Shown here: positions 1 through 64,000 of the stretch, in pieces
Layout of the letters: each line of letters starts with the position of its first letter
Position numbering within the stretch: position 1 is the first letter of the stretch
Source: a virus
Taxonomy: Duplodnaviria > Heunggongvirae > Uroviricota > Caudoviricetes
Virus record (IMG/VR): IMGVR_UViG_3300025316_000590
Coordinates: 128,134 to 192,133 of that record
DNA length: 64,000 nucleotides
Direction: 5' to 3' (one strand)
Position numbers and translations under genes: made by a program
Notes under the pieces: model-generated
What the model saw: the letters and a program-made list of their open reading frames with translations, nothing else
Database searches by the model: none
What the model was told of the DNA's origin: nothing

Positions 1-450
1 GCTACCGTCAAGGCGACCCGCGACCAACTTCAAGCCAAGCTGAACGGCATCGCCGCCGAACTTGGCCTGACCCTGAAGCTCGGCAACGCCAGTTTCATGG
101 CCAACTCGATCACCTTCAAGTTGGATGTGGTCAACACAGCAAACGGGGCGAATCCTGGACAAGACGAATTCAACCGCTGCTGCTGCCAGTTCGGTCTGGA
201 GACCGAGGACTTCGGCAAGACATTCACGAAGGGTGGCAAGACCTTCACCATTTGCGGATGCAACCCCCGCGCCCGCAAGATGCCCATCCACGCCAAGTTG
301 GCGAACGGTCAGACCTACAAGTTCGACGAGGGGGTGGTGAACCTCCTGCATCCTGGCCGTATGACCCGCACACCCTTTGGCTGGATGCGGAGCGAGACCA
401 TGTCCGCTCACCGAGCAGCCGCCAACGTCGGCGTGAACGGTGAACTGTAA
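1..450 (+). CDS. hypothetical protein, 5'-truncated at window edge (frame 1 open from nt 1; KTF-repeat/Cys motif FGKTFTKGGKTFTICGC)
   Basis: frame 1 is open from the first base and continuous with the 97..450 ORF; no recognisable family. Confidence 0.4.
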   Translation, partial: ATVKATRDQLQAKLNGIAAELGLTLKLGNASFMANSITFKLDVVNTANGANPGQDEFNRCCCQFGLETEDFGKTFTKGGKTFTICGCNPRARKMPIHAKLANGQTYKFDEGVVNLLHPGRMTRTPFGWMRSETMSAHRAAANVGVNGEL

Positions 451-465
451 ACCGAAAGGAATATC

Positions 466-780
466 ATGAGGAAGATCAGGGTTTCCTACGACTACTGTTC
501 GGGCGGTTACTACATTAGGGTCGGAAGATTCAGTCGATGGGTTCCGTATTCGGACTGGACGTCCACAGGCAACACGCCTCGTATCACTTCTAGCTTGCCC
601 AACGCGTATGAGCAGGGTGATACTCCTGCGGCCAGCCTGAAGATACTGAAGCAGATGCGGGACGAGATCGACATCTTCCTGCGGGTGGCCAGCAAGCCGG
701 TCATCCTGACCTGCAAGGAAGGGCAACCCGGAATTAGTTGCCCGAAACAGCCGCAACAAATGAAAGGCACGAAGTCATGA
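466..780 (+). CDS. hypothetical protein
   Basis: ORF preceded by GAAAGGAATATCATG RBS-like context; no family recognised. Confidence 0.3.
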   Translation: MRKIRVSYDYCSGGYYIRVGRFSRWVPYSDWTSTGNTPRITSSLPNAYEQGDTPAASLKILKQMRDEIDIFLRVASKPVILTCKEGQPGISCPKQPQQMKGTKS

Positions 781-1340
781 GCACTGAGCTATTAACCGCC
801 GCCGCCCGAACGCTCCGCAACGCCCAGGCAACATTCGACGACCGCTGGCAGGCGTGGTTCGATAACCTTCCTTCTCTCGGCCAGAACACATTCTGGAGTA
901 TGATCGAAGACCTGCGGGAGGCCATTCGGACGTACAAGATCAGGCTGGAACGCAGCAATGGCGTGGAACTGGGCTGCGAGGAATTCATGCGGAAGGCCAT
1001 GACCGGCGAGGTGAGCTACTCTTTGCTGGAGGCCATCCAGTTCGCTCGTACCTACACGGCGACCGTCGAACGTCTGCGAGCCCGCTACGGTGGTGGATGC
1101 GATAGCCGCAACGACCTGCTCGATAGTATGACCTTGTGCGGCAGGCTGTGTCTGACATTCCGCAAGGGCGATCTCCGTAGCCAAGTCGACTTGGTGTTCC
1201 AAGACGACGGGCCTATGGCTCGTCTGATCGCATTCGGTGAGAACTATATCGCCATGCGTATCTGCGACGCCGCGAAGAAATACTGGCTGGTCGATGCGAC
1301 CCGCCGCGAGCGTGAGCTAATCGAGGAGGTAGCATTATGA
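777..1340 (+). CDS. hypothetical protein (start refined to in-frame ATG overlapping upstream stop)
   Basis: ATGA overlap with upstream ORF; 188 aa; no recognisable motif. Confidence 0.4.
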   Translation: MSTELLTAAARTLRNAQATFDDRWQAWFDNLPSLGQNTFWSMIEDLREAIRTYKIRLERSNGVELGCEEFMRKAMTGEVSYSLLEAIQFARTYTATVERLRARYGGGCDSRNDLLDSMTLCGRLCLTFRKGDLRSQVDLVFQDDGPMARLIAFGENYIAMRICDAAKKYWLVDATRRERELIEEVAL

Positions 1341-1714
1341 AGACGTTCACCAAGAAGAACCCGAACCCCGCCAAGTCGGCGAAGGCCAAGAAGCCCAAGA
1401 AGCCGCGAGGCAAACCACAGGCGTGGATCTTCAGGCTGGTCAGCAGTCGCGGCAGCGACCACGTGCAGTGCGTTATCCTGCCCGCCGGCACGACGCCGAA
1501 GCTGGCCCGCGAGTTCTCCGAGACGTGGGCCTATAACATAATTCGTGGATCCGCTATCGAAAGCTGCACCGTGAGCTACAAGCGGGTGCGGCTGGCCCCC
1601 AGGGCACAACTGCTGAAGCAGTGGGACGCAGTCTGCAAGTGGTACGCCAACGCGAAGCTGGCGAAGGAAGAGCAGGCCGCCAAGCTGAACCCGCACGATT
1701 GGACGCACCGATGA
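1337..1714 (+). CDS. hypothetical basic protein (Lys/Pro-rich N-terminus)
   Basis: ATGA start-stop overlap; KKPKKPRGKP basic N-terminus suggests nucleic-acid binding. Confidence 0.4.
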   Translation: MKTFTKKNPNPAKSAKAKKPKKPRGKPQAWIFRLVSSRGSDHVQCVILPAGTTPKLAREFSETWAYNIIRGSAIESCTVSYKRVRLAPRAQLLKQWDAVCKWYANAKLAKEEQAAKLNPHDWTHR

Positions 1715-1890
1715 CCATTCGCAGTACCGCAGACTGTGCTCGCCAGATGGTTCAACGCGACGCTGACCAGGCTGCCCGCGAAGGGCGAACACCAGAATAT
1801 GATATGAAACGGAGGGCTACTAAGGCCCGCCAGCGGAGCGTGAATGCACCGCCAAACAGCGGCCCAAAACAGCCGCGAATCCTACCCTGA
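1711..1890 (+). CDS. small hypothetical protein
   Basis: in-frame ATG inside 1621..1890 ORF overlapping upstream stop (ATGA). Confidence 0.25.
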   Translation: MTIRSTADCARQMVQRDADQAAREGRTPEYDMKRRATKARQRSVNAPPNSGPKQPRILP

Positions 1891-1920
1891 AAAAATCCGA
1901 TAACGAATCCGAAACCGGCC

Positions 1921-1955
1921 TTGACGCGGATCGGCTTCGGGGTAAGATGTACGAT
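1921..1955 (+). promoter_or_regulatory. sigma70-like promoter candidate (TTGACG -N17- TAAGAT) upstream of sigma-like gene
   Basis: TTGACGcggatcggcttcggggTAAGATg located in the only sizeable AT-richer intergenic gap before 1994. Confidence 0.3.
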
Positions 1956-1993
1956 GCCTCGCTAATTCACTGTTTGTCAGAAAGGATAGCTCT

Positions 1994-2518
1994 ATGAGGG
2001 AGTACCGTCGATGGTTGGGTGAAATTGCTGGTTACGCCCAACGAAAGTGTGCTGCGTATGCCCGTCAACTGGCCGGGCAATATGATGTGGACGACCTTAT
2101 GCAAGAGGCGTTCCTGGTGTTCGACAAGGCCGTGGCTAAGTACGGCGAACTCGTCAAAAGCGAACGCCATTTCATGGGCATCTACAAGAGGTGCTTGTTC
2201 AACCGCTTCTGGTCGCTGGAACGCGATATGAAGTCGGCAGCCCGCCGCGGATGCGGTGGGTTCTGGCTCGGCGAACATGATCGAGAAGTTCTGGACAAAC
2301 ATCACGACGAGGTGTGTCTGGATGATGAGCCAGAGGTGATACGGTGGTTGAAGGCCCGCATTGGCGTGGACGGCAACCAGTGGTATCGCGGGCGGCGTTT
2401 CATAGCGATTCGCCAGAAGCGAAACGAACCGCCTTTGAATTACCTGCGACGCGTGGTCGGGGGTGACGAGAAGGTGATGGCCATAGCCCTTGCCTATATG
2501 GGCATTGAGGACGAGTAG
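1994..2518 (+). CDS. sigma-factor region-2-like protein (truncated sigma, T4 gp55-like architecture)
   Basis: DVDDLMQEAFLVFDKAVAKY...FMGIYKRCLFNRFWSLER resembles sigma70 region 2.1-2.4; 174 aa with no region 4; RBS AAAGGATAGCTCTATG. Confidence 0.45.
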   Translation: MREYRRWLGEIAGYAQRKCAAYARQLAGQYDVDDLMQEAFLVFDKAVAKYGELVKSERHFMGIYKRCLFNRFWSLERDMKSAARRGCGGFWLGEHDREVLDKHHDEVCLDDEPEVIRWLKARIGVDGNQWYRGRRFIAIRQKRNEPPLNYLRRVVGGDEKVMAIALAYMGIEDE

Positions 2519-2520
2519 CC

Positions 2521-2718
2521 GTGTATGTAGTGAAACGCAAACCGGGCGAAAGCATAGTGATCGACGACCGAATTACCGTTACGGTTTTAGAGTCGACCGA
2601 TTGCCGCGTCAAGCTCGGAGTCGAGGCTGCCGGTGACGTATCGGTTCGCCGCGTGGAACCTGAAAATTTAACCGAAGCACCCGCCGATGCGGGAGCAACC
2701 AACCAAGGAGAAGTTTGA
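2521..2718 (+). CDS. csrA: carbon storage regulator CsrA/RsmA homolog (GTG start)
   Basis: VKRKPGESIVIDDRITVTVLE...VKLGVEAAGDVSVRRVE aligns with CsrA consensus MLILTRKVGESI.IGDDI.VTVLEV.G..VRIGI.AP..V.V.R.E. Confidence 0.75.
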   Translation: MYVVKRKPGESIVIDDRITVTVLESTDCRVKLGVEAAGDVSVRRVEPENLTEAPADAGATNQGEV

Positions 2719-2720
2719 TC

Positions 2721-3368
2721 ATGTCGATTGAAAGTGAACTGCTGAAGGCCACAGGCCAAAAGGTGCGAGGGTCAAAGGAAGCGGAGCAGACGTACTTGAC
2801 CCGCATTGCTCTGGAGTCCAACAACCTGGGCGACGACGACTGGAAGAAGCTGTCGGTCGAGGCTCAGGAGTGGATGAACGTCGCGTCCGAATCCTACGAC
2901 AGCAAGCGTCCGATTCCGGGATTCGGCGGCAAGGCCGCACCCGCCGACGCCGCACCCGCCGACGCCGATCCTGCCGAGGCCGAAGCCGAGGGCGATGAGG
3001 TCGAAGGTGACGAGACCGACGCCGCCGAGGAGGCCGCAGCCGAAGAAGCTCCCGCGCCCGCCAAGGCCAAGCCCGCCAAGGCTGATAAGTCAGCCGTCAC
3101 CAAGGCCGAGAAACCGGCCAAGGCCGAGAAGCCGAAGAAGGCCGAGAAGGCTCCCGCCGCGGACGGCGAGAAGCGTGGCGGATCCCGTCGCATGCGTGAG
3201 CTGATCTGCGAAGACCCGACCTTGGAGCAGCCCGCCCTGAAGGCGAAGCTCGACGAGGAAGGTTACAAGATCAGCGATATCACCTTCAACGCGACGTACT
3301 ACGACGTCAAGTCGACCATCCGCCTGCTCTCCGACCTGGGCAAGCTCAAGGCCAAGGTCAGCGTCTGA
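2721..3368 (+). CDS. hypothetical protein with Ala/Lys/Pro/Glu-rich low-complexity core (histone-H1-like/IDP)
   Basis: RBS AAGGAGAAGTTTGATCATG; PAKAKPAKADK...AEKPKKAEKAP repeats flanked by structured N/C regions. Confidence 0.45.
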   Translation: MSIESELLKATGQKVRGSKEAEQTYLTRIALESNNLGDDDWKKLSVEAQEWMNVASESYDSKRPIPGFGGKAAPADAAPADADPAEAEAEGDEVEGDETDAAEEAAAEEAPAPAKAKPAKADKSAVTKAEKPAKAEKPKKAEKAPAADGEKRGGSRRMRELICEDPTLEQPALKAKLDEEGYKISDITFNATYYDVKSTIRLLSDLGKLKAKVSV

Positions 3369-3457
3369 CGAAACGTGTTTCTGGCCGGGAGGTGTCGCAG
3401 CCGAATATGCGGTGCCTCTCGGCCCGTTCGCGTTCCGCTAATCGCAAGGAGACAATC

Positions 3458-4738
3458 ATGTCGAAGCGTATGTTTGATGCTACCCGTGCTGAAGTGTGGG
3501 TGGCGATAGACGTTCCCGACTCCGATGCGATGATCGAAGCCCTGCACGAATTGGACAGGGCCAATCGACCGTTCGGTGTCAAAGTCGGCCTGGAGGTGGT
3601 GACCGCACTGGGGCTGCCGCACGTGGTCAGCATCGTCCGCAACAGGCCGATGTTCATCGACCTGAAGTTCAAGGACATCCCCAATACCGTGGGAGGAGCA
3701 TCTCGTGCCCTTCGGCGGTTTCATCCCACGATCTTCAACGTGCATGCCAGCGGTGGCGTTCGTATGATGAAGGCCGCCGTTGAGAATCGCGGTGAATCGG
3801 CGGTCTTCGCCGTCACTGTGCTGACCAGCCTGTCCGAACAAGAGGCTGGCATCAGCTACGGCGTGATATCTACGGGCTACGCAGTCGAAACGTTCGCCAA
3901 GCTGGCTGCCGAGGCCGGTGTGCAGGGGCTGATCTGTTCGGCAGCCGATCTGGCTGTGCAGGTAAGCCCCGACCTGCTGAAGCTGACGCCCGGCATTCGC
4001 CCGGATTGGGCTTCGGACAAGGGCGACCAGAAACGCGTCACGACGCCCGCCGAGGCCGCTGTGGCGGGTGCTGACGGCATCGTGGTAGGCAGGCCGATAC
4101 TTTCCCCGCCCAACGGCATCTTGCGGTGGCGAGCCCTACAGCGGGTTCACGACGAGTTCTGGTTGCTATCTGCACTGAAGGAACTGGGTGGGCTGCTGAA
4201 CGGGCACTACGTCTACAAGTCTGGTCGGCACGGGCCGCAGTACTTTAACAAGGACGTGTTGCTCAACGATGCCGATGCTGTACGTCAGGTGGGCCAGATG
4301 ATCGTCGACAGTCTTCCTGACGGCTACCGCTTCGATGTGGTGGTCGGCCCGGAGACGGGCGGTGCAAAGCTCGCTCGCGCGATTGGCGATATCATGGGTC
4401 AGCCGTGGGTTGGTGCGGAGAAGACGACCGATGGATTCTGGTTCCAGTCATGGAGCGATAAGTGGAAGGAGGTTCTCATCGTCGAGGATGTCCTGACCAC
4501 GGGCGGCAGTCTGGACAAGGTAGTCGCCGAGGTGAATCGTCTGGTTCGTGGCAGTAGCGACGCAGGTGGGCTGGTACAGGTCAAGCGAGCCGTATTGAAC
4601 CGCGGTGGCGTGGAGATGGTGAGCCTGGAGACCATAGCATCCCTCGATGCTGTAAGTTATTCCGCCGAGGAGTGTCCGTTATGTAAGGCCGGCGCGCCTA
4701 TCAGCACCGACGCCGGTCACGCAAAACCAAAGGTGTAG
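3458..4738 (+). CDS. bifunctional orotidine-5'-phosphate decarboxylase / orotate phosphoribosyltransferase fusion (ODC N-terminal, OPRT C-terminal)
   Basis: N-half has ODC signature IDLKFKDIPNTV; C-half has type-I PRT PRPP loop VLIVEDVLTTGGSL and YVYKSGRHGPQYF; RBS AAGGAGACAATCATG. Confidence 0.75.
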   Translation: MSKRMFDATRAEVWVAIDVPDSDAMIEALHELDRANRPFGVKVGLEVVTALGLPHVVSIVRNRPMFIDLKFKDIPNTVGGASRALRRFHPTIFNVHASGGVRMMKAAVENRGESAVFAVTVLTSLSEQEAGISYGVISTGYAVETFAKLAAEAGVQGLICSAADLAVQVSPDLLKLTPGIRPDWASDKGDQKRVTTPAEAAVAGADGIVVGRPILSPPNGILRWRALQRVHDEFWLLSALKELGGLLNGHYVYKSGRHGPQYFNKDVLLNDADAVRQVGQMIVDSLPDGYRFDVVVGPETGGAKLARAIGDIMGQPWVGAEKTTDGFWFQSWSDKWKEVLIVEDVLTTGGSLDKVVAEVNRLVRGSSDAGGLVQVKRAVLNRGGVEMVSLETIASLDAVSYSAEECPLCKAGAPISTDAGHAKPKV

Positions 4739-4853
4739 CTTCTCCGGACGGGCTGTGGGCAAACAGCAAGTCGCCGGTCAAAAGCTGGAGGTGCGGGGTG
4801 AAAGTCCCTGCTGGCCCGTTCTTTAGAATCAATAACAATCAAGGAGATAGATC

Positions 4854-5927
4854 ATGCGGTTAGTGGATGCAGTGGCTCGATTGAAGATGGTCGGCCTGGG
4901 GTTGAGCGGAGACGCCAACGATGACACGGGGCAGTTCGTGTTCCGAGATGGGCGGGTATCAACCCACAACGGCGTGTTCGGCCTATGGGCCAACATGGAC
5001 ATCGGCATCGAGACGGCCCTGCCGGGCGACAAGCTGACGTCCCTCCTGTCGAAGTGCAACGGCACCGATGTGGAGTTCACGAACGTCGGCGATTCCGTTC
5101 GCATCACCTGCGGACGCACCAACGTCACGATGCGGAAGCTGGAGATCACTTCCAAGGAGATGCCCGAACTCGCGGGCGTGACCGTCGACTGGCGACGGGC
5201 GTGGACCGAGGCACTGGAGCGAGCTTCGTGGTCGATGAGCGATGACCCACAGCGACCTGACCTCGCGGGCATCACCATGAGCGCGGTCGAGAACGCGATG
5301 GTCTTCTACAGCACAATTGGCATGGGTATCACCCGCAGCATTGTGCCGGGAGCCAGCGACGACGTTCTGGTCGGCAGTGCCCTGATCATACCGTCCCGGT
5401 TCATGTGGGCGGTGCAGCGGGTGGTCGGCAGCCAACCATGCTCGGCGATTCAGTTTGCCGACGAGTATCTGCACGCCGTGTTCGGCGAAGGTGATAGTGC
5501 AGCACACCTGTACGGCAGCTTCCCGTCCGAGGCCAAGCCCGAACGATACGACGAGATCATCGCCGCCATTATCGATGGTCTGGAGTGGGTGGCCGTGCCC
5601 GCAGGGCTCGCACCGACTCTGGATCGCGTGGAGGCAGCCGGTGGCCGCGATACGATCACGGAGATCACCGTAGCCAACGGCAAGATGCGTCTGCATACCG
5701 ACGAGGACTTTGGCACCGTCGACGACGAATTGGACTTCCCTGGTGAGGGCGGACCCATTAAGGTGAAAGCCGCTGTGTTGCGGAAGGCGGCGTCGGTGTC
5801 CAACGAGATAGCCATCAGCGCGAACTGCGTCGGCCTACGCAGCGGTGATGGTTTCATGTACGTTCAGGCCACCGTGACGGATGCCACGGCAACCCCAGCA
5901 CCACAAGAGGAAGAAACGCAATCATGA
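4854..5927 (+). CDS. hypothetical protein; candidate sliding clamp (size and position upstream of polymerase, clamp loader present)
   Basis: 357 aa, strong RBS AAGGAGATAGATCATG; no diagnostic motif, assignment by size/context only. Confidence 0.3.
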   Translation: MRLVDAVARLKMVGLGLSGDANDDTGQFVFRDGRVSTHNGVFGLWANMDIGIETALPGDKLTSLLSKCNGTDVEFTNVGDSVRITCGRTNVTMRKLEITSKEMPELAGVTVDWRRAWTEALERASWSMSDDPQRPDLAGITMSAVENAMVFYSTIGMGITRSIVPGASDDVLVGSALIIPSRFMWAVQRVVGSQPCSAIQFADEYLHAVFGEGDSAAHLYGSFPSEAKPERYDEIIAAIIDGLEWVAVPAGLAPTLDRVEAAGGRDTITEITVANGKMRLHTDEDFGTVDDELDFPGEGGPIKVKAAVLRKAASVSNEIAISANCVGLRSGDGFMYVQATVTDATATPAPQEEETQS

Positions 5928-6367
5928 TTCCCATTTTGGGCGAAGAGCGAACAGTGTATTCCGCCGACGAAGTGAAGGAGATGCTCAACCAGAGCCTTCA
6001 GCAGCAGGCGGAGCGGATCATGAACGACCAGTTCGTGAGCCTGTACTTTGCCTGCATTCAGTTAGGTTTCAGCGAACGCATCAAGGCCCACAGGTCTTGG
6101 TCGAACGACGTCGCGACCGGCCTGGCTGAGCAGGCCCACCAGACCGTGACGGCAGCGTTTGAACGCCTGGGCAAGAGCCAGCGTGAGAAACAGGCTATGC
6201 TGGAGAAGGCGATGGCCGAGGCCGACCGCCGCAAGCGAGCCAAAGACCCAACGTCCGTTGAGGCTACCGGCCAGACCGGACCGCAGGAAGCCGCGTGTGC
6301 GGCGGGCTGCGATTGCTCGCAAGAACAGCCGCCCGCCGCAGAGAAGCCCGCCGGCGAGGCAACGTGA
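5924..6367 (+). CDS. hypothetical protein
   Basis: ATGA overlap with upstream gene; Cys-pair and acidic C-terminus. Confidence 0.35.
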   Translation: MIPILGEERTVYSADEVKEMLNQSLQQQAERIMNDQFVSLYFACIQLGFSERIKAHRSWSNDVATGLAEQAHQTVTAAFERLGKSQREKQAMLEKAMAEADRRKRAKDPTSVEATGQTGPQEAACAAGCDCSQEQPPAAEKPAGEAT

Positions 6368-6397
6368 CGCGTTCAGTGGCAAGCCTGCGGGCTTGCC

Positions 6398-6405
6398 GTG
6401 TCTGG
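6398..6405 (+). promoter_or_regulatory. GTGTCTGG motif instance upstream of polA
   Basis: 26 nt before ATG 6431. Confidence 0.35.
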
Positions 6406-6430
6406 TGGAGACTACAGGAGGAAAGTAACA

Positions 6431-9070
6431 ATGGGCGACGGTAAGTTTTTCACCAGAATAGACCTGAAGGCCCCGACAACGGGGAGGGTCAAGCCGCGGA
6501 CGACTGGCCGCGACGAGGCGTACTATAACGAGAGGGGCTGCGACGCATGCCCGCTGGTCGATACCTGCGGTGGAATCGAGGATTCCCAGGTGAAGCCATC
6601 GGGAACGTCGCGGCCCCTCATCTACGTTCTGGGCGAAGCCCCAGGCAAAGATGAGGCTGAAGCGGGTGAACCGTTTGTTGGCAAGGCGGGCCAAGAGCTA
6701 CGCCGCCATCTGCCCGATATCAGTATCTGTAGATTCAACAACCCGGTGCGAGCACGGCCCGAGAACAACCGTGTGCCGACGATGTCCGAGGTGGAGTCAT
6801 GCCGACAGCACCTCGTGGCTGATATCGAACGCACCAAGCCTGCGGCAATCCTTGCCTGCGGAGCAACTGCCCTGAGTTGGTTCATCGGCGGTGAGCCACG
6901 AATCACAACGTGGCGTGGGCGTCGCCTGCCCGTGCAGGTAGGGAGTCATCGGTGCTGGATGTATCCGGTGATGCATCCGTCCTTTATCATACGGCAGGGC
7001 GGTGACAAGGGTGGACCCGACCGCGAGGCTCGCCAGCATGCCGTCATGTTCAAGCACGATATCAAGCGGTGTTTCGCCGAGACCAAGAAGGGTATCGACC
7101 TGGGTGACCTGCCCTGGAACATCGATGCTCTGGAGGATGGCGTGGAACTGGCGACGCCCAAGCTCGGCGTCAAGTGGGTGGTGAAGATGCTAGAGGACGC
7201 CGCGAAGGCGAAGATCTGCGGCCTCGACCTGGAAACCAACCGCGTGCGTCCCTACGCCAGCGGATCCCGAATTCTGAGCATGGCCATCAGCACGCCCAAG
7301 ACGGCGTTTGCATTCCCGATAGGCCACAGTGATGCGTGGTGGTCGGCAGAGGACGAGATCGTACTGACGAGTGCCATCCGAGGATTCCTGCTAACCAAGA
7401 TGATGAAGGTTGTCCACAACGCCAGCTTCGATATGGAGTGGCTGCTGCGGTTCTACGGCGTGCAAATCCTGAAGGATGATCTGTGGAATACGTGGGGTTG
7501 CACGCAGAACCAAGCGTACACCCTCGACGAACGCAAAGAGGACAGGATGCAAAGCCTCGATAGCCTGTGCCTGGAACGCTTGGGCACGCGGCTGAAGAAG
7601 TACAGCGACGTCGATGCCAAGCGTGGTGAGGTGGCCGAGATCGGGAAGCTCCTGCGGTACAACGCCCTTGATGCTAAGTGCCATAGGCTTCTGTACGAAG
7701 AGCAGAACCGGGCACTGAAAGCGACGGGTATGCTGAACACGTATCTCGATCATGTTCGTCGCGTACCGTTCCTCGTCTTGATGCAGCACAAGGGCGTTCC
7801 CGTCAGCCAGCCGGTGGTCGAGGAACTGCTGACAGACACTAACACCAAGATCAGGTTGGTAACGCAATCCGCCCTTGATACGCCCGAGGCTCATCAGTAT
7901 CGCAATACATGGGGCACGCCGTTCATCATCAACGGTAAGGGCAGCCGCGAATGCCTGGAGAAGGTGTTCGGGCACATCGAAGCCCTGTACCGCAAGGACG
8001 CCAACGGCGAGGAAGTTTTCACGACCGATAGCAGCGTATTCAGCACTATTGATTCGCCACTGGCCCACAGTATCAGCGAGTTCCGCGAGTGGACGAAGAT
8101 ACGCGATACTTATCTTCTGCCCATGCGTGCCGGTGCGGGTAGCTTGGTTTACGAGGACGGCAATCTGCATGCCAACTTCAATGGGACGTTCACCGATACC
8201 GGGCGGCTGTCGTCTGACGGCCCGAATATGCAGAACTTTCCCAAGCGTGAACACGCCGAGGTGCGGAAGATGGTATCGGCCCCTGAAGGCTGGCTCATTG
8301 TATCCGCCGATATGAAGCAACTGGAAGTCTGCGTGGCGGCCCAAATGTCGGGCGACAAGCGGTTGCTGAAGGCTGTCCGCGAACGGGCCGACATTCACAT
8401 GAAGTACGCGATCATGCTCAGCGAGGGCGTGCCGTTGTATTTGGAACTGGTCGGTCACGGTGATATCAAGAAGGCACGCTCGGCGATCAAGAGCCTGATC
8501 ACCTTCCCGTTTCTGTACGGTGCCATCCATACGACTGCCTCCCGCAACGTTCTGGCCAGCATGTCACAGTTCGACCGCGACAGGGCCGAAAGCGTCCGCA
8601 AGAAGGTGGAGAGAACCTGCGAGGACATCGAAAAGGAATTCTGGATTGAGTATCGTGATGTCAAGGCATGGCAGAACAAGCTGATGTCGGACTACGAGAA
8701 GAACGGCTATGTCACCTGCATGAACGGGCGTCGCCGCCGCGGGCCGCTGTCGATCAACCAGATCGCTAATACGCCTATTCAGGGCAGTGCCAGCGACCTT
8801 GTGGTGGACGCCGGCAATCGGCTGGCTCAGAAGGGCCTGCGGGACAATAACATGGCCCTGGTGATGAATATGAATATTCACGACGACCTGACGACCTTCG
8901 CCAAGAAGGAGGCCGCCGACGACGTGATGGCCGAAATGGTTGAAACCATGTTGCACCCCGGTTACGAGAACTGGGACATCAAGGCATGCCCGCTGGGCGT
9001 GGAGGTTTCTATCGGTTCCAACTGGTCGAATCAGAAGGCTATCGGGACGTGGTATAGCGACGAAGCCTGA
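6431..9070 (+). CDS. polA: DNA polymerase I (family A) with N-terminal UDG family-4-like domain and 3'-5' exonuclease domain
   Basis: UDG-4 motifs GEAPGKDEAEAGEPFVGKAGQEL and HPSFI plus Cys cluster; Exo I CGLDLETN; Pol motif A DMKQLEV, motif B K..FPFLYG, motif C NIHDDL; RBS AGGAGG 9 nt before ATG 6431 (alternative GTG 6398 would add N-terminal DYRRKVT). Confidence 0.9.
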   Translation: MGDGKFFTRIDLKAPTTGRVKPRTTGRDEAYYNERGCDACPLVDTCGGIEDSQVKPSGTSRPLIYVLGEAPGKDEAEAGEPFVGKAGQELRRHLPDISICRFNNPVRARPENNRVPTMSEVESCRQHLVADIERTKPAAILACGATALSWFIGGEPRITTWRGRRLPVQVGSHRCWMYPVMHPSFIIRQGGDKGGPDREARQHAVMFKHDIKRCFAETKKGIDLGDLPWNIDALEDGVELATPKLGVKWVVKMLEDAAKAKICGLDLETNRVRPYASGSRILSMAISTPKTAFAFPIGHSDAWWSAEDEIVLTSAIRGFLLTKMMKVVHNASFDMEWLLRFYGVQILKDDLWNTWGCTQNQAYTLDERKEDRMQSLDSLCLERLGTRLKKYSDVDAKRGEVAEIGKLLRYNALDAKCHRLLYEEQNRALKATGMLNTYLDHVRRVPFLVLMQHKGVPVSQPVVEELLTDTNTKIRLVTQSALDTPEAHQYRNTWGTPFIINGKGSRECLEKVFGHIEALYRKDANGEEVFTTDSSVFSTIDSPLAHSISEFREWTKIRDTYLLPMRAGAGSLVYEDGNLHANFNGTFTDTGRLSSDGPNMQNFPKREHAEVRKMVSAPEGWLIVSADMKQLEVCVAAQMSGDKRLLKAVRERADIHMKYAIMLSEGVPLYLELVGHGDIKKARSAIKSLITFPFLYGAIHTTASRNVLASMSQFDRDRAESVRKKVERTCEDIEKEFWIEYRDVKAWQNKLMSDYEKNGYVTCMNGRRRRGPLSINQIANTPIQGSASDLVVDAGNRLAQKGLRDNNMALVMNMNIHDDLTTFAKKEAADDVMAEMVETMLHPGYENWDIKACPLGVEVSIGSNWSNQKAIGTWYSDEA

Positions 9071-9088
9071 ACATGATATTCCGTAGCC

Positions 9089-9096
9089 GTGTCTAG
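9089..9096 (+). promoter_or_regulatory. GTGTCTAG motif instance
   Basis: about 22 nt before ATG 9118. Confidence 0.35.
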
Positions 9097-9117
9097 ATAG
9101 GCATGGGAGTAACAACC

Positions 9118-9819
9118 ATGAACTATCAGCGAACCCGCCCAATTCGGCCACCGAGGTACGATTCACGTGCGTGTAGCACGACCTACCGTCCCCGTTCCAT
9201 GAGGCGTGAGCTACGCAAGGGCAGCCTCGTGGACTTGCTCGACGCCGAACCGGCCCTGGTGGATTTGGCCGACGCCGACCTTATTCAGGCGTGGGAAGAC
9301 AACGACCAGCAACTGCGGCATAACGGCAACTGCGAAGATCACGACACGGTTCAGCAGCGACAGCGGGAAATCGAGGCCGAGTGGGAGAAGCGATACCCCG
9401 GTATCCCCATCAGCGATCCCGAGCCGCCCGCCCTGACGGCCAGCGATATCATGGCCGAGACCGGCATTAGCCGCAGTGCAGCGAACCACAGGCTACGCCT
9501 GGGCCTGCCCCGCGATCTTCTCCTGCACCCCGGTAAGTTGCCCCGCGGCGAATACAACCTGCCCGAATCTGAACGTGCCCGCAAGGGCAAGGTCATTCGT
9601 AAGTATCACCTGTACAAGATCGCCGAGGCTGCCACCGACCTGTTCTGTTCCAAGGATCCCACGGCGGATAAGCTGATACGACTGCGGGATGCCTTGGAGG
9701 CCAGCGGTGTCGACCTGATGGCCGAGGCCATCGGTGAGGTTGACGCCGAGGGTGAAGCATTCAACGCGTACTGGCACAGGCAGGCACTCAGCATGGGAAT
9801 GATTGACGAGGAGTTATGA
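9118..9819 (+). CDS. hypothetical protein
   Basis: ORF 9103..9819, likely start ATG 9118 after GTGTCTAG motif; no family recognised. Confidence 0.35.
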   Translation: MNYQRTRPIRPPRYDSRACSTTYRPRSMRRELRKGSLVDLLDAEPALVDLADADLIQAWEDNDQQLRHNGNCEDHDTVQQRQREIEAEWEKRYPGIPISDPEPPALTASDIMAETGISRSAANHRLRLGLPRDLLLHPGKLPRGEYNLPESERARKGKVIRKYHLYKIAEAATDLFCSKDPTADKLIRLRDALEASGVDLMAEAIGEVDAEGEAFNAYWHRQALSMGMIDEEL

Positions 9820-10151
9820 TGATTGACGCCACAAATAGATTCCGCGATTTGGTCGACTTCCTGTGCGAGGTTCCGATGACCGTGTCGCAGCGGTCGAAAG
9901 TATCGGAGATGCTGAACGAGCTAGGCCCGAACGATCCGCCGCCGTACTGGTCGGATCGTGTACGGTCTATCGAGCACACGTGCAAACAGGCACGCAGCGA
10001 TTACAACGCTGTGAAGGCCGAACGCGACCAGGCCCGCCGCCTTGCCAATCAGCTTGAGTTTATGCGTGCAGCCAGTCATGTGGAGGAGAGCCGCCGGAGA
10101 TCAACCGTAGTCCTGGCTGACTGGAAGATCATGGAGGCAAAGTTCAAATGA
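9816..10151 (+). CDS. hypothetical protein (coiled-coil)
   Basis: ATGA overlap; 111 aa. Confidence 0.35.
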   Translation: MMIDATNRFRDLVDFLCEVPMTVSQRSKVSEMLNELGPNDPPPYWSDRVRSIEHTCKQARSDYNAVKAERDQARRLANQLEFMRAASHVEESRRRSTVVLADWKIMEAKFK

Positions 10152-10346
10152 AAGTTATCTTAGGATATTCCGATGACCGTACCGACAGCGTGAATCAGGA
10201 CTCCCCGCCGCGGATCGGTGAAGGTGTCCAGATAGACGGTGATAAAAGAAACTACCTCGTGGCCGATGTCGTCCACGTATACAGCAGAGACCAATACGGG
10301 CAATTGCGGCATGTAACCGTTGTCGCTGAACTTAAGGAGATACCCA

Positions 10347-11369
10347 ATGGCGGAACGCCGCAAACTGACACGCAACACGCAGGAATCGTTGATACCGGCC
10401 AAGGCTGAGAAGCCTGCACCATCGCCCGAAGCGGACTTTTGTAACATCTACCGTCCCGGCACGTTCGATGATATCCTCGGCCACGAGTCTATCAGTACCA
10501 GCGTCAAGGCAGTTCTGGATTCACGAAGCAAACGATGCTTCGTGTTCACCGGGCCGAGCGGCCTGGGCAAGACCACGTTCTCCCGCGCTATCAGGAATTA
10601 TGTGTGCGGCGGCAACGACCTGCTCATGGACTACAAGGAGGTCGACGGCCCGGTCTACAGCAGTGCCGAGAAGGCCCGCGAACTGGTCGAGTGGATGCGG
10701 TACAAGCCCATGATCGCCGGCGGCAAGAAGCTGATCTGCGTGGACGAGGCACATGCTTTGTCGGGGCAGGCCTGGCAGTGCCTGCTGAAGTCAGCCGAGG
10801 AGCCGCCACCCTACGGGTACTGGATCTTCTGCACCACGGTCAGTGGCAAGGTGCCGGCCACCATCATGACCCGCGGAGCGAGCTACAATCTCGAACCGCT
10901 GGATGCCAAGACCCTGTTCGTCCTGCTGCAAATCGTGAACGAAGAGCAGAAGCTGAACCTCGACGACGATATCCTTGATCTTATTGCCCACGAGTCGGAC
11001 GGCAGTCCGCGTATGGCCTTAACGAATCTCGACAAGTGTCGAACTGCCGAGGATCGCCGCGAGGCAGCGGTGCTGTTGCAGGGTGCGTATGAGAACCCCG
11101 ACCTGCGAGAGCTATGCCTTGCCATGAGCAAGGGCGGAATCTCCTGGGAGAAGGCCATGAAGGTGCTAGGCGGCCTGAGCAACCTCGACCCCGAGGGCAT
11201 CCGCATCCAGATCGTGCAGTACTTCGCGTCCATCGTCCGCAACGCCAAGAACCCAGCCGCGGCTGGTGCGGCCATCGAGGTGATGGACTGCTTCCTGCCG
11301 GGGCCGCTTTACTCTGCCAACAAACATGCCGAACTGTACGTCATGCTGGCCCGCGTACTGCTGAAATGA
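10347..11369 (+). CDS. AAA+ clamp loader ATPase (DnaX gamma/tau / T4 gp44-like)
   Basis: Walker A FTGPSGLGKTT, Walker B/DEAH-like LICVDEAHAL, sensor region; RBS GGAGATACCCAATG; N-terminus MAERRKLTRNT carries the recurrent basic motif. Confidence 0.75.
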   Translation: MAERRKLTRNTQESLIPAKAEKPAPSPEADFCNIYRPGTFDDILGHESISTSVKAVLDSRSKRCFVFTGPSGLGKTTFSRAIRNYVCGGNDLLMDYKEVDGPVYSSAEKARELVEWMRYKPMIAGGKKLICVDEAHALSGQAWQCLLKSAEEPPPYGYWIFCTTVSGKVPATIMTRGASYNLEPLDAKTLFVLLQIVNEEQKLNLDDDILDLIAHESDGSPRMALTNLDKCRTAEDRREAAVLLQGAYENPDLRELCLAMSKGGISWEKAMKVLGGLSNLDPEGIRIQIVQYFASIVRNAKNPAAAGAAIEVMDCFLPGPLYSANKHAELYVMLARVLLK

Positions 11370-11809
11370 TCAACAGCCTTACTGCTATCGAATGGACTCG
11401 CGTGCGGGCGTTCTGCCGGGACAAACGCCCGGATGAGATTACACCAAACGCCTTGTACCGGGCGGCACGTGGTTTGAAGGCTGGTAGCCGGAACACGAAC
11501 ATGGTGACCGATAGCATCATGCTGGACGCTGTGCGTATGTGGTGCGTGAAGCCCGAACCTCCCAAGGAGAAACCTGTGCCGAAGCACTTATACATTACCG
11601 TGACTGGCCCCGCGATGTCGGGGAAGTCGACTGTCGTTGAGGTGATCGCTCAGGCTCTGGCTCGTGCTGGGTTGAAGTGCGATGTGAATTACGGGGATGA
11701 CGGTCAGCCAACATCACCGTTGTCCCGACGCATTGATGCCATGAAGATTGCCGCACCGAATATCACTATTAACCAACGGCAGACCCAGCGTGAGCCTTCC
11801 AAAGATTAA
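11366..11809 (+). CDS. small P-loop NTPase/kinase-like protein
   Basis: ATGA overlap with clamp loader; Walker A VTGPAMSGKST. Confidence 0.4.
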   Translation: MINSLTAIEWTRVRAFCRDKRPDEITPNALYRAARGLKAGSRNTNMVTDSIMLDAVRMWCVKPEPPKEKPVPKHLYITVTGPAMSGKSTVVEVIAQALARAGLKCDVNYGDDGQPTSPLSRRIDAMKIAAPNITINQRQTQREPSKD

Positions 11810-12647
11810 GACCGTCGTGCCTTGGTTCGGATCCGCGAGAACGGTTGCCGAACGCATCGGTGAGCATCTGACCGGCTTCAAGTGGGTGGGTATACCGTTC
11901 TGCGGCGGATTGTCGGAGGTGCTGTACATCCAGGCCCGATCCATCGTCTGCAATGATATGCACCGGCACATGATCAACCTCGCCCAGGTGCTGAAGGACG
12001 CGACGCTGGGACCGGCCATGATCGAAAGTCTGCGGGACGAACTGTTCCATCCGGAGACGCTGGCACACGCTCAGGCTACCTCGGCTGACACGGACAATGA
12101 TCAGTTGATTCCTATGGGTGCCCGCGCGCTGAACTACGAGGCTGCGAGGCAGTACTTCATCGCCTGTTGGATGGGCCGCAGTGGGAATGCTGGCGGCGAC
12201 AGGGAGTTCACGGGCAACCTGTCGGTGCGGTGGAACGCGAACGGTGGTGATTCTAATACGCGGTATCGCTCCGCCGTCGAGAGCCTGGCTGCGTGGCGGA
12301 AGGTCATCCAGCGATGTAACTTCACGTGTATGGACTGCTTCGAGTTTCTAGAGACCTGCGAGGATGATCCCGAGCACGCCATCTACTGCGACCCGCCGTG
12401 GCCCGAAGATGGTGATGTGTATAGGCACAAGTTCACGCGAGAACATCATACGCGGCTGGCCCAAATCCTGACGCGGTTCCAGAACGCACGCGTGGTGGTA
12501 CGAATCAACACGTGTTCATTAGTGGATGAGTTGTACCCTCGTGGGTTGTGGAATTGGAATCAGCAAACGAGTCGCACGCAGGGCAACAATGATAAGGTAG
12601 AGGTGATTTTGGTTTATCGACCCCGAAGAAAAATTCAACGTGTCTAG
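11748..12647 (+). CDS. DNA N6-adenine methyltransferase (Dam/D12-class-like; DPPW motif)
   Basis: VVPWFGSA (cf. PYFGGK) and catalytic IYCDPPW; true start may be GTG ~11814 to avoid 62-nt overlap. Confidence 0.6.
   Translation: MPHRISLLTNGRPSVSLPKIKTVVPWFGSARTVAERIGEHLTGFKWVGIPFCGGLSEVLYIQARSIVCNDMHRHMINLAQVLKDATLGPAMIESLRDELFHPETLAHAQATSADTDNDQLIPMGARALNYEAARQYFIACWMGRSGNAGGDREFTGNLSVRWNANGGDSNTRYRSAVESLAAWRKVIQRCNFTCMDCFEFLETCEDDPEHAIYCDPPWPEDGDVYRHKFTREHHTRLAQILTRFQNARVVVRINTCSLVDELYPRGLWNWNQQTSRTQGNNDKVEVILVYRPRRKIQRV
12640..12647 (+). promoter_or_regulatory. GTGTCTAG motif instance overlapping MTase stop
   Basis: 22 nt before ATG 12669. Confidence 0.35.
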
Positions 12648-12668
12648 TGTAGGCAGAGGAGAACGGTT

Positions 12669-13178
12669 ATGCCAACCAACGAACGAACGACAACGCGAAG
12701 CAACCTTCGCATCGACAAGCACGCCCTGGATCGCGAGGTCTGCGAGCAGCCGGAGAAATCACTGAATGCCGGCCAGGAAGCTGCGAGGCTCGCCTCGGTG
12801 CGTGATTTTGCGAAGGACAGAATGAAGGTGGTCGCAGCCGAACGTGCCCTTGCTATCCGCGAGGAACTGACCGCCGAGGGTGGACGTGTTACGGAGGCTC
12901 AGATCGATGCTCGTCTCACGACAGACTCCGAACGAATCGATGCACATCACGAGTATATTCGAGCTGAACGTGACGCCGCGATGGCTGAGGCCGAACGTGA
13001 TGCATGGAAAGAACGAGGCTACATGCTCAAGTCTCTCGGCGATCTGTACGCCGCAGGCTATTGGGCCAACGCAAGCCTCGCCGGTGACCGACGTGCCGCC
13101 GAAGAACGTGCAGGTGACGAGGCCCGCCAAGCCGTGGCGGACCAGCGACGTCGCATGAACAGCACCTCGCGAGAATGA
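12669..13178 (+). CDS. hypothetical coiled-coil protein
   Basis: RBS GAGGAGAACGGTTATG after GTGTCTAG motif; ER/DA-rich heptads. Confidence 0.4.
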   Translation: MPTNERTTTRSNLRIDKHALDREVCEQPEKSLNAGQEAARLASVRDFAKDRMKVVAAERALAIREELTAEGGRVTEAQIDARLTTDSERIDAHHEYIRAERDAAMAEAERDAWKERGYMLKSLGDLYAAGYWANASLAGDRRAAEERAGDEARQAVADQRRRMNSTSRE

Positions 13179-13283
13179 TCGCGGAAGCCAACGGCAGATG
13201 TGTTTAGTGTAGGAGTAGCAAGCGGGACGATAAGGCGACCCGTAACGCTGGAACCAAGAACCTGTAACCAATGAGGTGAACCC

Positions 13284-14606
13284 ATGCCTACAAGAGGCAA
13301 CGACCGAAATCGCGGCGGTTTTCAATACCGCGAACGCTCATCGGCCACCGTACAGCGGCGTGCCAACCAGAGCGGTGGTGCTTTCGACTCGCTGTTCCGC
13401 AGCGATGTTGACGTCGTCTCCATCAAGGAGGGCGACTGGCGGCTGCGTATCTGCCCGCCGTCGTGGAACGATCATCTGCTGGAAGAACTGGGGATCGTCC
13501 ATCCCACACGTTCCGACGACTGGGATCCGGAAGGTGCCGATGACTTTGGCCTGGAGGTCTATGTTCACTTCAGCGTGGGCGCGGACAATCAGAAGTACTT
13601 CTGCCTGAAGAAGATGAAGGGCGAAGCCTGCCCGGTGTGCGAAGAGCGTGAACGCGTCGCCGCACTGGGTGCTGCTGGGATGTCGATGGCGGATAAGGAC
13701 TTCGACGATTACATCCGCAACCTTCAGCCGACAAAGCGGGTGATCGCATACGTGATCGACCGCGACGAACGCAACAGTGGCCCGCAGCTTTGGAACATGG
13801 CGTGGTCGATGGACCGCGACTTGAACAAGCTGAGCATGGACAAGGAAACCCGCGAAGCCGTGTGCATCGATCATCCCGAGGAGGGATTCGACATCGAGTT
13901 TTCTGTGACCGGCACCGGCATCAAGACGAAGTACGGTGGCATCGCCATTGCTCGCCGCAGCACGCCGCTGAGCGACAACCCTGACCGTCAGGACGACTGG
14001 TTGCGTACCATCGCCGAGAATCCGATTCCCGAGCTTCTCACCTTCCACGACTATGAGCACATCAAGGCTGCTCTGGCCGGGCAACGCCGCAACCGCGACG
14101 AAGGTGGAGATGATCGCCGAGGCGGTGGAAATCGCGGTGACGACCGCAGGCACGCCCGCGACGACGACGATGGTGATCGCGGCAGCCGTAGCCGAGCACG
14201 CGATATCGCCGACGACGATGACGACAACCGAGCCCGCCGACCGGCGATCCGGGGACGCGACGCTGACGTTGATGATGATCCGCCGCCCGCACGTGGGCGA
14301 GGACGCGACCGCGACGACCACGACGATGACCCGCCACCGGCCCGTGCTGGCCGCAACGGGGGCCGCAGCCGAGAAGCCGACGCGGACGTCGATGACGACC
14401 GTGACCCGCCGCCAGCCCGCGACACGGGCCACGACGACGCCCCGCCAGCCCGCCGCCGCAGCAGCCGTGCTGCCGAGGAGGCTACTGACCCACCGGCCCG
14501 CGAGACCCGCAGCCGAAGCCGCGACGCCGATGCCGACGACGCCCCGCCCGCACGCACGAGCTTGCGGGATCGCGTGGCCGAGGGACGCCGCCGCAGCGAA
14601 AGCTGA
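13284..14606 (+). CDS. single-stranded DNA-binding protein (T4 gp32-like) with long repetitive Arg/Asp-rich C-terminal tail
   Basis: Zn-binding-like CLKKMKGEACPVCEE plus H upstream as in gp32 core; position between MTase and recombinase; tail with 5x DD(D)PPPAR repeats. Confidence 0.5.
   Translation: MPTRGNDRNRGGFQYRERSSATVQRRANQSGGAFDSLFRSDVDVVSIKEGDWRLRICPPSWNDHLLEELGIVHPTRSDDWDPEGADDFGLEVYVHFSVGADNQKYFCLKKMKGEACPVCEERERVAALGAAGMSMADKDFDDYIRNLQPTKRVIAYVIDRDERNSGPQLWNMAWSMDRDLNKLSMDKETREAVCIDHPEEGFDIEFSVTGTGIKTKYGGIAIARRSTPLSDNPDRQDDWLRTIAENPIPELLTFHDYEHIKAALAGQRRNRDEGGDDRRGGGNRGDDRRHARDDDDGDRGSRSRARDIADDDDDNRARRPAIRGRDADVDDDPPPARGRGRDRDDHDDDPPPARAGRNGGRSREADADVDDDRDPPPARDTGHDDAPPARRRSSRAAEEATDPPARETRSRSRDADADDAPPARTSLRDRVAEGRRRSES
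14090..14580 (+). repeat. imperfect tandem coding repeats (RD-rich, DDDPPPAR units) within SSB-like gene tail
   Basis: repeating gacgacga/ccgccNgcccgc units; protein-level repeats DDDPPPARGRGRDRDD etc. Confidence 0.6.
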
Positions 14607-15170
14607 ACCGAATGATTGCGACTACCTGCACTAGAAGGAAAACCCGGCGACGGGTAGACTGGTGGGTAGCCGCAAGGCTTCGCCTCTCAGTCCCAGTGGG
14701 GGAGAGGCGGGTGGTGAGGGCTGGCCGGAATCAGGACGGATTGGGATGGACGCGCTTGAGCACACCTGATGGGCGTTCCACTCGACCGCAGCATGGCCTG
14801 TCAACGCAAGGCGGCAGGGTTGCCTGCGAGACCAGCCTTCACCACCCGATTGCGAAGCGACGGGTTTGTTCTTGGATCAGACGACGATGTGCTCGTAGAC
14901 GCGCTGGGTTTGCACTCCTACCTAGCATACTACGGTGATAGCGGAGGTGGTTAGATACGAACGATGCAGTAGGTAGCTCGTAGCGACCGATGGTATCGAA
15001 AACGGTTAAGCCAGCAATGCGTCAACGACATGCAGGCGCGAACGATATGATCGTTCTACGGCAGAATGAACAAGTGCAGGCATGCAGATGACGACGGTCT
15101 CTGAGGGGCCTGCACGTGCCCCGCCCGGCGGCGATTCCGAAATAGCCGGGCTCGCTTTATATGGAGATCA
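14607..15170. other. about 560-bp region without convincing coding potential; hairpin-rich (e.g. CCTCTCagtcccagtgggGGAGAGG); candidate ncRNA or replication origin
   Basis: only short low-complexity ORFs; unusual for this otherwise tightly packed genome. Confidence 0.3.
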
Positions 15171-15450
15171 TGAGCTATGGTTCCAGCGAGTCCGGTCACC
15201 TCGCCTGTCGATAATGACGATGCCGAGATCGATCTACTTCTTCGACAGGCGAGTGCTGACCGGATGGATCCAGGCGAACGCCTCCGTGGCCTACCGCATC
15301 CGTGCTTCTTCATGCCGTACTGGTTCAAGTACGATTCCATCAGGCAACGCTGTCCTCGCTGTGGTATGTCAGGCGTCGAGATGCGGATGCGGTATCAGAC
15401 TACGGAAACGGGAAAGCAACCGTGATCGTGTCTAGTCAGCCGAGGTAACT

Positions 15451-15609
15451 ATGAACTGGTTTTTAGACGTATGCGACGAGGCGGAGAAAGTTCACAAGAT
15501 TTGGACTTTCCCGTTCATCATTTTGACCGCACCCGGAATGTTGTATGTCTTCTTCATAGGACTGTGCATACGGGGCATCAGGAAGGTTAGATCATGGCGA
15601 AGAAAATAG
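15451..15609 (+). CDS. small membrane protein (52 aa) overlapping recombinase start
   Basis: ATG 24 nt after GTGTCTAG motif; hydrophobic FPFIILTAPGMLYVFFIGLCI. Confidence 0.3.
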   Translation: MNWFLDVCDEAEKVHKIWTFPFIILTAPGMLYVFFIGLCIRGIRKVRSWRRK

Positions 15610-16787
15610 TTCGACGACGTCTCGTAACGGCAACGCCCCCACCTCCGCAGCGTGAGGAAGAGGACGAAGACGTCGAGTCAACCGAAGATGAAACACCGGC
15701 CCGCGGGTCACGTGCAGCCCCACGTCGCACGGCTAAGGCTACTCGCCGCAAGACCGCCCGCGATACCGATGACGAGCCGTTGGTACGCGACGGTGGGGCC
15801 TACGGGCTCACGGGCGACATGGAGGATATCCGTGTTAAACGATTCGGTTCGGGCTGTACCCTTCTGGACTGCGAGATTGGTGGTGGTGGTGGCGGAGCGT
15901 TCCCTGAAGGCCGCGTGGTGAACTTCGCTGGCTGGCAGTCAACGAACAAGACAGGCGTATGCATCGAGGCGTGTGCCAACTTTTCCATCGCCTATCCGAC
16001 CGGCATCACGCGATATAACGACGCCGAGGCCGCGTTCGATGTGAATTATGCCCGCCGCATGGGACTGCCGATGGACAGAATCAGCTTCGTCGAGGAGTGC
16101 CGTATCGTCGAGGTGTTCTTTCAGGACGTGAAGGACTTCATTGCCGAGTGTGAACGCCGTCGCGTGCCAGGCTTGTATATCATCGATAGCCTTGATGCCC
16201 TGAGCGATCAGGCCGAACTGGATGGCGGTATGGACAAGGCCAGTTACGGTATGGCGAAGGCCAAACGCATGTCACAGTTCTTCCGCACCCTGGCCGGCCC
16301 TTTGAACTCCGCCAAGGTGACCCTGATAGTCATCTCGCAGCTACGCGACAAGCTGAATGTATCGTTCGGCGAGAAGGCGACGCGTGCCGGCGGCAAAGCC
16401 CTGGACTTCTACGCTTCGTGGGTGGTGTGGCTGTCGCATATTGGCCAGATCAAACGCTCGGTCAACGGCATCGAACGCGTGGTCGGTGTTCGCATCAAGG
16501 CCAAGTGCAAGAAGAACAAGTGTGGCCCGCCGTTCCGCGAGTGCGAGTTCCCCGTGATCTTTGACTACGGCATCGATGACATCGAATCGATGGCAGACTG
16601 GTTAGTTGAGGTGAAGAAGTGGGAACTGTTCGATGAACGAAAACCTGGAACGTACCTGAAGTGGCTGGACAAACAGCCGCGTGAAATGTACATTAGCGAA
16701 TCCAAGCGTATGTCCGCAGTGGTGCGGGCCGAGTGGGACAAGATCGAGGAGTCATTCTCGCCGAACTTCTCGAAGTACGGTAGCTAA
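15594..16787 (+). CDS. RecA-family recombinase (T4 UvsX-like)
   Basis: Walker A-like GWQSTNKTG (cf. UvsX GPSKSFKS), Walker B LYIIDSLDAL, L2-like region; N-terminal basic extension MAKKIVRRRLVTATPPPP. Confidence 0.8.
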   Translation: MAKKIVRRRLVTATPPPPQREEEDEDVESTEDETPARGSRAAPRRTAKATRRKTARDTDDEPLVRDGGAYGLTGDMEDIRVKRFGSGCTLLDCEIGGGGGGAFPEGRVVNFAGWQSTNKTGVCIEACANFSIAYPTGITRYNDAEAAFDVNYARRMGLPMDRISFVEECRIVEVFFQDVKDFIAECERRRVPGLYIIDSLDALSDQAELDGGMDKASYGMAKAKRMSQFFRTLAGPLNSAKVTLIVISQLRDKLNVSFGEKATRAGGKALDFYASWVVWLSHIGQIKRSVNGIERVVGVRIKAKCKKNKCGPPFRECEFPVIFDYGIDDIESMADWLVEVKKWELFDERKPGTYLKWLDKQPREMYISESKRMSAVVRAEWDKIEESFSPNFSKYGS

Positions 16788-16815
16788 GGCGAATTTCACC
16801 ATTAGGAGGAAGAAG

Positions 16816-17388
16816 ATGATGAAGTCAGTTTTGTTCTTTGTGGTCGTATGCATTGCGGGCATTGCCAATGCCGCGACCGATGCTCTCGATGAAGTGAACG
16901 CAATTCGTGCCCAGCACGGTATGCCTGCATTCCAGCGGGACGCAGCGATGACGCAGGGTGCGATGGCCTGCGCCGACTATCGTGCCAGTTACGGCATGCA
17001 TCACCACACCGGGAACGACTTCGCGTTCCTGCCCAGGGGATCATGGGCCGACTTCGGCGGCTGCGACGGCGGAGCTATCAGCAGTGGCTGGCTGGCGTGC
17101 AATACAACCGGCAACTTTACCTACGCCGGGGCCGCAGCGTCATACAACAACGGGGTCAAGTTCTGCCAGTTATTCGTGGGCAATCGACCCAACGGCCCTG
17201 TGGCAAACGCTGTGCGGGCTATCACGCATCCCCTGCAAACAGCCGAGGCCCGACGCGAAGTCGGCCAGACGCCCCCAGCCGTCGCCCCTGAAACGACACC
17301 GCAGGGTGATCAGTACGGATCGTCACGGGGCGGGCGCGAACGCCAGGGCCTATTTGCTCGCTGGGCGGCACGACGCGGACGTCGCTAG
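16816..17388 (+). CDS. secreted CAP/SCP (PR-1-like) domain protein with signal peptide
   Basis: RBS AGGAGGAAGAAGATG; signal MMKSVLFFVVVCIAGIANA; CAP-like NAIRAQHGMPAF...HHTGNDF. Confidence 0.45.
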   Translation: MMKSVLFFVVVCIAGIANAATDALDEVNAIRAQHGMPAFQRDAAMTQGAMACADYRASYGMHHHTGNDFAFLPRGSWADFGGCDGGAISSGWLACNTTGNFTYAGAAASYNNGVKFCQLFVGNRPNGPVANAVRAITHPLQTAEARREVGQTPPAVAPETTPQGDQYGSSRGGRERQGLFARWAARRGRR

Positions 17389-17400
17389 GAGGTGACGGCC

Positions 17401-17646
17401 ATGTGGATCGTAACCGGAATTGCGGTGGCTGTAGGATACGTGGTGGGCTTCGTCGTCCGCGGCGTGCTGGAGTCATCACCGGAGATTTACGATAGCACGC
17501 GTCCCGATTCTCATATCGTGTTGGGCAAAACCACGGGCGAGGCGATGGAGCAGGCGAAGGCCATGTTTCCCTTCGCCCATTCTATTAGCATCACATCAGT
17601 TCAGGGCCGACCCGACCTGTGGTTAATAAAGCCGAGGTACGAATGA
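17401..17646 (+). CDS. small membrane-anchored protein
   Basis: AGGAGG 8 nt upstream; N-terminal TM helix WIVTGIAVAVGYVVGFVV. Confidence 0.35.
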   Translation: MWIVTGIAVAVGYVVGFVVRGVLESSPEIYDSTRPDSHIVLGKTTGEAMEQAKAMFPFAHSISITSVQGRPDLWLIKPRYE

Positions 17647-17647
17647 T

Positions 17648-17860
17648 ATGGACGACGACCCGTTGAACTGCCAGGCCGAGGACGACGAACGGCGTTACCA
17701 GAATGATCCGAAGATTCATGAGGCGGCGATGCACATGATTCAGCTTGTACAGCAAGGTATTCTGTCGCCCGAAGATCTGGACTGCGCATCGCGTGTGGCC
17801 CGACGTATCATCGACCGTCGCATGAGATTAAACCACAGAGGTGAACCGTGGACTCGCTGA
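17648..17860 (+). CDS. hypothetical protein
   Basis: 70 aa ORF, acidic. Confidence 0.3.
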   Translation: MDDDPLNCQAEDDERRYQNDPKIHEAAMHMIQLVQQGILSPEDLDCASRVARRIIDRRMRLNHRGEPWTR

Positions 17861-18019
17861 GAACCATGTGGGCATTTATCCGGGCCGTTAACGGCCTGAA
17901 GCTCAGCGAGCAACAATACGACAGGCTGTGGGGTCTCGTTCACCATATCCCAGGTCAGCCCGAACGCCGTCCCTGGTGGTTCCTACGCCCATTCATCAGG
18001 AATACCAAGGGATGAGACT

Positions 18020-18580
18020 ATGGCTCAAGGCTGCCGCTGTCTGCCGGGATGTAGAACCCGGAGTAACTACGTTTGCACGCGGCGGTTCGTGGCTACATCG
18101 ACGACCGGCGACGAGGTGGCCAGTAAGTATTCCGAGGTGAAGTGCCTTGCCTGCGGCGGCAAATGGCGAACCGACGCAGTCTACGTCGAGAAGCTGCGAA
18201 ACTACCGCGAGCGCAAATACCGCAGGATGACCGATGATCAAATACTACAACTGATCGAGGAAGGTCATCTCAAGGTCAATCCGATAACCGGCGTGGTTCG
18301 TAAGCACCGCAAGGTTTGTCACGAGTGGACGAAGCAGTGGGTCATCCTCAAGCAGGATTTAGACCGTAATGGTTACCCCAGCGTCCGCATCTACTGGAAC
18401 GGTCACCGCAAGGGTGCTATGGTTCACAGATTAGTTTACATGGCCGTTCGCCGAAAACTAATACCGGATGGTTACGATGTAGATCATCGAGATAAGAATA
18501 GGGCGAACTGTTCTTATAGGAATCTTAGGCTGCGAACCATAGCCGCGAACCGTGGTAGGGTGGACGATGTCCCATTTTGA
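18020..18580 (+). CDS. HNH homing endonuclease
   Basis: WNGHRKGAMVHRLVYMA...YDVDHRDKNRANCSYRNLRL..ANRG HNH motif; AT-richer than flanks. Confidence 0.7.
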   Translation: MAQGCRCLPGCRTRSNYVCTRRFVATSTTGDEVASKYSEVKCLACGGKWRTDAVYVEKLRNYRERKYRRMTDDQILQLIEEGHLKVNPITGVVRKHRKVCHEWTKQWVILKQDLDRNGYPSVRIYWNGHRKGAMVHRLVYMAVRRKLIPDGYDVDHRDKNRANCSYRNLRLRTIAANRGRVDDVPF

Positions 18581-18584
18581 ACGT

Positions 18585-19058
18585 CTATTCAAGCTGTCGT
18601 GTATAGCCCTTGATGATGTTACGAATCGTTGTGGGGTTGACGTTAAATCGTATTCCGAGTCGGTAGTACCCAAATTCACCAGTCGCGTAAAGGAGACGAG
18701 CTTCAATAACCTGGGGTGTAGTCATCTTAGCGTTATAGTGGGTGGCTCCGTGCATGTGCCGTCTTTTGGAAACACAGTCGTCTTCGTTATCTTGCTGTGT
18801 TCCGAGGAACAGGTGTGTAGGCTCGACGCACGGTGGGTTATCACAGTGGTGACAGACATACATACCATCCGGTATTGGGCCGTAAGCGAGTTCATAAGCG
18901 ACGCGGTGGGCGTACAGTGGCTTCGAGTTCGTGCCACCGGATCCTATCATTCCATAGCCACTTCTGGTTCCGCCCATCCAGATCAAACATCCTCCGATTC
19001 TTCGGCGTTTGGGCACAGTGTGGAATCTAACATCAAGTGGTATGGCGTGGCGGGACAT
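18585..19058 (-). CDS. HNH endonuclease (HNH_3/AP2-type)
   Basis: minus strand; YAHRVAYELAYGPIPDGMYVCHHCDNPPCVEPTHLFLGTQQDN motif. Confidence 0.7.
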   Translation of the reverse strand: MSRHAIPLDVRFHTVPKRRRIGGCLIWMGGTRSGYGMIGSGGTNSKPLYAHRVAYELAYGPIPDGMYVCHHCDNPPCVEPTHLFLGTQQDNEDDCVSKRRHMHGATHYNAKMTTPQVIEARLLYATGEFGYYRLGIRFNVNPTTIRNIIKGYTRQLE

Positions 19059-19129
19059 AGTTATCTCCTTTGCTTTATTGTAGCAAAGCTATTGCTAATA
19101 CGCAAGAGTTGTTACGGAAAGACGATATC

Positions 19130-19828
19130 ATGAGGCTGAATCGACACCAACTCCCGAAGCCGAGATCAGTTGAACGTCAACGTATGATGTTTGATACGCA
19201 AGAGATGACGCACGGTATGTGTCGCGTGATGGTGGGCGATTTCATGGAGGAAGCAACCGCATGCCTCACCAGCAGCGTGCGACTCCGGACGGACTGCCGC
19301 TGCGAGATTTGTCCAGACATCCAGTATTCCCGCCGGCTGTTCTTCGAGAGCAAGTCGGTCGGCAACACTGACCAGGCGATCATCTATCAGAGCCGCCTGC
19401 GCAAGGACGCCGACTTCTGCCTCCGCGGCTACCAGTTATGCTACTGGTTCTGGCATCACCACTGCCAGGTCTCGAAGGCTGAGAGTAAGACCGAGCTATA
19501 TCATGAAATTGCCAGGCTAATGCAAGACGTGATTGTGGTTCCGCTGCGAATGATCTGGAAGGCTTACGGACATCGCGGGCCGAAGCTGCTGAACAACGCA
19601 CTGTCCCGCAACGGCAAGACCATCGGATGGGGCAGTTTTGGATATGGTTATGGGTGGAATATCCCACTCCAACAATGGCGTGCGATGGGTGGTACGCGAG
19701 TGATCGTACCAAAGCTGAAGGTCTATGATGTTGAGTTTACGAATCTTAGGATACAACTGCTTCCAGACGTGCCGAGCGACGTGGTGATGTCGGTCATTCT
19801 AAGCGGCGGGTGTAGCCTTTGGCGTTGA
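19130..19828 (+). CDS. hypothetical protein (Cys/His/Trp-rich)
   Basis: ORF 19070..19828, likely start ATG 19130. Confidence 0.35.
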   Translation: MRLNRHQLPKPRSVERQRMMFDTQEMTHGMCRVMVGDFMEEATACLTSSVRLRTDCRCEICPDIQYSRRLFFESKSVGNTDQAIIYQSRLRKDADFCLRGYQLCYWFWHHHCQVSKAESKTELYHEIARLMQDVIVVPLRMIWKAYGHRGPKLLNNALSRNGKTIGWGSFGYGYGWNIPLQQWRAMGGTRVIVPKLKVYDVEFTNLRIQLLPDVPSDVVMSVILSGGCSLWR

Positions 19829-20278
19829 ATGTTTAGTCTGTTTGTTCCGAAGAATGATCTTATCCTTGATAGTTTTCAGAGCATGGCAGTTTGGGCACAT
19901 GAGTTGGTAGAGTTCGGGGTTTTTATAGGCCCTGACCGTGTTATCACCAGTTCTATGACGTCCGCCGCCGATAGCAACAATATGATCTGCTTGTAATATT
20001 TCAGGATGTTTGTTGTACCCACATTTGCAGCAACATCCGCCGAGCATTTGTAGTACAGCAACCCGTACCTGACGTCGCCACTCGTTTTTCCTTTTTGTGC
20101 AGCACGTTTTACATCTATACGAACGGTTGCGTAGTCCCGAAAATTCGGTGGTCGGTTGAGGAACGCCGCAGAGGTTACACGTGATATCCATAGCAGACAC
20201 TATACCACGTATCTGCAACGCGTACAACGCCACCGTGTCTGGACTGGTTGTGTATGACGTACCGTTCCCCGACTTCAA
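19799..20278 (-). CDS. HNH endonuclease
   Basis: minus strand; CKCGYNKHPEILQADHIVAIGGG...MCPNCHALKT. Confidence 0.65.
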   Translation of the reverse strand: MKSGNGTSYTTSPDTVALYALQIRGIVSAMDITCNLCGVPQPTTEFSGLRNRSYRCKTCCTKRKNEWRRQVRVAVLQMLGGCCCKCGYNKHPEILQADHIVAIGGGRHRTGDNTVRAYKNPELYQLMCPNCHALKTIKDKIILRNKQTKHSTPKATPAA

Positions 20279-20499
20279 GGTGCGTCTGGCCCGCGAAGTG
20301 CCGGGTGATTTAGCAACAACCCTGTGGATGCGATGATGAAATGGTTTAGTTTAAGTTGGTGGCTATACCTGTTCGACGGCTGCACGGGTTGGACGAATTT
20401 CTGGTGCCGCGTGCGAAATCATCCAGGCGGCGTGGTGTGGTATAACGTGAACGCCCTGGAGCCTGACATGCGCTGTAATAACTGTGGAGAAGACTTAGG

Positions 20500-21039
20500 A
20501 TGATTACCTTACCGAAACCCGGCGATACGGTTCACGTGATCGTGGACGGTGAATACATCATGCCCTTCTACGTGTGGGGCGTATCGCAGCAGACCTATGT
20601 CGGTGCCGGCAACGAGACGCCGCACGTGCCCGCCGACCGGCAGGTCGCCTTGTGCCGTAACGAGCGCATCGGCTACAAGCTGATCGAGGTGCCGAAGCTG
20701 TCTCTGGAGACCGTAGCAACCAGGAACAGCAAACTGCCGAAGAAACGGCGGTGCGAGATGTGCAAACGACAGCGGAAGCGGTTAGGAACACATCACATCG
20801 ATGGCGACAAAGAGAACAACGATCCGTCTAACCGAATGACGCTATGCCCGCGATGTCATACTAAGTGGCACTGGCAGCACGGGAAACGAGGAAAGCGGAA
20901 AACTAGTGTAGTATGTTTTTGTGGTGATCAGTCCTTTGAATTAGGAATGTGTCGGAAGCACTACCAGCGGTTCAAGCGGCACGGTGACCCGATGCTGGTG
21001 AAGATACGAAACGGTGGTTTAGTGCGAGCAGATTCGTAA
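20500..21039 (+). CDS. HNH endonuclease
   Basis: CEMCKRQ...HHIDGDKENNDPSNRMTLCPRCHTKWH. Confidence 0.65.
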   Translation: MITLPKPGDTVHVIVDGEYIMPFYVWGVSQQTYVGAGNETPHVPADRQVALCRNERIGYKLIEVPKLSLETVATRNSKLPKKRRCEMCKRQRKRLGTHHIDGDKENNDPSNRMTLCPRCHTKWHWQHGKRGKRKTSVVCFCGDQSFELGMCRKHYQRFKRHGDPMLVKIRNGGLVRADS

Positions 21040-21050
21040 GGAGGTCGAAG

Positions 21051-21368
21051 GTGAGAAGTAAGAACGATAGCGTGGTGAAGGCCCTGCTGGATGAGATGGG
21101 TTACCATGACCCGGTACGCTGCTGTTCGACCTGTGTTCATTACAGGGAGAGCGACTGTAGCGGCAACCACAACGCCGAGGCCGAGCACTGCGAACTGAAC
21201 CCAGCCCTGCATCTCCCTATCGATGGTGCGGGCTGGTGCCGGCATCACGTGGCCAAGACTGATGGCATTCGTACCTTCGCCAACGTAGGCAAGGCACAGG
21301 AGGCGATCAACGCCATGCGTGATCGTGAAGTTCCGAGCAACCGAACCCCAAGGGATGAGATAGGATGA
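21051..21368 (+). CDS. hypothetical Cys-rich protein (GTG start)
   Basis: AGGAGG upstream; CCSTCVHY...C..C..C. Confidence 0.3.
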   Translation: MRSKNDSVVKALLDEMGYHDPVRCCSTCVHYRESDCSGNHNAEAEHCELNPALHLPIDGAGWCRHHVAKTDGIRTFANVGKAQEAINAMRDREVPSNRTPRDEIG

Positions 21369-21616
21369 TACCAACAGCCGAAGAGAATCCTAACGGACTT
21401 CACCAGCGGTATAAGGTCACCAAGGCCGATGGTACGACGTGCGACCCGAACGCCGTGTACTTCGTACTGCGTCTGGACAGTGGTGGCAGCATAGGCCACA
21501 TCGCCTCGTGCCGCGAGGCTGCTGTGGCCTATGCTGCCGCAAGCCAGCACTACCCAGACCTGAAGGACGTCGGTATCGAGCTTCTACGGCTGGTGCATAA
21601 ACTGGAGACCGCGTGA
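21365..21616 (+). CDS. hypothetical protein
   Basis: ATGA overlap. Confidence 0.3.
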   Translation: MIPTAEENPNGLHQRYKVTKADGTTCDPNAVYFVLRLDSGGSIGHIASCREAAVAYAAASQHYPDLKDVGIELLRLVHKLETA

Positions 21617-22230
21617 CCGAACGCCGCCGCATTAAAACTACCGACTGGCGTGAGGTGATCACTCCCGAACGCAGACTGATCATGGGTATCGATCCCGGCA
21701 TGAACGGTGGCTTGGCTGTCACCGAGACCGGACCCAACGCGATCATGTTGGTCAAGCGGATGCCCGAAGGGAACGACGAACTGTGGGCTTGGCTGCGGCA
21801 GCATATCGCGGATCCAAGCAACGTCAGCGTCTACATCGAGGCCGTGCATGCCTATGCGATGGGCGTGGCTGGGGCATTCAAGTTTGGCGTAGGTTACGGG
21901 CGACTTCTGGCGTTCATGACAGCTCTGGATATCATCCCGGTTAAGGTGCAGCCCGCCACTTGGCAGCGGGCCATGAACATCCCGACGACCCGCAAGCCAG
22001 TGCCCGTGGACTTCCGCAAGCAGGACGGCAGCACACGGACGACCAAGGCGGTCAAAGCACTGCTCCAGGCTGAACACAAAGAGGATATCCGCAAGCGGGC
22101 TCAGGAACTGATGCCCGATCTGGACGTGTGGCAGAAGACGAAGAAGGAGCAAATGGCGGTATGCGACGCCCTGCTGATCACATACTATGGCGTGGTGACG
22201 AATGGCGGAATCAATTCAGCCGCGATGTGA
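21613..22230 (+). CDS. ruvC: RuvC-like Holliday junction resolvase
   Basis: IMGIDPGMNGGLAV catalytic-Asp motif and later acidic residues; GTGA overlap start gives N-terminal MTERRRIKTT motif (alternative ATG 21682). Confidence 0.7.
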   Translation: MTERRRIKTTDWREVITPERRLIMGIDPGMNGGLAVTETGPNAIMLVKRMPEGNDELWAWLRQHIADPSNVSVYIEAVHAYAMGVAGAFKFGVGYGRLLAFMTALDIIPVKVQPATWQRAMNIPTTRKPVPVDFRKQDGSTRTTKAVKALLQAEHKEDIRKRAQELMPDLDVWQKTKKEQMAVCDALLITYYGVVTNGGINSAAM

Positions 22231-22377
22231 ACGGTGCGGGTGTCTGTTAGTACGGGTGGACAGCACCCGATACAACAAGTATCGTGAATGTATCCGCCAC
22301 CTGAACACGCCCGAACTATGCGAAGGAACTGACGGCTACATCACAAGCCCGTTCCGCTACGGAGTTAAGGAACCATC

Positions 22378-23448
22378 ATGAACTTACTGATAGCCAGCGA
22401 CCTGCACGAGACCGATAACCTGCGAGACGCCTATCGATTGAGAATCTTTGAGTGGCTGGCGGGTGAGGCGACGCGGCGGCACGTGAACTATATCATAATC
22501 CTTGGGGATTTGACGGAATCCAAGGATCGACACTCTTCGGCCCTGGCGAACGCTATTGCCGATGGGCTGAAACTCCTCGACGACGCCGCTCCGACTATCG
22601 TTCTGATGGGCAACCACGATTACGTGAACCCCGACGTGCCCTACTTCCGTTGGCTGCGGCATACGGGCGTGGAGTTCTTTCTGGAGCCTACCAAGCGCAC
22701 CCTCGGCGAGTCCAAGTGCCTGTTCCTGCCTCACACGCGGGCTGTGCGGCAGTACGCCGAAGGCTACAGGATGTCCGACTTCGACTACATATTCGCCCAC
22801 CAGACATTCCACGGGGCCAGTATCGGCGGCGGGAAGCGTTTAGATGGCCTGCCGACTTCGACGTTCTCGGGTACGCGGGCGAGGGTATACTGCGGGGACG
22901 TTCATGTTCCGCAGCGGCTGGCGAACATCGAGTATGTCGGGGCACCGTACCACGTTGACTTCGGCGATGAATACATACCGCGGGTGATCTTCGACAGTGG
23001 TCGGGACTACGAGGATATCAACCCGCCGTTCCCGGCCAAGCGGAAGCTGGTCATCGATGGCACCGACCGGCTTACCGATATGCGGGTGAACCCCGGCGAC
23101 ATGATCAAGATCGAGGTGCGGCTGAAGCGGGCCGAGTTTGACACCTGGAACGAGTGCCGCCGGCGGGTGCAGGAGTTTGCCGAACGCCAAAGGGCCGTGC
23201 TGTGCGGGTGCAGGCTCGTGGAACGCGATGTTCACCACATGAGCCCGATGGACTTGGCCGCCCGGCGTCTGCCGCCCGGTGACCTGTTCAATCACTACTG
23301 CGCCAGCAACGCCGACCAGATCAGCGACGACCTGAAGGCAGCGGGCAAGGCGTGCTTGGCCGGCCCGCAGTTTCCACGGGCCAACCCGGAGGAAACCGTA
23401 GGCCGGCAATTGACGCGGCGACGTCTAGAATCATCTGTGTCTGAATGA
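22378..23448 (+). CDS. SbcD/Mre11-like metallophosphoesterase nuclease (T4 gp47-like)
   Basis: phosphoesterase motifs ASDLHE, ILGDLTE, GNHDY; RBS AAGGAACCATCATG. Confidence 0.7.
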   Translation: MNLLIASDLHETDNLRDAYRLRIFEWLAGEATRRHVNYIIILGDLTESKDRHSSALANAIADGLKLLDDAAPTIVLMGNHDYVNPDVPYFRWLRHTGVEFFLEPTKRTLGESKCLFLPHTRAVRQYAEGYRMSDFDYIFAHQTFHGASIGGGKRLDGLPTSTFSGTRARVYCGDVHVPQRLANIEYVGAPYHVDFGDEYIPRVIFDSGRDYEDINPPFPAKRKLVIDGTDRLTDMRVNPGDMIKIEVRLKRAEFDTWNECRRRVQEFAERQRAVLCGCRLVERDVHHMSPMDLAARRLPPGDLFNHYCASNADQISDDLKAAGKACLAGPQFPRANPEETVGRQLTRRRLESSVSE

Positions 23449-23552
23449 TCAGCCGGGCGTAACGTAACGCGAGGCACACCAGACCCAAGGAGATCATTAC
23501 GCGTTCCTATCAGTCCCCCAGACGCCTCGACGGCAATGCCAAGCTGGGCATC

Positions 23553-23912
23553 GTGGTTATTATCGCAGCCCTAATTCTCATCCCGTCCTGTGCCGCCATC
23601 AAGCTAGGCGGCGGTTTCATGCCCGAGTATTCGGATGGTTCGCGTACAGGCGAGCTTTACAAGATCAGTAATAAGGGCGTGATCTGGAAGTCCTGGGAGG
23701 GCGAACTGAAGCTGTCCGACTTCAACTTGCGGAAGTCCGGCGAGGACAAGGGCACGAATGTGTTCGAGTTCTCCAGCCGCGACGACGGCATCGGCCAGCA
23801 ACTGGAAGCCCTGGACGGACACAAGGTCAAGATTCATTATCACCAGTACATGATTGCACCGGCCCAGCAGGGATCGCAGTACACTGTGGACAAGGTAGAA
23901 CGGTTGGATTAA
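23553..23912 (+). CDS. hypothetical exported/membrane protein
   Basis: hydrophobic N-terminus IIAALILIPSCAA. Confidence 0.35.
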   Translation: MVIIAALILIPSCAAIKLGGGFMPEYSDGSRTGELYKISNKGVIWKSWEGELKLSDFNLRKSGEDKGTNVFEFSSRDDGIGQQLEALDGHKVKIHYHQYMIAPAQQGSQYTVDKVERLD

Positions 23913-23914
23913 TC

Positions 23915-24277
23915 ATGCCCAGGGGAATGTGCGACGGAGAGCAGCATGTAGTTGACGCCGCAACAGTGGTGGCGTGGTCGAGGCATCGCCAGTTTGCCTG
24001 TGCCCTGTGCGGGCATGACTTCGTGGAGGGCGATGTACTGCGGTTCATCATGACCAATACGCCGCAGTGTTGCCAGCTTGGCGTTCCGGGCGGCAACCCG
24101 TTCGTTTGCCTGGAGTGTGATGGGACGAATGATGAAGTGTACGCCAAGCTGATTGCTGGTGAGACGGCCTGGCAGGAAATCAAGAAGAAGTACTGGTGGT
24201 TTCTACAGGACGTGATTGCCGAGGGCAACGCGGCTGGCTACAATGAAGCCGCCCGCGACTATCGGCGTGGCGGCTGA
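23915..24277 (+). CDS. hypothetical Cys-rich protein
   Basis: CALCGH...CCQLG..C..C. Confidence 0.3.
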   Translation: MPRGMCDGEQHVVDAATVVAWSRHRQFACALCGHDFVEGDVLRFIMTNTPQCCQLGVPGGNPFVCLECDGTNDEVYAKLIAGETAWQEIKKKYWWFLQDVIAEGNAAGYNEAARDYRRGG

Positions 24278-24322
24278 CGCGGACAGCCAAGTGTCTGGAT
24301 AGCATAAGAAATAACCTGTAAG

Positions 24323-24580
24323 GTGTCGGCAATGGGAACAAGTAGACGGGCACCAGCCAACGAGATCAACAGCATCAAGCGGCAGTGCATGAAGCTGCCC
24401 GGATTCTCTAATTACGATATTACGCGGTACGCCAACGGTCGGTATTGGGTTTATGTCGCGTGGAGCGACGGCTTGAAGGATCAAGGGTTCATGGCCGATA
24501 CCGAACTTCAGGCGTGGCGTGGGTTAAAGGCTAAGCTCGATGAACTGGACGCGATAGCAAAGAGACTGAAGTCATGCTGA
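24323..24580 (+). CDS. hypothetical protein
   Basis: 85 aa ORF downstream of GTGTCTGG motif. Confidence 0.3.
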   Translation: MSAMGTSRRAPANEINSIKRQCMKLPGFSNYDITRYANGRYWVYVAWSDGLKDQGFMADTELQAWRGLKAKLDELDAIAKRLKSC

Positions 24581-24918
24581 TCGACTGGGAGGTGGGACAT
24601 GCATTCGACGACAACGACAATGTCGTCCCTATTCCTGCTGAATGGCGACGCGGCGTGCGGGACAAAACTACCCGTCAGCAGGTCGACGTGCTTCGTTACG
24701 ACACCGTGACGCATTTGCTTGCCCGCCCGGCGAAGAATCGAAACGGTAACATCGTGGGCGGGCCTCCGATCACCGAGGAACGGGAACTGGAACCAATACC
24801 GCCGATGACGAATTCATCCGGTTTGCGTCCAGGGAACATGACCCCGTTTCGGAATGTTGGTAACACGATTAGTGGAGTTTCCGACATCCGTCGCATACTA
24901 GGGAGGCGCGGGCTGTGA
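24574..24918 (+). CDS. hypothetical protein
   Basis: 114 aa ORF. Confidence 0.3.
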   Translation: MLIDWEVGHAFDDNDNVVPIPAEWRRGVRDKTTRQQVDVLRYDTVTHLLARPAKNRNGNIVGGPPITEERELEPIPPMTNSSGLRPGNMTPFRNVGNTISGVSDIRRILGRRGL

Positions 24919-25220
24919 TTGTAACACACACCACCGACCTGAGATGCATCAGTCCCATCAACGATGACGTTGACTGCTACGAGGTGGACATCACCCTCAC
25001 CAGAGAAATCATGGTTGAGGAGATTCGCAAGGTGTTGAAGTTATACACGAGCAAGAAGGCAACGCAGGAGGAGGTTACCGAGAACCTCGCCAGTTACCTG
25101 GGATCCAAGGTTACGACGCGTGGGCAGCACAGCGAGTTCCACACGGTCTGCACCGTCGATCATTTGCCCGTACCGCCATGCGTAAGGCCGGGCATGGGAT
25201 TAGGGAGTAACGAAGAATGA
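24915..25220 (+). CDS. hypothetical protein
   Basis: 101 aa ORF, start-stop overlap. Confidence 0.3.
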   Translation: MIVTHTTDLRCISPINDDVDCYEVDITLTREIMVEEIRKVLKLYTSKKATQEEVTENLASYLGSKVTTRGQHSEFHTVCTVDHLPVPPCVRPGMGLGSNEE

Positions 25221-25663
25221 CAGGGAAGCTGATCTACCTATCGTCGCCGTACACGCACAAGGACGCTGATGTGAGGCGACGGCGGTTTGAGATCGTGACG
25301 CACTGCGCATCGATTCTGAAGCGGGCCGGGTGCTTCGTGTTCGCACCTATCGTGCATGCTCACCCAATTGCTGTGGCCCACGGGCTGCCTCTGGACTGGG
25401 AATACTGGAAGCGGTTCGACCACATGATGCTGGAACGTAGCCAGGCGATGCTGATCACGGAGATCGAGGGATGGCAGGAATCGGTCGGTCTGCGAGAGGA
25501 GCGACTCTTCGCTGCGGAACTGGGCCTGCCGATAGGTTACCTGCCCGAACCTGAGAACGACTTGCTGGTGACGCATTACGTTCGCAAGGCAGGATTAATC
25601 AGCATGGATATGACCGGCGTGGCCTGGGGAGATTCCACAACTTACGTCGAGAGGCAAGTATGA
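25217..25663 (+). CDS. DUF1937-like protein (nucleoside 2-deoxyribosyltransferase-like fold)
   Basis: LIYLSSPYTHKD ... FVFAPIVHAHP ... resembles DUF1937 family common in phages. Confidence 0.4.
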   Translation: MTGKLIYLSSPYTHKDADVRRRRFEIVTHCASILKRAGCFVFAPIVHAHPIAVAHGLPLDWEYWKRFDHMMLERSQAMLITEIEGWQESVGLREERLFAAELGLPIGYLPEPENDLLVTHYVRKAGLISMDMTGVAWGDSTTYVERQV

Positions 25664-25884
25664 TCATCGGCGACGGCACAGCACCTTCGGGTTTCCCATC
25701 GTACCGGGCCTGCAAGCTGGATGACGGCAGCACCGGCGTGCAGTGCATGTATCTAGGCTGTGGCCACAAGGGCTATATCGGTCATCCTGGCAACATGCCG
25801 TGCCAGCCTGCGTGCATGTGCCCGTGCTGCCGCTGCCTGCACGGTGAAACCATGTTTGGCGTGAACATCGGAGGCAAACGATGA
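25660..25884 (+). CDS. small Cys-rich protein
   Basis: YLGCGHKGY..C.PACMCPCCRC. Confidence 0.3.
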   Translation: MIIGDGTAPSGFPSYRACKLDDGSTGVQCMYLGCGHKGYIGHPGNMPCQPACMCPCCRCLHGETMFGVNIGGKR

Positions 25885-26234
25885 ATACCTTGGTCATCAC
25901 GCAGGAGTTCGGCAACGATCCACTACGGGAGGGCAAACCAGCGGTCATTGAACTGCCGATAGGACACTATCGTGTATGGCGTGGTGCGGTGAAGCCCGGC
26001 GATCTGTACCTGAACTGGGACGTGTGGTGTGCGAGCCGCGGAACGTCCGAATACTGGATCGCCGTGGATGATCTAACGTCCAACGCTGACGGCTACGAGT
26101 GTCTGATAAGGCGTGGAGTTTCTGTAGACGAGACCTGTGTTCGATGTGGGTGCGTGAACGCCGTGTTTTACTCCCACACATGTAGTTTTTGCCGCGAAAT
26201 CATTATGGCCGAATCGACCCGGAGTAGCCGCTGA
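25881..26234 (+). CDS. hypothetical protein (C-terminal Cys cluster)
   Basis: 117 aa ORF. Confidence 0.3.
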   Translation: MNTLVITQEFGNDPLREGKPAVIELPIGHYRVWRGAVKPGDLYLNWDVWCASRGTSEYWIAVDDLTSNADGYECLIRRGVSVDETCVRCGCVNAVFYSHTCSFCREIIMAESTRSSR

Positions 26235-26599
26235 TGTTCCTGCACCTGTCCCGCTACGATTTGCTGACGACGCTTGCGGCCCTGCAACAAGCCCGAGCTT
26301 ATCGGCGACACTCGAAGCGATACGTCCGGAAGGATCTCGCCGCTGGCAAGACCAGCGAGGAGGTGGCTGCGGGTAGGATTGCTCATGCTGATCTTATTGC
26401 GGCCCGCTACACCGAATTGGCTGTCCGCATCGTAGAACTTCTGGATGCCGGCGACCAGGCGAAGATCAGCAAAGCACGCAAGACCCGCCGCCAGGAGTCG
26501 AAGGATGCTGTCGAGAAGGTCAAAGACCCACAGTCGCCTGCCCGGCATGCTTTGCATAAGCTGATAGCAGCCCGGCGAGAGAAGAAAGACCAATCATGA
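26234..26599 (+). CDS. hypothetical protein
   Basis: 121 aa ORF. Confidence 0.3.
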   Translation: MFLHLSRYDLLTTLAALQQARAYRRHSKRYVRKDLAAGKTSEEVAAGRIAHADLIAARYTELAVRIVELLDAGDQAKISKARKTRRQESKDAVEKVKDPQSPARHALHKLIAARREKKDQS

Positions 26600-26892
26600 C
26601 GAACTACGTTACAGCCGAGGTGGCCGCCTATATTCTGGACGCACTTGGGTGCGGCCAAGACCCGATCTACTATCGGGGTAAGGAATATCAGGTTGGCGAC
26701 TTTTGCAACGAGACACCGTTCTTCGATCACAACGGCTGCTCGCCTCCGGCAACCCGACTGAGAATCGAGTTCTTCGCCAAGCGGTCCTGGGTTAAGGGCA
26801 CGCTGGCTGATATGGTGCTGGAACGTATGGGTGAACGGCATCGGGCAGTGCGAACTGGTAATCCGGAACAGAAAAAGCGGGGCAGATCATGA
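26596..26892 (+). CDS. hypothetical protein
   Basis: 98 aa ORF, ATGA overlap. Confidence 0.3.
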   Translation: MTNYVTAEVAAYILDALGCGQDPIYYRGKEYQVGDFCNETPFFDHNGCSPPATRLRIEFFAKRSWVKGTLADMVLERMGERHRAVRTGNPEQKKRGRS

Positions 26893-27185
26893 AGATCAGC
26901 GTTGATTCTAGCAAACGAACCAGCGTGGTCACCTTGACCATGACTCTGTCGCAGTTGAACACCATCCGTTACGCTCTGGCTGAGGGAGTGGGTAAGCTCG
27001 CGAGCCATGCCAGCTACATGCGAATCATGGCCAAGCACGGCGACGTGATCGCCAAGAAGATGACGAAGGACGTGACCCGCATAGCGAAGGAATCCAAGCT
27101 GGCTAGTGAGGCTCTGGAGAATGTGACTCGGAAGTGGGCTACAGGCTGGATTGAGGAACGCCGAGGTGGGAAAAAGAAATCATGA
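26889..27185 (+). CDS. hypothetical protein
   Basis: 98 aa ORF, ATGA overlap. Confidence 0.3.
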   Translation: MKISVDSSKRTSVVTLTMTLSQLNTIRYALAEGVGKLASHASYMRIMAKHGDVIAKKMTKDVTRIAKESKLASEALENVTRKWATGWIEERRGGKKKS

Positions 27186-27421
27186 CTACGTTCAGTGTAG
27201 GCGAAGAAGTCCTATGCGATCCCGCGGAACATCGTGGGCTACATGGCGTTATCGATGAGTGCGGACCTAGCGGTAAAACTTATGTAGTAAAAACCGATAG
27301 TGGGAAGAATGTATCGTTCATGTGGTGTAGCCTACAACGAGGTAATACATGGGACGTCGAGCTTGGTTTACGAAACCAGGCCGAGGAGGACGCCGCATAC
27401 GCGGCTGAGGTGAAATCATGA
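27182..27421 (+). CDS. hypothetical protein
   Basis: 79 aa ORF, ATGA overlap. Confidence 0.3.
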   Translation: MTTFSVGEEVLCDPAEHRGLHGVIDECGPSGKTYVVKTDSGKNVSFMWCSLQRGNTWDVELGLRNQAEEDAAYAAEVKS

Positions 27422-27717
27422 ATGAAGACGAACGCATTGCTTTCCTGCGTGGCCGGTCGAACCAGGACATGGCTCTGGAGGAGCTACGCAGCGTCTGGGA
27501 GAAAACAGATGATGCTGTGCAGGACTTCCTATTTAACTGGCTGGCTACCGAGGACGTGGAATCAGTACGCCGGCGGTTCACGGAGTTCCCCGACCAGGCA
27601 ATTAGGTTCTTTCAGCAGGCGGCTGCATGCGGCATACGTGAGGCCGTGCTACTGCACGCGTCTGCGGGTGGAGATGACGACGATAACGAAATAAACTACC
27701 GCGACGGTAGTGGTTGA
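27418..27717 (+). CDS. hypothetical protein
   Basis: 99 aa ORF, ATGA overlap. Confidence 0.3.
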   Translation: MNEDERIAFLRGRSNQDMALEELRSVWEKTDDAVQDFLFNWLATEDVESVRRRFTEFPDQAIRFFQQAAACGIREAVLLHASAGGDDDDNEINYRDGSG

Positions 27718-27751
27718 TTGAACGCCGGCGGCAGTCGGTCTATACTAACTT

Positions 27752-28099
27752 GTGGAGGTCATCATGAAGTGGTTTGCTGGTTTGATTTGTGCCATGATGC
27801 TGCTTTGCGGAACGGCGAATGCGGCGTGGCAAGAGGTGTGGGACGAGACGACATACAACGTCACCGTCTATCCGGCCCCGGTGTGGGTGGAATCAACGTA
27901 TGAGATCACCGTGGTTCCTGCTCCCGAGTGGCGGAAGTGCGGCGAGTGCGGTGTCTGGCATCAGGTACAGCCGCCGTCCCGTATCGAGCAGCGAAACTGC
28001 AAGAAGCAAGTTCAGCCGCCGTCTTACATCGAGCAACGTCACGGATATACCCGCCGCGTGGTGTGGGTGGACGACCCGATCATCTACCGCACGTGGTAG
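27752..28099 (+). CDS. secreted hypothetical protein (signal peptide; VQPPS repeats)
   Basis: RBS GGAGGTCATCATG; MKWFAGLICAMMLLCGTANA signal. Confidence 0.4.
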   Translation: MEVIMKWFAGLICAMMLLCGTANAAWQEVWDETTYNVTVYPAPVWVESTYEITVVPAPEWRKCGECGVWHQVQPPSRIEQRNCKKQVQPPSYIEQRHGYTRRVVWVDDPIIYRTW

Positions 28100-28114
28100 T
28101 CGGTTCAAGGAGAA

Positions 28115-29974
28115 ATGATGCATATACAGGAAGTCACCCTGAAGGGATTCAAGTCGTTCGCCGAGGAAACACGCTGGGTTCTTCCTGAACGTCCCGGATT
28201 ATACATGATTGGGGGTGACAACACCGTCGCCCCCCAGCTACATTCCAACGGTGCGGGCAAGTCTACCCTCGTCGAGTCCATCCCGTGGTGTTTCTATGGC
28301 AAGACGTCACGCGGCCTGCGTGGCGGGGAAGTGGCATCGTGGAACGGGCCGCGATCATCTGCGGTCGAGGTGAAGTACCTGAAGGGCAACCAGCAGCATA
28401 TCATGCGGCGGTCTACGCAGCCCGGAAGCATCACCCTCGACGGCCAGGAAATCGATCAGGACGCAGCGAACCAAGCCATCGGTCTGAACTTCGATTGCTT
28501 CAGCTTCGCAGCATTGGTTGGGCAGTTCGCCCGCCACTTCGTTGACCTGCTACCCGCCGAGAAACTGGCCCTGTTCAGTTTCGTTCTTGGCCTGGACTAT
28601 TGGCAGGAGTGTGCTGCCCGAGCCAGGGACGCCGCTAACGCCGCAGCCATCAAGGCGGCGGAGGCCAGCACCAACCAAGCCCAGGTGAAGGGCCGTTACG
28701 AGGAGGTGGCCGACCGATTGGCGAGCCTCGACGCCATTATCACCCGCAGCCGCCGTCAGCTTGAGGAAGACCGTACACGCCTGGAGGCCGAAGCGACCCA
28801 ATACGAGGCCGACATAGCCTCTATGCGGCGGGACGTGGCCTGGATGCGGCGAAAGGTACACATAGCCCAGCGGGCCGTAGACGAGGCCACAGCGGCGAGA
28901 CGTGAGGCCCAGATACAGGTGGAAGACCTTGTGGCGGCACAGGCCGGGGCGTCGGCCAAGGTAACCGCCCAGAAAACCGAGATCATACGCCTGAGCGGCG
29001 AGGTAGAACGCCTGAAGCGGGCATTCCCCCGCTGCGTGGAGTGCGGGCAGGTGGTGTCGCGAGATCATTTCGACACCGAGCTTGCAACGCGGGCGAACAA
29101 GGTGGCCGCGGCCAAGACCAAACGGCAGGAACTGGAGACCGTTGAAACTGAGGCCCGCCGATCCCTCACCGAAATCCGCCAGACGGTGGCGGGGCATGAC
29201 CGCACGGTCAGTACCCTCCAGCGGTCCCGGCAGGAGATGGAGACCCAGGTACGCCGCACCGATTCCGCCCGCGAGCAATCCGAGGCCGATCTGCGTCATG
29301 TGCGGGCCGATATCGCGAGGCTGGAGGCGACTGCTAGTGCCAGCGGTGAACGCACCCTGGAATATGAGGAAACTCTGGAGAACATGCGAGCCCTCGGCGA
29401 AAGCATGCGGGACTGCCTGTTCGACCTGCGGGTGGCGAAGCGGAATGAGCGGTTCATGGAGTTCTGGGCCACCCGCGGCTTCAAGAACCTGCGGCTGAGC
29501 ATCATGGAGGACGCTCTCCGTCAGCTTGAAACGCACGTGAACAGCGACGTGGCGACCCTCGGCCTGGACGGATGGAATGTGGAGTTCGTCGTCGAACGCA
29601 AAACCAAGGCCGGCACTTTATCCCACGGCATGCAGACCATGATCGCACCTCCGGGTTCGGAGATTGCGTCGAAGTGGGAATCATACTGCGGCGGCGAGGT
29701 GCAGCGTCTGCGGATAGCGACTACGGTTGGCATGATGAAGCTGGTCAGCGACTACGCAGGCGTGATGTGCGACTGCGAGATATGGGACGAGCCGACAGCA
29801 CACCTGAACGTGCAGGGTGTTGCCGACTTGCTGGACTTTCTACGCACGCGAGCCCGCGTGGAAAACAAACGAATCTTTATCGTCGATCACCGCAGCCTGG
29901 ACAGCGGGTTGTTTGATGGTGTACTTACCGTGACCCGCGACGAAAGCGGATCCCACCTTGGACAATGGATGTAA
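28115..29974 (+). CDS. SbcC/Rad50-like ATPase (T4 gp46-like) with coiled coil and CxxC zinc hook
   Basis: Walker A HSNGAGKST, coiled-coil middle with CVECGQ hook, ABC signature SYCGGEVQRLRIA, Walker B IWDEPTAHL. Confidence 0.8.
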   Translation: MMHIQEVTLKGFKSFAEETRWVLPERPGLYMIGGDNTVAPQLHSNGAGKSTLVESIPWCFYGKTSRGLRGGEVASWNGPRSSAVEVKYLKGNQQHIMRRSTQPGSITLDGQEIDQDAANQAIGLNFDCFSFAALVGQFARHFVDLLPAEKLALFSFVLGLDYWQECAARARDAANAAAIKAAEASTNQAQVKGRYEEVADRLASLDAIITRSRRQLEEDRTRLEAEATQYEADIASMRRDVAWMRRKVHIAQRAVDEATAARREAQIQVEDLVAAQAGASAKVTAQKTEIIRLSGEVERLKRAFPRCVECGQVVSRDHFDTELATRANKVAAAKTKRQELETVETEARRSLTEIRQTVAGHDRTVSTLQRSRQEMETQVRRTDSAREQSEADLRHVRADIARLEATASASGERTLEYEETLENMRALGESMRDCLFDLRVAKRNERFMEFWATRGFKNLRLSIMEDALRQLETHVNSDVATLGLDGWNVEFVVERKTKAGTLSHGMQTMIAPPGSEIASKWESYCGGEVQRLRIATTVGMMKLVSDYAGVMCDCEIWDEPTAHLNVQGVADLLDFLRTRARVENKRIFIVDHRSLDSGLFDGVLTVTRDESGSHLGQWM

Positions 29975-29978
29975 TATC

Positions 29979-30179
29979 ATGGAAATAGAGTTCACACCGG
30001 AAGCCGAAGCCTTCATCGACCACATGTGCGATGCTTACGACCTTACACCATCCCTGGTGATTCAGAAGGGCCTGAGCCTCCTGCAAGCATACGTGGTCGG
30101 CCATGAACGCGGCGACACGTGGAGCAGTACGACGCCGAACGACACGGTCTGCTCTATTCAGGTGCCGGGTATAGGTTAG
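29979..30179 (+). CDS. hypothetical protein
   Basis: ATG 29979 just after sbcC-like stop. Confidence 0.3.
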   Translation: MEIEFTPEAEAFIDHMCDAYDLTPSLVIQKGLSLLQAYVVGHERGDTWSSTTPNDTVCSIQVPGIG

Positions 30180-30181
30180 TC

Positions 30182-30364
30182 ATGGAACATGTATCGCGGC
30201 AGCGGAAGTACCAGATACTGCACCAGCGGGCCGGTCTGTGCATCAAGTGCCCAGAGAAGGCCGTGGCCGGGCGGTACTGCCAGCGACACCACGACATCGA
30301 GCGTCGCCAGCGACGGGTACGCCGGGCGACATGGGTGACGAGACATGCCGAAGCTGGCGAGTAA
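30182..30364 (+). CDS. small zinc-ribbon-like protein
   Basis: CIKCPEKAVAGRYCQRHH. Confidence 0.3.
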   Translation: MEHVSRQRKYQILHQRAGLCIKCPEKAVAGRYCQRHHDIERRQRRVRRATWVTRHAEAGE

Positions 30365-30403
30365 CATCATCAAGCACGACCATGCAAACAGCAATATGTA
30401 CGG

Positions 30404-30625
30404 TTGCCAACCTTGCCCTGTATGCAAATCACTATATCGAGCCCCGTACAAGAAGAAAGGCGAGGAACGTCGACTGTGGTCACAAAGAAATCTGTAACGA
30501 AGAGGATTCCGATGAGTAGTATCATCGACAACATTCAGAAGAACTGTCTGAGCTACTGGTATCCCAAGATCGCAGCCGCGGGCCTGACCGAAGCAGTCAG
30601 GCGATGGAATAGGAGATCACCATGA
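30404..30625 (+). CDS. hypothetical protein
   Basis: 73 aa ORF. Confidence 0.25.
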   Translation: MPTLPCMQITISSPVQEERRGTSTVVTKKSVTKRIPMSSIIDNIQKNCLSYWYPKIAAAGLTEAVRRWNRRSP

Positions 30626-30852
30626 AGCCCAGGCCGCAGCCGCACAAACCCACGAACAGAATTCACAGTGAATCTCTGTGGCCCACCGATCCCCTTGATA
30701 TGGCTCGGATGGCCAAAACCGATGTTGAGTTTGTTGAAGTTATGCAGGCCAGCCGGTTTGATTCGGCTGAGCTACGACGCATCGCTCGCGTCGCCCAGGA
30801 TCGACTGGAATGGGCCGCGTCTAAACTAGGGAGTAAAGGAAAGCCGAAGTAA
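30622..30852 (+). CDS. hypothetical protein
   Basis: 76 aa ORF, ATGA overlap. Confidence 0.3.
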   Translation: MKPRPQPHKPTNRIHSESLWPTDPLDMARMAKTDVEFVEVMQASRFDSAELRRIARVAQDRLEWAASKLGSKGKPK

Positions 30853-32067
30853 ATGGAACGCCGAAATATCGAAACCGTACCTACACGACGCCGCATCATC
30901 TCGTCCGTGGAGGTTCCCGTCGCGGAAGAACCGACATCCGACCAGCGTACCCTCGTCCGTCGCTCGATTGCGACCCCTGCTCGCAGGCATATTGGTGATA
31001 GCGGGAACGTGGACGAGAAGCTACTTGTTGCCCCCTATCCGTACTTCGGCGGAAAAAGCGGTGTCGCTAATGAGATATGGAGTCGCCTGGATCCCAAGAC
31101 CCTCGACTGCTATATCGAGCCGTGCATGGGATCCGCAGCAACGTACCTCGTGCGACCACAGCCGTGGGTGGGCCGTGAAGTCCTCAACGACTACGATGCC
31201 CTCCTGGTGAACGCGTGGAGGGCCATCAGCCGTCATCCCGACGAGGTGGCTGAGATCTGCAACGGTATCATGCTGGCCGAGATGGAACTGCACGCCATCC
31301 ACTCGCACCTCACGCGATCCAGGGATCGCATGCGGAAGCTCGTGGGCGGCAGTACCGACTTCTGTGACGTGAAGCTCGGCGCGTGGTGGCTGTGGGGCAT
31401 CTGCATGAAGCTGGGCGGTGGGTTCTGTAGCGGCGACGGCCCGTGGTACGTCATCAACGACGAGCTTGTGTGCCTGGAGAAGGACGACCCGCGACGGGAC
31501 GGCAACGGCATCACCTGTAGCGTGCCCTGCGTGGGGAACCGGGGCGTGCTGCGGCAGGAGCTTGACTACCTCAAGTCGTGGATGCGAGCCCTGTCGTACC
31601 GCATGCGACAGACATTAGTCCTCAGCGGTGACTGGTCGCGGGCCGTGACGCCCGCGTTCACGGGAACGGGCAAAATAGGCATCATGTTCGACCCGCCCTA
31701 CGGTGCTGATGCCAACTTCAACGGCACCCTATACACAAATCAGGATGCCGACATCAGCACCAAGATCAAGGAGTGGTGCATCCAGCATACCGACCCCGCG
31801 TGGTGCCGAGCGAACAAAGACACGAATATCTACCGCATCGCGTACTGCGGCTATACACCGGAAGGTGATATCCTTGAGCAGAACGGATGGGCAGTTCACG
31901 CGTGGACAGCCGCAGGAGGCTACGGAAACCAGGGTCAGGATGGGGCTAACAAGAAGGTAGAGAAGGGCGGGCAGTTTCTTCGCGGGAACGCGGGCCGCGA
32001 GCGTGTTTGGTTCAGCCCGGCCTGTGGTAGTGGCAGTGATATTTGGCTTAGATTCGGAAAGAAGTAA
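30853..32067 (+). CDS. dam: DNA N6-adenine methyltransferase (Dam-like, D12 class) with N-terminal extension
   Basis: APYPYFGGKS motif I and catalytic FDPPYG; N-terminus MERRNIETVPTRRRIISS carries basic motif. Confidence 0.7.
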   Translation: MERRNIETVPTRRRIISSVEVPVAEEPTSDQRTLVRRSIATPARRHIGDSGNVDEKLLVAPYPYFGGKSGVANEIWSRLDPKTLDCYIEPCMGSAATYLVRPQPWVGREVLNDYDALLVNAWRAISRHPDEVAEICNGIMLAEMELHAIHSHLTRSRDRMRKLVGGSTDFCDVKLGAWWLWGICMKLGGGFCSGDGPWYVINDELVCLEKDDPRRDGNGITCSVPCVGNRGVLRQELDYLKSWMRALSYRMRQTLVLSGDWSRAVTPAFTGTGKIGIMFDPPYGADANFNGTLYTNQDADISTKIKEWCIQHTDPAWCRANKDTNIYRIAYCGYTPEGDILEQNGWAVHAWTAAGGYGNQGQDGANKKVEKGGQFLRGNAGRERVWFSPACGSGSDIWLRFGKK

Positions 32068-32068
32068 T

Positions 32069-32548
32069 ATGACCAAAAAACCAACAAGATCTGAAGTACT
32101 GCAAAAGTTCGGCACGGCGATCTCCGTGCTGGGCAAAGACGCTGTAGTGATTCATCTCAGCAAGATCACCTATCGCGAGCGTGAGATACTCAAGCTGCGG
32201 TTCGGTTTTGGCGATGGCTACTGCTACACATTTCAGGAGGTGGCCCACATCTTCAAGACCACCGTCGCCCGCATCCGCCAGATCGAGGAGAAGGCCATCC
32301 GTAAGATGTGCGCCCTGATGAACGAGGTCAAAGTACCGGAAATCCAAAGCATGAACATCGACGAGGCCAAGCGAGCCAAAATAGCGTTAGCTGAATCGGT
32401 GGGCACGCTGGTGCGAGAGTTCGAGCTACGGACCGGCCTGACCGTGCTGAGCATATCGCTGGGCCGCAAGGAATATTCAAGCTCCGAGATGCCGGCGGGA
32501 GTGACCAAGTCGCTGCTGACCGGAGTTCACGTATCCGTGAGGATATGA
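32069..32548 (+). CDS. sigma-70 region-4-like HTH protein (possible transcription co-factor)
   Basis: YREREILKLRFGFGDGYCYTFQEVAHIFKTTVARIRQIEEKAIRKM matches sigma region 4.2 HTH; no region 2. Confidence 0.45.
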   Translation: MTKKPTRSEVLQKFGTAISVLGKDAVVIHLSKITYREREILKLRFGFGDGYCYTFQEVAHIFKTTVARIRQIEEKAIRKMCALMNEVKVPEIQSMNIDEAKRAKIALAESVGTLVREFELRTGLTVLSISLGRKEYSSSEMPAGVTKSLLTGVHVSVRI

Positions 32549-33408
32549 TGGCAATCCGCCGCCCGGATCGATCATTGTTCGATGTCGCTACCACACGGGC
32601 CAGCCGTCAAGTCTATCTCGGCATCGACGGTACGAACTGGCTGCACACTATCTACCATGCCAACAACGGGCACGATGTGCTGGAGACTGTGGTGCGCCGC
32701 ATCGACGCCCTGACGCGGAACCTACAGCCGAAGCTGGTGGTGGTGTGCCTCGACCGCAGGAGCTTCCGGCATGATCTCTATCCGCCCTATAAGGCCAAAC
32801 GGGGCGAACGCCCGCACGACGAGAACCTGCACTTCGTACTGGAGAATGCTCTGGGCGTGCTGAAGGACTGGGCCGTGGTGGTTCAGGTAAACGGTTTTGA
32901 AGCGGATGATTGCCTAGCTGCCTTAGCCGCCAGGGCGGTCGCCGTGGGCAGTGATGCCGTGCTCGCGTCGCCCGACAAAGACCTCAACCAGTGCTTGGTT
33001 GCCGACCGCGTAACGATCATCAAGAAGTTCCACCTGTTGGGATCGGGTATCACAAACATTGAGTGGATGACGCCGCAGCTTCTTCTCGATCAGAAGGGCC
33101 TGACGCCGCGTCAGTGGATTGATTATCAGACCCTCGCTGGTGATTCTGGAGACGGTGTGCCTGGTTGTCCGGGATGGGGCGAGAAGACGGCCAGCGAGGC
33201 TATTCGGCAGTGGGGCAGCATCGACGCTATTTACGATAACATCGATTCAGTTAAGGTCAGCGCGTCCCGCAGGGCCGCCCTGCTGAAGTTCCGCGATGAT
33301 GGACTGGCAATCATGCGGCAACTGGTTACGCTCCGCACCGATGTGGACGAAGTAAAGCGAATCTTCGTGTCTAGACGTCGTATAGGAGCAAGTCATGCCC
33401 GAACGTAG
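32545..33408 (+). CDS. 5'-3' exonuclease / flap endonuclease (PolI N-terminal-like, RNase H-like)
   Basis: YLGIDGTNWLH, GFEADDCLAALA, H3TH-like LAGDSGDGVPGCPGWGEKTA. Confidence 0.75.
   Translation: MMAIRRPDRSLFDVATTRASRQVYLGIDGTNWLHTIYHANNGHDVLETVVRRIDALTRNLQPKLVVVCLDRRSFRHDLYPPYKAKRGERPHDENLHFVLENALGVLKDWAVVVQVNGFEADDCLAALAARAVAVGSDAVLASPDKDLNQCLVADRVTIIKKFHLLGSGITNIEWMTPQLLLDQKGLTPRQWIDYQTLAGDSGDGVPGCPGWGEKTASEAIRQWGSIDAIYDNIDSVKVSASRRAALLKFRDDGLAIMRQLVTLRTDVDEVKRIFVSRRRIGASHART
33367..33374 (+). promoter_or_regulatory. GTGTCTAG motif instance
   Basis: about 21 nt before ATG 33395. Confidence 0.35.
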
Positions 33409-34324
33409 ACGCATCCAGACACCGCCTGTAGTTCGACGACGTATGAACACAGGTGGTCCGCCACCCGTTCCGCCGTCCCTACGCCCCGAACCGATGCGTG
33501 CCGGTCAATTCGGTATGAGGATCGCGAGCCCTGACCCGGGCAACATCAACGTCGACTTGATGAACCGATTCATCAACATCAACGGTGAGCCGGCGACGGT
33601 TAGGAACTGTACAGCTTATGTGTGTAACGGTCAGGTGGTGCTGAACATGGAGGTGGCCTACCCGCCAGGGCAGCGTGCCGGTATCGCCGGGCTGTGGGTT
33701 CCACCGGATAACGTACCGCTTCGCGGACAGGAGATCAGCGGCGTAGCCTTTGACGAGGCCGTAAACCTCGACAGGCGGCTTCAGTGGCATAGTACGGAAA
33801 CGGGCCGCGTATCTTCCGCAAGGCCCAACGTGAGCAACGTGCCGCGTTCAGGCGGGCGGGCAGCCCCGTTACCGCTGGGTGGCCCCGAGAACCTAGCGTT
33901 CCACATGGGAAACGGTCAATCGGGAGTCATCTGCGAGGCCCAACCGCGATGCCCCGCCATCGGTGAAGATTTGCGTGGCGTGGCCCGCGGGCGAGTCATG
34001 GACATGTCCCATGCCCCCAACCGGGAACGCCGCGAGATGATATACTACATCCGCGAGCGAGAACTGCTGATCGCCTTCTACCGCGAGGATCCCGACTACA
34101 TCGTGGTCGGCATCGACCCCGAATTGCCGCACGGGGCTGTCATACGCAGCGTTCACCACGAGCCGCATCGTGCGGCGTTTGCGTTCATTGTATATCATCC
34201 ATCGTTCGATATCGTACCCGATAGCCAATCCCCGCCCAACGCTGGCGTAATGCCGTTTCAGTACCGCACCCTGACGCGAGCCGGTGACGGGAGATATGAT
34301 ATCGGAAATGCACCGCTTGAGTAG
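33395..34324 (+). CDS. hypothetical protein, N-terminal MPERRRIQTPP motif; shares YPPG motif with 39481 and 42455 proteins
   Basis: ATG 28 nt after GTGTCTAG motif with AGGAG RBS; VAYPPGQRAG. Confidence 0.4.
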   Translation: MPERRRIQTPPVVRRRMNTGGPPPVPPSLRPEPMRAGQFGMRIASPDPGNINVDLMNRFININGEPATVRNCTAYVCNGQVVLNMEVAYPPGQRAGIAGLWVPPDNVPLRGQEISGVAFDEAVNLDRRLQWHSTETGRVSSARPNVSNVPRSGGRAAPLPLGGPENLAFHMGNGQSGVICEAQPRCPAIGEDLRGVARGRVMDMSHAPNRERREMIYYIRERELLIAFYREDPDYIVVGIDPELPHGAVIRSVHHEPHRAAFAFIVYHPSFDIVPDSQSPPNAGVMPFQYRTLTRAGDGRYDIGNAPLE

Positions 34325-34377
34325 TGTCTGGTGACGTGATGCAGGTTTACATCTCCACTAACTCGAAAGGTAGTATC

Positions 34378-34863
34378 ATGAAGTTTGCGAGTCTCGTACT
34401 TTTGTTGATCGTTGCCGGATGCTCGTTCGAGACATCCGTAACGTCGACACCCAACGCCAAACAGTCTGCTGATCCTGTCCTGGTTTCCGTTCCGGTCAAA
34501 CCCGATCCAGTCTCGGCCATGAAGGATATTCTGGCTCGCGTGGCACGCGGCACGCCGCGTGGTGCGACTGCTCATGACTTGCATTATGATGTCAAGAAGA
34601 CGGATTCGATGATAACGCCGTACACGGCGACGGTTACGTTCCGCGACGAGTACTCTATACCGTCATCCGAATGGAAAGACGATGCTCGTGCGGCAAGCCT
34701 TAAATCACCAATTACAGTTCAGTTGGCGTGGCAGGATGAACACTGGGTGGTCAAGGAGCTGTATGTGAATGCCCTCGGGCTAAAAAGCCAGCAAGTTTAT
34801 GTAGCTAACGTATCGTCAGGCAGTTCATTGCACGACTGGATTATTGTGTTTTCCGGTATGTAG
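34378..34863 (+). CDS. lipoprotein (lipobox LIVAGC)
   Basis: MKFASLVLLLIVAGCSF signal/lipobox; after GTGTCTGG motif. Confidence 0.5.
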   Translation: MKFASLVLLLIVAGCSFETSVTSTPNAKQSADPVLVSVPVKPDPVSAMKDILARVARGTPRGATAHDLHYDVKKTDSMITPYTATVTFRDEYSIPSSEWKDDARAASLKSPITVQLAWQDEHWVVKELYVNALGLKSQQVYVANVSSGSSLHDWIIVFSGM

Positions 34864-35023
34864 TTCGTGTCTGGTGATGCATGGTGCGGGCGGCGTTACG
34901 ACGCAGGGATGGTTGGGATCGCTACGCACGGCATCCCTTAGAATGGCGTGGCCTTCGGGCCTAGTGACTCTCTGTGATTCGGAGGCGTCGCTCGCCCGTT
35001 CCGCCCTTATCAAGGAGACCGAT

Positions 35024-35713
35024 ATGAACCGTGAAAAACCAACCGAGACCCGATTTGGCCTGACGCACAAGGCCACCATCCTCGCCATGTCCGATGACGG
35101 CACGTCGCCCGATCCGGTCGAATTCTTCATCATCTCGAACACCTTTCCTGACGGCAGGCTGTGCGAGATCTTCCTGACGACGCGGAAGGAGGGCAGCACC
35201 ATCGACGGCCTGCTCGACGGCATCGCCACCCTGACCAGCTTCTGCCTGCAAAGCGGGTGGCCGCTGTACAAGCTCGTGGAGAAGTTCAGCCACACGAAGT
35301 TTGAGCCTATGGGTTACACCAAGGGCGAGACGTGCGTGCGGTATGCCAAGAGCATCCTCGACTACGTCTTCCGCTACCTGGGCGAGACGTTCGGTGATAT
35401 GCCCGCCGAGATGGAGCATAGCCACAGCAGCGGCGACGATCAGACCGAACTGCCGGCAACCGACCCGGATACCGAGGCGGTTGTGGAGATCGCCCCCGAC
35501 CTGGATGAAGAGGCGAAGAAGGAGGAGGCCCGCCTGGAACTGATCGAGGCCCACAAGCGTATTACACAGGCCCGCGACGACGAGGATCGCAAGAATCAGG
35601 AGGCTGCTGTTGCATGGCACGCCGCCCATCCCAAGACGTATCCCGAATACCCTGAGAACCGACCCATGCCGCTGGGCGAAGCTGTCGTTCCCGGCGACGA
35701 ACCCCGTGGATGA
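35024..35713 (+). CDS. hypothetical protein resembling C-terminal segment of class II ribonucleotide reductase (NrdJb-like), 229 aa
   Basis: RBS AAGGAGACCGATATG; TTRKEGSTIDGLLDGIATLTSFCLQSGWPLYKLVEKFSHTKFEPMGYT...AKSILDYVFRYL recalled as RNR C-terminal-like; tentative. Confidence 0.3.
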   Translation: MNREKPTETRFGLTHKATILAMSDDGTSPDPVEFFIISNTFPDGRLCEIFLTTRKEGSTIDGLLDGIATLTSFCLQSGWPLYKLVEKFSHTKFEPMGYTKGETCVRYAKSILDYVFRYLGETFGDMPAEMEHSHSSGDDQTELPATDPDTEAVVEIAPDLDEEAKKEEARLELIEAHKRITQARDDEDRKNQEAAVAWHAAHPKTYPEYPENRPMPLGEAVVPGDEPRG

Positions 35714-36357
35714 TCATGAAACGCATTCTCGTTCTGGAAGAAAAGCACGGCACCCGCCACTTCGACGCATCGACCGACAAACTGCTGGCCCAGGCTGCAC
35801 TGTCAGTCCTGAAGGCCCGTTTCGATGAGGGCGGCTGGTACTACGCCCCTGGCGTCGCTCCCACGAAGCCCGACTTCGCGGAGGCCGACATCGAGAAGAT
35901 GCCAGCGTCCATGCAGGCTGCGGCGAAGGAGACGTTCAAGCAGTACCGGCGGTCGCTGAACGCCTGGCAGCAGGAGACCGATGATTACAACCGCATCAAG
36001 CGGGCCATCGACACCAACAACGGCTGGCTGGCCTGGCACATCCTGCGAGATCGTTCCAGCTATGAATACGAACGGGCCGAACTGGAGACGCTGGAGGACG
36101 CCAGCGATGTTGAGGTGATGTGGCCCCCGATACCGCTGGGCACGCGAGTCGTGACGACGAGGTCGCGTACCGTTCGCACCGAGACCGAGAATCAGTTGTT
36201 TGCCGATCTTCTCGGCGAACGTAAGTGGGGCGTACCTGGCGAGATCGTGGGGTTCAACGAGATGATCGGTTTGTTGTACACCATCCGTTTCGACGATGGC
36301 ACCCGCGGTGGTTACAAGCCCGAAGAGTTCAAACTACTTCCCAAGGATAAATCATGA
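35710..36357 (+). CDS. hypothetical protein
   Basis: 215 aa ORF, ATGA overlap. Confidence 0.35.
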   Translation: MIMKRILVLEEKHGTRHFDASTDKLLAQAALSVLKARFDEGGWYYAPGVAPTKPDFAEADIEKMPASMQAAAKETFKQYRRSLNAWQQETDDYNRIKRAIDTNNGWLAWHILRDRSSYEYERAELETLEDASDVEVMWPPIPLGTRVVTTRSRTVRTETENQLFADLLGERKWGVPGEIVGFNEMIGLLYTIRFDDGTRGGYKPEEFKLLPKDKS

Positions 36358-36794
36358 GCGATACCGTCAAGTCATCGTTGCAGCAGGCCATCGAGTTCCT
36401 GCGGGCACGCAACCGCACTGGCGTTCTCCAGTGCGCTTCGGATCACTGCCTCGCCGTCGATACGATCATCAAGGCTTATGACTCGCAGGAGTTCGCCCTG
36501 TGCTTCACGCGGGCCGACGCCATCCGCGTGGTCGAAGAGGCGGTGCGGCACAGCGACATCACCCTTGACTTCTGTGCGGACGGCATCCTGGCCAACACCG
36601 AAGATTACGATCTTCCGGTCAGCGTCACGCCCGAGGAGGCCGACAAGCTGCTGGCCCGTATGCCCTACCCGAATCTTGTAAAGGAGACTGCTATGAATAC
36701 ATGCCCAACCTGTCACGGGCCGATGACCCCGCACGGCTGTCTGCACCGGCGGATGCTCGCACTGCGGCAGGACCGTGGCCGACCTGATCGATGA
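36354..36794 (+). CDS. hypothetical protein
   Basis: 146 aa ORF, ATGA overlap. Confidence 0.35.
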   Translation: MSDTVKSSLQQAIEFLRARNRTGVLQCASDHCLAVDTIIKAYDSQEFALCFTRADAIRVVEEAVRHSDITLDFCADGILANTEDYDLPVSVTPEEADKLLARMPYPNLVKETAMNTCPTCHGPMTPHGCLHRRMLALRQDRGRPDR

Positions 36795-37926
36795 ACCAGA
36801 GAAGACGACCGCTGAGTTACAGGCCGAGGGCTGCACGGTAGCCCACATCGACCTGCCGCCGAACATCTGCGACGGCTGTAACGTGCGGGACGGCTGGGAG
36901 CATCGCTGCCACGGCATGCAGGCTACGGTGCGTGGCGAGCCTACGGGCAGGCCCTGCGAGTGCCACGAGTGCATGGACGAGAAGGTGATCTGTGCCTCCC
37001 TGCTCAACCTGGAACCGGAAGCCCGCGTGAAACCTCTGGAGGCTTTGAACCGTATCATTCGTCGAGCTATCGGCCTGGAGGAGAAGCAGCAGCCTGCGTT
37101 CATGCAGCCGGTACGCGACCCGAAGACTAGCGTATGCTGCACGTGCGGCTACGCGTGGCCCACAGGCACGCACGGTGGGCATTCCTGCTCCGACGTCCTG
37201 TTCAAGAAGCTGCATGCAGCCCTGGGTGTGCTGAACAGCATCGACAAGATTTGCGACCAGTACGTTGCCAGCAAACCAGGCAACCCGACGCTGGGTCGCG
37301 TGCTGACGATGGTTCACGGCCTGAAACTCAGTCGTGACACTTGGGAAAAGAAGTGCCACGAGATTACGCGGAAGATGGCGGCACTGGAGACAGATTACAA
37401 CGCTACACGAGTAGAATACGAAGCAGTGCGGGCTAAATTCCAGGCTATCGCCCACGGCCTGCGAGGTGACGAGATCGATCTCCAGGAAGGTCAGCACGGT
37501 TGGTCTATCGAGTTCCACAACCTCATGGTGTTTATGCAGGAACGTCAGAAGCTGGATGGCGAGGCGAAGAAGCTGCGGGAGAACGCCGTGTTCTGGTGGC
37601 GGAACTGCCGCAAGCTCCAGGACAAGGATCCGAACATCGAGATTATGGTGGACGATCTCATGCAGGAGGTTCACCTCAGTATCACCGAGGTGGAACGCAT
37701 GAATGAAGTGTATCATCGTGAACGGCAGGAGATTCGCAGTCTGTTTCTAGAGCATCTGCAAAGCGAGGGCTGCGTTACCCTACTGGACGGCATCAAGCAG
37801 CATCTGGCCGCTTTGCGAGACTTGAAGCTGATCGACGCTCTGGTGATGATATCGGAAGCCTCGCATGAGGACGTTACGGCCCTTGGCTGGGATGCTTATG
37901 CACGGCGGGGTCCAGATGCCACGTAA
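36775..37926 (+). CDS. hypothetical protein with N-terminal Cys/His cluster and coiled-coil C-terminal half
   Basis: CDGC...C.GM...CECHEC; 383 aa. Confidence 0.4.
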   Translation: MADLIDEPEKTTAELQAEGCTVAHIDLPPNICDGCNVRDGWEHRCHGMQATVRGEPTGRPCECHECMDEKVICASLLNLEPEARVKPLEALNRIIRRAIGLEEKQQPAFMQPVRDPKTSVCCTCGYAWPTGTHGGHSCSDVLFKKLHAALGVLNSIDKICDQYVASKPGNPTLGRVLTMVHGLKLSRDTWEKKCHEITRKMAALETDYNATRVEYEAVRAKFQAIAHGLRGDEIDLQEGQHGWSIEFHNLMVFMQERQKLDGEAKKLRENAVFWWRNCRKLQDKDPNIEIMVDDLMQEVHLSITEVERMNEVYHRERQEIRSLFLEHLQSEGCVTLLDGIKQHLAALRDLKLIDALVMISEASHEDVTALGWDAYARRGPDAT

Positions 37927-37955
37927 GGCGACAACACAACTGCCTCATATCCCCC

Positions 37956-38174
37956 ATGAACCCTCGACGATACATGAACGGCAGCGAACGCCGGCGGACG
38001 TGGAGAGACTACCGTCGTATGATGAAGAAGCGAAAGGCCAAATTGAAGAAGGAACGGTTATGTTCTTGTGGTAGGCCCGGTCAGTGGCGTATCGACAACG
38101 GACTGGTTGCTGGTGTACACTGTGATGCATGTTGGCAGAGGCTGGTGACCGAATGTCGCCAGAGAAGCTGGTGA
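37956..38174 (+). CDS. small basic zinc-ribbon protein
   Basis: CSCG...CDAC. Confidence 0.3.
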   Translation: MNPRRYMNGSERRRTWRDYRRMMKKRKAKLKKERLCSCGRPGQWRIDNGLVAGVHCDACWQRLVTECRQRSW

Positions 38175-38380
38175 GGTATAATATGATAATCGTATGCGTC
38201 GCCGTTCTCTCGTCTGTGACCTTAGCCTTGATACTGAGTATCTATGCCCTGGTGCAGATCAAACGTCATCCTGATTGTGACTGTCGTCATGCGTGCGTGT
38301 TAGGTGCAGTAGTGCTCTGCGTGCTATCCGCCGTAATTCTGACGTCGATACGCCTGGGGCTGTACTTGGCAGGACAATAA
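38129..38380 (+). CDS. small membrane protein (likely starts at internal ATG ~38182)
   Basis: two TM segments IIVCVAVLSSVTLALIL, VLGAVVLCVLSAVIL. Confidence 0.3.
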   Translation: MLAEAGDRMSPEKLVRYNMIIVCVAVLSSVTLALILSIYALVQIKRHPDCDCRHACVLGAVVLCVLSAVILTSIRLGLYLAGQ

Positions 38381-38382
38381 AT

Positions 38383-38655
38383 ATGATCGAGAACATCTTG
38401 GAACATGGCACCGCTGGCTTCTGGTCGTTTTGCGGGACGTTCATGATATTGGCCCTGTTTGCTGGTGTTATCACCGCCGTTTGTAATACGTTACTCAAGT
38501 GCTGGAACCGCATGATGCTTTCCGTTCGCAAGCACGGATGGCCCCCGTCGCACCTGGATGCAGACGGTGACAGCGTAGAGATGACGAAGTACACCTCTGC
38601 CGCGAGGGAGATGGAGGCCAAGGCCCGCGTCGCCGAGGCGAAGTACGAAGCATGA
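38383..38655 (+). CDS. small membrane protein
   Basis: TM FWSFCGTFMILALFAGVITAV. Confidence 0.3.
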   Translation: MIENILEHGTAGFWSFCGTFMILALFAGVITAVCNTLLKCWNRMMLSVRKHGWPPSHLDADGDSVEMTKYTSAAREMEAKARVAEAKYEA

Positions 38656-38837
38656 GCCCGCGATACGATGACCTTCTGAGACAAGCATCGCAGCAGCAGG
38701 AGGGTGGGCATTACGCCGACGCCCTGGTGACCCTGCGGCTGGCGATGCGTTACACTGATGATGCTGGTGAGCGAGACGGTATCGCACGCTGGATGGAAAG
38801 CCTATCGGACAAAACCGAAGGCGAGGAAGAATCTTAA
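38652..38837 (+). CDS. hypothetical protein
   Basis: 61 aa ORF, ATGA overlap. Confidence 0.25.
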   Translation: MSPRYDDLLRQASQQQEGGHYADALVTLRLAMRYTDDAGERDGIARWMESLSDKTEGEEES

Positions 38838-38853
38838 CACAAGGAGACACGTC

Positions 38854-39480
38854 ATGTTTACCTCGATCTTTGTCCTCGGCAGCCTAGCATTCTACTTGCT
38901 GCTGGTGGTGGCAACCGCCATGTTCTTTTTCTGTGCCGAGAACGATGATGCTCCCGGCTGGACCGTATTCGGTGTGGTCGCATTCCTGTTGGCCTGGCTG
39001 TTATTCGGCAATCTGTGGCCGCTGATGCTGGAGCATCCCTGGCACTTTGTGCTTTATCCGATTGCCTGGGTGGTTCTTGGAATGCTCTGGAGCTTTCCCC
39101 GATGGATCATATTCCTGAAGCGGGTGCTGAAGGAATATAACGCTGCACACGCTGCGTATCTGAACGGCGTGTCACGTAACTACGTCAACGATCACTACGT
39201 TGATAACCCCAACACCGAGGACGGTTGGGTCAAGAACGGATCCTATCGGTTCATTAATAACTACGGCATGAAGTGGTCGGAGGACAAGCCACCGCACATT
39301 CAGCCGCCGTCGTTCGCTCCGAACCGCAAGAGGCTCGTGGCCTGGGTGACCCTGTGGCCCTGGAGCTTCGTGTGGACGTTTGCCAGCGAGGTGGTGATGA
39401 AGGGCATTCGACACGTCGTTAATATGTTCGGCGGAACGTACCAGAGGCTGTCGGCGTGGGTATTTTCTGGCGTGAAGTAA
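38854..39480 (+). CDS. polytopic inner-membrane protein
   Basis: RBS AAGGAGACACGTCATG; 4 predicted TM helices. Confidence 0.45.
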   Translation: MFTSIFVLGSLAFYLLLVVATAMFFFCAENDDAPGWTVFGVVAFLLAWLLFGNLWPLMLEHPWHFVLYPIAWVVLGMLWSFPRWIIFLKRVLKEYNAAHAAYLNGVSRNYVNDHYVDNPNTEDGWVKNGSYRFINNYGMKWSEDKPPHIQPPSFAPNRKRLVAWVTLWPWSFVWTFASEVVMKGIRHVVNMFGGTYQRLSAWVFSGVK

Positions 39481-40038
39481 ATGCCGAGTCACTATATAAT
39501 ATGCCCGCAACGGAACGGTGACATAACCGAAGCCCGTATGCTAGTGCAGAACTACGGTTTGGTGGTTGGTGAATACGACGTATTCATGCCAACAGCCAAT
39601 TATGTAGGTGACTGCGTGTATCTGAGCGTGTTGCCATCGAGTGAAGCCTACCAGAAGATGCGGGAGTGGATCGACCGCCGGCGGCACACGAACAGGCCAG
39701 AGTCGGCAATCGCCGCAGCCTGCCCGTCGAACCAGCGTGCCTGGGTGCTGTACTATCCGCCCGGCAGATCTTATCAGGGTGGCAGGGAAGTCGAAAACTG
39801 TGAATTATCGGTTCAAATACTACAGGCCCTGGAAAGCTGCGACCGCTGGCCGGTGGGTGTAGCCCTTCCTGCCTCCGAGCCTGGTGAAATAGGATGGCGG
39901 CTGGAGAGCGTAGGTCCGCCTGTGATTCCGCAGTGGATCGAAACCAACGGTGGCCAGTTATGGACGCCAGCGATGGAAGACGCACCCAGGCCGGTGCGGC
40001 GACGTATTCAAACATTACCCGATAGTGGTGAAATCTAA
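39481..40038 (+). CDS. hypothetical protein, paralog of 42455..43438; C-terminus RRRIQTLPDSGEI
   Basis: shared YGL..GEY and (W)VL(Y/T)YPPG(R/E)S.QG.R.V.N motifs with 42455 protein. Confidence 0.45.
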   Translation: MPSHYIICPQRNGDITEARMLVQNYGLVVGEYDVFMPTANYVGDCVYLSVLPSSEAYQKMREWIDRRRHTNRPESAIAAACPSNQRAWVLYYPPGRSYQGGREVENCELSVQILQALESCDRWPVGVALPASEPGEIGWRLESVGPPVIPQWIETNGGQLWTPAMEDAPRPVRRRIQTLPDSGEI

Positions 40039-40051
40039 GGAGAAATTAAGC

Positions 40052-41062
40052 GTGAGCGACGTGATTGTGGTTACAGGGTCCGGTGGGTTCATCGGCGGAT
40101 CATTAGTGCGACGACTTAACGAGAAAGGTCATGTTCACATCAGGGCTGTGGATAAGAAGCCACTGCCCGACTGGTATCAGGTCAGCGACGGCGTCGAGAA
40201 CCTGAGTCTTGATGTGAGCATCGAGGAGAACTGCCATCGCGTATGTGAGGGCGCGACCGCAGTCTACAACCTGGCAGCCGATATGGGTGGCATGGGCTTC
40301 ATCGAGAGGTTCCGTATCCAGTGCCTGCGAAGCGTGTTGATTAATACTCACATGATCGAAGCCGCCTGGCGTGCTGGTTGCCAGAAGTATTTCTACTCAT
40401 CGTCAGCCTGTGCCTACAACATCAACTTGCAGAAGACTGCCGAGTGCCTGGCACTGAAGGAGACTGATGCCTACCCCGCGATGGCGGAGCGTGGTTACGG
40501 CTGGGAGAAGCTCCTCTCGGAGATGTTCTGTCAGGAGTATTGGGCCGAACGCGGCATGAAGACCTTCATCGCCCGCTTCCACAACGTCTACGGCCCGCAC
40601 GGCACGTGGGACGGTGGCCGTGAGAAGGCACCAGCAGCTATCTGCCGCAAGGTGATCGAGGCCAGGGAAACCGGCAAGCACGAGATCACGATATGGGGCG
40701 ACGGCACGCAGAATCGCAGCTACATGTGGATCGAGGACTGTCTGGACGGCATCGACCGTATTACGCAATGCAGTGATCTTATCGCGACGCCCATCAACCT
40801 CGGATCCAATGAGTCGATCTCTGTCAATGACTTGGTGGATATCGCCGAGGAAATCGGAGGCGTGAAGCTGAAGCGACTGTACGATCTCAGTGCCCCCAAG
40901 GGTGTGGCTGGTCGCAACAGCGACAACACGATGATTCAGCACTACCTGGGCTGGCAGCCACGGACATCGTTCCGCGTCGGCCTGGCACGAACATTTGCTT
41001 GGATAGAAGCTCAGTATCACGACCGCAAGGCCGGCAAACGCACGGTGCATGACACGATATGA
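40052..41062 (+). CDS. NAD-dependent sugar epimerase/dehydratase (extended SDR; GDP/UDP-sugar 4-epimerase or 4,6-dehydratase-like), GTG start
   Basis: Rossmann VTGSGGFIGGSLV, catalytic Y..xK-like YSSSACAYN; RBS AAGGAG. Confidence 0.6.
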   Translation: MSDVIVVTGSGGFIGGSLVRRLNEKGHVHIRAVDKKPLPDWYQVSDGVENLSLDVSIEENCHRVCEGATAVYNLAADMGGMGFIERFRIQCLRSVLINTHMIEAAWRAGCQKYFYSSSACAYNINLQKTAECLALKETDAYPAMAERGYGWEKLLSEMFCQEYWAERGMKTFIARFHNVYGPHGTWDGGREKAPAAICRKVIEARETGKHEITIWGDGTQNRSYMWIEDCLDGIDRITQCSDLIATPINLGSNESISVNDLVDIAEEIGGVKLKRLYDLSAPKGVAGRNSDNTMIQHYLGWQPRTSFRVGLARTFAWIEAQYHDRKAGKRTVHDTI

Positions 41063-41241
41063 CCCGCCGGCAGCTACAAATCCTGCGGGATACGGCCAAG
41101 TACGGCTGGGACATGGCCTATATCTGGGACAGTGTCTACGGACTGCGATTCAGGCAGATGATACGGGTGTCTCGATTTGAGTCGCGGTGTCTGGATGAGT
41201 TGCTGCAACGCCGAACCGTGGATATGTGTTGTACTGTTTGA
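41059..41241 (+). CDS. small hypothetical protein
   Basis: 60 aa ORF, ATGA overlap. Confidence 0.25.
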   Translation: MTRRQLQILRDTAKYGWDMAYIWDSVYGLRFRQMIRVSRFESRCLDELLQRRTVDMCCTV

Positions 41242-41274
41242 TATGATAAGCTATACTGAGTTGTTAACTCGACG

Positions 41275-41361
41275 GTAGCCGCGAACTCCCGTACACGCCA
41301 AACGCCCCACCAGCGATCTAACTTCGCGGCTACTTCTGCTGGTGGGGCGGGCGGCGTTTGG
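41275..41361 (+). promoter_or_regulatory. two interleaved inverted repeats (A-B-A'-B' pseudoknot-like topology) upstream of HNH gene
   Basis: A gtagccgcgaa / A' ttcgcggctac; B ccaaacgccccaccagc / B' gctggtggggcgggcggcgtttgg. Confidence 0.4.
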
Positions 41362-41370
41362 AGAACAGTC

Positions 41371-41808
41371 GTGGTTGAACGACAGAAAATAGCAACGAAG
41401 CGATGTGCTAAATGTGGGTACACTAAACCGATTACGGGCAACTTCTGTATGTCACGCGGTCGGCCCGTATCCACGTGTCTATCATGCCGAAGAGAGGCTG
41501 CGAGGATTTATGTAAGAACGAGCTATGCACGGGAATCATGTCGTATACGTTATCGGAAGCGTAGCGAGAACATGAAGTTACGTCTACTTGCTGTGCTCGG
41601 TGTTGATAGATGCTCGTGTGGGGAAACGCATATTGCGTGTTTAGATTTTCATCATGTTACTGGCGAGAAAGTTGATAGCGTTAGGCACATGATAAATACT
41701 AGTGTTCCCATTGATCTAATCATAGCCGAGGTTCGGAAGTGCATAGTGCTTTGTTCAAACTGTCATCGCAAAGTACATTACCGTGATAGAAGTGCAGTGT
41801 CTGGTTAA
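41371..41808 (+). CDS. HNH endonuclease
   Basis: CAKCGY...C.SC...HIACLDFHHV...CSNCHRKVH; AT-richer than surroundings. Confidence 0.65.
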   Translation: MVERQKIATKRCAKCGYTKPITGNFCMSRGRPVSTCLSCRREAARIYVRTSYARESCRIRYRKRSENMKLRLLAVLGVDRCSCGETHIACLDFHHVTGEKVDSVRHMINTSVPIDLIIAEVRKCIVLCSNCHRKVHYRDRSAVSG

Positions 41809-41852
41809 ACGGTGGGTGCGGCGACGATACTGCAGCATCACGATTACCGAAC

Positions 41853-42299
41853 GTGGCCGCCGTGTGCTGGCCCAAAAGGAGAAACGCCGTGGAACCGCCC
41901 ATCGACAATGCCGATCCGGTAGATGAAGCTAACGAACTTCTCTTGCAAGCCCTGGCCGAGATCGCCCGCAAGGGGCCGTTGTACGGGGCACACTGCTCCG
42001 AGATGGCTCAGGCCGCCCGTAACCGCATCGAGGAACTGGAAGGGCTCCTGGCGGGCGTGACCTTGCGGTACGGCGGCATACCCTTGGTCGAGGCTCTGGA
42101 GGAGATCAAGGATGAGAACTTTCAGCTTCGTGCCATTCTCAATCGTCGCCGCGACAAAAGCCTGGAAGATCTGCGAGCCATTCAGCGTCTCCAGAACCGG
42201 GCGGTGAAGGTCGACCCCACGACCGTGCCGGTTGAGCTGTACCGGCAGGCCCAGGCCCGTATCCACGAATTGGAACGACAGATTGCGGTGAAGCCGTGA
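41853..42299 (+). CDS. hypothetical coiled-coil protein
   Basis: 148 aa ORF (true start may be internal GTG/ATG). Confidence 0.3.
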   Translation: MAAVCWPKRRNAVEPPIDNADPVDEANELLLQALAEIARKGPLYGAHCSEMAQAARNRIEELEGLLAGVTLRYGGIPLVEALEEIKDENFQLRAILNRRRDKSLEDLRAIQRLQNRAVKVDPTTVPVELYRQAQARIHELERQIAVKP

Positions 42300-42454
42300 A
42301 GAGACTCTTACGATGGCTGTTCGGCCCGTGTCCAGAAGAGTGTCGCGGCTGTCGATGCTCGTACTGGCAAGGACACAACGGAAATCATCGAGGTGGCGGA
42401 CTAACCTGGGTGCGGGGCAGTGATCTTTCGCGTCGAAGGTAGGAGCTTAGCGTC

Positions 42455-43438
42455 ATGCCACAGCAGAACCCAAACAATCCTGAACCGATGAACGGGCCGC
42501 GGTACGCAGTGCATCCCGGCTACGTCACCAGCATGTCTGACGGCGACCGCCATTTCATCGACGCCATGCACCTTGTGTCCCTCTACGGCCTGCGAACCGG
42601 AGAATACATCGTTATTCAGGAAGGGCTGCCGTTTGGTCAGCAGATTAGTGATACTGACAGTATTATTCATCTCTACCCGCAGCGGAACCGTGAGGACTAC
42701 GGTCATGCGGCCAACATCATCGAAGCCCGTCGACGTGGATCCCGACTGGATATTCCGCCTATGTATGGAGCCCGGCCACCCGAGCGGCGACAGCATCGCT
42801 TGGGGCCAACACCGCCACCACCGACGCCCGAGGCCATAGCCGCTGTTACCACCGACGCCGCACGGCGGGCTAATGAGTCGCTGGGAATACCGGGCAGCTT
42901 GCTGACGCAGGACAGTAACTATTCGAGCGCACACGCTGACGCGATGTCATTCAGCAACCTTTTCGGTCGTGGTGACGTACCGCGAGCGGAGTTTATACGC
43001 CGACTGGAAGCAGCAGTTGAGCAGCAACATCAGCCCTATATTACAGAAGCCGATCTGCGACGACTGCGATCCCACAGCCAGGTGACGCCCGCCGAGCCGA
43101 ACGTCCAGCGGCTTCCCGTGGGCTACACGCTGCCGCGAACGTTCGTTAATGCTGAACAACGTATTATTGCCCACGTCGAGGCAAATACCGACCGCGTGAT
43201 ATGGGTGCTGACATACCCGCCCGGTGAGTCTCGCCAGGGCAGCCGAGTTGTCAGCAACAGCCAACTGGCTATCACGATACTTGCCGGCCTGATGGACAGA
43301 GAAACCGAGCATGGCATCGTCCTGCCGGTCGGCTGGACGTTGAACCGTCTTGGTCCGGAACCAGTCAAACGAAGAAAGATTACACGCGGCAAGCGAACCG
43401 TCGTGCGACGAAGGATTCAGTCCACGGGAGAACTGTAA
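42455..43438 (+). CDS. hypothetical protein, paralog of 39481..40038; C-terminus KRRKITRGKRTVVRRRIQSTGEL
   Basis: RBS GTAGGAGCTTAGCGTCATG; shared YGLRTGEY and VLTYPPGESRQGSRVVSN motifs. Confidence 0.45.
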   Translation: MPQQNPNNPEPMNGPRYAVHPGYVTSMSDGDRHFIDAMHLVSLYGLRTGEYIVIQEGLPFGQQISDTDSIIHLYPQRNREDYGHAANIIEARRRGSRLDIPPMYGARPPERRQHRLGPTPPPPTPEAIAAVTTDAARRANESLGIPGSLLTQDSNYSSAHADAMSFSNLFGRGDVPRAEFIRRLEAAVEQQHQPYITEADLRRLRSHSQVTPAEPNVQRLPVGYTLPRTFVNAEQRIIAHVEANTDRVIWVLTYPPGESRQGSRVVSNSQLAITILAGLMDRETEHGIVLPVGWTLNRLGPEPVKRRKITRGKRTVVRRRIQSTGEL

Positions 43439-43635
43439 TGCGTGAGATCATGTGCGTGATGATAGGTGGTGGCCTGGGTCTACTGCTGGTGGTGTTTATA
43501 GACGTAACGTATCATCGTATGGTATGGTGGCGGGACGCCCGTCGAGCCACCAGGGCCAAAGAACGACGCAAGGCCGATCCAGTTTCGACCGACCGCCGGC
43601 GTCTAGTGCGGGACAAACGTGAAACCAGGAGATAA
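43438..43635 (+). CDS. small membrane protein
   Basis: TM VMIGGGLGLLLVVFI; ATGC overlap. Confidence 0.3.
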   Translation: MREIMCVMIGGGLGLLLVVFIDVTYHRMVWWRDARRATRAKERRKADPVSTDRRRLVRDKRETRR

Positions 43636-43678
43636 GGTACGGCTGAACGACCACTGCTTCAACTTAGTACGGTGACCA

Positions 43679-44095
43679 ATGGACAAAGAACGCTTACGCG
43701 ACATCATCAATAATGGAGGAACGATTATTGTGAATACTTCCGACAGCAGCATACCGCCCGCCAACCTGGAAGATGCCATGCAGGTGGTGAAGGACGAGAC
43801 TGGCAAAGACGCCGTTATGGTACAGATAGCAGGCCCGCCCAAGACCGGCATGCCCGTAAAACGACGCCCGATGTCCTTCTCGCCGCTACTGGCTATGGCC
43901 GCCGCAGGTATGCCACTGTCGGGCCTGCGTGTGCGACGTGGGAAGCCGCAACGCCTCCAGTGCCATTACTGCACCCGCCTGCAACGCAAGGACGACCACG
44001 AGGCCAAGGGCTGGCAGACCGAAGACCCGGTGCTGTGTCCCGCGTGCCTCAAGAACAACGTGCCGGGCAGCCGAATCAAACCAGTGTGCGAGTAG
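43679..44095 (+). CDS. hypothetical protein with C-terminal CxxC...CxxC zinc ribbon
   Basis: CHYC...CPAC. Confidence 0.35.
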   Translation: MDKERLRDIINNGGTIIVNTSDSSIPPANLEDAMQVVKDETGKDAVMVQIAGPPKTGMPVKRRPMSFSPLLAMAAAGMPLSGLRVRRGKPQRLQCHYCTRLQRKDDHEAKGWQTEDPVLCPACLKNNVPGSRIKPVCE

Positions 44096-44125
44096 ATTAC
44101 AAACCCTAGAGTCAAGGATGATATC

Positions 44126-44263
44126 ATGCGGATCGTAGCTATTCTGGTTCTGTTAGTATGTGCGGGTTGTGCAGGATCGAAGGTGGTGACGCGGTACGCG
44201 ATCACCGACACTCATCAGGACGGCCACCCCGATATCGTAGCGACCACCGTCGCAGTTGAGGTG
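44126..44263 (+). CDS. small lipoprotein (45 aa; lipobox LVCAGC)
   Basis: MRIVAILVLLVCAGCAGSK; not in ORF track because <60 aa. Confidence 0.4.
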
Positions 44264-44352
44264 GCTCGCTAAATCATCCAGGCGTCATACGAACCCGACG
44301 TGTCTGGATGCTCAATGACGTTTTACCCTATTTCTAGACCCGGAGGTGATTT

Positions 44353-45780
44353 ATGTTTGCAAAAGTGTTTCTGATAGGATTCATGTTCGTGGCTGCATTG
44401 GTGGCTCACAGCTACTGGCACTACGCTGTCGTTCCGGAGGTGAACGACCAAATGGCTTACAACCAGCTTGATCACAGTCGCTCCCGGCATGAGCAGCAGA
44501 ACATGCGATTCTGGCAAGTCGCCAAGCAGTACCCAGGCACGATCATCTGGACTTCGTTCTCCCTGCTGACCTTGCTGACCTTCATGCCCGAACTGAAGCG
44601 CGCCACGAAGGCGGGCAAAACCTTTGCGACCAGTATGTCACCAGCGTTGTTGCTGCTATTGCTTGTCGGTGGGTGTCAGTCGCCCTACGATACTCCGGTC
44701 TTCGTCGATGTCGGTAATTCCGAGACGGCATTCATGGTGAAGAAGGAGGACAACAGCAAGCAAACGGCGACGAAGACCACGCAGATGTTCATTCAGCAGA
44801 CTGCCGAGGGCAAACCCTGGGTGCAGTCGAAGCGCATCCTTATTCCGTACCGCTGGCAGGACATGGGTCATGGTTGGAACAACGGCAAGTTTATCCCCGA
44901 CGCTCAGGTTTTCATTGTAGATCGCGTTCCATGTACGCGAGAGTGGACCGCAGCCCCGCACACAGGAACGTCGTTCAGGGACCAGGCCATTGACGTCGAG
45001 TCCAGTGATTCGGTGAACTTCTCCTGCGGCATCTCCATCGTTGCCCGTATTCTGACTGAGGAAGACGCGGTTAAGTTCTTCTTCAACTATCCGGCGAACA
45101 AGGATAGGGTCATCAAGGCGGGCGGCGGATACAAGGATGACTACGTCGTTAAGACCGTAGGGCTTGAAGACGTCATGGATACCGAGGTGCGAGCCGTTCT
45201 CCAGCGGGTTTTCTCCGACGAGGCGGCCAAGTACACGATGGATGAAGGTCGCAATAGGAAGACCGAGTTCCTGAAGGCGATGCGAGACGAGGCTCAGAAG
45301 TACTTCGTCGAGCGAGGAATTACCATCACAAGCATTGGTATGAAGGGTGGTTTGACCTACGCAAATCCTAACATCCAGACATCCATTGACAAGGTCTTCC
45401 AGCAGCAGCAGGACAAGAACGTCGCCAAGGCCGAACAGGAAGCCGCCACGGAGCGTAAGAAGGCTTTGCAGGCCGTGGGCGAGGGCGAGGCAGCCAAGGT
45501 GCTGGCCATCAAGCAGGGCGAAGCCAAGGGCATCCAGGCTGTCGCCGACGCCAAGGCGTATGAGCTACAGAAACTTCAGGAGAACCCGCAGGCGTACCTG
45601 ATGCTGAAGCAGCTTGAAATCCAGAGCCGCATGCTGGAGACCTGGGATGGCCGCATGCCGGTGTACCTAATGAACGGCAGCAGCGGTGCAGGGCCAACCA
45701 TGCTATTGTCGATGCCCACAGCGGACGTGCCGCCCGCGAAGGCCAAGGCTGCGGTCAAGACCGCCGAGGCCGTGAAGTAA
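44353..45780 (+). CDS. membrane protein with SPFH/band-7 (stomatin/prohibitin/HflK-like) domain and C-terminal coiled coil
   Basis: N-terminal TM helices, internal lipobox-like LLLLLVGGC, band-7-like FIVDRVP...TRE...SF.D core, AKAEQEAA coiled coil; ATG 46 nt after GTGTCTGG motif. Confidence 0.5.
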   Translation: MFAKVFLIGFMFVAALVAHSYWHYAVVPEVNDQMAYNQLDHSRSRHEQQNMRFWQVAKQYPGTIIWTSFSLLTLLTFMPELKRATKAGKTFATSMSPALLLLLLVGGCQSPYDTPVFVDVGNSETAFMVKKEDNSKQTATKTTQMFIQQTAEGKPWVQSKRILIPYRWQDMGHGWNNGKFIPDAQVFIVDRVPCTREWTAAPHTGTSFRDQAIDVESSDSVNFSCGISIVARILTEEDAVKFFFNYPANKDRVIKAGGGYKDDYVVKTVGLEDVMDTEVRAVLQRVFSDEAAKYTMDEGRNRKTEFLKAMRDEAQKYFVERGITITSIGMKGGLTYANPNIQTSIDKVFQQQQDKNVAKAEQEAATERKKALQAVGEGEAAKVLAIKQGEAKGIQAVADAKAYELQKLQENPQAYLMLKQLEIQSRMLETWDGRMPVYLMNGSSGAGPTMLLSMPTADVPPAKAKAAVKTAEAVK

Positions 45781-45810
45781 ACAAGCCGCGAATTGTATTC
45801 GCAGCATTGT

Positions 45811-45845
45811 CAGGGGAGTAGTATCTCACGTTCTACTCCCTGCCC
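45811..45845 (+). terminator. hairpin (GGGAGTAG-11nt-CTACTCCC) after SPFH gene, immediately followed by GTGTCTGG motif
   Basis: 8-bp perfect stem; no strong U-run, so factor-independent termination uncertain. Confidence 0.3.
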
Positions 45846-45856
45846 TCATTTAGCAT

Positions 45857-45864
45857 GTGTCTGG
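45857..45864 (+). promoter_or_regulatory. GTGTCTGG motif instance after hairpin
   Basis: about 23 nt before ATG 45887. Confidence 0.35.
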
Positions 45865-45886
45865 TACAGCATAAGGAGAACAAACC

Positions 45887-46600
45887 ATGAGCGATAGTAG
45901 CGTAGGACCGGCCCACGACCTTTCCAAGATACTGAAGGAGGTGCGGGACGTTCTGATACCCGAGCCTGACGACAGCATCGTCGACATCGTGGACGCCGCC
46001 AAAGCGGTGATGTCTCGTTTGAAGAACGCCGAACGCCTGAAAGATCATCACAGCTTCGAGTCCAACCTGCGTGGCATGGAACTCGACAAGGCGAACGAGC
46101 AGTTGGCCGCGGCCAAGCACTGTAGCGTCGAGGCCATGTACCGGGCGAAGGCGATCATGGAGCATCACCTCAACCCGAAGGACGTCCCGCCCGGCACGGG
46201 CGTGAAGGAACTGGCCGAGATGCTGGTGGCGAAGAACATCGCGTGCTGCAACATCGTCGTCAAGGCTACCGGCGTTAAGGGCGAAGGTTACCCGGATTTG
46301 CGGGATATCATCCATGCCCTGGTGTGGGGCTGCGACACAGACAAGCCCGAAGCCTTGCAACTGGTGAAGCTCATCGGCCTGCACGAGAAAACCATCACCG
46401 ACCTGAAGAAGAAGGTGGCTGAACTGGAAGAGGTGGCCGAGGGTAGCCGCAAGAAGATCACGAAGTGGGCCAACGCCTGGCTGGAGGAGCTTCTGGACCG
46501 CTGCGATGCCGACGATGAGTTCTTCGCCGAGGTGCAGGGTGGCCTCCAGCATGTCTACACCAAGCTCATGAGCAAACGGAGAATGACAACGATGCCGTAA
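45887..46600 (+). CDS. hypothetical protein
   Basis: RBS AAGGAGAACAAACCATG 33 nt after GTGTCTGG motif. Confidence 0.4.
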   Translation: MSDSSVGPAHDLSKILKEVRDVLIPEPDDSIVDIVDAAKAVMSRLKNAERLKDHHSFESNLRGMELDKANEQLAAAKHCSVEAMYRAKAIMEHHLNPKDVPPGTGVKELAEMLVAKNIACCNIVVKATGVKGEGYPDLRDIIHALVWGCDTDKPEALQLVKLIGLHEKTITDLKKKVAELEEVAEGSRKKITKWANAWLEELLDRCDADDEFFAEVQGGLQHVYTKLMSKRRMTTMP

Positions 46601-46653
46601 GCCTTGCACGGCTTGCGGATGACTGTTAACCTGAACGTAGGAGGTTAACAAAC

Positions 46654-46890
46654 ATGAGCACGCTATCGATCATACTAGCGAGCATCTGTTGCACGGCGGT
46701 CGTTCTGTCCGTGGGATACGATGCTTTGGCGTTTTACTTTGGGTGGTCAACGATTAGTTGGGCACTCTATCAATGGGATAAATCTTGGGCACAATTGCCT
46801 CGGTGGATCGCTGCTGCCATTTGGATGCACGTGTGCTACGGCGAAGCATCATATACCGCGGTTAGCCGCTATTTCGGACACATGCCATGA
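46654..46890 (+). CDS. small membrane protein
   Basis: RBS GGAGGTTAACAAACATG; TM helices. Confidence 0.35.
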   Translation: MSTLSIILASICCTAVVLSVGYDALAFYFGWSTISWALYQWDKSWAQLPRWIAAAIWMHVCYGEASYTAVSRYFGHMP

Positions 46891-47018
46891 ACAGCCCAGC
46901 AGAAGTCGCAGCCGAGCTTGTAGCCATCCTCAACGATGAGGTGAAGGGTATGGACGACCTTGGTCGGCGTATTGTGGCCAATAGGCTCGCCGAGGTCATC
47001 CAGCCCTTCCTGATGTAA
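46887..47018 (+). pseudogene. 43-aa remnant duplicating the N-terminus of the 47813..48178 protein (GC-rich native copy)
   Basis: MNSPAEVAAELVAILNDEVKGMDDLGRRIVANRLAEVIQPFLM vs MSPGEVASELAALVISEVSDMNDLGRRIVANRLGELISPWL. Confidence 0.5.
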
Positions 47019-47177
47019 ACTCTTCGCAGGACTGGCACGACGGCTACGTTCAGGGCCAGCTTGACTACGCCGAGGCGTTCCTGCGGGCGACCGCGGCGAT
47101 GCGGGAGAAGGCGGCGAAAGCGAAGGTGAAGCCGTGAGTTGCTATCGGCTGTGGTTTAATGTACCATGAGTCTAGTC

Positions 47178-47234
47178 GAGCATCGCCAATGCCCAAATCA
47201 TGTCCGCCACGCCCTGTCTGCGTTTGGCGATGCT
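47178..47234 (+). promoter_or_regulatory. 12-bp perfect inverted repeat (GAGCATCGCCAA / TTGGCGATGCTC) upstream of endonuclease-like gene
   Basis: stem flanks about 30-nt loop; third GCATCGCC copy overlaps RBS. Confidence 0.35.
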
Positions 47235-47270
47235 CCAGGGCCTCTGGCGGACTGCATAAGGAGCATCGCC

Positions 47271-47816
47271 ATGCTAGAACGACGACGAATTCAAACAAGT
47301 CCTGAAGAAATTAGGAAGGCTAGAAAGAGGTACACAAATCGCCAGTGTTACCTACGGAATCGTGAATCTATAAATATGCGTAGTGCAAAAAGATGGGCAG
47401 AACTTTGGAAGAATGATCCAGACAAGGCAAGGGCGATAATTGGCAAGAGTCAACGCAAGCATCGAGATCGTCGTCACGTAGATGTTTCCATAGCGTTAGA
47501 GTGTATGATGCGAAACGCACGTGCTCGTAGTGCCAGACGTAACCTGGATTGCAACATATCGCTAGAATACCTGCGTCAGGTTTATGATTTACAGGGCGGT
47601 GTTTGTGCTATAACGGCTATGCCGTTTGAGCAAACTACTGACTACGGAAAGATGTCGTTAGATCGTATTGATCCATCGTGTGGTTACGTTCAGGGTAACA
47701 TTAGAATTGTTTGGTTACTAGTGAATAACGCTATGGGTGTCTGGGGTGAGGGGCCTTTACTTCGAGTTGCAGAGGCGATTGTGGAACGGAATTTAGTAAG
47801 GAATCAACCTAAATGA
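47271..47816 (+). mobile_element. putative phage homing-type endonuclease gene (SLDRIDPS.GY..GN.RIV motif), AT-richer insert; N-terminus MLERRRIQT
   Basis: low-GC codon usage relative to flanks; sits between a truncated and a full copy of the same gene 5' end. Confidence 0.45.
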
Positions 47817-48178
47817 GTCCAGGTGAAGTTGCATCCGAGTTGGCAGCCTTGGTCATTAGCGAAGTTAGTGATATGAATGATCTCGGTCGTCGTATTGTTG
47901 CTAATCGTTTAGGCGAACTGATAAGTCCCTGGCTACCAGCACCTGTTCGTCCGGAACAGGGAACTGCGGCGACCGTACCCATGAACGATGTCGAGGCCAA
48001 AGCCTATGGCCAGACGGCGACCATGAGGTTTGGGAAGTACGAGGGTAAGCGTATCGATGCTGTTCCACTGGACTACCTAATATGGCTGACCGATGAGTCC
48101 CGCCGCCTGTGGCGTGAGATGCACAGGTACTTGAACAGTCCCCGCATCAAACTGGAGCGTGATCAGAAGGGGCTATGA
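47813..48178 (+). CDS. hypothetical protein (full-length copy whose 5' end is duplicated at 46887..47018)
   Basis: ATGA overlap with endonuclease gene; 5' portion AT-richer (donor-like). Confidence 0.45.
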   Translation: MSPGEVASELAALVISEVSDMNDLGRRIVANRLGELISPWLPAPVRPEQGTAATVPMNDVEAKAYGQTATMRFGKYEGKRIDAVPLDYLIWLTDESRRLWREMHRYLNSPRIKLERDQKGL

Positions 48179-48447
48179 TGAGTGACCTGCGGCCTACCTG
48201 CAAAGCGTGCCGGTGTAGATTCGATCCATCAAATCGTATGGATAAGCTATCGCGAGCCGGCATCACGCCGCACTGCCACGAGATGATGTACTGCCGTGAG
48301 TGTGCCGACGAACTGTTCCGCGACACGATCAGCAGCCGACCGGCCCAGCTATTCTCAGCCGGCCCAGGCTGTCCGATGGAACATGGCGGGAGCGACGATC
48401 CAAGCCCGTGGGAAGAAAACAACGTGCGACTGATGGAGGACGGGTGA
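48175..48447 (+). CDS. small Cys-rich zinc-ribbon protein
   Basis: CKACRC...HCHEMMYCRECADE. Confidence 0.3.
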   Translation: MMSDLRPTCKACRCRFDPSNRMDKLSRAGITPHCHEMMYCRECADELFRDTISSRPAQLFSAGPGCPMEHGGSDDPSPWEENNVRLMEDG

Positions 48448-48662
48448 TGCAAGTTGGACCGAAGCAGTGCGACGATGGGCCGTATTGCTGGGGCTGCGTT
48501 CATAACCTGGACAGCCACGGCGGGTTCTCCTGTCATCATCCAGATCGTGAATACGAGAGGCTGCCCTGGGATAATCATACGCCGCAGCGGTGTCCAGTAT
48601 TGAAAGCACCATGCACGACATCGACCAAGCTACTGCCGAGATCATCTTCCACGGGCTCATAA
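48447..48662 (+). CDS. small Cys/His-rich protein
   Basis: CDDGPYCWGCVHN...CHHPD. Confidence 0.25.
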   Translation: MQVGPKQCDDGPYCWGCVHNLDSHGGFSCHHPDREYERLPWDNHTPQRCPVLKAPCTTSTKLLPRSSSTGS

Positions 48663-48985
48663 ATAAGTCTGGGCCGCCGGTGGTCATGGTTCGGGACAAG
48701 TTCGGCCAGTACACGAGGTCCGAGACCGGCGAGGCTCCCGGCCATTTGCCGTGGGGCGAGGAAGACGCCGGTTTGCCCGCCTGGGACAAGCCCCTGGCCG
48801 ATGTATCGGCCTTAACTACCCGAACGCCAGCCCAGGCCCCGTCACGACCCGCTGTGACGCCGCCTGTGGCCGCACGTGAGCCCGTCGCCCGCAGGTCGAT
48901 AGAACGGCTGGCCAGTGACTTTGACCGCCTGTGGGGCCAAACAGCGGCCCCTGCCACCCCAACGCGAAGGAGGATCCAAACATGA
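48611..48985 (+). CDS. hypothetical protein ending ...PTRRRIQT*
   Basis: C-terminal recurrent basic motif; Pro/Ala-rich linker. Confidence 0.35.
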   Translation: MHDIDQATAEIIFHGLINKSGPPVVMVRDKFGQYTRSETGEAPGHLPWGEEDAGLPAWDKPLADVSALTTRTPAQAPSRPAVTPPVAAREPVARRSIERLASDFDRLWGQTAAPATPTRRRIQT

Positions 48986-49227
48986 AACGACTTCTAGCTC
49001 TAGCCCTGCTGGTTTTATGTATCGGCTGCGGCGAAACCACGGTGGCCCCGACCAGTGACACCCTTCCCACGGGAGCGACGAACGTCCGCGAGGTGGGCAA
49101 CGGCTGGTCTACCTTCGACTGGCAGGGGCATCATATTTTGTACCACAAGTTCAACTATCAGAACGGTGGCCAGATTTCCCGCAGCGAGTCGTTCTGCGTG
49201 ATCAGCATGAAGGCGGAGAAGCCATGA
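48982..49227 (+). CDS. small lipoprotein (lipobox LCIGC)
   Basis: MKRLLALALLVLCIGCGETT; AAGGAGG RBS. Confidence 0.45.
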   Translation: MKRLLALALLVLCIGCGETTVAPTSDTLPTGATNVREVGNGWSTFDWQGHHILYHKFNYQNGGQISRSESFCVISMKAEKP

Positions 49228-49442
49228 GAATCATCCACTTCTTGAAGAGGCTGTTCTGCGGCCATCGCACGTGGCGACTGGCGACCTACGGCGAGATCCC
49301 GCATCCGCGGGCCAACATGCCGGGGAACGCCAGCATCACCCTGGTGTGCGTGGACTGCTTGGCGAGTCGCTCATACTGGCTGGCCGATACATTCGCTCAG
49401 TACCAGCACAGCAACCGCAAGGCGATGGAGGAGCCCACATGA
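49224..49442 (+). CDS. hypothetical Cys-containing protein
   Basis: 72 aa ORF, ATGA overlap. Confidence 0.3.
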   Translation: MRIIHFLKRLFCGHRTWRLATYGEIPHPRANMPGNASITLVCVDCLASRSYWLADTFAQYQHSNRKAMEEPT

Positions 49443-49846
49443 GCACTTGCCGCTGCGGAACCGAAGTCACGACGCCCTATTGCCCGGCCTGCGGATTCAA
49501 GCAGACTGATGCGGAGAAGGCCCCGGCTATCGGCCTGCTGATCTACCTGAAGGCCCAGCGGGCGAAGAGCCAGCAGTGGGCCGACAAGTTTGCGAAGCCG
49601 CATAGCTGCCTGAGCGACGGCGAACGTGCCCGCCGGTACGAGAAGCAGATGGCGACGGTGGCTCGATGGGATAGATGGATTGCCTGGGTGGAGGAGATGT
49701 CGAAGCCGCCCGTAGACCTAGCGGTTGCAAATATGGCACGAGGGACTAACGTCATGAAGGATCAGCCCGACCTCGTATGCGTGTGCGGCAAGACCATCGA
49801 AGGCGTATGCCCGCGGTGCGGCCAGAACATGGGAACGTGTAAATGA
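49439..49846 (+). CDS. double zinc-ribbon protein
   Basis: CRCG...CPACG at N-term and CVCG...CPRCG at C-term. Confidence 0.35.
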   Translation: MSTCRCGTEVTTPYCPACGFKQTDAEKAPAIGLLIYLKAQRAKSQQWADKFAKPHSCLSDGERARRYEKQMATVARWDRWIAWVEEMSKPPVDLAVANMARGTNVMKDQPDLVCVCGKTIEGVCPRCGQNMGTCK

Positions 49847-50274
49847 AGTGTCCTCACTGTCAAAAAGAAATCGACGTGCGAGAAATGGCCCATATCGAAA
49901 ACTACCCCAACACAGTCTCGGCACGCATCATTCATTGCGGGCGACAGGTGTTCATGATCGACGGCAAGCAGGGCCTGTGGTCTCGGATGCCGCCGGACAA
50001 GAATAATCCCGGCGAGGCAGTGATGGCCATGATGAACGTAGGCAAGGGAGGTAAGGCACACAAGTTCTTTCCTTTGCCAAAACTCGATGCCCTACTGCGG
50101 CCCGCCCTGGCCGTCAGCAACCGTCAGGGTGAGCTTGCTGCGGCTATCGATGAATCTATTGCCGCCTTGAGACGCGACCTGCCTGCTCCGGTGCTGCTGC
50201 ATGGTGAGAACTGTGCCTGCGGCAGCCATGTTTGCTACGCGATCCGAACACTAACGAAGGTGATGAAGCGATGA
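49843..50274 (+). CDS. zinc-ribbon protein
   Basis: MKCPHCQKEI...HCG...CACGSHVC. Confidence 0.35.
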   Translation: MKCPHCQKEIDVREMAHIENYPNTVSARIIHCGRQVFMIDGKQGLWSRMPPDKNNPGEAVMAMMNVGKGGKAHKFFPLPKLDALLRPALAVSNRQGELAAAIDESIAALRRDLPAPVLLHGENCACGSHVCYAIRTLTKVMKR

Positions 50275-50477
50275 CCCGACGCTACATACAAACCTGGCAG
50301 CCGATCACGGACACTTCGCCGCCGATGGATGTAGCCGTCGAGACCAAAATCAGCGACCACGAGGGCGAACGGAACATCCAGCGGATGCGGCGTGGTGGCT
50401 CGAACGGGCGACTGTGGTTCATGGATGGTGGCATGTACGTTTACTATCAACCGACGCACTGGAGGCATCAACTATGA
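50271..50477 (+). CDS. hypothetical protein
   Basis: ATGA overlap; 68 aa. Confidence 0.3.
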   Translation: MTRRYIQTWQPITDTSPPMDVAVETKISDHEGERNIQRMRRGGSNGRLWFMDGGMYVYYQPTHWRHQL

Positions 50478-50839
50478 TCACGACGCGACATTACAAGCCG
50501 GTACTTCCGCCAAAGGCTACCGTGCAAGAACGGGACTGTGCTGATCGCTGGATTCGCGTCACGGGCCGCAAGGAGTGCCGCACATGGCTTGTGGTTGGCA
50601 ATCAGTACTTCGACTTCGGTCGCGGGTTCGAGTTCACGCTTGAAGAAGCGCATTGGCACTGCTGGATGATGGCCAAGGCTCTGCTGAAGATCGAGAGGCG
50701 GGCGGAGGGCGTCGTGCGTGCTGAAATCAACGCCATTACAGTCAAGGCGGCCCGCAGTCAGCGGGATACCGCGAAGTTCCTGAGCGGCCTGCGGAAGTTT
50801 GAGGACGCATCACGTAAGGTAAGGATTCATTGCAAATGA
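50474..50839 (+). CDS. hypothetical protein
   Basis: ATGA overlap; 121 aa. Confidence 0.3.
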   Translation: MITTRHYKPVLPPKATVQERDCADRWIRVTGRKECRTWLVVGNQYFDFGRGFEFTLEEAHWHCWMMAKALLKIERRAEGVVRAEINAITVKAARSQRDTAKFLSGLRKFEDASRKVRIHCK

Positions 50840-51039
50840 AGGTACGCATGCTGACGCTTGAGTTCAATAATGGCCCGCCGCTGACGATGGTGGTTCCAGA
50901 CGGATCCGTTCGTGATGGAGCCACCGTCACGGGAGTCATTCTAACCGAGGCCATCGACGCCCCGGACTTCTCCGATGATATGGTGCAGTCTGTGATCGAG
51001 AACGGTCGCCCCGTGCTGAAGCCCGTGAGGTCGAGATGA
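50836..51039 (+). CDS. hypothetical protein
   Basis: 67 aa ORF. Confidence 0.3.
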   Translation: MKVRMLTLEFNNGPPLTMVVPDGSVRDGATVTGVILTEAIDAPDFSDDMVQSVIENGRPVLKPVRSR

Positions 51040-51233
51040 TCGACGTACACGATACGATAGTGATCGGTCGCCACGCTAAGGCCACCGAATCTAACGAGAT
51101 CGTCTTGGCTGCCGGCCCTGATAACCAATTGCGGTTCAAAGCGGACGGTCGCGTACTGCATAACGGCAGGCTGCTGGCCACCAACGTCGAGATCACCGAC
51201 ACCATGCTGGAGATACTGCGTGACTGCCGATGA
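51036..51233 (+). CDS. hypothetical protein
   Basis: 65 aa ORF, ATGA overlap. Confidence 0.3.
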   Translation: MIDVHDTIVIGRHAKATESNEIVLAAGPDNQLRFKADGRVLHNGRLLATNVEITDTMLEILRDCR

Positions 51234-51255
51234 AGTCGAACACGCCGTGCGGAAC

Positions 51256-51735
51256 ATGCGGGCCTGGGGAAAAATGATCTGGATGCGGCAGATGCGTGTC
51301 GGGTCAGGCTTCGGCGACGACGGCGAGCGCACGATGGACTTATGGGGAATAGAATCCGACCGTCGCTGCCGGCGGGTATCCATCGAGATCAAAGTATCAC
51401 GCCCCGATTTTCGCAGCGACGTTAAGAATCGCATGAAGCAACGCCGGGCCAGGATGCTGTGCAACGAGTTTTACTACGCAACGCCTGGTGGCCTGCTGAC
51501 GCACGATGATATCCCACAGTGGGCTGGGCTCATCGAGATCATGCCGATCACAACTCGTGGCCAGAGATGGTGGGGAGCCCCTGGTGCTACGGTGTTTGGT
51601 AAGGTAACCGTAAGTGCGCCCTGGTTCGATTCCTCGGCCCCGACGTGGAGATTTGTTGCCAGCCTGGCACGCCGCATCGCCGCCGAGGAGAAGGTGATCG
51701 AACGACGCAAAATACAAACCCAAGGAGAATCATAA
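51256..51735 (+). CDS. PD-(D/E)xK nuclease, MmcB-like; C-terminus ...IERRKIQTQGES
   Basis: RVSIEIKVSRPDF matches MmcB-family E.K core; start could be GTG 51220. Confidence 0.4.
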   Translation: MRAWGKMIWMRQMRVGSGFGDDGERTMDLWGIESDRRCRRVSIEIKVSRPDFRSDVKNRMKQRRARMLCNEFYYATPGGLLTHDDIPQWAGLIEIMPITTRGQRWWGAPGATVFGKVTVSAPWFDSSAPTWRFVASLARRIAAEEKVIERRKIQTQGES

Positions 51736-52026
51736 GTGACGAACGTACAACAGCATCTGGCCCTGCTGGGCCACAAGGTCAAAGACAAGGTCACCGGACT
51801 GGAGGGCGTCTGCTCGTCGATCTCGTTCGACCTGTACGGTTGCATCCAGGCGACCCTGGACCTCGGCTTCGACAAAGACGGCAAACGCCTCGACCAGTAC
51901 TGGATGGATGTGTGCCGCCTGAACGTGATCAGCGAGAAGCCGGTCATGACGCAGCCCGACTACGTCGAAGGCCCCGTTGCCGAGGGTCATCATGGCCCCG
52001 CCGACAAGCCAGCCCCGCGACAATGA
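51736..52026 (+). CDS. hypothetical protein (GTG start)
   Basis: 96 aa ORF. Confidence 0.3.
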   Translation: MTNVQQHLALLGHKVKDKVTGLEGVCSSISFDLYGCIQATLDLGFDKDGKRLDQYWMDVCRLNVISEKPVMTQPDYVEGPVAEGHHGPADKPAPRQ

Positions 52027-52166
52027 ACGACCGAACTATGAAGTGCCAGGAGTGCGGCTACTGGCCGTGCCGCTGCAACGCGATGGGCTGCTGGACGTTT
52101 ATCGTGATGGTGGTGCTGACTGTAGCCGCTCTGGTTTGCCTCGTTCTAATGAGTCCGCGATCATGA
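52023..52166 (+). CDS. small Cys-rich membrane protein (47 aa)
   Basis: CQECGYWPCRCN then TM FIVMVVLTVAALVCLVLM. Confidence 0.3.
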   Translation: MNDRTMKCQECGYWPCRCNAMGCWTFIVMVVLTVAALVCLVLMSPRS

Positions 52167-52507
52167 ACACCGATCTACAGAACTACTGCCCCGACAGTAA
52201 GTTTCCAAAGGATCACTGTCAGAAGTGTGGTGCCCAGCCGACCAGGAGAATCAGCGGCATGCCATACGCATGGGTGTGTGGCAGCCGCATCGATTCCGAT
52301 GGACGGGACCAACACTCCTTGGAGTGCCAGCTATCGGAGATGCACATCATCAACCGCCGGCTGCGGTACGAACTGTTGTGCTGCGCCGTGCTGCCGTGCG
52401 AAACCGAGGAGGATTGCAACGCCGTATATGAGAACGAGGACTTGCTGCACGTGTCTGAACGTCTGGGCCGATACATCGACGAACTGAAGCAAAAGCCGAA
52501 GTCATGA
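52163..52507 (+). CDS. Cys-rich hypothetical protein
   Basis: ATGA overlap; CQKCG...C. Confidence 0.3.
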   Translation: MNTDLQNYCPDSKFPKDHCQKCGAQPTRRISGMPYAWVCGSRIDSDGRDQHSLECQLSEMHIINRRLRYELLCCAVLPCETEEDCNAVYENEDLLHVSERLGRYIDELKQKPKS

Positions 52508-52830
52508 GCACAGATATTCACGTTTGTCAGCACAACCATAACTTCTATGGTAAGTTTCTCGGTAAGCCAGGCGAGGAGTGCAGGACCAAACCCACCCTGG
52601 CCTTTGAGGAAATTCAGACGCCGGTGTTCTTCAGTGGCCTGGGCGGCAAGTCGGTTATGGACTATGTGATGGGCTGGACGACGTTCTACTGCGAGGAACA
52701 CGCCAAGTTATTTACGCACTACACTGGGAGGCAGCCTCGACCCATCCTGCCGCGTGACGTGACGAGCTACAACGAAATGATGGCCAGGATGGAGAGGCAG
52801 CAGAGTAGTGATGTCGGTCTACGTGGATGA
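52504..52830 (+). CDS. hypothetical protein
   Basis: 108 aa ORF. Confidence 0.3.
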   Translation: MSTDIHVCQHNHNFYGKFLGKPGEECRTKPTLAFEEIQTPVFFSGLGGKSVMDYVMGWTTFYCEEHAKLFTHYTGRQPRPILPRDVTSYNEMMARMERQQSSDVGLRG

Positions 52831-53092
52831 TCTACGTGATACGTCTATGGCGTTTATCCGCAACTGGCCCTATGCTGAAGCCTGTCATCTTATGGCCGAC
52901 AGCGACGCGGAACTCGAAGCGTTCGCCCGCAGTATCGGCTTGCGAAGGGGATGGCGGCACGGCGATCATTACGACCTAACCCGAGCACGGCGGGCAGTAG
53001 CTGTGCGAGCCGGGGCCATCGAGGTGACGGCCCGCCGACTTGTAGAAATAAGGAAGCAGCATGAGCACGGACGTTCTAATCGAAGAAGATGA
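52808..53092 (+). CDS. DUF4031-like protein
   Basis: VYVDDL...W.YAEACHLMADSDAELEAFARSIGLRRGW motif typical of DUF4031. Confidence 0.4.
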   Translation: MMSVYVDDLRDTSMAFIRNWPYAEACHLMADSDAELEAFARSIGLRRGWRHGDHYDLTRARRAVAVRAGAIEVTARRLVEIRKQHEHGRSNRRR

Positions 53093-53273
53093 CGCAGAAG
53101 ACCTGCCCCCGAAGCGACCGTGTATGCGGTGTTATCAGACGTTCCAGCCGAAGGAAAAGTACCACACGCTGTGTCATGGCTGCCGGTCGAAGCCCATCAA
53201 CCTGAGCGCACGCGAGGCTAATCTAGAGCGAGCCAAACCCCAGGGCGGGACAGTGCCTGAATCATCTCGGTGA
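53061..53273 (+). CDS. zinc-ribbon protein
   Basis: CMRCYQ...CHGCRS. Confidence 0.3.
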   Translation: MSTDVLIEEDDAEDLPPKRPCMRCYQTFQPKEKYHTLCHGCRSKPINLSAREANLERAKPQGGTVPESSR

Positions 53274-53290
53274 GCCGTGTCTGGTTAGGC

Positions 53291-53647
53291 ATGAACCAAG
53301 GCGACACCGACTTTCTGCATAATCTACTAACCCGCCTCGTCGCGGCCAACGATGCCTATCGTAAGTCAGAGTATCGTGGCCAGATCATGCGGTTCTCCGA
53401 GGACTTCGTGCGTGGCCGCGAGGTTATGTCCGACGAAGACGTCAAGAACCGCATTAAGCAGATACTGGAAGACAGGCAGGCGGCCTTCATGAGTCGCCGC
53501 ATGCCCGACGTTGAGACTGCCACAAACGCTATGATCGCCCTGGTACGGGAACTGACGAGGCCAGTCATAGTACGCCGCCGCATGCAGACACCGCCGCCCG
53601 AACCACCTGCACCGCCGCCATCATCGCGGCCTGGCTGGGAGCTTTGA
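53291..53647 (+). CDS. hypothetical protein with C-terminal VRRRMQTPPPEPP...GWEL
   Basis: ATG 15 nt after GTGTCTGG motif. Confidence 0.35.
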   Translation: MNQGDTDFLHNLLTRLVAANDAYRKSEYRGQIMRFSEDFVRGREVMSDEDVKNRIKQILEDRQAAFMSRRMPDVETATNAMIALVRELTRPVIVRRRMQTPPPEPPAPPPSSRPGWEL

Positions 53648-53832
53648 TCATGAGCCTACTAGACTACTTACAGCAACGCCTGACCGCAGGCCAGAACGTC
53701 GGCCCAACCGAGATCAGAAACATGATCGATGATTATGCATCCGAAAGCGGTGAGACCATCGGCGGAGACGAAGTGTTCTGGTTGATTTACGAGGGCCACA
53801 TGAGCGACTACCCGCATGTCTGGATAGGATGA
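53644..53832 (+). CDS. hypothetical protein
   Basis: 62 aa ORF. Confidence 0.25.
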   Translation: MIMSLLDYLQQRLTAGQNVGPTEIRNMIDDYASESGETIGGDEVFWLIYEGHMSDYPHVWIG

Positions 53833-54023
53833 TGTTCGACATCGACCGCTATCTTGAAAGTCTATCGCCAGCGGCCCGCGAAGCCGTGCAGCGGTACATC
53901 AATACGCCGCCTGAACAGCAGCATTTATCCTCGGTGCTAACGGTAAATCTGACGTTGGCCTTAGCTTACGAGAAGGAGAAACGCGATGCCCGAACGACGC
54001 CGGATGCAAACTATTACTCGTGA
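53829..54023 (+). CDS. hypothetical protein
   Basis: 64 aa ORF. Confidence 0.25.
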   Translation: MMFDIDRYLESLSPAAREAVQRYINTPPEQQHLSSVLTVNLTLALAYEKEKRDARTTPDANYYS

Positions 54024-54609
54024 GACGGTTATACGCCAGACGCAGGAAGATTACGAGAGACGTCTATGGGACTGCGAGAAGTTTCACTGTGAGGTGTGCG
54101 GAGGGCTGTGCTGTCTCTATCCACGGCCATTCGTTAGTGAATACTGCTGCATACTGAAGTGGATGCAGGAATATACCGACAATACCGGCGAGGAGTGGAT
54201 TGAGATTGTCAGGCTAGTTGAGGGTCACGATAACACCACGAGTGGATCATGGGGCGATTCATCGTATATGCGACACTGGGGTGTAGTCGAGCAGCGATTT
54301 GAGTTGATCATTGTGGCCGGGCGCGAGGAACGCGTATTGAAGAAGGGCTGGTATCGTCTGCGTGATCGAGGACGCAGGTTCATTCGCGGCGAACTTCTTA
54401 TTCCACGAATAGCTATCATATTTAAGAACGCTCTGTGTGACTTCGCCTGTGAGGACGTCTCATTTAGACAGGCCACTGAAGTTCGTTTTGATTACAACGA
54501 ACTCATGAACGGTCGCGTGGTGCGCAACGAGTTCAGACCACCTCGCGTGTCGCACGAAGATATACTTAGGAGTCGAAGGCACATGGAAACTCTGGAGTTC
54601 GCACCGTAA
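53986..54609 (+). CDS. hypothetical protein, N-terminal MPERRRMQT motif, Cys/His cluster
   Basis: FHCEVCGGLCCLY. Confidence 0.35.
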   Translation: MPERRRMQTITRETVIRQTQEDYERRLWDCEKFHCEVCGGLCCLYPRPFVSEYCCILKWMQEYTDNTGEEWIEIVRLVEGHDNTTSGSWGDSSYMRHWGVVEQRFELIIVAGREERVLKKGWYRLRDRGRRFIRGELLIPRIAIIFKNALCDFACEDVSFRQATEVRFDYNELMNGRVVRNEFRPPRVSHEDILRSRRHMETLEFAP

Positions 54610-54920
54610 TGCTTCTACTCCCTCCGTCCAAGGATATGTGCCCGGTCTGCGGCCACAAACATGAGCCGCATTTCCCTCATAACGCGAGCAGCATCTACTA
54701 TCAAATGCGGTTCCGCGAACTGCGTGGCCGTTGGCCGACCTGGGCTGACGCCGCGGCACACTGCCTGCCCGGCATGATCGAGTTCTGGAAATCGCAACTG
54801 GGCGATCAGTGGACCGAACCGCCGCCCGGCATCGAGGTGATCGCGGATCCGCCGGCGGAAAGCCTGAACCAGGCGGTCGGCGATCCGAATTCTCCGCATT
54901 TCGGCCCCGAAATGAACTAA
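54609..54920 (+). CDS. hypothetical protein (CPVCGHKHEPH)
   Basis: 103 aa ORF. Confidence 0.3.
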   Translation: MLLLPPSKDMCPVCGHKHEPHFPHNASSIYYQMRFRELRGRWPTWADAAAHCLPGMIEFWKSQLGDQWTEPPPGIEVIADPPAESLNQAVGDPNSPHFGPEMN

Positions 54921-54965
54921 TATCATATTGGCGGGCCGTGTCCAGTGTGATAGGAGGTATGAATC

Positions 54966-55316
54966 ATGTTGCTTTACGCTGTTAAGAACTTGAAAGATGG
55001 CTATATGTGTTCGATTCATACGAGCAAATCGGACGCGATAGCTAACGCCAAAGGACGCCTTAGCGTCGGACTAGATCAGCCGTGGTACGGCCATCGTGGT
55101 CGTGACGCCGTTGTTTTCGTTCCAAACGCGGTTGTCGATGAATACGACACGAGTGTCACCGACGACGTTATGCATAACGCCGTAAAGTACAAGCGTGTGT
55201 GGCCGACAGCCGCCGATCTGAAGATTCGATGGCTTGGTACTGAATTGGCTGAAGATCAACGTCGTGGTGACCGTTGGCCCGATGAGTTGGCCCACGATAT
55301 CGTGGAGATGATCTGA
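54966..55316 (+). CDS. hypothetical protein
   Basis: RBS GGAGG; 27 nt after GTGTCCAG motif. Confidence 0.35.
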   Translation: MLLYAVKNLKDGYMCSIHTSKSDAIANAKGRLSVGLDQPWYGHRGRDAVVFVPNAVVDEYDTSVTDDVMHNAVKYKRVWPTAADLKIRWLGTELAEDQRRGDRWPDELAHDIVEMI

Positions 55317-55523
55317 TAAGGTGACAAATCATGACTGGCCTGCAACTTCTGCAATGGCTTGAGGCGATACCGCGGCAGGAACTGGATCAGACTCAGGTAA
55401 TCCTGGAGCTTGGTCGCCTGGACGAGAACACTCTGGTTACGGCTAAGTACTACCGTGGCACGCCTGAATCACCTCAGCCGCAGCCGACGATCTATTTGAT
55501 TCACAAATGATATTGAACCTCCC

Positions 55524-55531
55524 GTGTCTGG
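55524..55531 (+). promoter_or_regulatory. GTGTCTGG motif instance followed by ATAGGAG RBS
   Basis: intergenic between 54966..55316 gene and next ORFs. Confidence 0.35.
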
Positions 55532-55676
55532 ATAAGGCATAGGAGAATCACTATCGTGACCAATATTCTTGTAACCAGCGGCCCCGTACACGCTTTTACG
55601 ACGGCCAGCTTTGGGAACCCGTGGCAAAGCGGTTGATGGCGGGCGTACTGAAGATCACTTTCCGAGTAAAGGACGT

Positions 55677-56048
55677 ATGATGGCTATGACGAAGAAGGAA
55701 CAGCAGGCAATGGCAGACCTGCAGCAGGAACTCAGGCTGGCGAAGGCCATGCGGTTTACCGAGGACGTGAGGCCCGACGTTGCCCCGCCCAGCGGCAGCG
55801 GCCTGACCAAGGGCTTTCTCTACAACAACTACATCGGTGGCCACAGCGGGCCGCATGTTGAGCCCGCCTGTTCAGGCTGCGTCAGCCATGCCTTTGGGCA
55901 AGATGATCATACGACGACGCAGGATCCGAAGTTTCTGTACTCGACACGGCTGCTGGCCCTGCGTGCCCTGCGTCATTCGGTCGAGATACAGGTAGCGACG
56001 CTTCTGGCGGGTATCGACCAGCAGATCGAAGAGGAGCTTGGAGACTAA
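55677..56048 (+). CDS. hypothetical protein
   Basis: ORF 55611..56048, probable start ATG 55677 after AAGGACG. Confidence 0.3.
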   Translation: MMAMTKKEQQAMADLQQELRLAKAMRFTEDVRPDVAPPSGSGLTKGFLYNNYIGGHSGPHVEPACSGCVSHAFGQDDHTTTQDPKFLYSTRLLALRALRHSVEIQVATLLAGIDQQIEEELGD

Positions 56049-56311
56049 TGGAGAACGTTCCAAAACTATCGAAAGACGCTCGAATTCGCAAAACTCGGTA
56101 TCAAAAGATCGAGGCATATCGTGTTATGCGTCAGGGTCAGATCGGCAGGCGGATGTACAGATCACAAGCCATCGATGAACTGCTGGATTCCGCACTAGCG
56201 AATATTTCAGTTATTACGGAGACCGCTAGTGCGGACATACTTGCACGTATTGATCGTTTGGAACGTGCTGTGTTTCCCGGTGATTTTACGAAAAGGAGTG
56301 ATGGACAATGA
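56048..56311 (+). CDS. hypothetical protein
   Basis: 87 aa ORF, ATGG overlap. Confidence 0.3.
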   Translation: MENVPKLSKDARIRKTRYQKIEAYRVMRQGQIGRRMYRSQAIDELLDSALANISVITETASADILARIDRLERAVFPGDFTKRSDGQ

Positions 56312-57282
56312 GCCGAACCCTGGTACGCAACAAGACGCCCGAGGATACGAACACTCGCATGTGCCGCCTGCTGCGACGCATGCCGATGATACCTCCCGGC
56401 AAGATCGAGGACGTCGAGGTGGTGATCAGTACCATCAAGGCCGGCGTACCCATCGATCTGGTGTCGATGCGTAACGCGATTCTGATGGGAAAGCGACCAG
56501 TCTCGCTGCGGTTCTCCAGTGACGTCATCACGAACGCCCTGAAGTACGAGGGCGGCACGTGGATGTCCACAGTGCCCTGCGAGCTATGGCAGATGGACGA
56601 CGCCGTCCAGTATCTGCACGGCAATACCCTGATCGGCGGTCTGGGCTTGGGAGTTGCTCCCACATACGCGACTTACAATCGCCGGGTCAAGGGCATCACC
56701 GTCGTGGAGAACGACCAGCGTATCATCGACTTGGTGTGGCCGAATCTGTGCCGCATGGCCCTGCGGAAGGAATACCGACGCGTGGTGCGAGCCGACCTGT
56801 TCCAGTTCCTGAAGGACTGCCAGCCGGGATCATACGACAGCGGATTCTTCGATATCTGGCAAGGCACGGGCGAGTTCACGTGGAAGGAGCATGTCGTGCC
56901 CCTGCGAAGGCTTGCTCGCGGCAAGGTGCGGGAGGTACATTGCTGGCTGGAGGATGAAATGCACGGCCAGCTATACCCGCCCCTGGCGTTCAGTTTGGCC
57001 CTGCCTAGCGACACAGGCATTCCGGACTACTATCGGGCCTTCAGCGACGTGGTGCGGCCACTGCTGCCCGACGTGCCCCGCCTGAGCATCGACGACCTGC
57101 GGCCCGGTACGCCAGACGCCGGCCTGTCCCTGATCAAGCACCGCGAGGGCCTGCAAACCCGGCTTGACGTGCGATCCTGGGTTGCCCGCTACCTCGATGT
57201 GAGCAGCAATGACTGGGAGAGGGTGTTTGGTGAGTCGTGGGACCGTTGCGTGAAGGTACGAAATAATGATCGAAGCGGGTGA
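56308..57282 (+). CDS. hypothetical protein with spermidine-synthase/class-I SAM-MTase-like Rossmann core (tentative)
   Basis: TLIGGLGLGVAP ... ITVVENDQRIIDL resembles GGGDGG...EID aminopropyltransferase/MTase motifs. Confidence 0.25.
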   Translation: MSRTLVRNKTPEDTNTRMCRLLRRMPMIPPGKIEDVEVVISTIKAGVPIDLVSMRNAILMGKRPVSLRFSSDVITNALKYEGGTWMSTVPCELWQMDDAVQYLHGNTLIGGLGLGVAPTYATYNRRVKGITVVENDQRIIDLVWPNLCRMALRKEYRRVVRADLFQFLKDCQPGSYDSGFFDIWQGTGEFTWKEHVVPLRRLARGKVREVHCWLEDEMHGQLYPPLAFSLALPSDTGIPDYYRAFSDVVRPLLPDVPRLSIDDLRPGTPDAGLSLIKHREGLQTRLDVRSWVARYLDVSSNDWERVFGESWDRCVKVRNNDRSG

Positions 57283-57493
57283 CATAGTGATCCAGATACA
57301 AGGCCCGCGTGCGGGATGCGAGTTCATTGTCGGTGACGTGGACGGCAACCTCCTGCATGTGAAGCCGCGGGTTCACCACGATGGTGAGGATCGTAACTAT
57401 CACTGGTCGCATCGAGACTACTATCGTGAACTGACGCCGCGGGAGCGCGGCGACGTGGTATGGCACAACAACCTGGGATGGGTGGCAAATTAA
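57266..57493 (+). CDS. hypothetical protein
   Basis: 75 aa ORF. Confidence 0.3.
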   Translation: MIEAGDIVIQIQGPRAGCEFIVGDVDGNLLHVKPRVHHDGEDRNYHWSHRDYYRELTPRERGDVVWHNNLGWVAN

Positions 57494-57545
57494 ATGGGTG
57501 GCGTTACTAAACAAGAGATCCACGATTAATTTGTAAGGCGAAATC

Positions 57546-57830
57546 ATGACAGAAAATGATCGAGTTGTGTTGATGCGTGAGGTGTGGAAGAACCTATCGG
57601 GCGTATCGCAGCAGACGCTGATTCGGTTCCAGAACGAGTTTGACTCGACGAAGCCCTACGATGAGTTCGTCGTCGCCCAAAACGATATTATCCGCACGTG
57701 TTTGGAACTGGAGCGTGCCGATATCGGGAAGATTGTGAGAAGCGAACTACAGCTTCCCGAGTTCCCTGAAGATCTCTACCATCGAGTGATGGCCGCGATA
57801 GGCCCAGGAGAAGATCATGTACCCGAGTAG
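57546..57830 (+). CDS. hypothetical protein
   Basis: 94 aa ORF. Confidence 0.3.
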   Translation: MTENDRVVLMREVWKNLSGVSQQTLIRFQNEFDSTKPYDEFVVAQNDIIRTCLELERADIGKIVRSELQLPEFPEDLYHRVMAAIGPGEDHVPE

Positions 57831-58104
57831 CTGTTGTCAGAAGTGTGGTGACCAGATCGGCTGGCTGGGCCGGTTCTTCCAGGCACTGGGCCTGCCCCTG
57901 CACAAGTGCCAGCCGCACCGCGGCCCGCTACACGATATGGTGGTGAAGCTGCGGGCCGAACTGAACGCCGACCGGGCGGCGGCCAACGACGCGATTGCTC
58001 AGTACAAGGCGGGCAACATCACCTGGGAGCAGTGTCAGGATATCTGCGTCAAGCACAACTATCGCTACGATCCAACTCTAGAAAGATTACGGTGTAGTTT
58101 ATGA
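57817..58104 (+). CDS. hypothetical protein (CCQKCGDQ)
   Basis: 95 aa ORF. Confidence 0.3.
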   Translation: MYPSSCCQKCGDQIGWLGRFFQALGLPLHKCQPHRGPLHDMVVKLRAELNADRAAANDAIAQYKAGNITWEQCQDICVKHNYRYDPTLERLRCSL

Positions 58105-58952
58105 CGGGTATGCTCGTGATCACGAAGGCGGGCAAGGTGATGATGAAGGTCATCGCCGACAGCCTGGGCCACAACGTCAATGCCCTGGTTATGTACATCA
58201 GGCCGCTTCTGGTCGGTGGACGCGTGCCGTCAGTCTACGATGTCGAGCTACGATGTGCCTGGTCCAACTTTGGCGGGCCGCGAAACTTGGTGATCATAAC
58301 CGAGACTGAGATCTGTTTCTCCGATGGTCGTGATGCTCTCGTGAATGAGAACTACCCAAACCCACGTTATCGCAATACGTTTGCTGACCCACGATTTAAC
58401 CCGCGGTGTGATCGTGGCACTGTAGAAAACCTCATCGTTATCGAGATCAATGACGTTCGGCAGCGTCCGGAGCGACTCCGAATCACGAGAACAGTCGAAC
58501 GACGCAAAATGACGTCATGCTTCACCAGACGGCGGTCGGATTCATATAGCCAGATACTGTCGTGCGTGCTGCTGGAGGAACTGCGGCCACTGGGCGAAGC
58601 ACACGCCATGATGCTGATGTCCGACCGTATGGAGCCGTCTGGCGTGCGGATCAAGGTGCGTGATACTGGAGTCATCGTGGAGAACATTCGTGCGGGCCGC
58701 GAGTCGCCCAGCACGGTCCGACGCAGCTTATCCCTGGGCACGGTCATGCTGGTTGGCCGCAACGGAAACAACAACACTAACGTGTGGGACATCGTAATGA
58801 TCGGCCTGCGACCGCCCGAGGATTGCATCGAGCTACGCCTGGCTGAATACTATGGCTGGACAGTAGACCAAGTTCGCAGCATGACTGGCCACCAACGCCG
58901 ACAGTTTCTGGACTTCATCGACAATCCCGTGGGTGAAGGTGGTGAACTATGA
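58101..58952 (+). CDS. hypothetical protein, internal ERRKMTS and C-terminal GEGGEL
   Basis: 283 aa ORF, ATGA overlap. Confidence 0.35.
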   Translation: MTGMLVITKAGKVMMKVIADSLGHNVNALVMYIRPLLVGGRVPSVYDVELRCAWSNFGGPRNLVIITETEICFSDGRDALVNENYPNPRYRNTFADPRFNPRCDRGTVENLIVIEINDVRQRPERLRITRTVERRKMTSCFTRRRSDSYSQILSCVLLEELRPLGEAHAMMLMSDRMEPSGVRIKVRDTGVIVENIRAGRESPSTVRRSLSLGTVMLVGRNGNNNTNVWDIVMIGLRPPEDCIELRLAEYYGWTVDQVRSMTGHQRRQFLDFIDNPVGEGGEL

Positions 58953-58995
58953 TCGTGATTGCGTCATCGTATGATGAAGCCGTCGCCACTGAAAG

Positions 58996-59460
58996 ATGAC
59001 CATGCCTGAACGACGCAGGATGAGAACCGCCCCGAAGATGGCCGGGCCTGATCAGATATGCCGACATTTTCGCGGCATGTTAGAGGATCGTCCGTGTGCT
59101 ATGGACATCGATATCAGGCGACTGATAGGCGGGGTTGACATCGGCTGGGCACTGCGTGCACCGTGCCGGAAACTGAGCGACGCATCGGACTCAAACCGCG
59201 TGCCGTGTGATCATTTCGCTATGTTCACGCGGGCCGAGGGCCGAGCCAGGAACATCGAACTAATCCGTATTCTCGAACGTCATGCTATGGCCGCCGATAC
59301 CGTGGATGCCTTCAGGAGCCGCCACAAACGCCAGAACGCTCAGGAGACCGTAGATTGCCCGACTGGCTGCGGCGGGCGGCTGACGCTATCGATAGCGGCT
59401 ATCAACGGGCATTGCTGGGGACGATGTAGCACGCCGGGGTGTCTGGCATGGATGGAGTAA
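58996..59460 (+). CDS. hypothetical protein, N-terminal MTMPERRRMRT motif; Cys-rich
   Basis: 154 aa ORF. Confidence 0.35.
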   Translation: MTMPERRRMRTAPKMAGPDQICRHFRGMLEDRPCAMDIDIRRLIGGVDIGWALRAPCRKLSDASDSNRVPCDHFAMFTRAEGRARNIELIRILERHAMAADTVDAFRSRHKRQNAQETVDCPTGCGGRLTLSIAAINGHCWGRCSTPGCLAWME

Positions 59461-59464
59461 AATC

Positions 59465-60217
59465 ATGACGCAAGACGAACGACGAACGCTGGACAGACTG
59501 CTGGGGAATTACAACCAAGCCCGACGCAACCATGCGTCGTCTGAGGAGTATCATGAACTGGTCAACTTCGTCGCCCGCATCACCCAGCATCGCGATGCTC
59601 TGAAGGAAGCGGGCGAAGCTGTGATCAGACATTCAAGTCCTGATCCGTCGTCACCATCGGGATGGAGCAGTTGTATGATCAACTCTTTGCATTGTCTACG
59701 GTGGGCTGTGCAGAGCGCAACGCCGCGGCCTGAGCCGCCCGAACTGCGAGACCCGCCGCAGGGCCGCACCCTGATGGACGTGTTCGCTGGTACGGGCCTG
59801 GATACGGCACTGAATGGTGCGTTTGAAGCGATGGAGCCGTTCCGCGACGCGATGGATCGGCACCGCTATACAGCGGCCCCAATGCATGATTCGGTGGTCG
59901 CGGTCATTCCAAGCGTCCACAACGGCGGTAGTATTGAAGACGCCCTCGATCTTCGCTACGTCGTACCAACTGGGCCGACGTGTGAGCCGCGCAACCCCAA
60001 TACGCCGCGAGCCCGAGATATCACCGAGGAGATGCGTGAGTTAGAACAGCGAGTGATGCGTGCGATGCAGATACCGCCCGCCGTTTTTGCCAGCATTCGG
60101 CAAATCGACCAAGAGCCGTGCATTCCCAATCTGCGTGACCCGCCTGGTGCGACTGCTCCGCAGTTACGCCCGAAGCGACGACGCATCCAGAATCTGCCCA
60201 ACGGTGGTGAACTGTGA
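59465..60217 (+). CDS. hypothetical protein, C-terminus PKRRRIQNLPNGGEL
   Basis: ATG 23 nt after GTGTCTGG motif. Confidence 0.35.
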   Translation: MTQDERRTLDRLLGNYNQARRNHASSEEYHELVNFVARITQHRDALKEAGEAVIRHSSPDPSSPSGWSSCMINSLHCLRWAVQSATPRPEPPELRDPPQGRTLMDVFAGTGLDTALNGAFEAMEPFRDAMDRHRYTAAPMHDSVVAVIPSVHNGGSIEDALDLRYVVPTGPTCEPRNPNTPRARDITEEMRELEQRVMRAMQIPPAVFASIRQIDQEPCIPNLRDPPGATAPQLRPKRRRIQNLPNGGEL

Positions 60218-60456
60218 CCGTTATGTGGTTCGTTTTTATCGCCGCCGCGTTCATCAACCTGGCATGTGCGTGGCAGTTGATCAAAGCGTGCAAACAACTG
60301 CGACGCGTAATCGGTTACCATCTGCGAATGATCAGGAACATTTGTGCTATGCAGATCGCAAGCGAACTGCGGGATGCCGAAAGCGTGGAACACTTTCATA
60401 GGCAGTACCGCGACGTGGCGTTAGAGTATGATCTTTGGATGAAAGATCTGAAATAA
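60214..60456 (+). CDS. small membrane protein
   Basis: TM MWFVFIAAAFINLA; GTGA overlap. Confidence 0.3.
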   Translation: MTVMWFVFIAAAFINLACAWQLIKACKQLRRVIGYHLRMIRNICAMQIASELRDAESVEHFHRQYRDVALEYDLWMKDLK

Positions 60457-60605
60457 CCGCTAACTTGTATTGACGCAGTCCGGTCCCGATGTAAGATCGA
60501 TGGTTATGGATGCTGCGTTTTTATCTGTGGGTTGCCTGGCTGCCGCACGCGGTAGCGATCTACGGCGACCGGAACGCAGCCGGTAATTCAACTGGTAGGA
60601 CGATA

Positions 60606-61004
60606 ATGAGTATCAATCGAAGGCGTATCACTTCCGACCCGAATACGAAGCAGGATCCGCCGGCGTTGCCCACCGAAGCAGCAACGTCGACATCATCGGG
60701 CAGGGATCCGGTGTCGGGCAAGTTTCTCAGAGGTAATCGGTGCAGTGGCGGCAATCCGTATGTGCGCGAGCAGAACCGCATCCAGGCGGCTATCCGAGCC
60801 CAGATGACGGATGAAGTTCTGGAGGGCTTCGTGGCCGACTGGATCCGTCATGCCCGCAGTGGCAAGAGCATGTACCTGCTCAGCCTCATGGAACGCATGT
60901 GCGGCAGGGTTGCCGACTTTGCTACCGAGGAGCGAGTCCGCGATCTGGAGGCCGAACTGGAACGCCTGGTTGCGGCCCGCAACGAGGCTCAGGACGGTTT
61001 CTGA
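60606..61004 (+). CDS. hypothetical protein, N-terminal MSINRRRITSDP motif
   Basis: internal ATG of ORF 60510..61004. Confidence 0.3.
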   Translation: MSINRRRITSDPNTKQDPPALPTEAATSTSSGRDPVSGKFLRGNRCSGGNPYVREQNRIQAAIRAQMTDEVLEGFVADWIRHARSGKSMYLLSLMERMCGRVADFATEERVRDLEAELERLVAARNEAQDGF

Positions 61005-61091
61005 TAGCAGGCTATAATGGGCGGTATCGAAACCACGCACGCGACTGGCTACTTAGGCTGGAACGCACCTGAAACCCAAGGGATTTTTAAC

Positions 61092-61439
61092 ATGAGCGAA
61101 GCCCTATTCCACCATCCGCTGTTCAGCTTGGCAATGTATCGGGCGACCCACACGCAGTTGCGGGCGGGCAAGATCACGCAGCAGCAGGCCGACACGGTGC
61201 ATGAAGCCCTAGCCCGGCCCATGCGGAAGAACGACAAAGGCGAGACGTGCAACCTGATCGACGTCATGCATGGTAAGGTCGCATCGATGGCCGCCGCTGA
61301 TAACCTCGGCTACGGCATCGGCGAACTGATGATGGCCACGTTCAACTGGGGCAGTATCATCACTTGGATCGAGGGTCACTTGCCACAGATCCTATCGGCA
61401 CTGGAAGCCCTGCTTTCGGTGTTCATACTGTTCGCGTGA
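61092..61439 (+). CDS. hypothetical protein with C-terminal hydrophobic segment
   Basis: internal ATG of ORF 61017..61439. Confidence 0.3.
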   Translation: MSEALFHHPLFSLAMYRATHTQLRAGKITQQQADTVHEALARPMRKNDKGETCNLIDVMHGKVASMAAADNLGYGIGELMMATFNWGSIITWIEGHLPQILSALEALLSVFILFA

Positions 61440-61447
61440 GGCATATC

Positions 61448-61561
61448 ATGAAGTTGGCTTATGTTATGATCGTGGCTGCGATAGTTTCTATCATGACCTC
61501 GTGCCTTACGGTTTATGTGTTGATGCACTGCGAATCTTTTCGTCGAGTTATCAGCCCGTAA
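61448..61561 (+). CDS. very small membrane protein (37 aa)
   Basis: MKLAYVMIVAAIVSIMTSCLTVYVLM. Confidence 0.25.
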   Translation: MKLAYVMIVAAIVSIMTSCLTVYVLMHCESFRRVISP

Positions 61562-61562
61562 T

Positions 61563-61937
61563 TTGCGATGTGGCGGTTATTTCCTGAAAACGGTAAGATG
61601 CTGTCTGAGGCTTCGCACTAAGCCCACAAATCATCAGGAGGCGAGCCGATACACGGATCCGGAAATCAGGACGTTACGCAAGATTCTATATGCGGTGCTG
61701 GGCTTCATGGGTTTGCTCCTCGCGATCCTGTTGATCAATCTGGCCAGCGACTCGGGATACGTGCCCAGCCAGATGAAGAGTAATGCGGCAGCTATCGCCA
61801 AGAATGGCGAGTATATGAAAACCATGCAGGAAGATATCAACGACATGAAGAAGGTACTTTCTGATCGAGGCGTGGTCATCTCGAATATGCAGAAAGAAAT
61901 CGAAGAACTGAAGGGCAAGTCCACTGGAGGCAAATGA
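61563..61937 (+). CDS. membrane-anchored coiled-coil protein (i-spanin-like topology, tentative; true start likely downstream internal codon)
   Basis: TM AVLGFMGLLLAILLINLA followed by coiled coil. Confidence 0.25.
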   Translation: MRCGGYFLKTVRCCLRLRTKPTNHQEASRYTDPEIRTLRKILYAVLGFMGLLLAILLINLASDSGYVPSQMKSNAAAIAKNGEYMKTMQEDINDMKKVLSDRGVVISNMQKEIEELKGKSTGGK

Positions 61938-62443
61938 TGTCGACCGACGCCAACGACGTTGAAATCAAGATGACCAGCAAACACGGCCCAAAGACCAACA
62001 CCCGTTGGGAATTGTGGTTAGGACTGTTCGGATGCATCGGTGTGGTCATCGGCTATATCGAGTATCGCAACCATTGCCAGGCCGATCATGACGCGAAGCT
62101 CGTGCAGCAGACCAAGGACGAGGTCACGGTGGACAGCATGAAGACTTGGCTTACTACGGTGAGCACTCGGCAAGTCGAAACATCGGCCAAGGTGGCTGGC
62201 ATCGAGTCCACTGTTACGGCCATCAAGACCGATGTCGACAAAGCCCTCGCCAAAGTCGAGGACGGCAACAAGAAGATCGACGCTGCGGCCAGTATCGCCG
62301 CGAACAACGAGAAGAAGATCGACGAGGTGCTATCGACCGTCAAGATCGTGATGTCGCGGCAGGGAACGCATAGCCCGCATCCTACGGTTCCTCTGGTTGA
62401 TATCCCGCTGGCTCCGGAAATTCCGAAGGCCAACAAGCCCTAA
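61934..62443 (+). CDS. membrane-anchored coiled-coil protein (i-spanin-like topology, tentative)
   Basis: TM WELWLGLFGCIGVVIGYI then long heptad coiled coil. Confidence 0.3.
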   Translation: MMSTDANDVEIKMTSKHGPKTNTRWELWLGLFGCIGVVIGYIEYRNHCQADHDAKLVQQTKDEVTVDSMKTWLTTVSTRQVETSAKVAGIESTVTAIKTDVDKALAKVEDGNKKIDAAASIAANNEKKIDEVLSTVKIVMSRQGTHSPHPTVPLVDIPLAPEIPKANKP

Positions 62444-62456
62444 CGGAGATCATATT

Positions 62457-63059
62457 ATGATCCGCGAGAACAGTATCGTTCGTGATCGTGCCGGCGACGG
62501 TACTATGCTGCGAGTCGAAGGCTATCGCGGAGTCGACTGTATGGTATGCTCGTGGCCCGCCTGGTTCCCAGAGAAGAAGGCCGTGTTCATTCGGGAGAAT
62601 CTCGAAGAAGTGCCGGTTCTGGAGCAACTCGACGAGGCGTCCCGCCAGCACAAAGACGCGGGCCGCTGGATGTCGTGCGACCTGCTACGCGACGCCCGCA
62701 ATATCATCGAGCATCTCGTCGAGCCGCCTTTTGTAAGCGAACAACAGCCCAAGCCCACGGCCCTGGCTCGCATACACGGCTTTCTAGCGGGCCTGCTGGC
62801 CTTCGGTGGGCATAAGCACCAACAGGCCGCCTGCCGGGCCAAGGGCACGCGATACTACGGCGGCAGCGTGCATAGCGAGGGTAACTACCTCGATATCGAG
62901 ACCCACAACGGCAAGGTCGTGTCGGCCTGGTTCCGATGCCTGACCCTGCCCTTCAAGCAGACCGAAGTTGACATCCGGCGAGCCAACGAACAAGCCACGA
63001 TGTACGAAGGCAGCGTGCCCAGGATTGTGGGCATCGAGTTTCATGAAGGGAAATCATGA
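62457..63059 (+). CDS. hypothetical protein
   Basis: RBS GGAGATCATATTATG. Confidence 0.35.
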   Translation: MIRENSIVRDRAGDGTMLRVEGYRGVDCMVCSWPAWFPEKKAVFIRENLEEVPVLEQLDEASRQHKDAGRWMSCDLLRDARNIIEHLVEPPFVSEQQPKPTALARIHGFLAGLLAFGGHKHQQAACRAKGTRYYGGSVHSEGNYLDIETHNGKVVSAWFRCLTLPFKQTEVDIRRANEQATMYEGSVPRIVGIEFHEGKS

Positions 63060-63349
63060 GGCTGAGAGAACTGAACCCGCGGTGGTGGACCTTCGCCGGC
63101 GAGACCGTACTTGTGGGCCTGACGTTCGACTGTCCCTGTTGCAGGAATATCAGGTTGGCGGTACAGTTTCATCATAAGGGACGCGAAGCCATCGACGACC
63201 AGTACATCTTGTGCCATCCGGCACGACAGGATCATACGTGGACGTTGATTGGCGACGAGGACTTTGACACGATAACCATCGAGCCGAGCATCGACGCATC
63301 GAGTGCGGGCCACGCTCATTTTCATATCACGAGAGGCGCAATAGTATGA
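63056..63349 (+). CDS. hypothetical protein (CPCC motif)
   Basis: 97 aa ORF, ATGA overlap. Confidence 0.3.
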   Translation: MRLRELNPRWWTFAGETVLVGLTFDCPCCRNIRLAVQFHHKGREAIDDQYILCHPARQDHTWTLIGDEDFDTITIEPSIDASSAGHAHFHITRGAIV

Positions 63350-63909
63350 ACCACGAACTGAATTCTTTCCTGTCCCTGCGGCCTGGTCGCGAGGCCGACC
63401 TCAAACTGGCCCAGGGCGACGCTCCCGTAGATGCCGCCGCGATTCCCGAGTCGCCCGTAGTCGACCTCAAACGCGATCCCCGAAATGATCTGTTCACGGG
63501 CGAAGACGGCAAGGAGCATTGGGGCTTTCACATGATGGTGGACTGCTCCGGCTGCAACAAGAACATCGACGACGGCAAGCAGATCAAGAAGTTCATCAAG
63601 GATCTGGTCGCGGCCATCAAGATGACCGCCGTGGGCGAGCCGTTCCTGTATAACTTCGGCACGGATTCCGATGGTGGCTGGAGTGCGTTACAGCTTATCA
63701 CAACCAGTAACATCTCCATGCACGGCGACAACCGCATCGGCAGCATGTACTTCGATATCTTCTCGTGCAAGCCGTATGACCAGTCGGTCGTCCTGAAGAT
63801 GATCGACGAACGATTCAAGCCCAAGTTCAGGAAAGTTAACTTCCTGTATCGGGATGCACCTCACGATGACCTGACAGGAAAGACAAATGAACTCACAGTG
63901 GGACGATGA
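63346..63909 (+). CDS. S-adenosylmethionine decarboxylase-like protein (SpeH/SpeD class 1 fold, pyruvoyl proenzyme-like)
   Basis: HMMVDCSGCN ... LITTSNISMHGD ... MYFDIFSC follows AdoMetDC pattern (HL.VD..GC, ESHIS.HT, D.F.C). Confidence 0.45.
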   Translation: MNHELNSFLSLRPGREADLKLAQGDAPVDAAAIPESPVVDLKRDPRNDLFTGEDGKEHWGFHMMVDCSGCNKNIDDGKQIKKFIKDLVAAIKMTAVGEPFLYNFGTDSDGGWSALQLITTSNISMHGDNRIGSMYFDIFSCKPYDQSVVLKMIDERFKPKFRKVNFLYRDAPHDDLTGKTNELTVGR

Positions 63910-64000
63910 CGGATTATCCCTGACTATCTACAGTGAAGACCGCGTCGGGCCGGTCAGGTACAAGTTCTCTGGAATTCTCGAAGAGCGCAAGTCGCCTTTT
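63906..64000 (+). CDS. hypothetical protein, 3'-truncated at window edge
   Basis: ATGA overlap with previous gene; frame open to window end. Confidence 0.3.

What the first reader, a model, noticed from the sequence alone, without database searches (positions are those of the whole stretch)
2521..2718. Phage-encoded CsrA/RsmA homolog
A 65-aa protein matches CsrA across the whole fold, including the GxxGESIxIxDxITVTVL and VRxGIxAP-like segments. A phage-borne CsrA would let the phage rewire host post-transcriptional control, or titrate host RsmY/Z-type sRNAs. CsrA binds GGA in hairpin loops.
Basis: partly seen in the sequence, partly recalled or inferred. Interest (0 to 1): 0.5.

Follow-up and report, generated by a model that had tools for sequence, protein, structure and literature searches.

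The report
Divergent CsrA gene on uncultured phage
A large uncultured freshwater-type phage really does carry a small CsrA-family RNA-binding regulator that is kept under selection; phage CsrA genes are already known, so this is a divergent new example, not a new kind of system.

Summary
The 65-aa ORF at 2521-2718 (+) is real and belongs to the CsrA domain family: Pfam 52.7 bits against a cutoff of 27, and the structural model matches RsmE/CsrA at 1.0-1.3 Å. The match stops at residue 46. The C-terminal helix is replaced by an acidic, disordered tail, and near-invariant L2 and S/T5 are Tyr and Lys. NCBIfam's ortholog-grade models are not reached. The element is a closed 192.4-kb circle with a phage-type replication/recombination module; I did not see virion genes. 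Two diverged sister lineages keep the same ORF174-csrA-ORF215 operon behind a footprinted sigma-70-type promoter. csrA has dN/dS 0.24, similar to the neighbouring clamp gene. More distant relatives lack csrA at that position, so it looks like an insertion. A second, divergent CsrA paralog lies about 8 kb upstream of the window. No sponge RNA, FliW gene or enrichment of binding sites was found. The nearest bacterial CsrAs are the non-gammaproteobacterial type, so titrating RsmY/Z is unlikely. Phage CsrAs were already described in 2020, 2021 and 2025.

The parts
1921..1948 (+). Sigma-70-type promoter (TTGACG, 16-nt spacer, TAAGAT) for the ORF174-csrA-ORF215 operon
   Evidence: The consensus scan found it. 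The -35 hexamer, -10 hexamer and initiation region are invariant in the diverged lineage L095, while the spacer and flanks differ. Neighbouring genes have dS of about 0.9.
1994..2518 (+). ORF174, the first gene of the operon; function unknown
   Evidence: It gets only sub-threshold sigma-70 region-2 hits: Pfam 19.3 bits against a cutoff of 24, and TIGR02937 17.4 bits against 42.9. Its orthologs P0165 and P0166 get no sigma hit. Orthologs sit directly upstream of csrA in two sister lineages. A homolog sits directly upstream of the ORF215 homolog in L094, which has no csrA.
2507..2511 (+). Shine-Dalgarno sequence (GAGGA) of csrA, 9 nt before the GTG start
   Evidence: Read directly from the sequence. 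The ortholog has GGAGGA at the same distance and also starts with GTG.
2521..2658 (+). CsrA core, residues 1-46 (beta1-beta5), including Y2, V4, K5, R6, A36, V40, V42, R44 and E46
   Evidence: Pfam CsrA 52.7 bits over residues 1-46. The model matches CsrA/RsmE structures. Column statistics against 86 relatives are.
2659..2718 (+). Acidic, Pro/Ala-rich, disordered C-terminal tail (residues 47-65) plus the stop codon; it takes the place of the canonical alpha-helix
   Evidence: No helix is predicted, and pLDDT is about 55 for residues 51-65. The tail has net charge -4, and the whole protein has pI 4.6, the lowest of 87 family representatives. P47 stands where 88% of relatives have L/V/I.
2705..2710 (+). 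Shine-Dalgarno sequence (AAGGAG) of ORF215, embedded in the last codons of csrA
   Evidence: Read from the sequence. The stretch CAAGGAGAAGU is conserved in L095. This nucleotide-level constraint explains the shared 'QGEV' at the protein's C-terminus.
2721..3368 (+). ORF215: a 4-helix N-terminal domain, an ~80-aa acidic and Lys/Ala-rich disordered linker, and a 3-helix C-terminal 'X' domain. It is a conserved member of the replication module.
   Evidence: Homologs and alignment. AlphaFold model. No significant fold match; best E 1.8 to Lrp/ArgR-type winged-helix domains. The X domain is homologous to the 70-aa ORF next to the second CsrA paralog.

Best explanation
This is a functional CsrA-family RNA-binding regulator encoded by a large (192.4 kb), uncultured tailed-phage-like virus. 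It is transcribed early from a host sigma-70-type promoter, as the middle gene of a three-gene operon at the head of the replication module. By analogy with CsrA and RsmE, it most likely forms a domain-swapped homodimer. In that dimer, strand beta1 of one subunit and beta5 of the other would clamp GGA-containing RNA at or near ribosome-binding sites and change translation or mRNA stability. The targets would be host mRNAs, possibly also phage mRNAs. It lacks the C-terminal helix that both known protein antagonists (FliW, CesT) need, so it should act independently of the host's CsrA control. The lineage-conserved Tyr2 and Lys5 in the RNA-binding strand may shift its affinity or specificity.

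What is shown: family membership, fold, conservation of the key residues, purifying selection, operon structure and promoter conservation. What is inferred: dimerisation, RNA binding, the identity of the targets and escape from antagonists.
For: Family and fold: Pfam 52.7 bits against a cutoff of 27; PHROG 9500; Foldseek top 15 hits all CsrA/RsmE at about 1.1 Å.

Functional residues: R6, K7, A36, V40, V42, R44 and E46 are present, including the R6-E46 salt-bridge pair. The positions that matter were taken from PMC6692469 and PMC7652899.

Selection: the ortholog in lineage L095 is 65% identical with dN/dS 0.24. For comparison, clamp is 0.20, OMP decarboxylase 0.23, ORF215 0.27 and ORF174 0.36.

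Synteny: ORF174-csrA-ORF215 is kept in three diverged lineages.

Promoter: the -35 and -10 hexamers are invariant while the spacer has diverged.

Antagonist escape: no helix is predicted; the protein has P47, T51 and A55. CsrA(1-44) loses CesT binding (PMC5864733). FliW needs V51 and N55 in that helix (PMC7829508).

Phage nature: clamp, clamp loader, UDG-PolA, SSB-like, UvsX-like, RuvC-like, SbcCD, exonuclease, endonuclease VII and many HNH genes; 45 further PHROG families; all genes on one strand; a closed circle.

Precedent: knockdown of the csrA homolog of phage PTXU04 reduces plaque size (PMC11879866).
Against: L2 is Tyr here and in the ortholog. L2 is 98% conserved among relatives, is the strongest RNA-binding position in C. 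jejuni CsrA and the third strongest in E. coli. I47, another strong E. coli position, is Pro, and L4 is Val, so canonical GGA binding is not assured. NCBIfam equivalog cutoffs are missed by about 30 bits. The whole protein is unusually acidic at pI 4.6. In the window, high-affinity-type sites (CANGGANG) are not enriched: 38 found against 43 +/- 7 expected. No leader is enriched in GGA. No conserved GGA-in-loop hairpin occurs at the operon's ribosome-binding sites. The host is unknown. Virion genes were not seen: I could read only 83 of 192 kb.
Confidence: 0.7

Rival explanations
1. It is a phage-internal timing regulator. Its main targets are the phage's own transcripts (for example a switch from early to late translation), possibly working together with the second paralog, and not the host regulon.
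For: It sits in a conserved early operon at the head of the replication module. The same genome carries a second, divergent CsrA paralog with its own highly structured leader, z = -5.5. Both paralogs have replaced L2 and L4. That would fit a private specificity.
Against: CsrA-type sites are not enriched in the 64-kb window, nor GGA in intergenic leaders. No conserved GGA-loop hairpin occurs at the ribosome-binding sites tested. More distant relatives with the same replication module manage without csrA, which argues against a core role in phage timing.
Confidence: 0.2
2. It is an inhibitor of host CsrA and not an RNA regulator in its own right. It would form inactive heterodimers with host CsrA, because beta1 with Y2/V4/K5 would build a defective RNA pocket with the host's beta5. 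Alternatively it would act as a decoy for a host factor.
For: The hydrophobic core that forms the swapped dimer is conserved with bacterial CsrAs. The most unusual substitutions cluster in beta1, at the start of the helix region (P47) and in the tail that replaces it. These are the RNA-contacting and antagonist-contacting elements. The tail is acidic.
Against: The basic RNA-contact residues are retained or reinforced: K5, R6, K7, R43 and R44. Y2 and K5 are conserved under purifying selection, which points to a selected binding surface and not a broken one. No heterodimerisation data exist. With no helix, a FliW decoy role is unlikely.
Confidence: 0.08
3. The element is not a virus. It would be a large plasmid or another mobile element carrying phage-like replication genes, so 'phage-encoded' would be wrong.
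For: No capsid, portal, terminase or tail gene was found in the 83 kb I could read. The assembly is a closed circle. IMG/VR holds no close relative.
Against: The gene content is typical of large lytic phages: UvsX-like recombinase, endonuclease VII, SbcCD, clamp and clamp loader, UDG-PolA, many HNH homing endonucleases, and 45 further PHROG families. About 120 genes run on one strand with 94% coding density. The polymerase's relatives in the phage collection number 1325 phage records. No plasmid replication, partition or conjugation hits were seen. 109 kb remains unread, which is ample room for a virion module.
Confidence: 0.07
4. It is a decaying or hitch-hiking gene with no function.
For: It looks like an insertion between ORF174 and ORF215 that more distant relatives lack. 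Several near-invariant family positions are changed.
Against: dN/dS of 0.24 equals that of core replication genes. The ORF is intact, with the same GTG start and Shine-Dalgarno spacing, in lineages only 65% identical. The Pfam score is high in both copies: 52.7 and 56.2 bits.
Confidence: 0.03

Closest known systems
Bacterial CsrA/RsmA/RsmE (E. coli CsrA 1Y00, P. fluorescens RsmE 2JPP)
   Same: The five-strand core is the same: 43-45% identity over 44 aligned residues at 1.0-1.3 Å. It has the same key residues R6, A36, V40, V42, R44 and E46 and the same small size.
   Different: There is no C-terminal alpha-helix; it has P47 and a disordered acidic tail. L2 is Tyr, L4 is Val, T5 is Lys and P37 is Ala. 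It scores below the NCBIfam equivalog cutoffs. No CsrB/RsmY/RsmZ-type RNA was detected nearby. It is encoded by a virus.
Previously reported phage-encoded CsrA homologs: 30 of 2517 phages in Sobrero & Valverde 2020 (PMC7366521); the GenBank plus IMG/VR survey in Campa et al. 2021 (PMC8450108); PTXU04 gp28 in PMC11879866; RsmM-type genes of P. aeruginosa temperate phages phi297, PP9W and YMC11/07/P54
   Same: It belongs to the same category, a CsrA-domain gene in a phage early region. It matches PHROG 9500 and 5527. It is 46-48% identical over residues 1-46 to the Pseudomonas phage proteins.
   Different: Those proteins keep the canonical MLIL(T/S)R beta1 strand. PP9W's is 123 aa with a helix (HRSEIYQQI) and a long extension. 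They sit on ~40-60 kb temperate Pseudomonas phages, whereas this one is on a 192-kb uncultured genome whose polymerase is only 29% identical to any cultured phage. This genome also carries two paralogs.
Short CsrAs of Planctomycetota and Actinomycetota metagenome-assembled genomes (e.g. L008, L009, L012)
   Same: These are the closest sequences, at 50-59% identity. They share the MLVLSRKPGE-type core, are 59-68 aa long, have Pro/Ala/acidic non-helical tails and have no adjacent fliW.
   Different: They keep L2, L4, S/T5 and usually P37. They are chromosomal. Some follow a conserved 53-57-aa ORF that the phage lacks.
FliW-regulated CsrA (B. subtilis, C. jejuni, Geobacillus 5DMB; also the Verrucomicrobiota loci L017, L023, L024)
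   Same: It shares the core fold; 5DMB is among the Foldseek hits. It also shares the non-gammaproteobacterial sequence type.
   Different: Those proteins are 75-98 aa with helix alpha1, the FliW-contact residues (V/I51, N55) and a C-terminal extension. Their genes lie in a fliW-csrA-flagellin arrangement. The phage protein has none of these features.

Membership tests
CsrA/RsmA domain family (Pfam PF02599) | Profile score at or above the curated gathering threshold | tested here: met
   52.7 bits against a cutoff of 27, E 4e-14, residues 1-46 matching profile positions 1-46 of 53. The ortholog in L095 scores 56.2 bits.
CsrA/RsmA domain family (Pfam PF02599) | Five-strand beta core with the CsrA topology | tested here: met
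   AlphaFold pLDDT is 94-96 for residues 1-40. The top 15 Foldseek PDB hits are all CsrA/RsmE/RsmA at 1.0-1.3 Å over 44 residues, with the next hit at E > 2.8. Only a monomer was modelled.
CsrA/RsmA domain family (Pfam PF02599) | Domain-swapped homodimer | not testable with these tools
   Only monomer prediction was available. The core hydrophobic positions (I12, I14, I18, V20, V22, V30, L32, V34, V40, V42) are conserved, which is consistent with dimerisation but does not test it.
CsrA/RsmA domain family (Pfam PF02599) | Critical RNA-binding residues R44, V42, V40, R6, R/K7 and A36, plus the R6-E46 salt bridge | tested here: met
   All are present. Their importance is taken from PMC7652899 and PMC6692469.
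CsrA/RsmA domain family (Pfam PF02599) | Hydrophobic GG pocket formed by L2 and L4 in beta1 | tested here: not met
   Position 2 is Tyr, where 98% of 86 relatives have Leu and none has Tyr. Position 4 is Val, where 93% have Leu. Tyr2 is conserved in the ortholog, which has the canonical Leu4.
CsrA/RsmA domain family (Pfam PF02599) | C-terminal alpha-helix following beta5 (E. coli residues 45-61), including hydrophobic residue 47 | tested here: not met
   No helix is predicted, and pLDDT falls to about 55. P47 stands where 88% of relatives have L/V/I. The Pfam alignment stops at residue 46.
CsrA/RsmA domain family (Pfam PF02599) | Sequence-specific binding of GGA motifs in RNA | not testable with these tools
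   This needs EMSA, SELEX or CLIP. Indirect genome scans gave no signal either way.
CsrA ortholog in the strict sense (NCBIfam equivalogs TIGR00202, NF002469) | Score at or above the curated equivalog cutoff | tested here: not met
   41.5 bits against a cutoff of 70.1, and 44.3 bits against 73.
Complete Csr/Rsm system (CsrA plus cognate antagonist) | A sponge sRNA (CsrB/RsmY/RsmZ type) or a FliW gene in the same element | tested here: inconclusive
   Rfam finds no hit in the window at gathering threshold, and none near the second paralog at E <= 10. No region is GGA-rich beyond background. The neighbouring genes get no FliW hit in Pfam. Only 83 of 192 kb could be examined.
Phage-encoded CsrA-like regulators (PHROG 9500 / 5527) | Match to the PHROG profile, plus location on a viral genome | tested here: met
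   phrog_9500 E 2e-12 and phrog_5527 E 1.4e-10. The genome has a phage-type replication/recombination module and many phage-only families. Virion genes were not seen.
FliW-regulated CsrA subfamily | Helix alpha1 with V/I51 and N55, a C-terminal extension, and an adjacent fliW | tested here: not met
   The protein has T51 and A55, no helix and no fliW neighbour. The criteria come from PMC7829508.

The most novel reading that the evidence does not exclude
This phage lineage may run a private, host-independent Csr-like circuit. It would consist of two divergent CsrA paralogs whose GG-pocket residues are re-specified (Y2/K5 in one, R2/M4/N5 in the other) and which are blind to FliW/CesT-type antagonists. 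Each paralog is paired with a protein carrying the same small three-helix 'X' domain, which might act as a new kind of CsrA partner or antagonist. The highly structured leader upstream of the second paralog would be its RNA control element.
Probability: 0.12. Interest if true: 0.6.

Novelty: new member of a known kind. Interest (0 to 1): 0.33.

Why it matters
Phage CsrA homologs have been catalogued, but their mechanism is essentially untested. The one functional datum I found is a small-plaque knockdown phenotype in phage PTXU04. This example adds three things.

First, it shows that the gene is kept under purifying selection as strong as that on core replication genes, in a lineage of large uncultured phages.

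Second, it is a natural variant that keeps the R44/R6/E46 machinery but has lost the antagonist-docking helix and replaced the near-invariant L2. That makes it a useful comparator for asking which CsrA features set RNA specificity and which only serve regulation by host factors.

Third, it shows csrA behaving as an insertion into a conserved early operon, which fits an accessory host-manipulation role.

It does not open a new category, and the uncultured host limits direct testing.

Tried and rejected
1. GGA-rich sponge or leader RNA. The divergent region beside the second paralog looked GGA-rich by eye, but it has 7 GGA in ~350 nt against a background of 5.4 +/- 2.2 per 300 nt. An A.GGA peak at L007 6376-6835 turned out to be codon usage inside a 204-aa gene. 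No intergenic gap in the window is enriched. Rfam finds nothing.

2. High-affinity site enrichment. CANGGANG occurs 38 times against 43 +/- 7 expected.

3. Autoregulatory GGA-loop hairpins at the ribosome-binding sites of ORF174, csrA and ORF215. Folding is no better than shuffled sequence (z from -0.3 to +1.1), and no structure is conserved between lineages.

4. A conserved 'QGEV' motif in the C-terminal tail. It is explained by the overlapping AAGGAG Shine-Dalgarno sequence of ORF215, so it is not evidence for a function of the tail.

5. ORF174 as a phage sigma factor. It gets only sub-threshold region-2 hits. The PDB has no match. Its orthologs get no sigma hit. The label is unsubstantiated.

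6. ORF215 and the X domain as a recognisable fold. The best Foldseek E-value is 1.8.

7. CsrA plus X as a general module. ORF215 homologs occur without csrA in L093 and L094. The ORF215 adjacency is therefore best explained by insertion. Only the ORF70/csrA2 adjacency remains unexplained.

8. dN/dS from close relatives. Contigs from different samples are clonal, with 0-2 SNPs per 7-10 kb, and the cluster 'variants' differ only in start-codon calls.

9. Host assignment. Tetranucleotide usage does not separate the candidate phyla (r = 0.54-0.60). The sample accessions were not found in the literature.

10. Virion genes. The proteins just past the window have no PHROG, Pfam or tblastn hits. The metagenome and IMG/VR scans found no further DNA. 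DNA for the 58.7-kb sister contig is unavailable.
Full report
OBSERVATION. The ORF at 2521-2718 (+) exists as described. It has a GTG start, encodes 65 aa, and has a GAGGA Shine-Dalgarno sequence 9 nt upstream. It begins 2 nt after the stop of ORF174 and ends 2 nt before the ATG of ORF215. It matches Pfam CsrA (PF02599) at 52.7 bits against a gathering cutoff of 27 (E 4e-14), with residues 1-46 aligned to profile positions 1-46 of 53. It matches PHROG 9500 'CsrA-like regulator' at E 2e-12. In the PDB sequence search it finds RsmE (2JPP, E 4e-6) and E. coli CsrA (1Y00, E 9e-6). An AlphaFold model built on 82 sequences has pLDDT 94-96 for residues 1-40. Its 15 best Foldseek PDB matches are all CsrA/RsmE/RsmA chains at 1.0-1.3 Å over 44 residues, and the next hit has E > 2.8.

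WHAT THE ELEMENT IS. The window maps without mismatch onto a 192,532-bp metagenome contig (ERZ27245846 k141_83342) and wraps around its ends. Window position 1 equals contig position 151,986, and window position 53,346 equals contig position 12,940. That gives a circle of 192,391 bp, which is exactly the contig length minus its 141-nt k-mer overlap. So this is a closed circular, or circularly permuted, genome.

The window holds about 120 ORFs, all called on the + strand (the caller considered only that strand), at 94% coding density. It has no tRNA and no Rfam hit. PHROGs identify a sliding clamp, clamp loader, UDG-PolA fusion, SSB-like protein, UvsX-like recombinase, RuvC-like resolvase, SbcC/SbcD, an exonuclease and methyltransferases. 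Across the window and flanks they add 45 further families at E <= 1e-5. These include many HNH endonucleases, endonuclease VII, an amidoligase/glutamine-amidotransferase pair and a nucleoside 2-deoxyribosyltransferase.

The polymerase finds 1325 records in the phage collection, but the best is only 29% identical. There is no near DNA match to deposited phages and no close relative in IMG/VR. I could read only 83 of the 192 kb and saw no capsid, portal or terminase gene. I put 'phage' at about 0.9 on gene content. It is not proven by virion hallmarks.

HOW GOOD A CsrA IS IT. The literature defines RNA-binding region 1 as residues 2-8 and region 2 as residues 40-47 (PMC3534301). L4 and R44 are described as particularly critical (PMC7652899). 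The strongest E. coli positions are R44, V42, L2, I47, V40, L4, R6 and R7. In C. jejuni the order is L2 > A36 > R44 > E46 > R6 > L4. The GG dinucleotide packs against L2, L4 and V42, and the R6-E46 salt bridge is indispensable (PMC6692469).

I compared the protein with 86 single-domain representatives from an exhaustive HMMER search. It keeps M1, R6, K7, G33, A36, V40, V42, R44 and E46. It differs at the following positions:
- Tyr2, where 98% have Leu and none has Tyr
- Val4, where 93% have Leu
- Lys5, where 87% have Ser or Thr
- Asp27, where 79% have Gly
- Ala37, where 89% have Pro
- Val45
- Pro47, where 88% have Leu, Val or Ile

The beta1 half of the pocket is nevertheless atypical.

The protein is a singleton at 50% clustering; the next best hit has E 3e-9. 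It falls about 30 bits short of NCBIfam's equivalog cutoffs for CsrA. It is a member of the domain family, not an ortholog-grade CsrA.

No C-terminal helix is predicted. Residues 47-65 form a low-confidence coil with net charge -4. That gives the whole protein the lowest pI (4.6) of 87 representatives, while the core is neutral as in E. coli.

ORTHOLOGS, SELECTION AND OPERON. The identical protein occurs on at least 23 contigs from ENA, Logan and JGI samples, always in the same gene order. These copies are clonal, with 0-2 SNPs per 7-10 kb, so they carry no selection signal. Searching with the neighbouring genes found diverged sister lineages.

A 58.7-kb contig carries a 179-aa ORF174 homolog (64% identity), then a 59-aa Pfam-CsrA gene, then a 222-aa ORF215 homolog. 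The same OMP decarboxylase, endonuclease VII, clamp and (intein-bearing) PolA genes follow. No DNA was available for it.

A third lineage, seen in six samples (L095-L100), carries a 199-aa ORF174 homolog, then a 68-aa CsrA, then a 206-aa ORF215 homolog, then OMP decarboxylase and clamp. Its CsrA reads MYVLKRKPGESFVIDGRVTVTVLGMTPSLVRIGVEAPDDVSVCRVETETEKPVAESAGETQGEVDHVD. It is 65% identical to the window copy and scores 56.2 bits on Pfam.

The two copies share the GTG start, Y2, K5, V45, R6, R44, E46 and an acidic tail that is not expected to form a helix. V4, A37 and P47 are specific to the window copy; the ortholog has L4, P37 and T47.

Nei-Gojobori estimates give dN/dS of 0.24 for csrA (dS 0.98). 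Clamp gives 0.20, the OMP-decarboxylase fusion 0.23, ORF215 0.27 and ORF174 0.36. The gene is under purifying selection comparable to that on core replication genes.

The shared C-terminal 'QGEV' coincides with the conserved AAGGAG Shine-Dalgarno sequence of ORF215. I do not read it as a protein motif.

Upstream of ORF174 there is a sigma-70-type promoter, TTGACG-16-TAAGAT, at 1921-1948. Its -35 hexamer, -10 hexamer and start region are invariant between lineages, while the spacer and flanks differ. This phylogenetic footprint indicates early transcription by host RNA polymerase.

Two more distant phages (L093, L094) have the ORF215 homolog in the same position before clamp and PolA, but no CsrA. 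In L094 an ORF174 homolog directly precedes it. csrA is therefore best read as an insertion into a pre-existing ORF174-ORF215 operon in one sub-lineage.

A SECOND PARALOG, OUTSIDE THE WINDOW. About 8.2 kb upstream of window position 1 lies a 74-75-aa gene on the minus strand (L007 1216-1443). Its sequence is MRVMNRKPNESVIIGGNDGISRRISVHVVAINNGTVTLGFDCIDVQRKEMWDS... It passes the Pfam CsrA cutoff (28.5 bits against 27) and is 36% identical to the window copy over 42 residues. It has pI 9.6 and keeps the R-x-E motif of beta5. It too lacks L2 and L4, having R2, M4 and N5.

Its upstream leader is strongly structured: -111 kcal/mol against -84 +/- 5 for shuffles, z = -5.5. The leader ends in a long hairpin plus U6 about 30 nt before the start codon, but its GGA motifs sit mostly in stems. 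Promoter-like sites are over-represented there, 4 found against 0.8 expected.

The 70-aa ORF convergent with this paralog is homologous to the C-terminal three-helix 'X' domain of ORF215 (42% identity over 53 aa, E 1e-8). The two are each other's only significant hit in 83 kb. So both CsrA paralogs abut an X-domain protein. My rough estimate of the chance of that is 1-2%.

ORF215 models as a 4-helix N-terminal domain, an ~80-aa disordered acidic and Lys/Ala-rich linker, and the X domain. It has no significant structural match. In one homolog the X domain is replaced by DUF3489. I cannot assign a function, and I treat a CsrA-X partnership as a low-probability lead.

ANTAGONISTS, TARGETS AND HOST. 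No CsrB/RsmY/RsmZ-type RNA or FliW gene was found. No GGA-rich region exceeds background. CANGGANG sites are at expectation. No conserved GGA-loop hairpin occurs at the operon's ribosome-binding sites.

The closest bacterial CsrAs (50-59% identity) come from Planctomycetaceae, Pirellulales, Thermoguttaceae, Verrucomicrobiota and Nanopelagicales or other Actinomycetota genomes assembled from metagenomes. The search pattern biases this list, and tetranucleotide usage cannot separate the phyla. The host is unresolved, but it is probably not a gammaproteobacterium.

In the Verrucomicrobiota loci, csrA lies in the classical fliW-csrA-flagellin arrangement and encodes long proteins with a helix. The Planctomycetota and Actinomycetota copies are short, have Pro/Ala/acidic tails like the phage protein, and have no adjacent fliW.

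sRNA antagonists driven by BarA-UvrY are characteristic of Gammaproteobacteria and anti-correlated with FliW (PMC4682653).

Both known protein antagonists need the helix. CsrA(1-44) loses CesT binding (PMC5864733), and FliW needs V51 and N55 (PMC7829508). From this I infer that the phage protein is blind to such antagonists. That inference is not shown.

MECHANISM. Most likely (0.7), this is an early-expressed homodimeric CsrA-type RNA-binding protein. It would alter translation or stability of GGA-bearing mRNAs, host and possibly phage, outside the host's own CsrA control. The lineage-conserved Tyr2 and Lys5 may tune its affinity or specificity.

The rivals are as follows:
- a phage-internal timing regulator (0.2; this overlaps with the main explanation)
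- an inhibitor of host CsrA acting through heterodimers or as a decoy (0.08)
- the element is not a phage (0.07)
- a non-functional passenger (0.03)

COMPARISON AND NOVELTY. Phage CsrA homologs are established. Sobrero & Valverde found them in 30 of 2517 phage genomes, including an RsmM type in P. aeruginosa phages. Campa et al. found many in GenBank and IMG/VR and proposed that they repress CRISPR-Cas. Knockdown of PTXU04 gp28 gives small plaques. PHROGs already has families for them.

The phage CsrAs I examined (PP9W, and L088-L090 from IMG/VR) all keep the canonical M-L-[IV]-L-[ST]-R strand. This protein is therefore a divergent new member of a known kind. Its distinguishing features are:
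- a conserved Tyr2/Lys5 beta1 strand
- the absence of the C-terminal helix
- two paralogs in one genome
- residence on a 192-kb uncultured phage

Interest is modest at 0.33.

Noticed in passing
L007 1216-1443 (minus strand); about 8.2 kb upstream of window position 1, on the same 192-kb genome: A second, divergent CsrA paralog of 74-75 aa. It scores 28.5 bits on Pfam CsrA against a cutoff of 27, is 36% identical to the window copy and has pI 9.6. It also lacks L2 and L4. In the gene calls for L007 it is the only minus-strand gene.
   Followed up: partly
L007 ~1444-1720 (minus strand), the leader of the second paralog: A highly structured RNA region: MFE -111 kcal/mol against -84 +/- 5 for shuffles, z = -5.5. 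It ends in a long hairpin plus U6 about 30 nt before the start codon. Promoter-like sites lie on both strands (4 found, 0.8 expected). It could be an attenuator or a small RNA. There is no Rfam match, and the GGA motifs are mostly in stems.
   Followed up: partly
window 2721-3368 (C-terminal residues ~155-210) and L007 997-1206: A small three-helix 'X' domain occurs twice in the 83 kb I examined, each time directly beside a CsrA paralog (42% identity, E 1e-8). The ORF215 family also occurs without csrA in more distant phages. One member has DUF3489 in place of X.
   Followed up: partly
window 3458-4738: A phage-encoded fusion of orotidine-5'-phosphate decarboxylase with a phosphoribosyltransferase domain (pyrF-pyrE-like). 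It is conserved in the sister lineages.
   Followed up: no
window 63346-63909 and L005 10542-11243: S-adenosylmethionine decarboxylase followed by a spermine/spermidine synthase-family gene, which would be a polyamine-synthesis pair on the phage.
   Followed up: no
L007 5112-5987 and 7020-7700 (upstream of the window): An Amidoligase_2 gene and a glutamine amidotransferase gene lie a little over 1 kb apart, with two small ORFs between them. Both genes are present upstream of the operon in all three sister lineages.
   Followed up: no
window 44353-45780: A 475-aa protein with an SPFH/Band 7 domain (Pfam 39 bits; phrog_200 'lipoprotein'). This is unusual cargo for a phage.
   Followed up: no
window 6398-9070; the sister contig seen: The polymerase is a uracil-DNA-glycosylase-like domain fused to PolA. 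In the 58.7-kb sister phage the gene product is 1779 aa, with intein-splicing domain hits.
   Followed up: no
proteins P0002-P0008 and others: Many of the best-scoring relatives in the 1.8-billion-protein library are 109-310 aa proteins with two to four tandem CsrA domains. They may be single-chain pseudo-dimers.
   Followed up: no
L009 2811-2984, L013 2051-2254, L014 2823-2984, L015 2811-2984: In Pirellulales and Thermoguttaceae genomes assembled from metagenomes, a conserved 53-67-aa ORF (…MENRITTFVEEERKN…PVNAI) ends immediately upstream of a short csrA that has no fliW beside it. It could be an uncharacterised CsrA-associated protein.
   Followed up: no
window 18581-19069, 30180-30621, 32068-32544, 39481-39949, 11370-11747: Five gaps of 380-490 nt with no ORF selected by my simple gene caller, in an otherwise 94%-coding region. 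One of them (18581-19069) has lower G+C (0.50). They could hold missed genes or non-coding RNAs. Rfam found nothing.
   Followed up: no
L007 1789-1816 and window 1921-1948: Two promoter-like sites share the same -35 hexamer (TTGACG) and a 16-nt spacer. This suggests a recurrent early-promoter type in this genome.
   Followed up: partly

What the first reader, a model, noticed from the sequence alone, without database searches (positions are those of the whole stretch)
6398..59446. Strand-specific 8-mer GTGTCTRG repeated about 20 times just upstream of start codons: candidate phage-specific (late/middle) promoter
GTGTCTGG/GTGTCTAG occurs only on the + strand at approximately: 6398, 9089, 12640, 13200 (GTGTTTAG), 15428, 20235, 22240 (GTGTCTGT), 23437 (GTGTCTGA), 24291, 33367, 34324, 34867, 41797, 44300, 45857, 53277, 54938 (GTGTCCAG), 55524, 59439.
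Almost all lie 15-60 nt before an ATG/GTG with a Shine-Dalgarno sequence, often followed by TAGG/ATAGGAG. About 2 copies of a given 8-mer are expected by chance in 64 kb on both strands.
The window encodes a region-2-only sigma (1994..2518, T4 gp55-like architecture) and a region-4-only protein (32069..32548). In T4, gp55 recognises a single short -10-like element (TATAAATA) with short leaders, which matches this geometry.
Basis: seen in the sequence. Interest (0 to 1): 0.75.

Follow-up and report, generated by a model that had tools for sequence, protein, structure and literature searches.

The report
Phage-specific promoter motif GTGTCTRG
A short DNA word, cGTGTCTRGw, sits just upstream of many genes in an uncultivated ~192-kb phage and its relatives, and is most likely the single "-10-like" promoter element read by host RNA polymerase carrying a phage-encoded sigma protein: a familiar kind of phage gene switch in a new sequence and protein guise.

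Summary
GTGTCTRG occurs 20 times (3.7 expected), 19 on the coding strand. GTGTCTGG is the most over-represented 8-mer in the window. Eleven of the 19 start 9-60 nt upstream of a start codon, and 12 are non-coding.

Relatives with 45-77% protein identity keep the motif at orthologous gene fronts while the flanks diverge. A distant relative whose sigma is only 30% identical has none.

A 37-site logo gives c-GTGTCTRG-w, with a G about 12 nt from the motif start and no -35 element. Start codons lie as close as 14 nt, so only a -10-type position fits. The core CGTGTC matches the -10 region of ECF sigma promoters such as M. tuberculosis sigmaL.

The motif fronts replication and recombination genes, so "middle" fits better than "late". 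The protein at 32069-32548 is a genuine stand-alone sigma70 region 4.

No transcription start site has been mapped. This is a new member of a known kind.

The parts
6398..6405 (+). GTGTCTGG, 33 nt upstream of the PolA (UDG-exo-PolA) ATG at 6431. A hairpin abuts it upstream.
   Evidence: The block CCGTGTCTGGTGG is invariant in clade B (L002 14549) while the intergenic flanks diverge.
9089..9096 (+). GTGTCTAG. In-frame ATGs lie at +14 (9103) and +29 (9118, with GGAG).
12640..12647 (+). GTGTCTAG. Its TAG is the stop codon of the Dam-like methyltransferase gene. It lies 29 nt upstream of the ATG at 12669.
13200..13207 (+). Variant GTGTTTAG, 84 nt upstream of the gp32-like SSB gene (13284).
15428..15435 (+). 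GTGTCTAG, 23 nt upstream of a small ORF at 15451 that leads into the RecA-like gene at 15594.
20235..20242 (+). GTGTCTGG, 98 nt upstream of the ATG at 20333.
24291..24298 (+). GTGTCTGG, 41 nt upstream of the ATG at 24332, at the head of a tightly packed gene run (24332-27717).
33367..33374 (+). GTGTCTAG, 28 nt upstream of the ATG at 33395, inside the 3' end of the exonuclease gene.
   Evidence: The orthologous site in clade B is GTGTCCAG (L011 2800).
34324..34331 (+). GTGTCTGG, 54 nt upstream of the ATG at 34378.
   Evidence: Conserved in clade B (L011 3634).
34867..34874 (+). GTGTCTGG, 157 nt upstream of the TSCPD gene (35024).
   Evidence: In clade B a variant GTGTTTAG lies 25 nt upstream of the ortholog (L011 5440).
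41797..41804 (+). GTGTCTGG within a 647-nt gap, 92 nt upstream of the GTG at 41889. A variant GTGTTTAG lies at 41637.
44300..44307 (+). GTGTCTGG, 53 nt upstream of the SPFH/Band-7 gene (44353).
45857..45864 (+). GTGTCTGG, 30 nt upstream of the ATG at 45887. A strong hairpin lies 16 nt upstream.
   Evidence: The clade B ortholog has GTGTCTGA at the same place.
53277..53284 (+). GTGTCTGG with the ATG only 6 nt after its end (53291). This is a possible leaderless start.
   Evidence: Conserved in clade B, where the ATG is at +24 and has a GGAGG (L011 14631).
54938..54945 (+). Variant GTGTCCAG, 28 nt upstream of the ATG at 54966.
55524..55531 (+). GTGTCTGG, 33 nt upstream of a GTG that has an AGGAG (a 26-codon ORF), and about 153 nt upstream of 55677.
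59439..59446 (+). GTGTCTGG, 26 nt upstream of the ATG at 59465. It is the last copy before a 14.5-kb stretch without any.
   Evidence: Conserved position in clade B (L011 20110).
2314..2321 (+). Intragenic GTGTCTGG in the sigma gene (codons V-C-L-D), 207 nt upstream of the csrA-like gene. It is a possible internal promoter, but its status is uncertain.
   Evidence: Kept as GTGTCTAG in clades B and C. The surrounding coding DNA is also conserved at 86%, so this is inconclusive.
27951..27958 (+). Intragenic GTGTCTGG, 164 nt upstream of the SbcC-like gene. Two more intragenic copies lie at 41187-41194 and 47737-47744.
   Evidence: No comparative data are available.
32003..32010 (+). Weak variant GTGTTTGG, 66 nt upstream of the stand-alone sigma region-4 gene.
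   Evidence: PWM score 12.8.
1994..2518 (+). Candidate recognition factor: a 174-aa protein with an ECF-like sigma domain 2 (residues ~5-90) plus a C-terminal domain of unknown type. No sigma domain 4 is detectable.
1921..1948 (+). Host-type promoter TTGACG-N16-TAAGAT in front of the sigma gene. The same hexamers occur at 60470-60497.
   Evidence: The hexamers are invariant and the spacer variable across clades A, B and C. There are 2 matches in the window against 0.03 expected, and the second is also conserved in clade B.
32069..32548 (+). Stand-alone group-1-type sigma region 4.2 protein (159 aa). It is a possible beta-flap-binding partner or decoy, but its role is not established.
   Evidence: Pfam Sigma70_r4 E 3e-11. 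RpoD/SigA region 4 chains in the PDB hit at E 6e-10.

Best explanation
cGTGTCTRGw is the single -10-type recognition element of a phage-specific promoter class, probably middle (replication-phase).

The proposed mechanism has three steps:
1. Host sigma70-RNA polymerase transcribes the phage sigma gene (1994-2518) early, from a conserved TTGACG-N16-TAAGAT promoter.
2. The product is an ECF-like sigma domain 2 with no sigma domain 4. It binds host core polymerase and reads the non-template CGTGTC(T) as ECF sigmas read their -10 element, with no -35 contact.
3. Transcription starts about 12-13 nt from the first G of the motif, often at a G. This gives leaders of roughly 0-45 nt ahead of gene blocks for PolA, SSB, RecA, exonuclease and many unknown genes.

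Shown here: the motif's excess, its strand and junction bias, its conservation at orthologous sites, the absence of a -35, the geometry, the sigma2 fold, and the conserved host-type promoter before the sigma gene.

Inferred: that the motif initiates transcription, where it does so, and that this particular protein reads it.

The confidence of 0.6 is for the whole statement. That it is a promoter of some kind I put at about 0.75.
For: Excess and placement:
- 20 copies against 3.7 expected, 19 of them co-directional with the genes. GTGTCTGG is the top 8-mer, 15 against 1.33.
- 11 of 19 start 9-60 nt before a start codon (p 2.5e-7) and 12 of 19 are non-coding (p 1.9e-7). Of 42 gaps of at least 20 nt, 21 hold the motif or a one-substitution variant.

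Conservation:
- Clade B relatives (45-77% protein identity) carry about 3 copies per 10 kb on the gene strand and none opposite.
- Orthologous sites are kept before PolA and before the genes at 33395, 34378, 45887, 53291 and 59465, and at two further sites upstream of the window. Flanks diverge and variants are tolerated (GTGTCCAG, GTGTCTGA, GTGTTTAG).

Co-variation with the sigma:
- A syntenic relative whose sigma is only 30% identical (RecA 57%) has 0 copies in 31.6 kb. Unrelated loci have 0.04-0.08 copies per 10 kb per strand.

Architecture:
- The 37-site logo shows C at -1, GTGTCTRG, A/T at +8 (36 of 37), G at +12 (24 of 37), and nothing upstream.
- Start codons 14-33 nt from the motif start rule out a -35 or -30 position.

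Resemblance to ECF -10 regions:
- The M. tuberculosis sigmaL consensus is C-14 G-13 T-12 G-11 N C/A A G, and the P-sigL scaffold begins CGTGTCAG (PMC6372665).
- The phage protein's best structural and profile matches are ECF sigma2 domains.

Context:
- Generic sigma70-like promoters and intrinsic terminators do not exceed shuffles across the three scanned 20-kb segments covering window 1-60000. About 120 co-directional genes therefore need another promoter class.
- The only two strong host-type promoters are conserved, and one sits before the sigma gene.
- There is no consistent RNA structure at the motif.
Against: - No 5' ends have been mapped and the host is unknown.
- The link between this sigma and the motif is correlative: co-occurrence in three clades and absence in one distant clade.
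- About 108 kb of the 192-kb genome was not inspected. It could encode another sigma or a phage RNA polymerase.
- ECF sigmas normally need a -35 element and domain 4. The C-terminal domain of this protein is unexplained.
- Four exact copies are intragenic, and four lie 92-157 nt from the next long ORF.
- At 53277 and 9089 the ATG is only 6 nt after the motif. That requires leaderless translation, or else those genes are translated from read-through transcripts.
- The intragenic copy in the sigma gene is conserved, but so is its coding context.
Confidence: 0.6

Rival explanations
1. It is a promoter, but it is read by something other than the 1994-2518 protein. Candidates are a phage-encoded RNA polymerase or second sigma in the ~108 kb not inspected, or a host ECF sigma that the phage exploits.
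For: Only 84 kb of the 192.4-kb genome was seen. The CGTGTC core is a generic ECF-type -10. The assignment to this sigma is correlative.
Against: No RNA polymerase gene turned up among the larger proteins scanned from the 84 kb inspected, though not every ORF was scanned. Host ECF sigmas need a -35 element, and none is present. The motif disappears in the clade whose phage sigma has diverged to 30% identity, although synteny is kept. Promoters of single-subunit phage polymerases are usually about 20 bp, whereas only 9-10 positions are informative here.
Confidence: 0.17
2. It acts in RNA as a linear intercistronic signal in long read-through transcripts. It could be a cleavage or processing site, or the operator of a translational regulator such as the phage CsrA homologue or an unknown endoribonuclease.
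For: All genes are co-directional, so the motif is transcribed in any read-through RNA. It always lies 5' of the Shine-Dalgarno sequence. A CsrA homologue is encoded next to the sigma gene, and this gene pair is conserved even in the distant clade.
Against: CsrA binds GGA. The GTGTCTAG variant has no GG, and only 13 of 37 sites continue with A. There is no conserved secondary structure or pairing bias: paired probability is 0.68 against 0.61 +/- 0.19 in controls. The inverted repeat at 33367/33415 is not conserved. Distance to the start codon varies from 14 to about 150 nt, which suits a promoter better than an operator overlapping the ribosome-binding site. The match to a DNA -10 consensus, together with a cognate sigma2 protein, would be a coincidence under this reading.
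Confidence: 0.12
3. It is a DNA-level signal unrelated to transcription: strand-specific nick sites (as in T5 or phiKMV-like phages), a Chi-like recombination signal, or a replication or packaging signal.
For: It is a strand-specific over-represented 8-mer. The phage encodes RecA, SbcC-like and exonuclease functions.
Against: Chi-like and nick motifs have no reason to sit 9-60 nt before start codons or to be conserved at orthologous gene fronts. A 14.5-kb stretch has none.
Confidence: 0.03
4. It is an artefact of codon usage or composition in a genome whose genes all lie on one strand.
For: The one-strand gene arrangement does create strand-biased words. CTCTGGAG, with 10 copies that are all in-frame coding, is an example.
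Against: Most copies are non-coding or at gene junctions. Copies are conserved in diverged intergenic DNA. None of the 100 shuffles reached 20 copies.
Confidence: 0.01

Closest known systems
T4 late promoters (TATAAATA) read by gp55, with gp33 and the sliding clamp gp45
   Same: Both use a single 8-bp -10-type element with no -35. The phage protein carries only sigma domain-2 function. A separate small protein could occupy the beta-flap site of sigma domain 4, giving a 'split sigma' (PMC2988020). Leaders are short. The phage also encodes a clamp and a clamp loader.
   Different: There is no sequence similarity to gp55: hhalign probability 0.15%. The motif is G/C-rich and ECF-like rather than TATA-like. 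Here it fronts replication genes rather than demonstrably late genes. The separate protein is a true sigma70 region 4, unlike gp33. Clamp dependence is untested.
ECF (group 4) sigma promoters, e.g. M. tuberculosis sigmaL: CG + TGNC/A-AG at -14 to -7
   Same: The core CGTGTC is identical to the P-sigL -10 region, including the upstream CG (PMC6372665). Domain 2 of the protein matches ECF sigma2 best by fold and by profile.
   Different: ECF sigmas have domain 4 and need a -35 (GGAAC/TGAAC type). Here no domain 4 is detectable and there is no -35 in 37 sites. Positions -8 and -6 differ (T and G here).
Other phage-encoded sigma factors with their own promoter consensus (phiEco32 gp36; SPO1 gp28 and gp33/gp34). 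This comparison is from my own knowledge and was not tested here.
   Same: A phage sigma redirects host core polymerase to a phage-specific consensus in a temporal cascade that starts from host-sigma promoters.
T4 middle promoters (MotA box at -30 plus a sigma70 -10, with sigma appropriation by AsiA/MotA)
   Same: Both are a phage-specific class in front of replication genes, following an early host-promoter phase.
   Different: The geometry excludes a -30 element, because start codons lie 14-33 nt from the motif start. No sigma70-type -10 follows the motif.

Membership tests
sigma70-family protein (domain 2) | Sigma region 2 fold and sequence (core binding, -10 recognition) | tested here: met
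ECF (group 4) sigma factor | Two-domain architecture: sigma2 plus sigma4 | tested here: not met
ECF-type promoter | A -10 region of CGT/GTC type plus a conserved -35 (GGAAC-like) 16-17 bp upstream | tested here: inconclusive
   The -10-like part is met: cGTGTC equals the P-sigL CGTGTC. The -35 part is not met: no informative position between -45 and -2 in 37 sites.
T4 gp55 family (late sigma) | Sequence homology to gp55 | tested here: not met
   hhalign of the family profile against T4 gp55 gives probability 0.15%. BLASTP gives E 2.6. The only PHROG hit is phrog_35491, of unknown function, at E 1.4e-3.
T4-late-type promoter architecture (functional class, not homology) | A single ~8-bp element at -10, no -35, with the start site a few bp downstream | tested here: inconclusive
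   The single element and the lack of a -35 are met in silico. The geometry is compatible. The start site has not been mapped.
Primary-sigma region 4.2 (protein 32069-32548) | Helix-turn-helix of region 4.2 that binds the beta flap and the -35 element | tested here: met
   Pfam Sigma70_r4 E 3.3e-11, 42.9 bits against a 24.1-bit cutoff. RpoD/SigA region-4 chains hit at E 6e-10 over residues 30-80. From my reading of that alignment and my own recollection of E. coli numbering, the residues aligned with -35-contacting R584 and E585 are V and A. DNA specificity is not testable here.
sigma70-type (host) promoter at 1921-1948 and 60470-60497 | -35 and -10 hexamers at 16-18 bp spacing, with hexamers conserved and spacer free | tested here: met
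   TTGACG-N16-TAAGAT. The hexamers are invariant and the spacer variable in clades A, B and C. There are 2 matches against 0.03 expected, and the second is conserved in clade B. Activity is untested.
Structured RNA element or known RNA family | Conserved secondary structure or an Rfam match | tested here: not met
   No Rfam match at gathering threshold across the window. Pairing probability of the motif is within controls.

The most novel reading that the evidence does not exclude
The phage builds a 'split sigma' from two unrelated sigma lineages. One part is an ECF-derived domain-2 protein (1994-2518) that alone reads cGTGTCTRG. The other is a separately encoded primary-sigma-type region 4 (32069-32548) that takes the beta-flap site, displacing or mimicking host sigma70 region 4 without reading a -35. 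This would be an independent, convergent counterpart of T4 gp55+gp33, possibly coupled to a conserved sigma-CsrA gene pair for post-transcriptional control.
Probability: 0.2. Interest if true: 0.7.

Novelty: new member of a known kind. Interest (0 to 1): 0.45.

Why it matters
If confirmed, the motif supplies the transcription map of a previously undescribed lineage of ~190-kb environmental phages. That map has host-type early promoters, then a phage sigma, then about 20-30 cGTGTCTRG promoters in the replication block.

It would also show that an ECF-type domain 2 can work without domain 4 or a -35 element. This has so far been documented mainly for the unrelated T4 gp55.

The compact 9-10-bp promoter and its small sigma could serve as an orthogonal expression module. 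The stand-alone sigma70 region 4 and the conserved sigma-CsrA gene pair are testable leads on host takeover.

Tried and rejected
- Close relatives in INPHARED phages: none by DNA. The sigma has no tblastn hit, and PolA is only 29% identical to Vibrio MAR10-like phages.
- IMG/VR scans with the sigma and with the 45887 protein found nothing. The sigma family alignment was too divergent to scan with.
- The JGI metagenome scan with RecA returned only ~45%-identical bacterial-type RecA loci. These were used as negative controls.
- A literature search for the motif returned only irrelevant hits on 'macrophage'.
- Search for a -35 or upstream element: a fixed-register logo showed nothing. ATGATAT/ATSAT looked enriched upstream of sites, but it is over-represented on both strands throughout the window, 29 against 5.6. 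I therefore rejected it as part of the promoter.
- The MotA-box or -35-type reading was rejected on geometry.
- RNA structure: no pairing bias and no excess upstream hairpin stability. The 33367/33415 inverted repeat is not conserved.
- CTCTGGAG, the second most over-represented 8-mer, is a coding-frame artefact.
- The rare codons TGT-CTA that keep the intragenic site in the sigma gene looked like evidence of selection. The neighbouring coding DNA is equally conserved, so this is inconclusive.
- In the distant clade D, only a weak candidate word (CGTTAGG) was seen. No convincing alternative motif was found.
- No tRNA or Rfam family was found anywhere in the window.

Full report
**1. The observation**

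GTGTCTRG occurs 20 times in the window. Dinucleotide shuffles give 3.72 +/- 1.8, with a maximum of 10. Nineteen copies are on the + strand.

GTGTCTGG alone occurs 15 times against 1.33 expected under a third-order Markov model. It is the most over-represented 8-mer of the window.

A simple gene model places about 120 genes, all but one weak call on the + strand, with 88% of the window coding. Strand bias alone therefore proves little. The second most over-represented 8-mer, CTCTGGAG, is entirely in-frame coding.

What sets GTGTCTRG apart is where it lies:
- 11 of 19 copies start 9-60 nt before a called start codon. That zone is 9.7% of the window (p 2.5e-7).
- 12 of 19 copies are non-coding, against 12% of the window (p 1.9e-7).
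- Of 42 intergenic gaps of at least 20 nt, 21 hold the motif or a one-substitution variant.

**2. Where the window comes from**

The window has no DNA match among 50,697 phage records. Its PolA is 29% identical to that of Vibrio MAR10-like phages.

The same sequence lies on a 192,532-nt metagenomic contig whose ends overlap by 141 nt. The genome is therefore a circular or permuted molecule of about 192.4 kb, and the window spans the contig junction.

The window encodes the following:
- a UDG-exonuclease-PolA fusion;
- a beta-clamp-like protein and a clamp loader;
- a gp32-like SSB;
- a RecA-like protein;
- an SbcC-like ATPase and a calcineurin-like phosphoesterase (Metallophos family);
- two Dam-like methyltransferases;
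- an OMP-decarboxylase/phosphoribosyltransferase fusion;
- a CsrA homologue.

No virion gene or RNA polymerase gene was recognised among the proteins scanned from the 84 kb I could inspect. Not every ORF was scanned.

**3. Comparative evidence**

The sigma-like protein has only two close clusters among 5.8 billion proteins, at 64% and 60% identity. Contigs carrying these clusters, and contigs carrying homologues of the 45887 protein at 75-77% identity, were fetched.

In these relatives (clades B and C) the motif again occurs only on the gene strand. The density is about 3 per 10 kb, against 0 on the opposite strand.

It is kept at orthologous positions:
- before PolA, where the block CCGTGTCTGGTGG is invariant in an otherwise poorly alignable spacer;
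- before the genes at 34378, 53291 and 59465;
- at two sites in the 8 kb upstream of the window.

At two further orthologous sites the relative carries a one-base variant: GTGTCTAG versus GTGTCCAG before 33395, and GTGTCTGG versus GTGTCTGA before 45887.

A more distant syntenic relative (clade D) has the same clamp-PolA-clamp loader-OMPdecase-RecA order and the same sigma-CsrA pair. Its sigma is 30% identical and its RecA 57% identical. It has no copy in 31.6 kb.

In 240 kb of unrelated metagenomic loci the density is 0.04-0.08 per 10 kb per strand.

The motif thus tracks the close sigma orthologues.

**4. Anatomy**

A logo of 37 non-redundant junction sites gives the following:
- C at -1 (24 of 37);
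- GTGT invariant by selection;
- C, T, R, G;
- A/T at +8 (36 of 37);
- G at +12 (24 of 37, against a 30% background).

No position between -45 and -2 is informative. There is no -35 element.

An apparent upstream ATGATAT/ATSAT enrichment is not specific. That word is over-represented on both strands throughout the window.

The distance from the motif start to the start codon is 14, 14, 23, 26, 28, 28, 29, 30, 33, 41, 53 and 54 nt at the clearest sites. A -35 or MotA-box-like position would put the start of transcription beyond the start codon. Only a -10-type position is compatible with these distances.

Two genes (9103 and 53291) have their ATG exactly 6 nt after the motif. In clade B the 53291 ortholog has its ATG at +24, with a GGAGG. 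In the window this gene would have to be leaderless, or else translated from read-through RNA.

Some sites follow strong hairpins (6398, 24291, 45857). On average, however, upstream stability and the pairing of the motif do not differ from controls, so there is no sign of a structured RNA element. Rfam and tRNA scans are empty.

**5. The candidate reader of the motif**

The protein at 1994-2518 (174 aa) scores below the Pfam cutoff for Sigma70_r2. An exhaustive search found 88 remote relatives of 150-250 aa.

No family member has a Pfam region-4 hit. The C-terminal ~70 residues have no assignable fold. There is no similarity to T4 gp55.

The motif core matches the ECF -10 region defined experimentally for M. 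tuberculosis sigmaL. That consensus is C-14 G-13 T-12 G-11 N-10 C/A-9 A-8 G-7, and the P-sigL scaffold begins CGTGTCAG. The CG preference upstream is shared by many ECF sigmas (PMC6372665).

If cGTGTCTR is aligned to positions -14 to -7, the start site falls at about 12-13 nt from the first G. That is where the logo shows its only downstream G preference.

**6. A second, host-type promoter class and the cascade**

The 279-nt gap before the sigma gene lacks the motif. It contains TTGACG-N16-TAAGAT. Across clades A, B and C the two hexamers are invariant while the spacer varies, which is the classic footprint of a sigma70-type promoter.

The same hexamers occur once more, at 60470-60497. That copy is also conserved in clade B (2 matches against 0.03 expected).

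Generic sigma70-like and terminator-like matches do not exceed shuffles across the three scanned 20-kb segments covering window 1-60000.

The last GTGTCTRG copy is at 59439. The next 14.5 kb, downstream of the second host-type promoter, has none.

This supports a cascade: host sigma70 promoters drive the phage sigma (and CsrA), and the phage sigma then drives GTGTCTRG promoters in front of replication, recombination and many unknown genes. 'Middle' therefore fits better than 'late'. I could not examine the structural genes.

**7. The region-4 protein**

The protein at 32069-32548 matches primary-sigma region 4.2 strongly. The scores are Pfam E 3e-11 and PDB RpoD/SigA region 4 E 6e-10, with the sequence LTxRExxVLxLRFG...RIRQIExKAxRK nearly intact.

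From my reading of the alignment, the residues aligned with E. coli R584 and E585 are V and A.

T4 gp33 is described as a sigma4 mimic that binds the beta flap without reading DNA, making gp55+gp33 a split sigma (PMC2988020). A comparable role here is plausible but untested. A decoy or competitor role is equally possible.

**8. Verdict**

The best explanation is a phage-specific promoter class with a single -10-type element. I put the probability that it is a promoter at about 0.75. I put the probability that it is a promoter read by the 1994-2518 protein at about 0.6.

The rivals are:
- another polymerase or sigma (0.17);
- a linear RNA signal (0.12);
- a non-transcriptional DNA signal (0.03);
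- a composition artefact (0.01).

The system works like T4 late transcription, but it is not a member of the gp55 family. It resembles ECF promoters and sigmas in the -10 element and in domain 2, but it fails the two-domain and -35 criteria.

It is a new member of a known kind: a phage sigma with its own promoter consensus. The possible split-sigma arrangement adds some interest.

Noticed in passing
window 1921-1948 and 60470-60497 (also L002 8435, L001 5789, L011 20595): Two identical host-type promoters, TTGACG-N16-TAAGAT. The hexamers are invariant and the spacer variable across three phage clades. One precedes the sigma gene. The other opens a region of at least 14 kb that has no GTGTCTRG.
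   Followed up: yes
window 2521-2718: A CsrA homologue (Pfam E 4e-14) lies immediately downstream of the sigma gene. The sigma-CsrA gene pair is conserved in all relatives, including the distant clade D (L019 10001-10730). Many Shine-Dalgarno regions after the motif read RUA(A)GGAG, which loosely resembles CsrA sites.
   Followed up: partly
window 32069-32548: A stand-alone primary-sigma-type region 4.2 protein of 159 aa. It could be a beta-flap binder, a sigma70 competitor, or the partner of the domain-2 protein.
   Followed up: partly
window 46887-48178: A gene that is continuous in clade B (L011 11305-11670, 121 aa) is split here into 46887-47018 and 47981-48178. The ~960-nt insertion carries an HNH/endonuclease VII-like ORF (47166-47816; phrog_3322 E 3e-21). 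This looks like an intron or a mobile endonuclease insertion, but Rfam finds no group I or II intron even at E up to 1.
   Followed up: partly
window 1-64000 versus contig ERZ27245846 k141_83342: The window spans the ends of a 192,532-nt contig whose termini overlap by 141 nt. The genome is therefore circular or circularly permuted, at about 192.4 kb.
   Followed up: yes
window, both strands (e.g. 9073, 34296, 44118-44127, 54920, 55507): ATGATAT/ATATCAT occurs 29 times against 5.6 expected, on both strands, often at gene junctions. A palindrome ATGATATCAT lies at 44118. The meaning is unknown. Some copies are ATGA stop/start overlaps.
   Followed up: partly
window 14607-15176, 18581-19183, 39481-39949, 41242-41888: Four gaps of 470-650 nt have no convincing ORF, tRNA or Rfam match. 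They could hold small genes or non-coding RNAs.
   Followed up: no
window 3407-4738, 6431-9070; L008 3584-6172: Unusual nucleotide-metabolism genes are present: an OMP decarboxylase-phosphoribosyltransferase fusion, a PolA with an N-terminal UDG-like domain, and upstream Amidoligase_2 and GATase_6 genes. Together they suggest a modified base in the phage DNA.
   Followed up: no
window 63346-63909 and the next gene (L017 10001-11243): S-adenosylmethionine decarboxylase and spermidine/spermine synthase homologues suggest phage-encoded polyamine synthesis.
   Followed up: no
L011 753-2561, L044 11085-12149; relatives' SNF2 helicase and PolA genes: Relatives carry TnpB/Cas12f1-like genes, HNH genes and inteins (in the SNF2 helicase and in PolA, 1779 aa) that are absent from the window phage. 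Mobile elements appear to turn over heavily in this lineage.
   Followed up: no
L044 4412, 5508, 9318, 17112, 19172: In the distant clade D, which lacks GTGTCTRG, the word CGTTAGG(T) recurs 44-77 nt upstream of several genes. It is a weak candidate for that clade's equivalent promoter element.
   Followed up: partly
window 33367-33422: The only - strand copy of the motif (33415-33422) forms an 8-bp inverted repeat with the 33367 site, spanning the Shine-Dalgarno sequence and ATG of gene 33395. The repeat is not conserved in clade B.
   Followed up: yes
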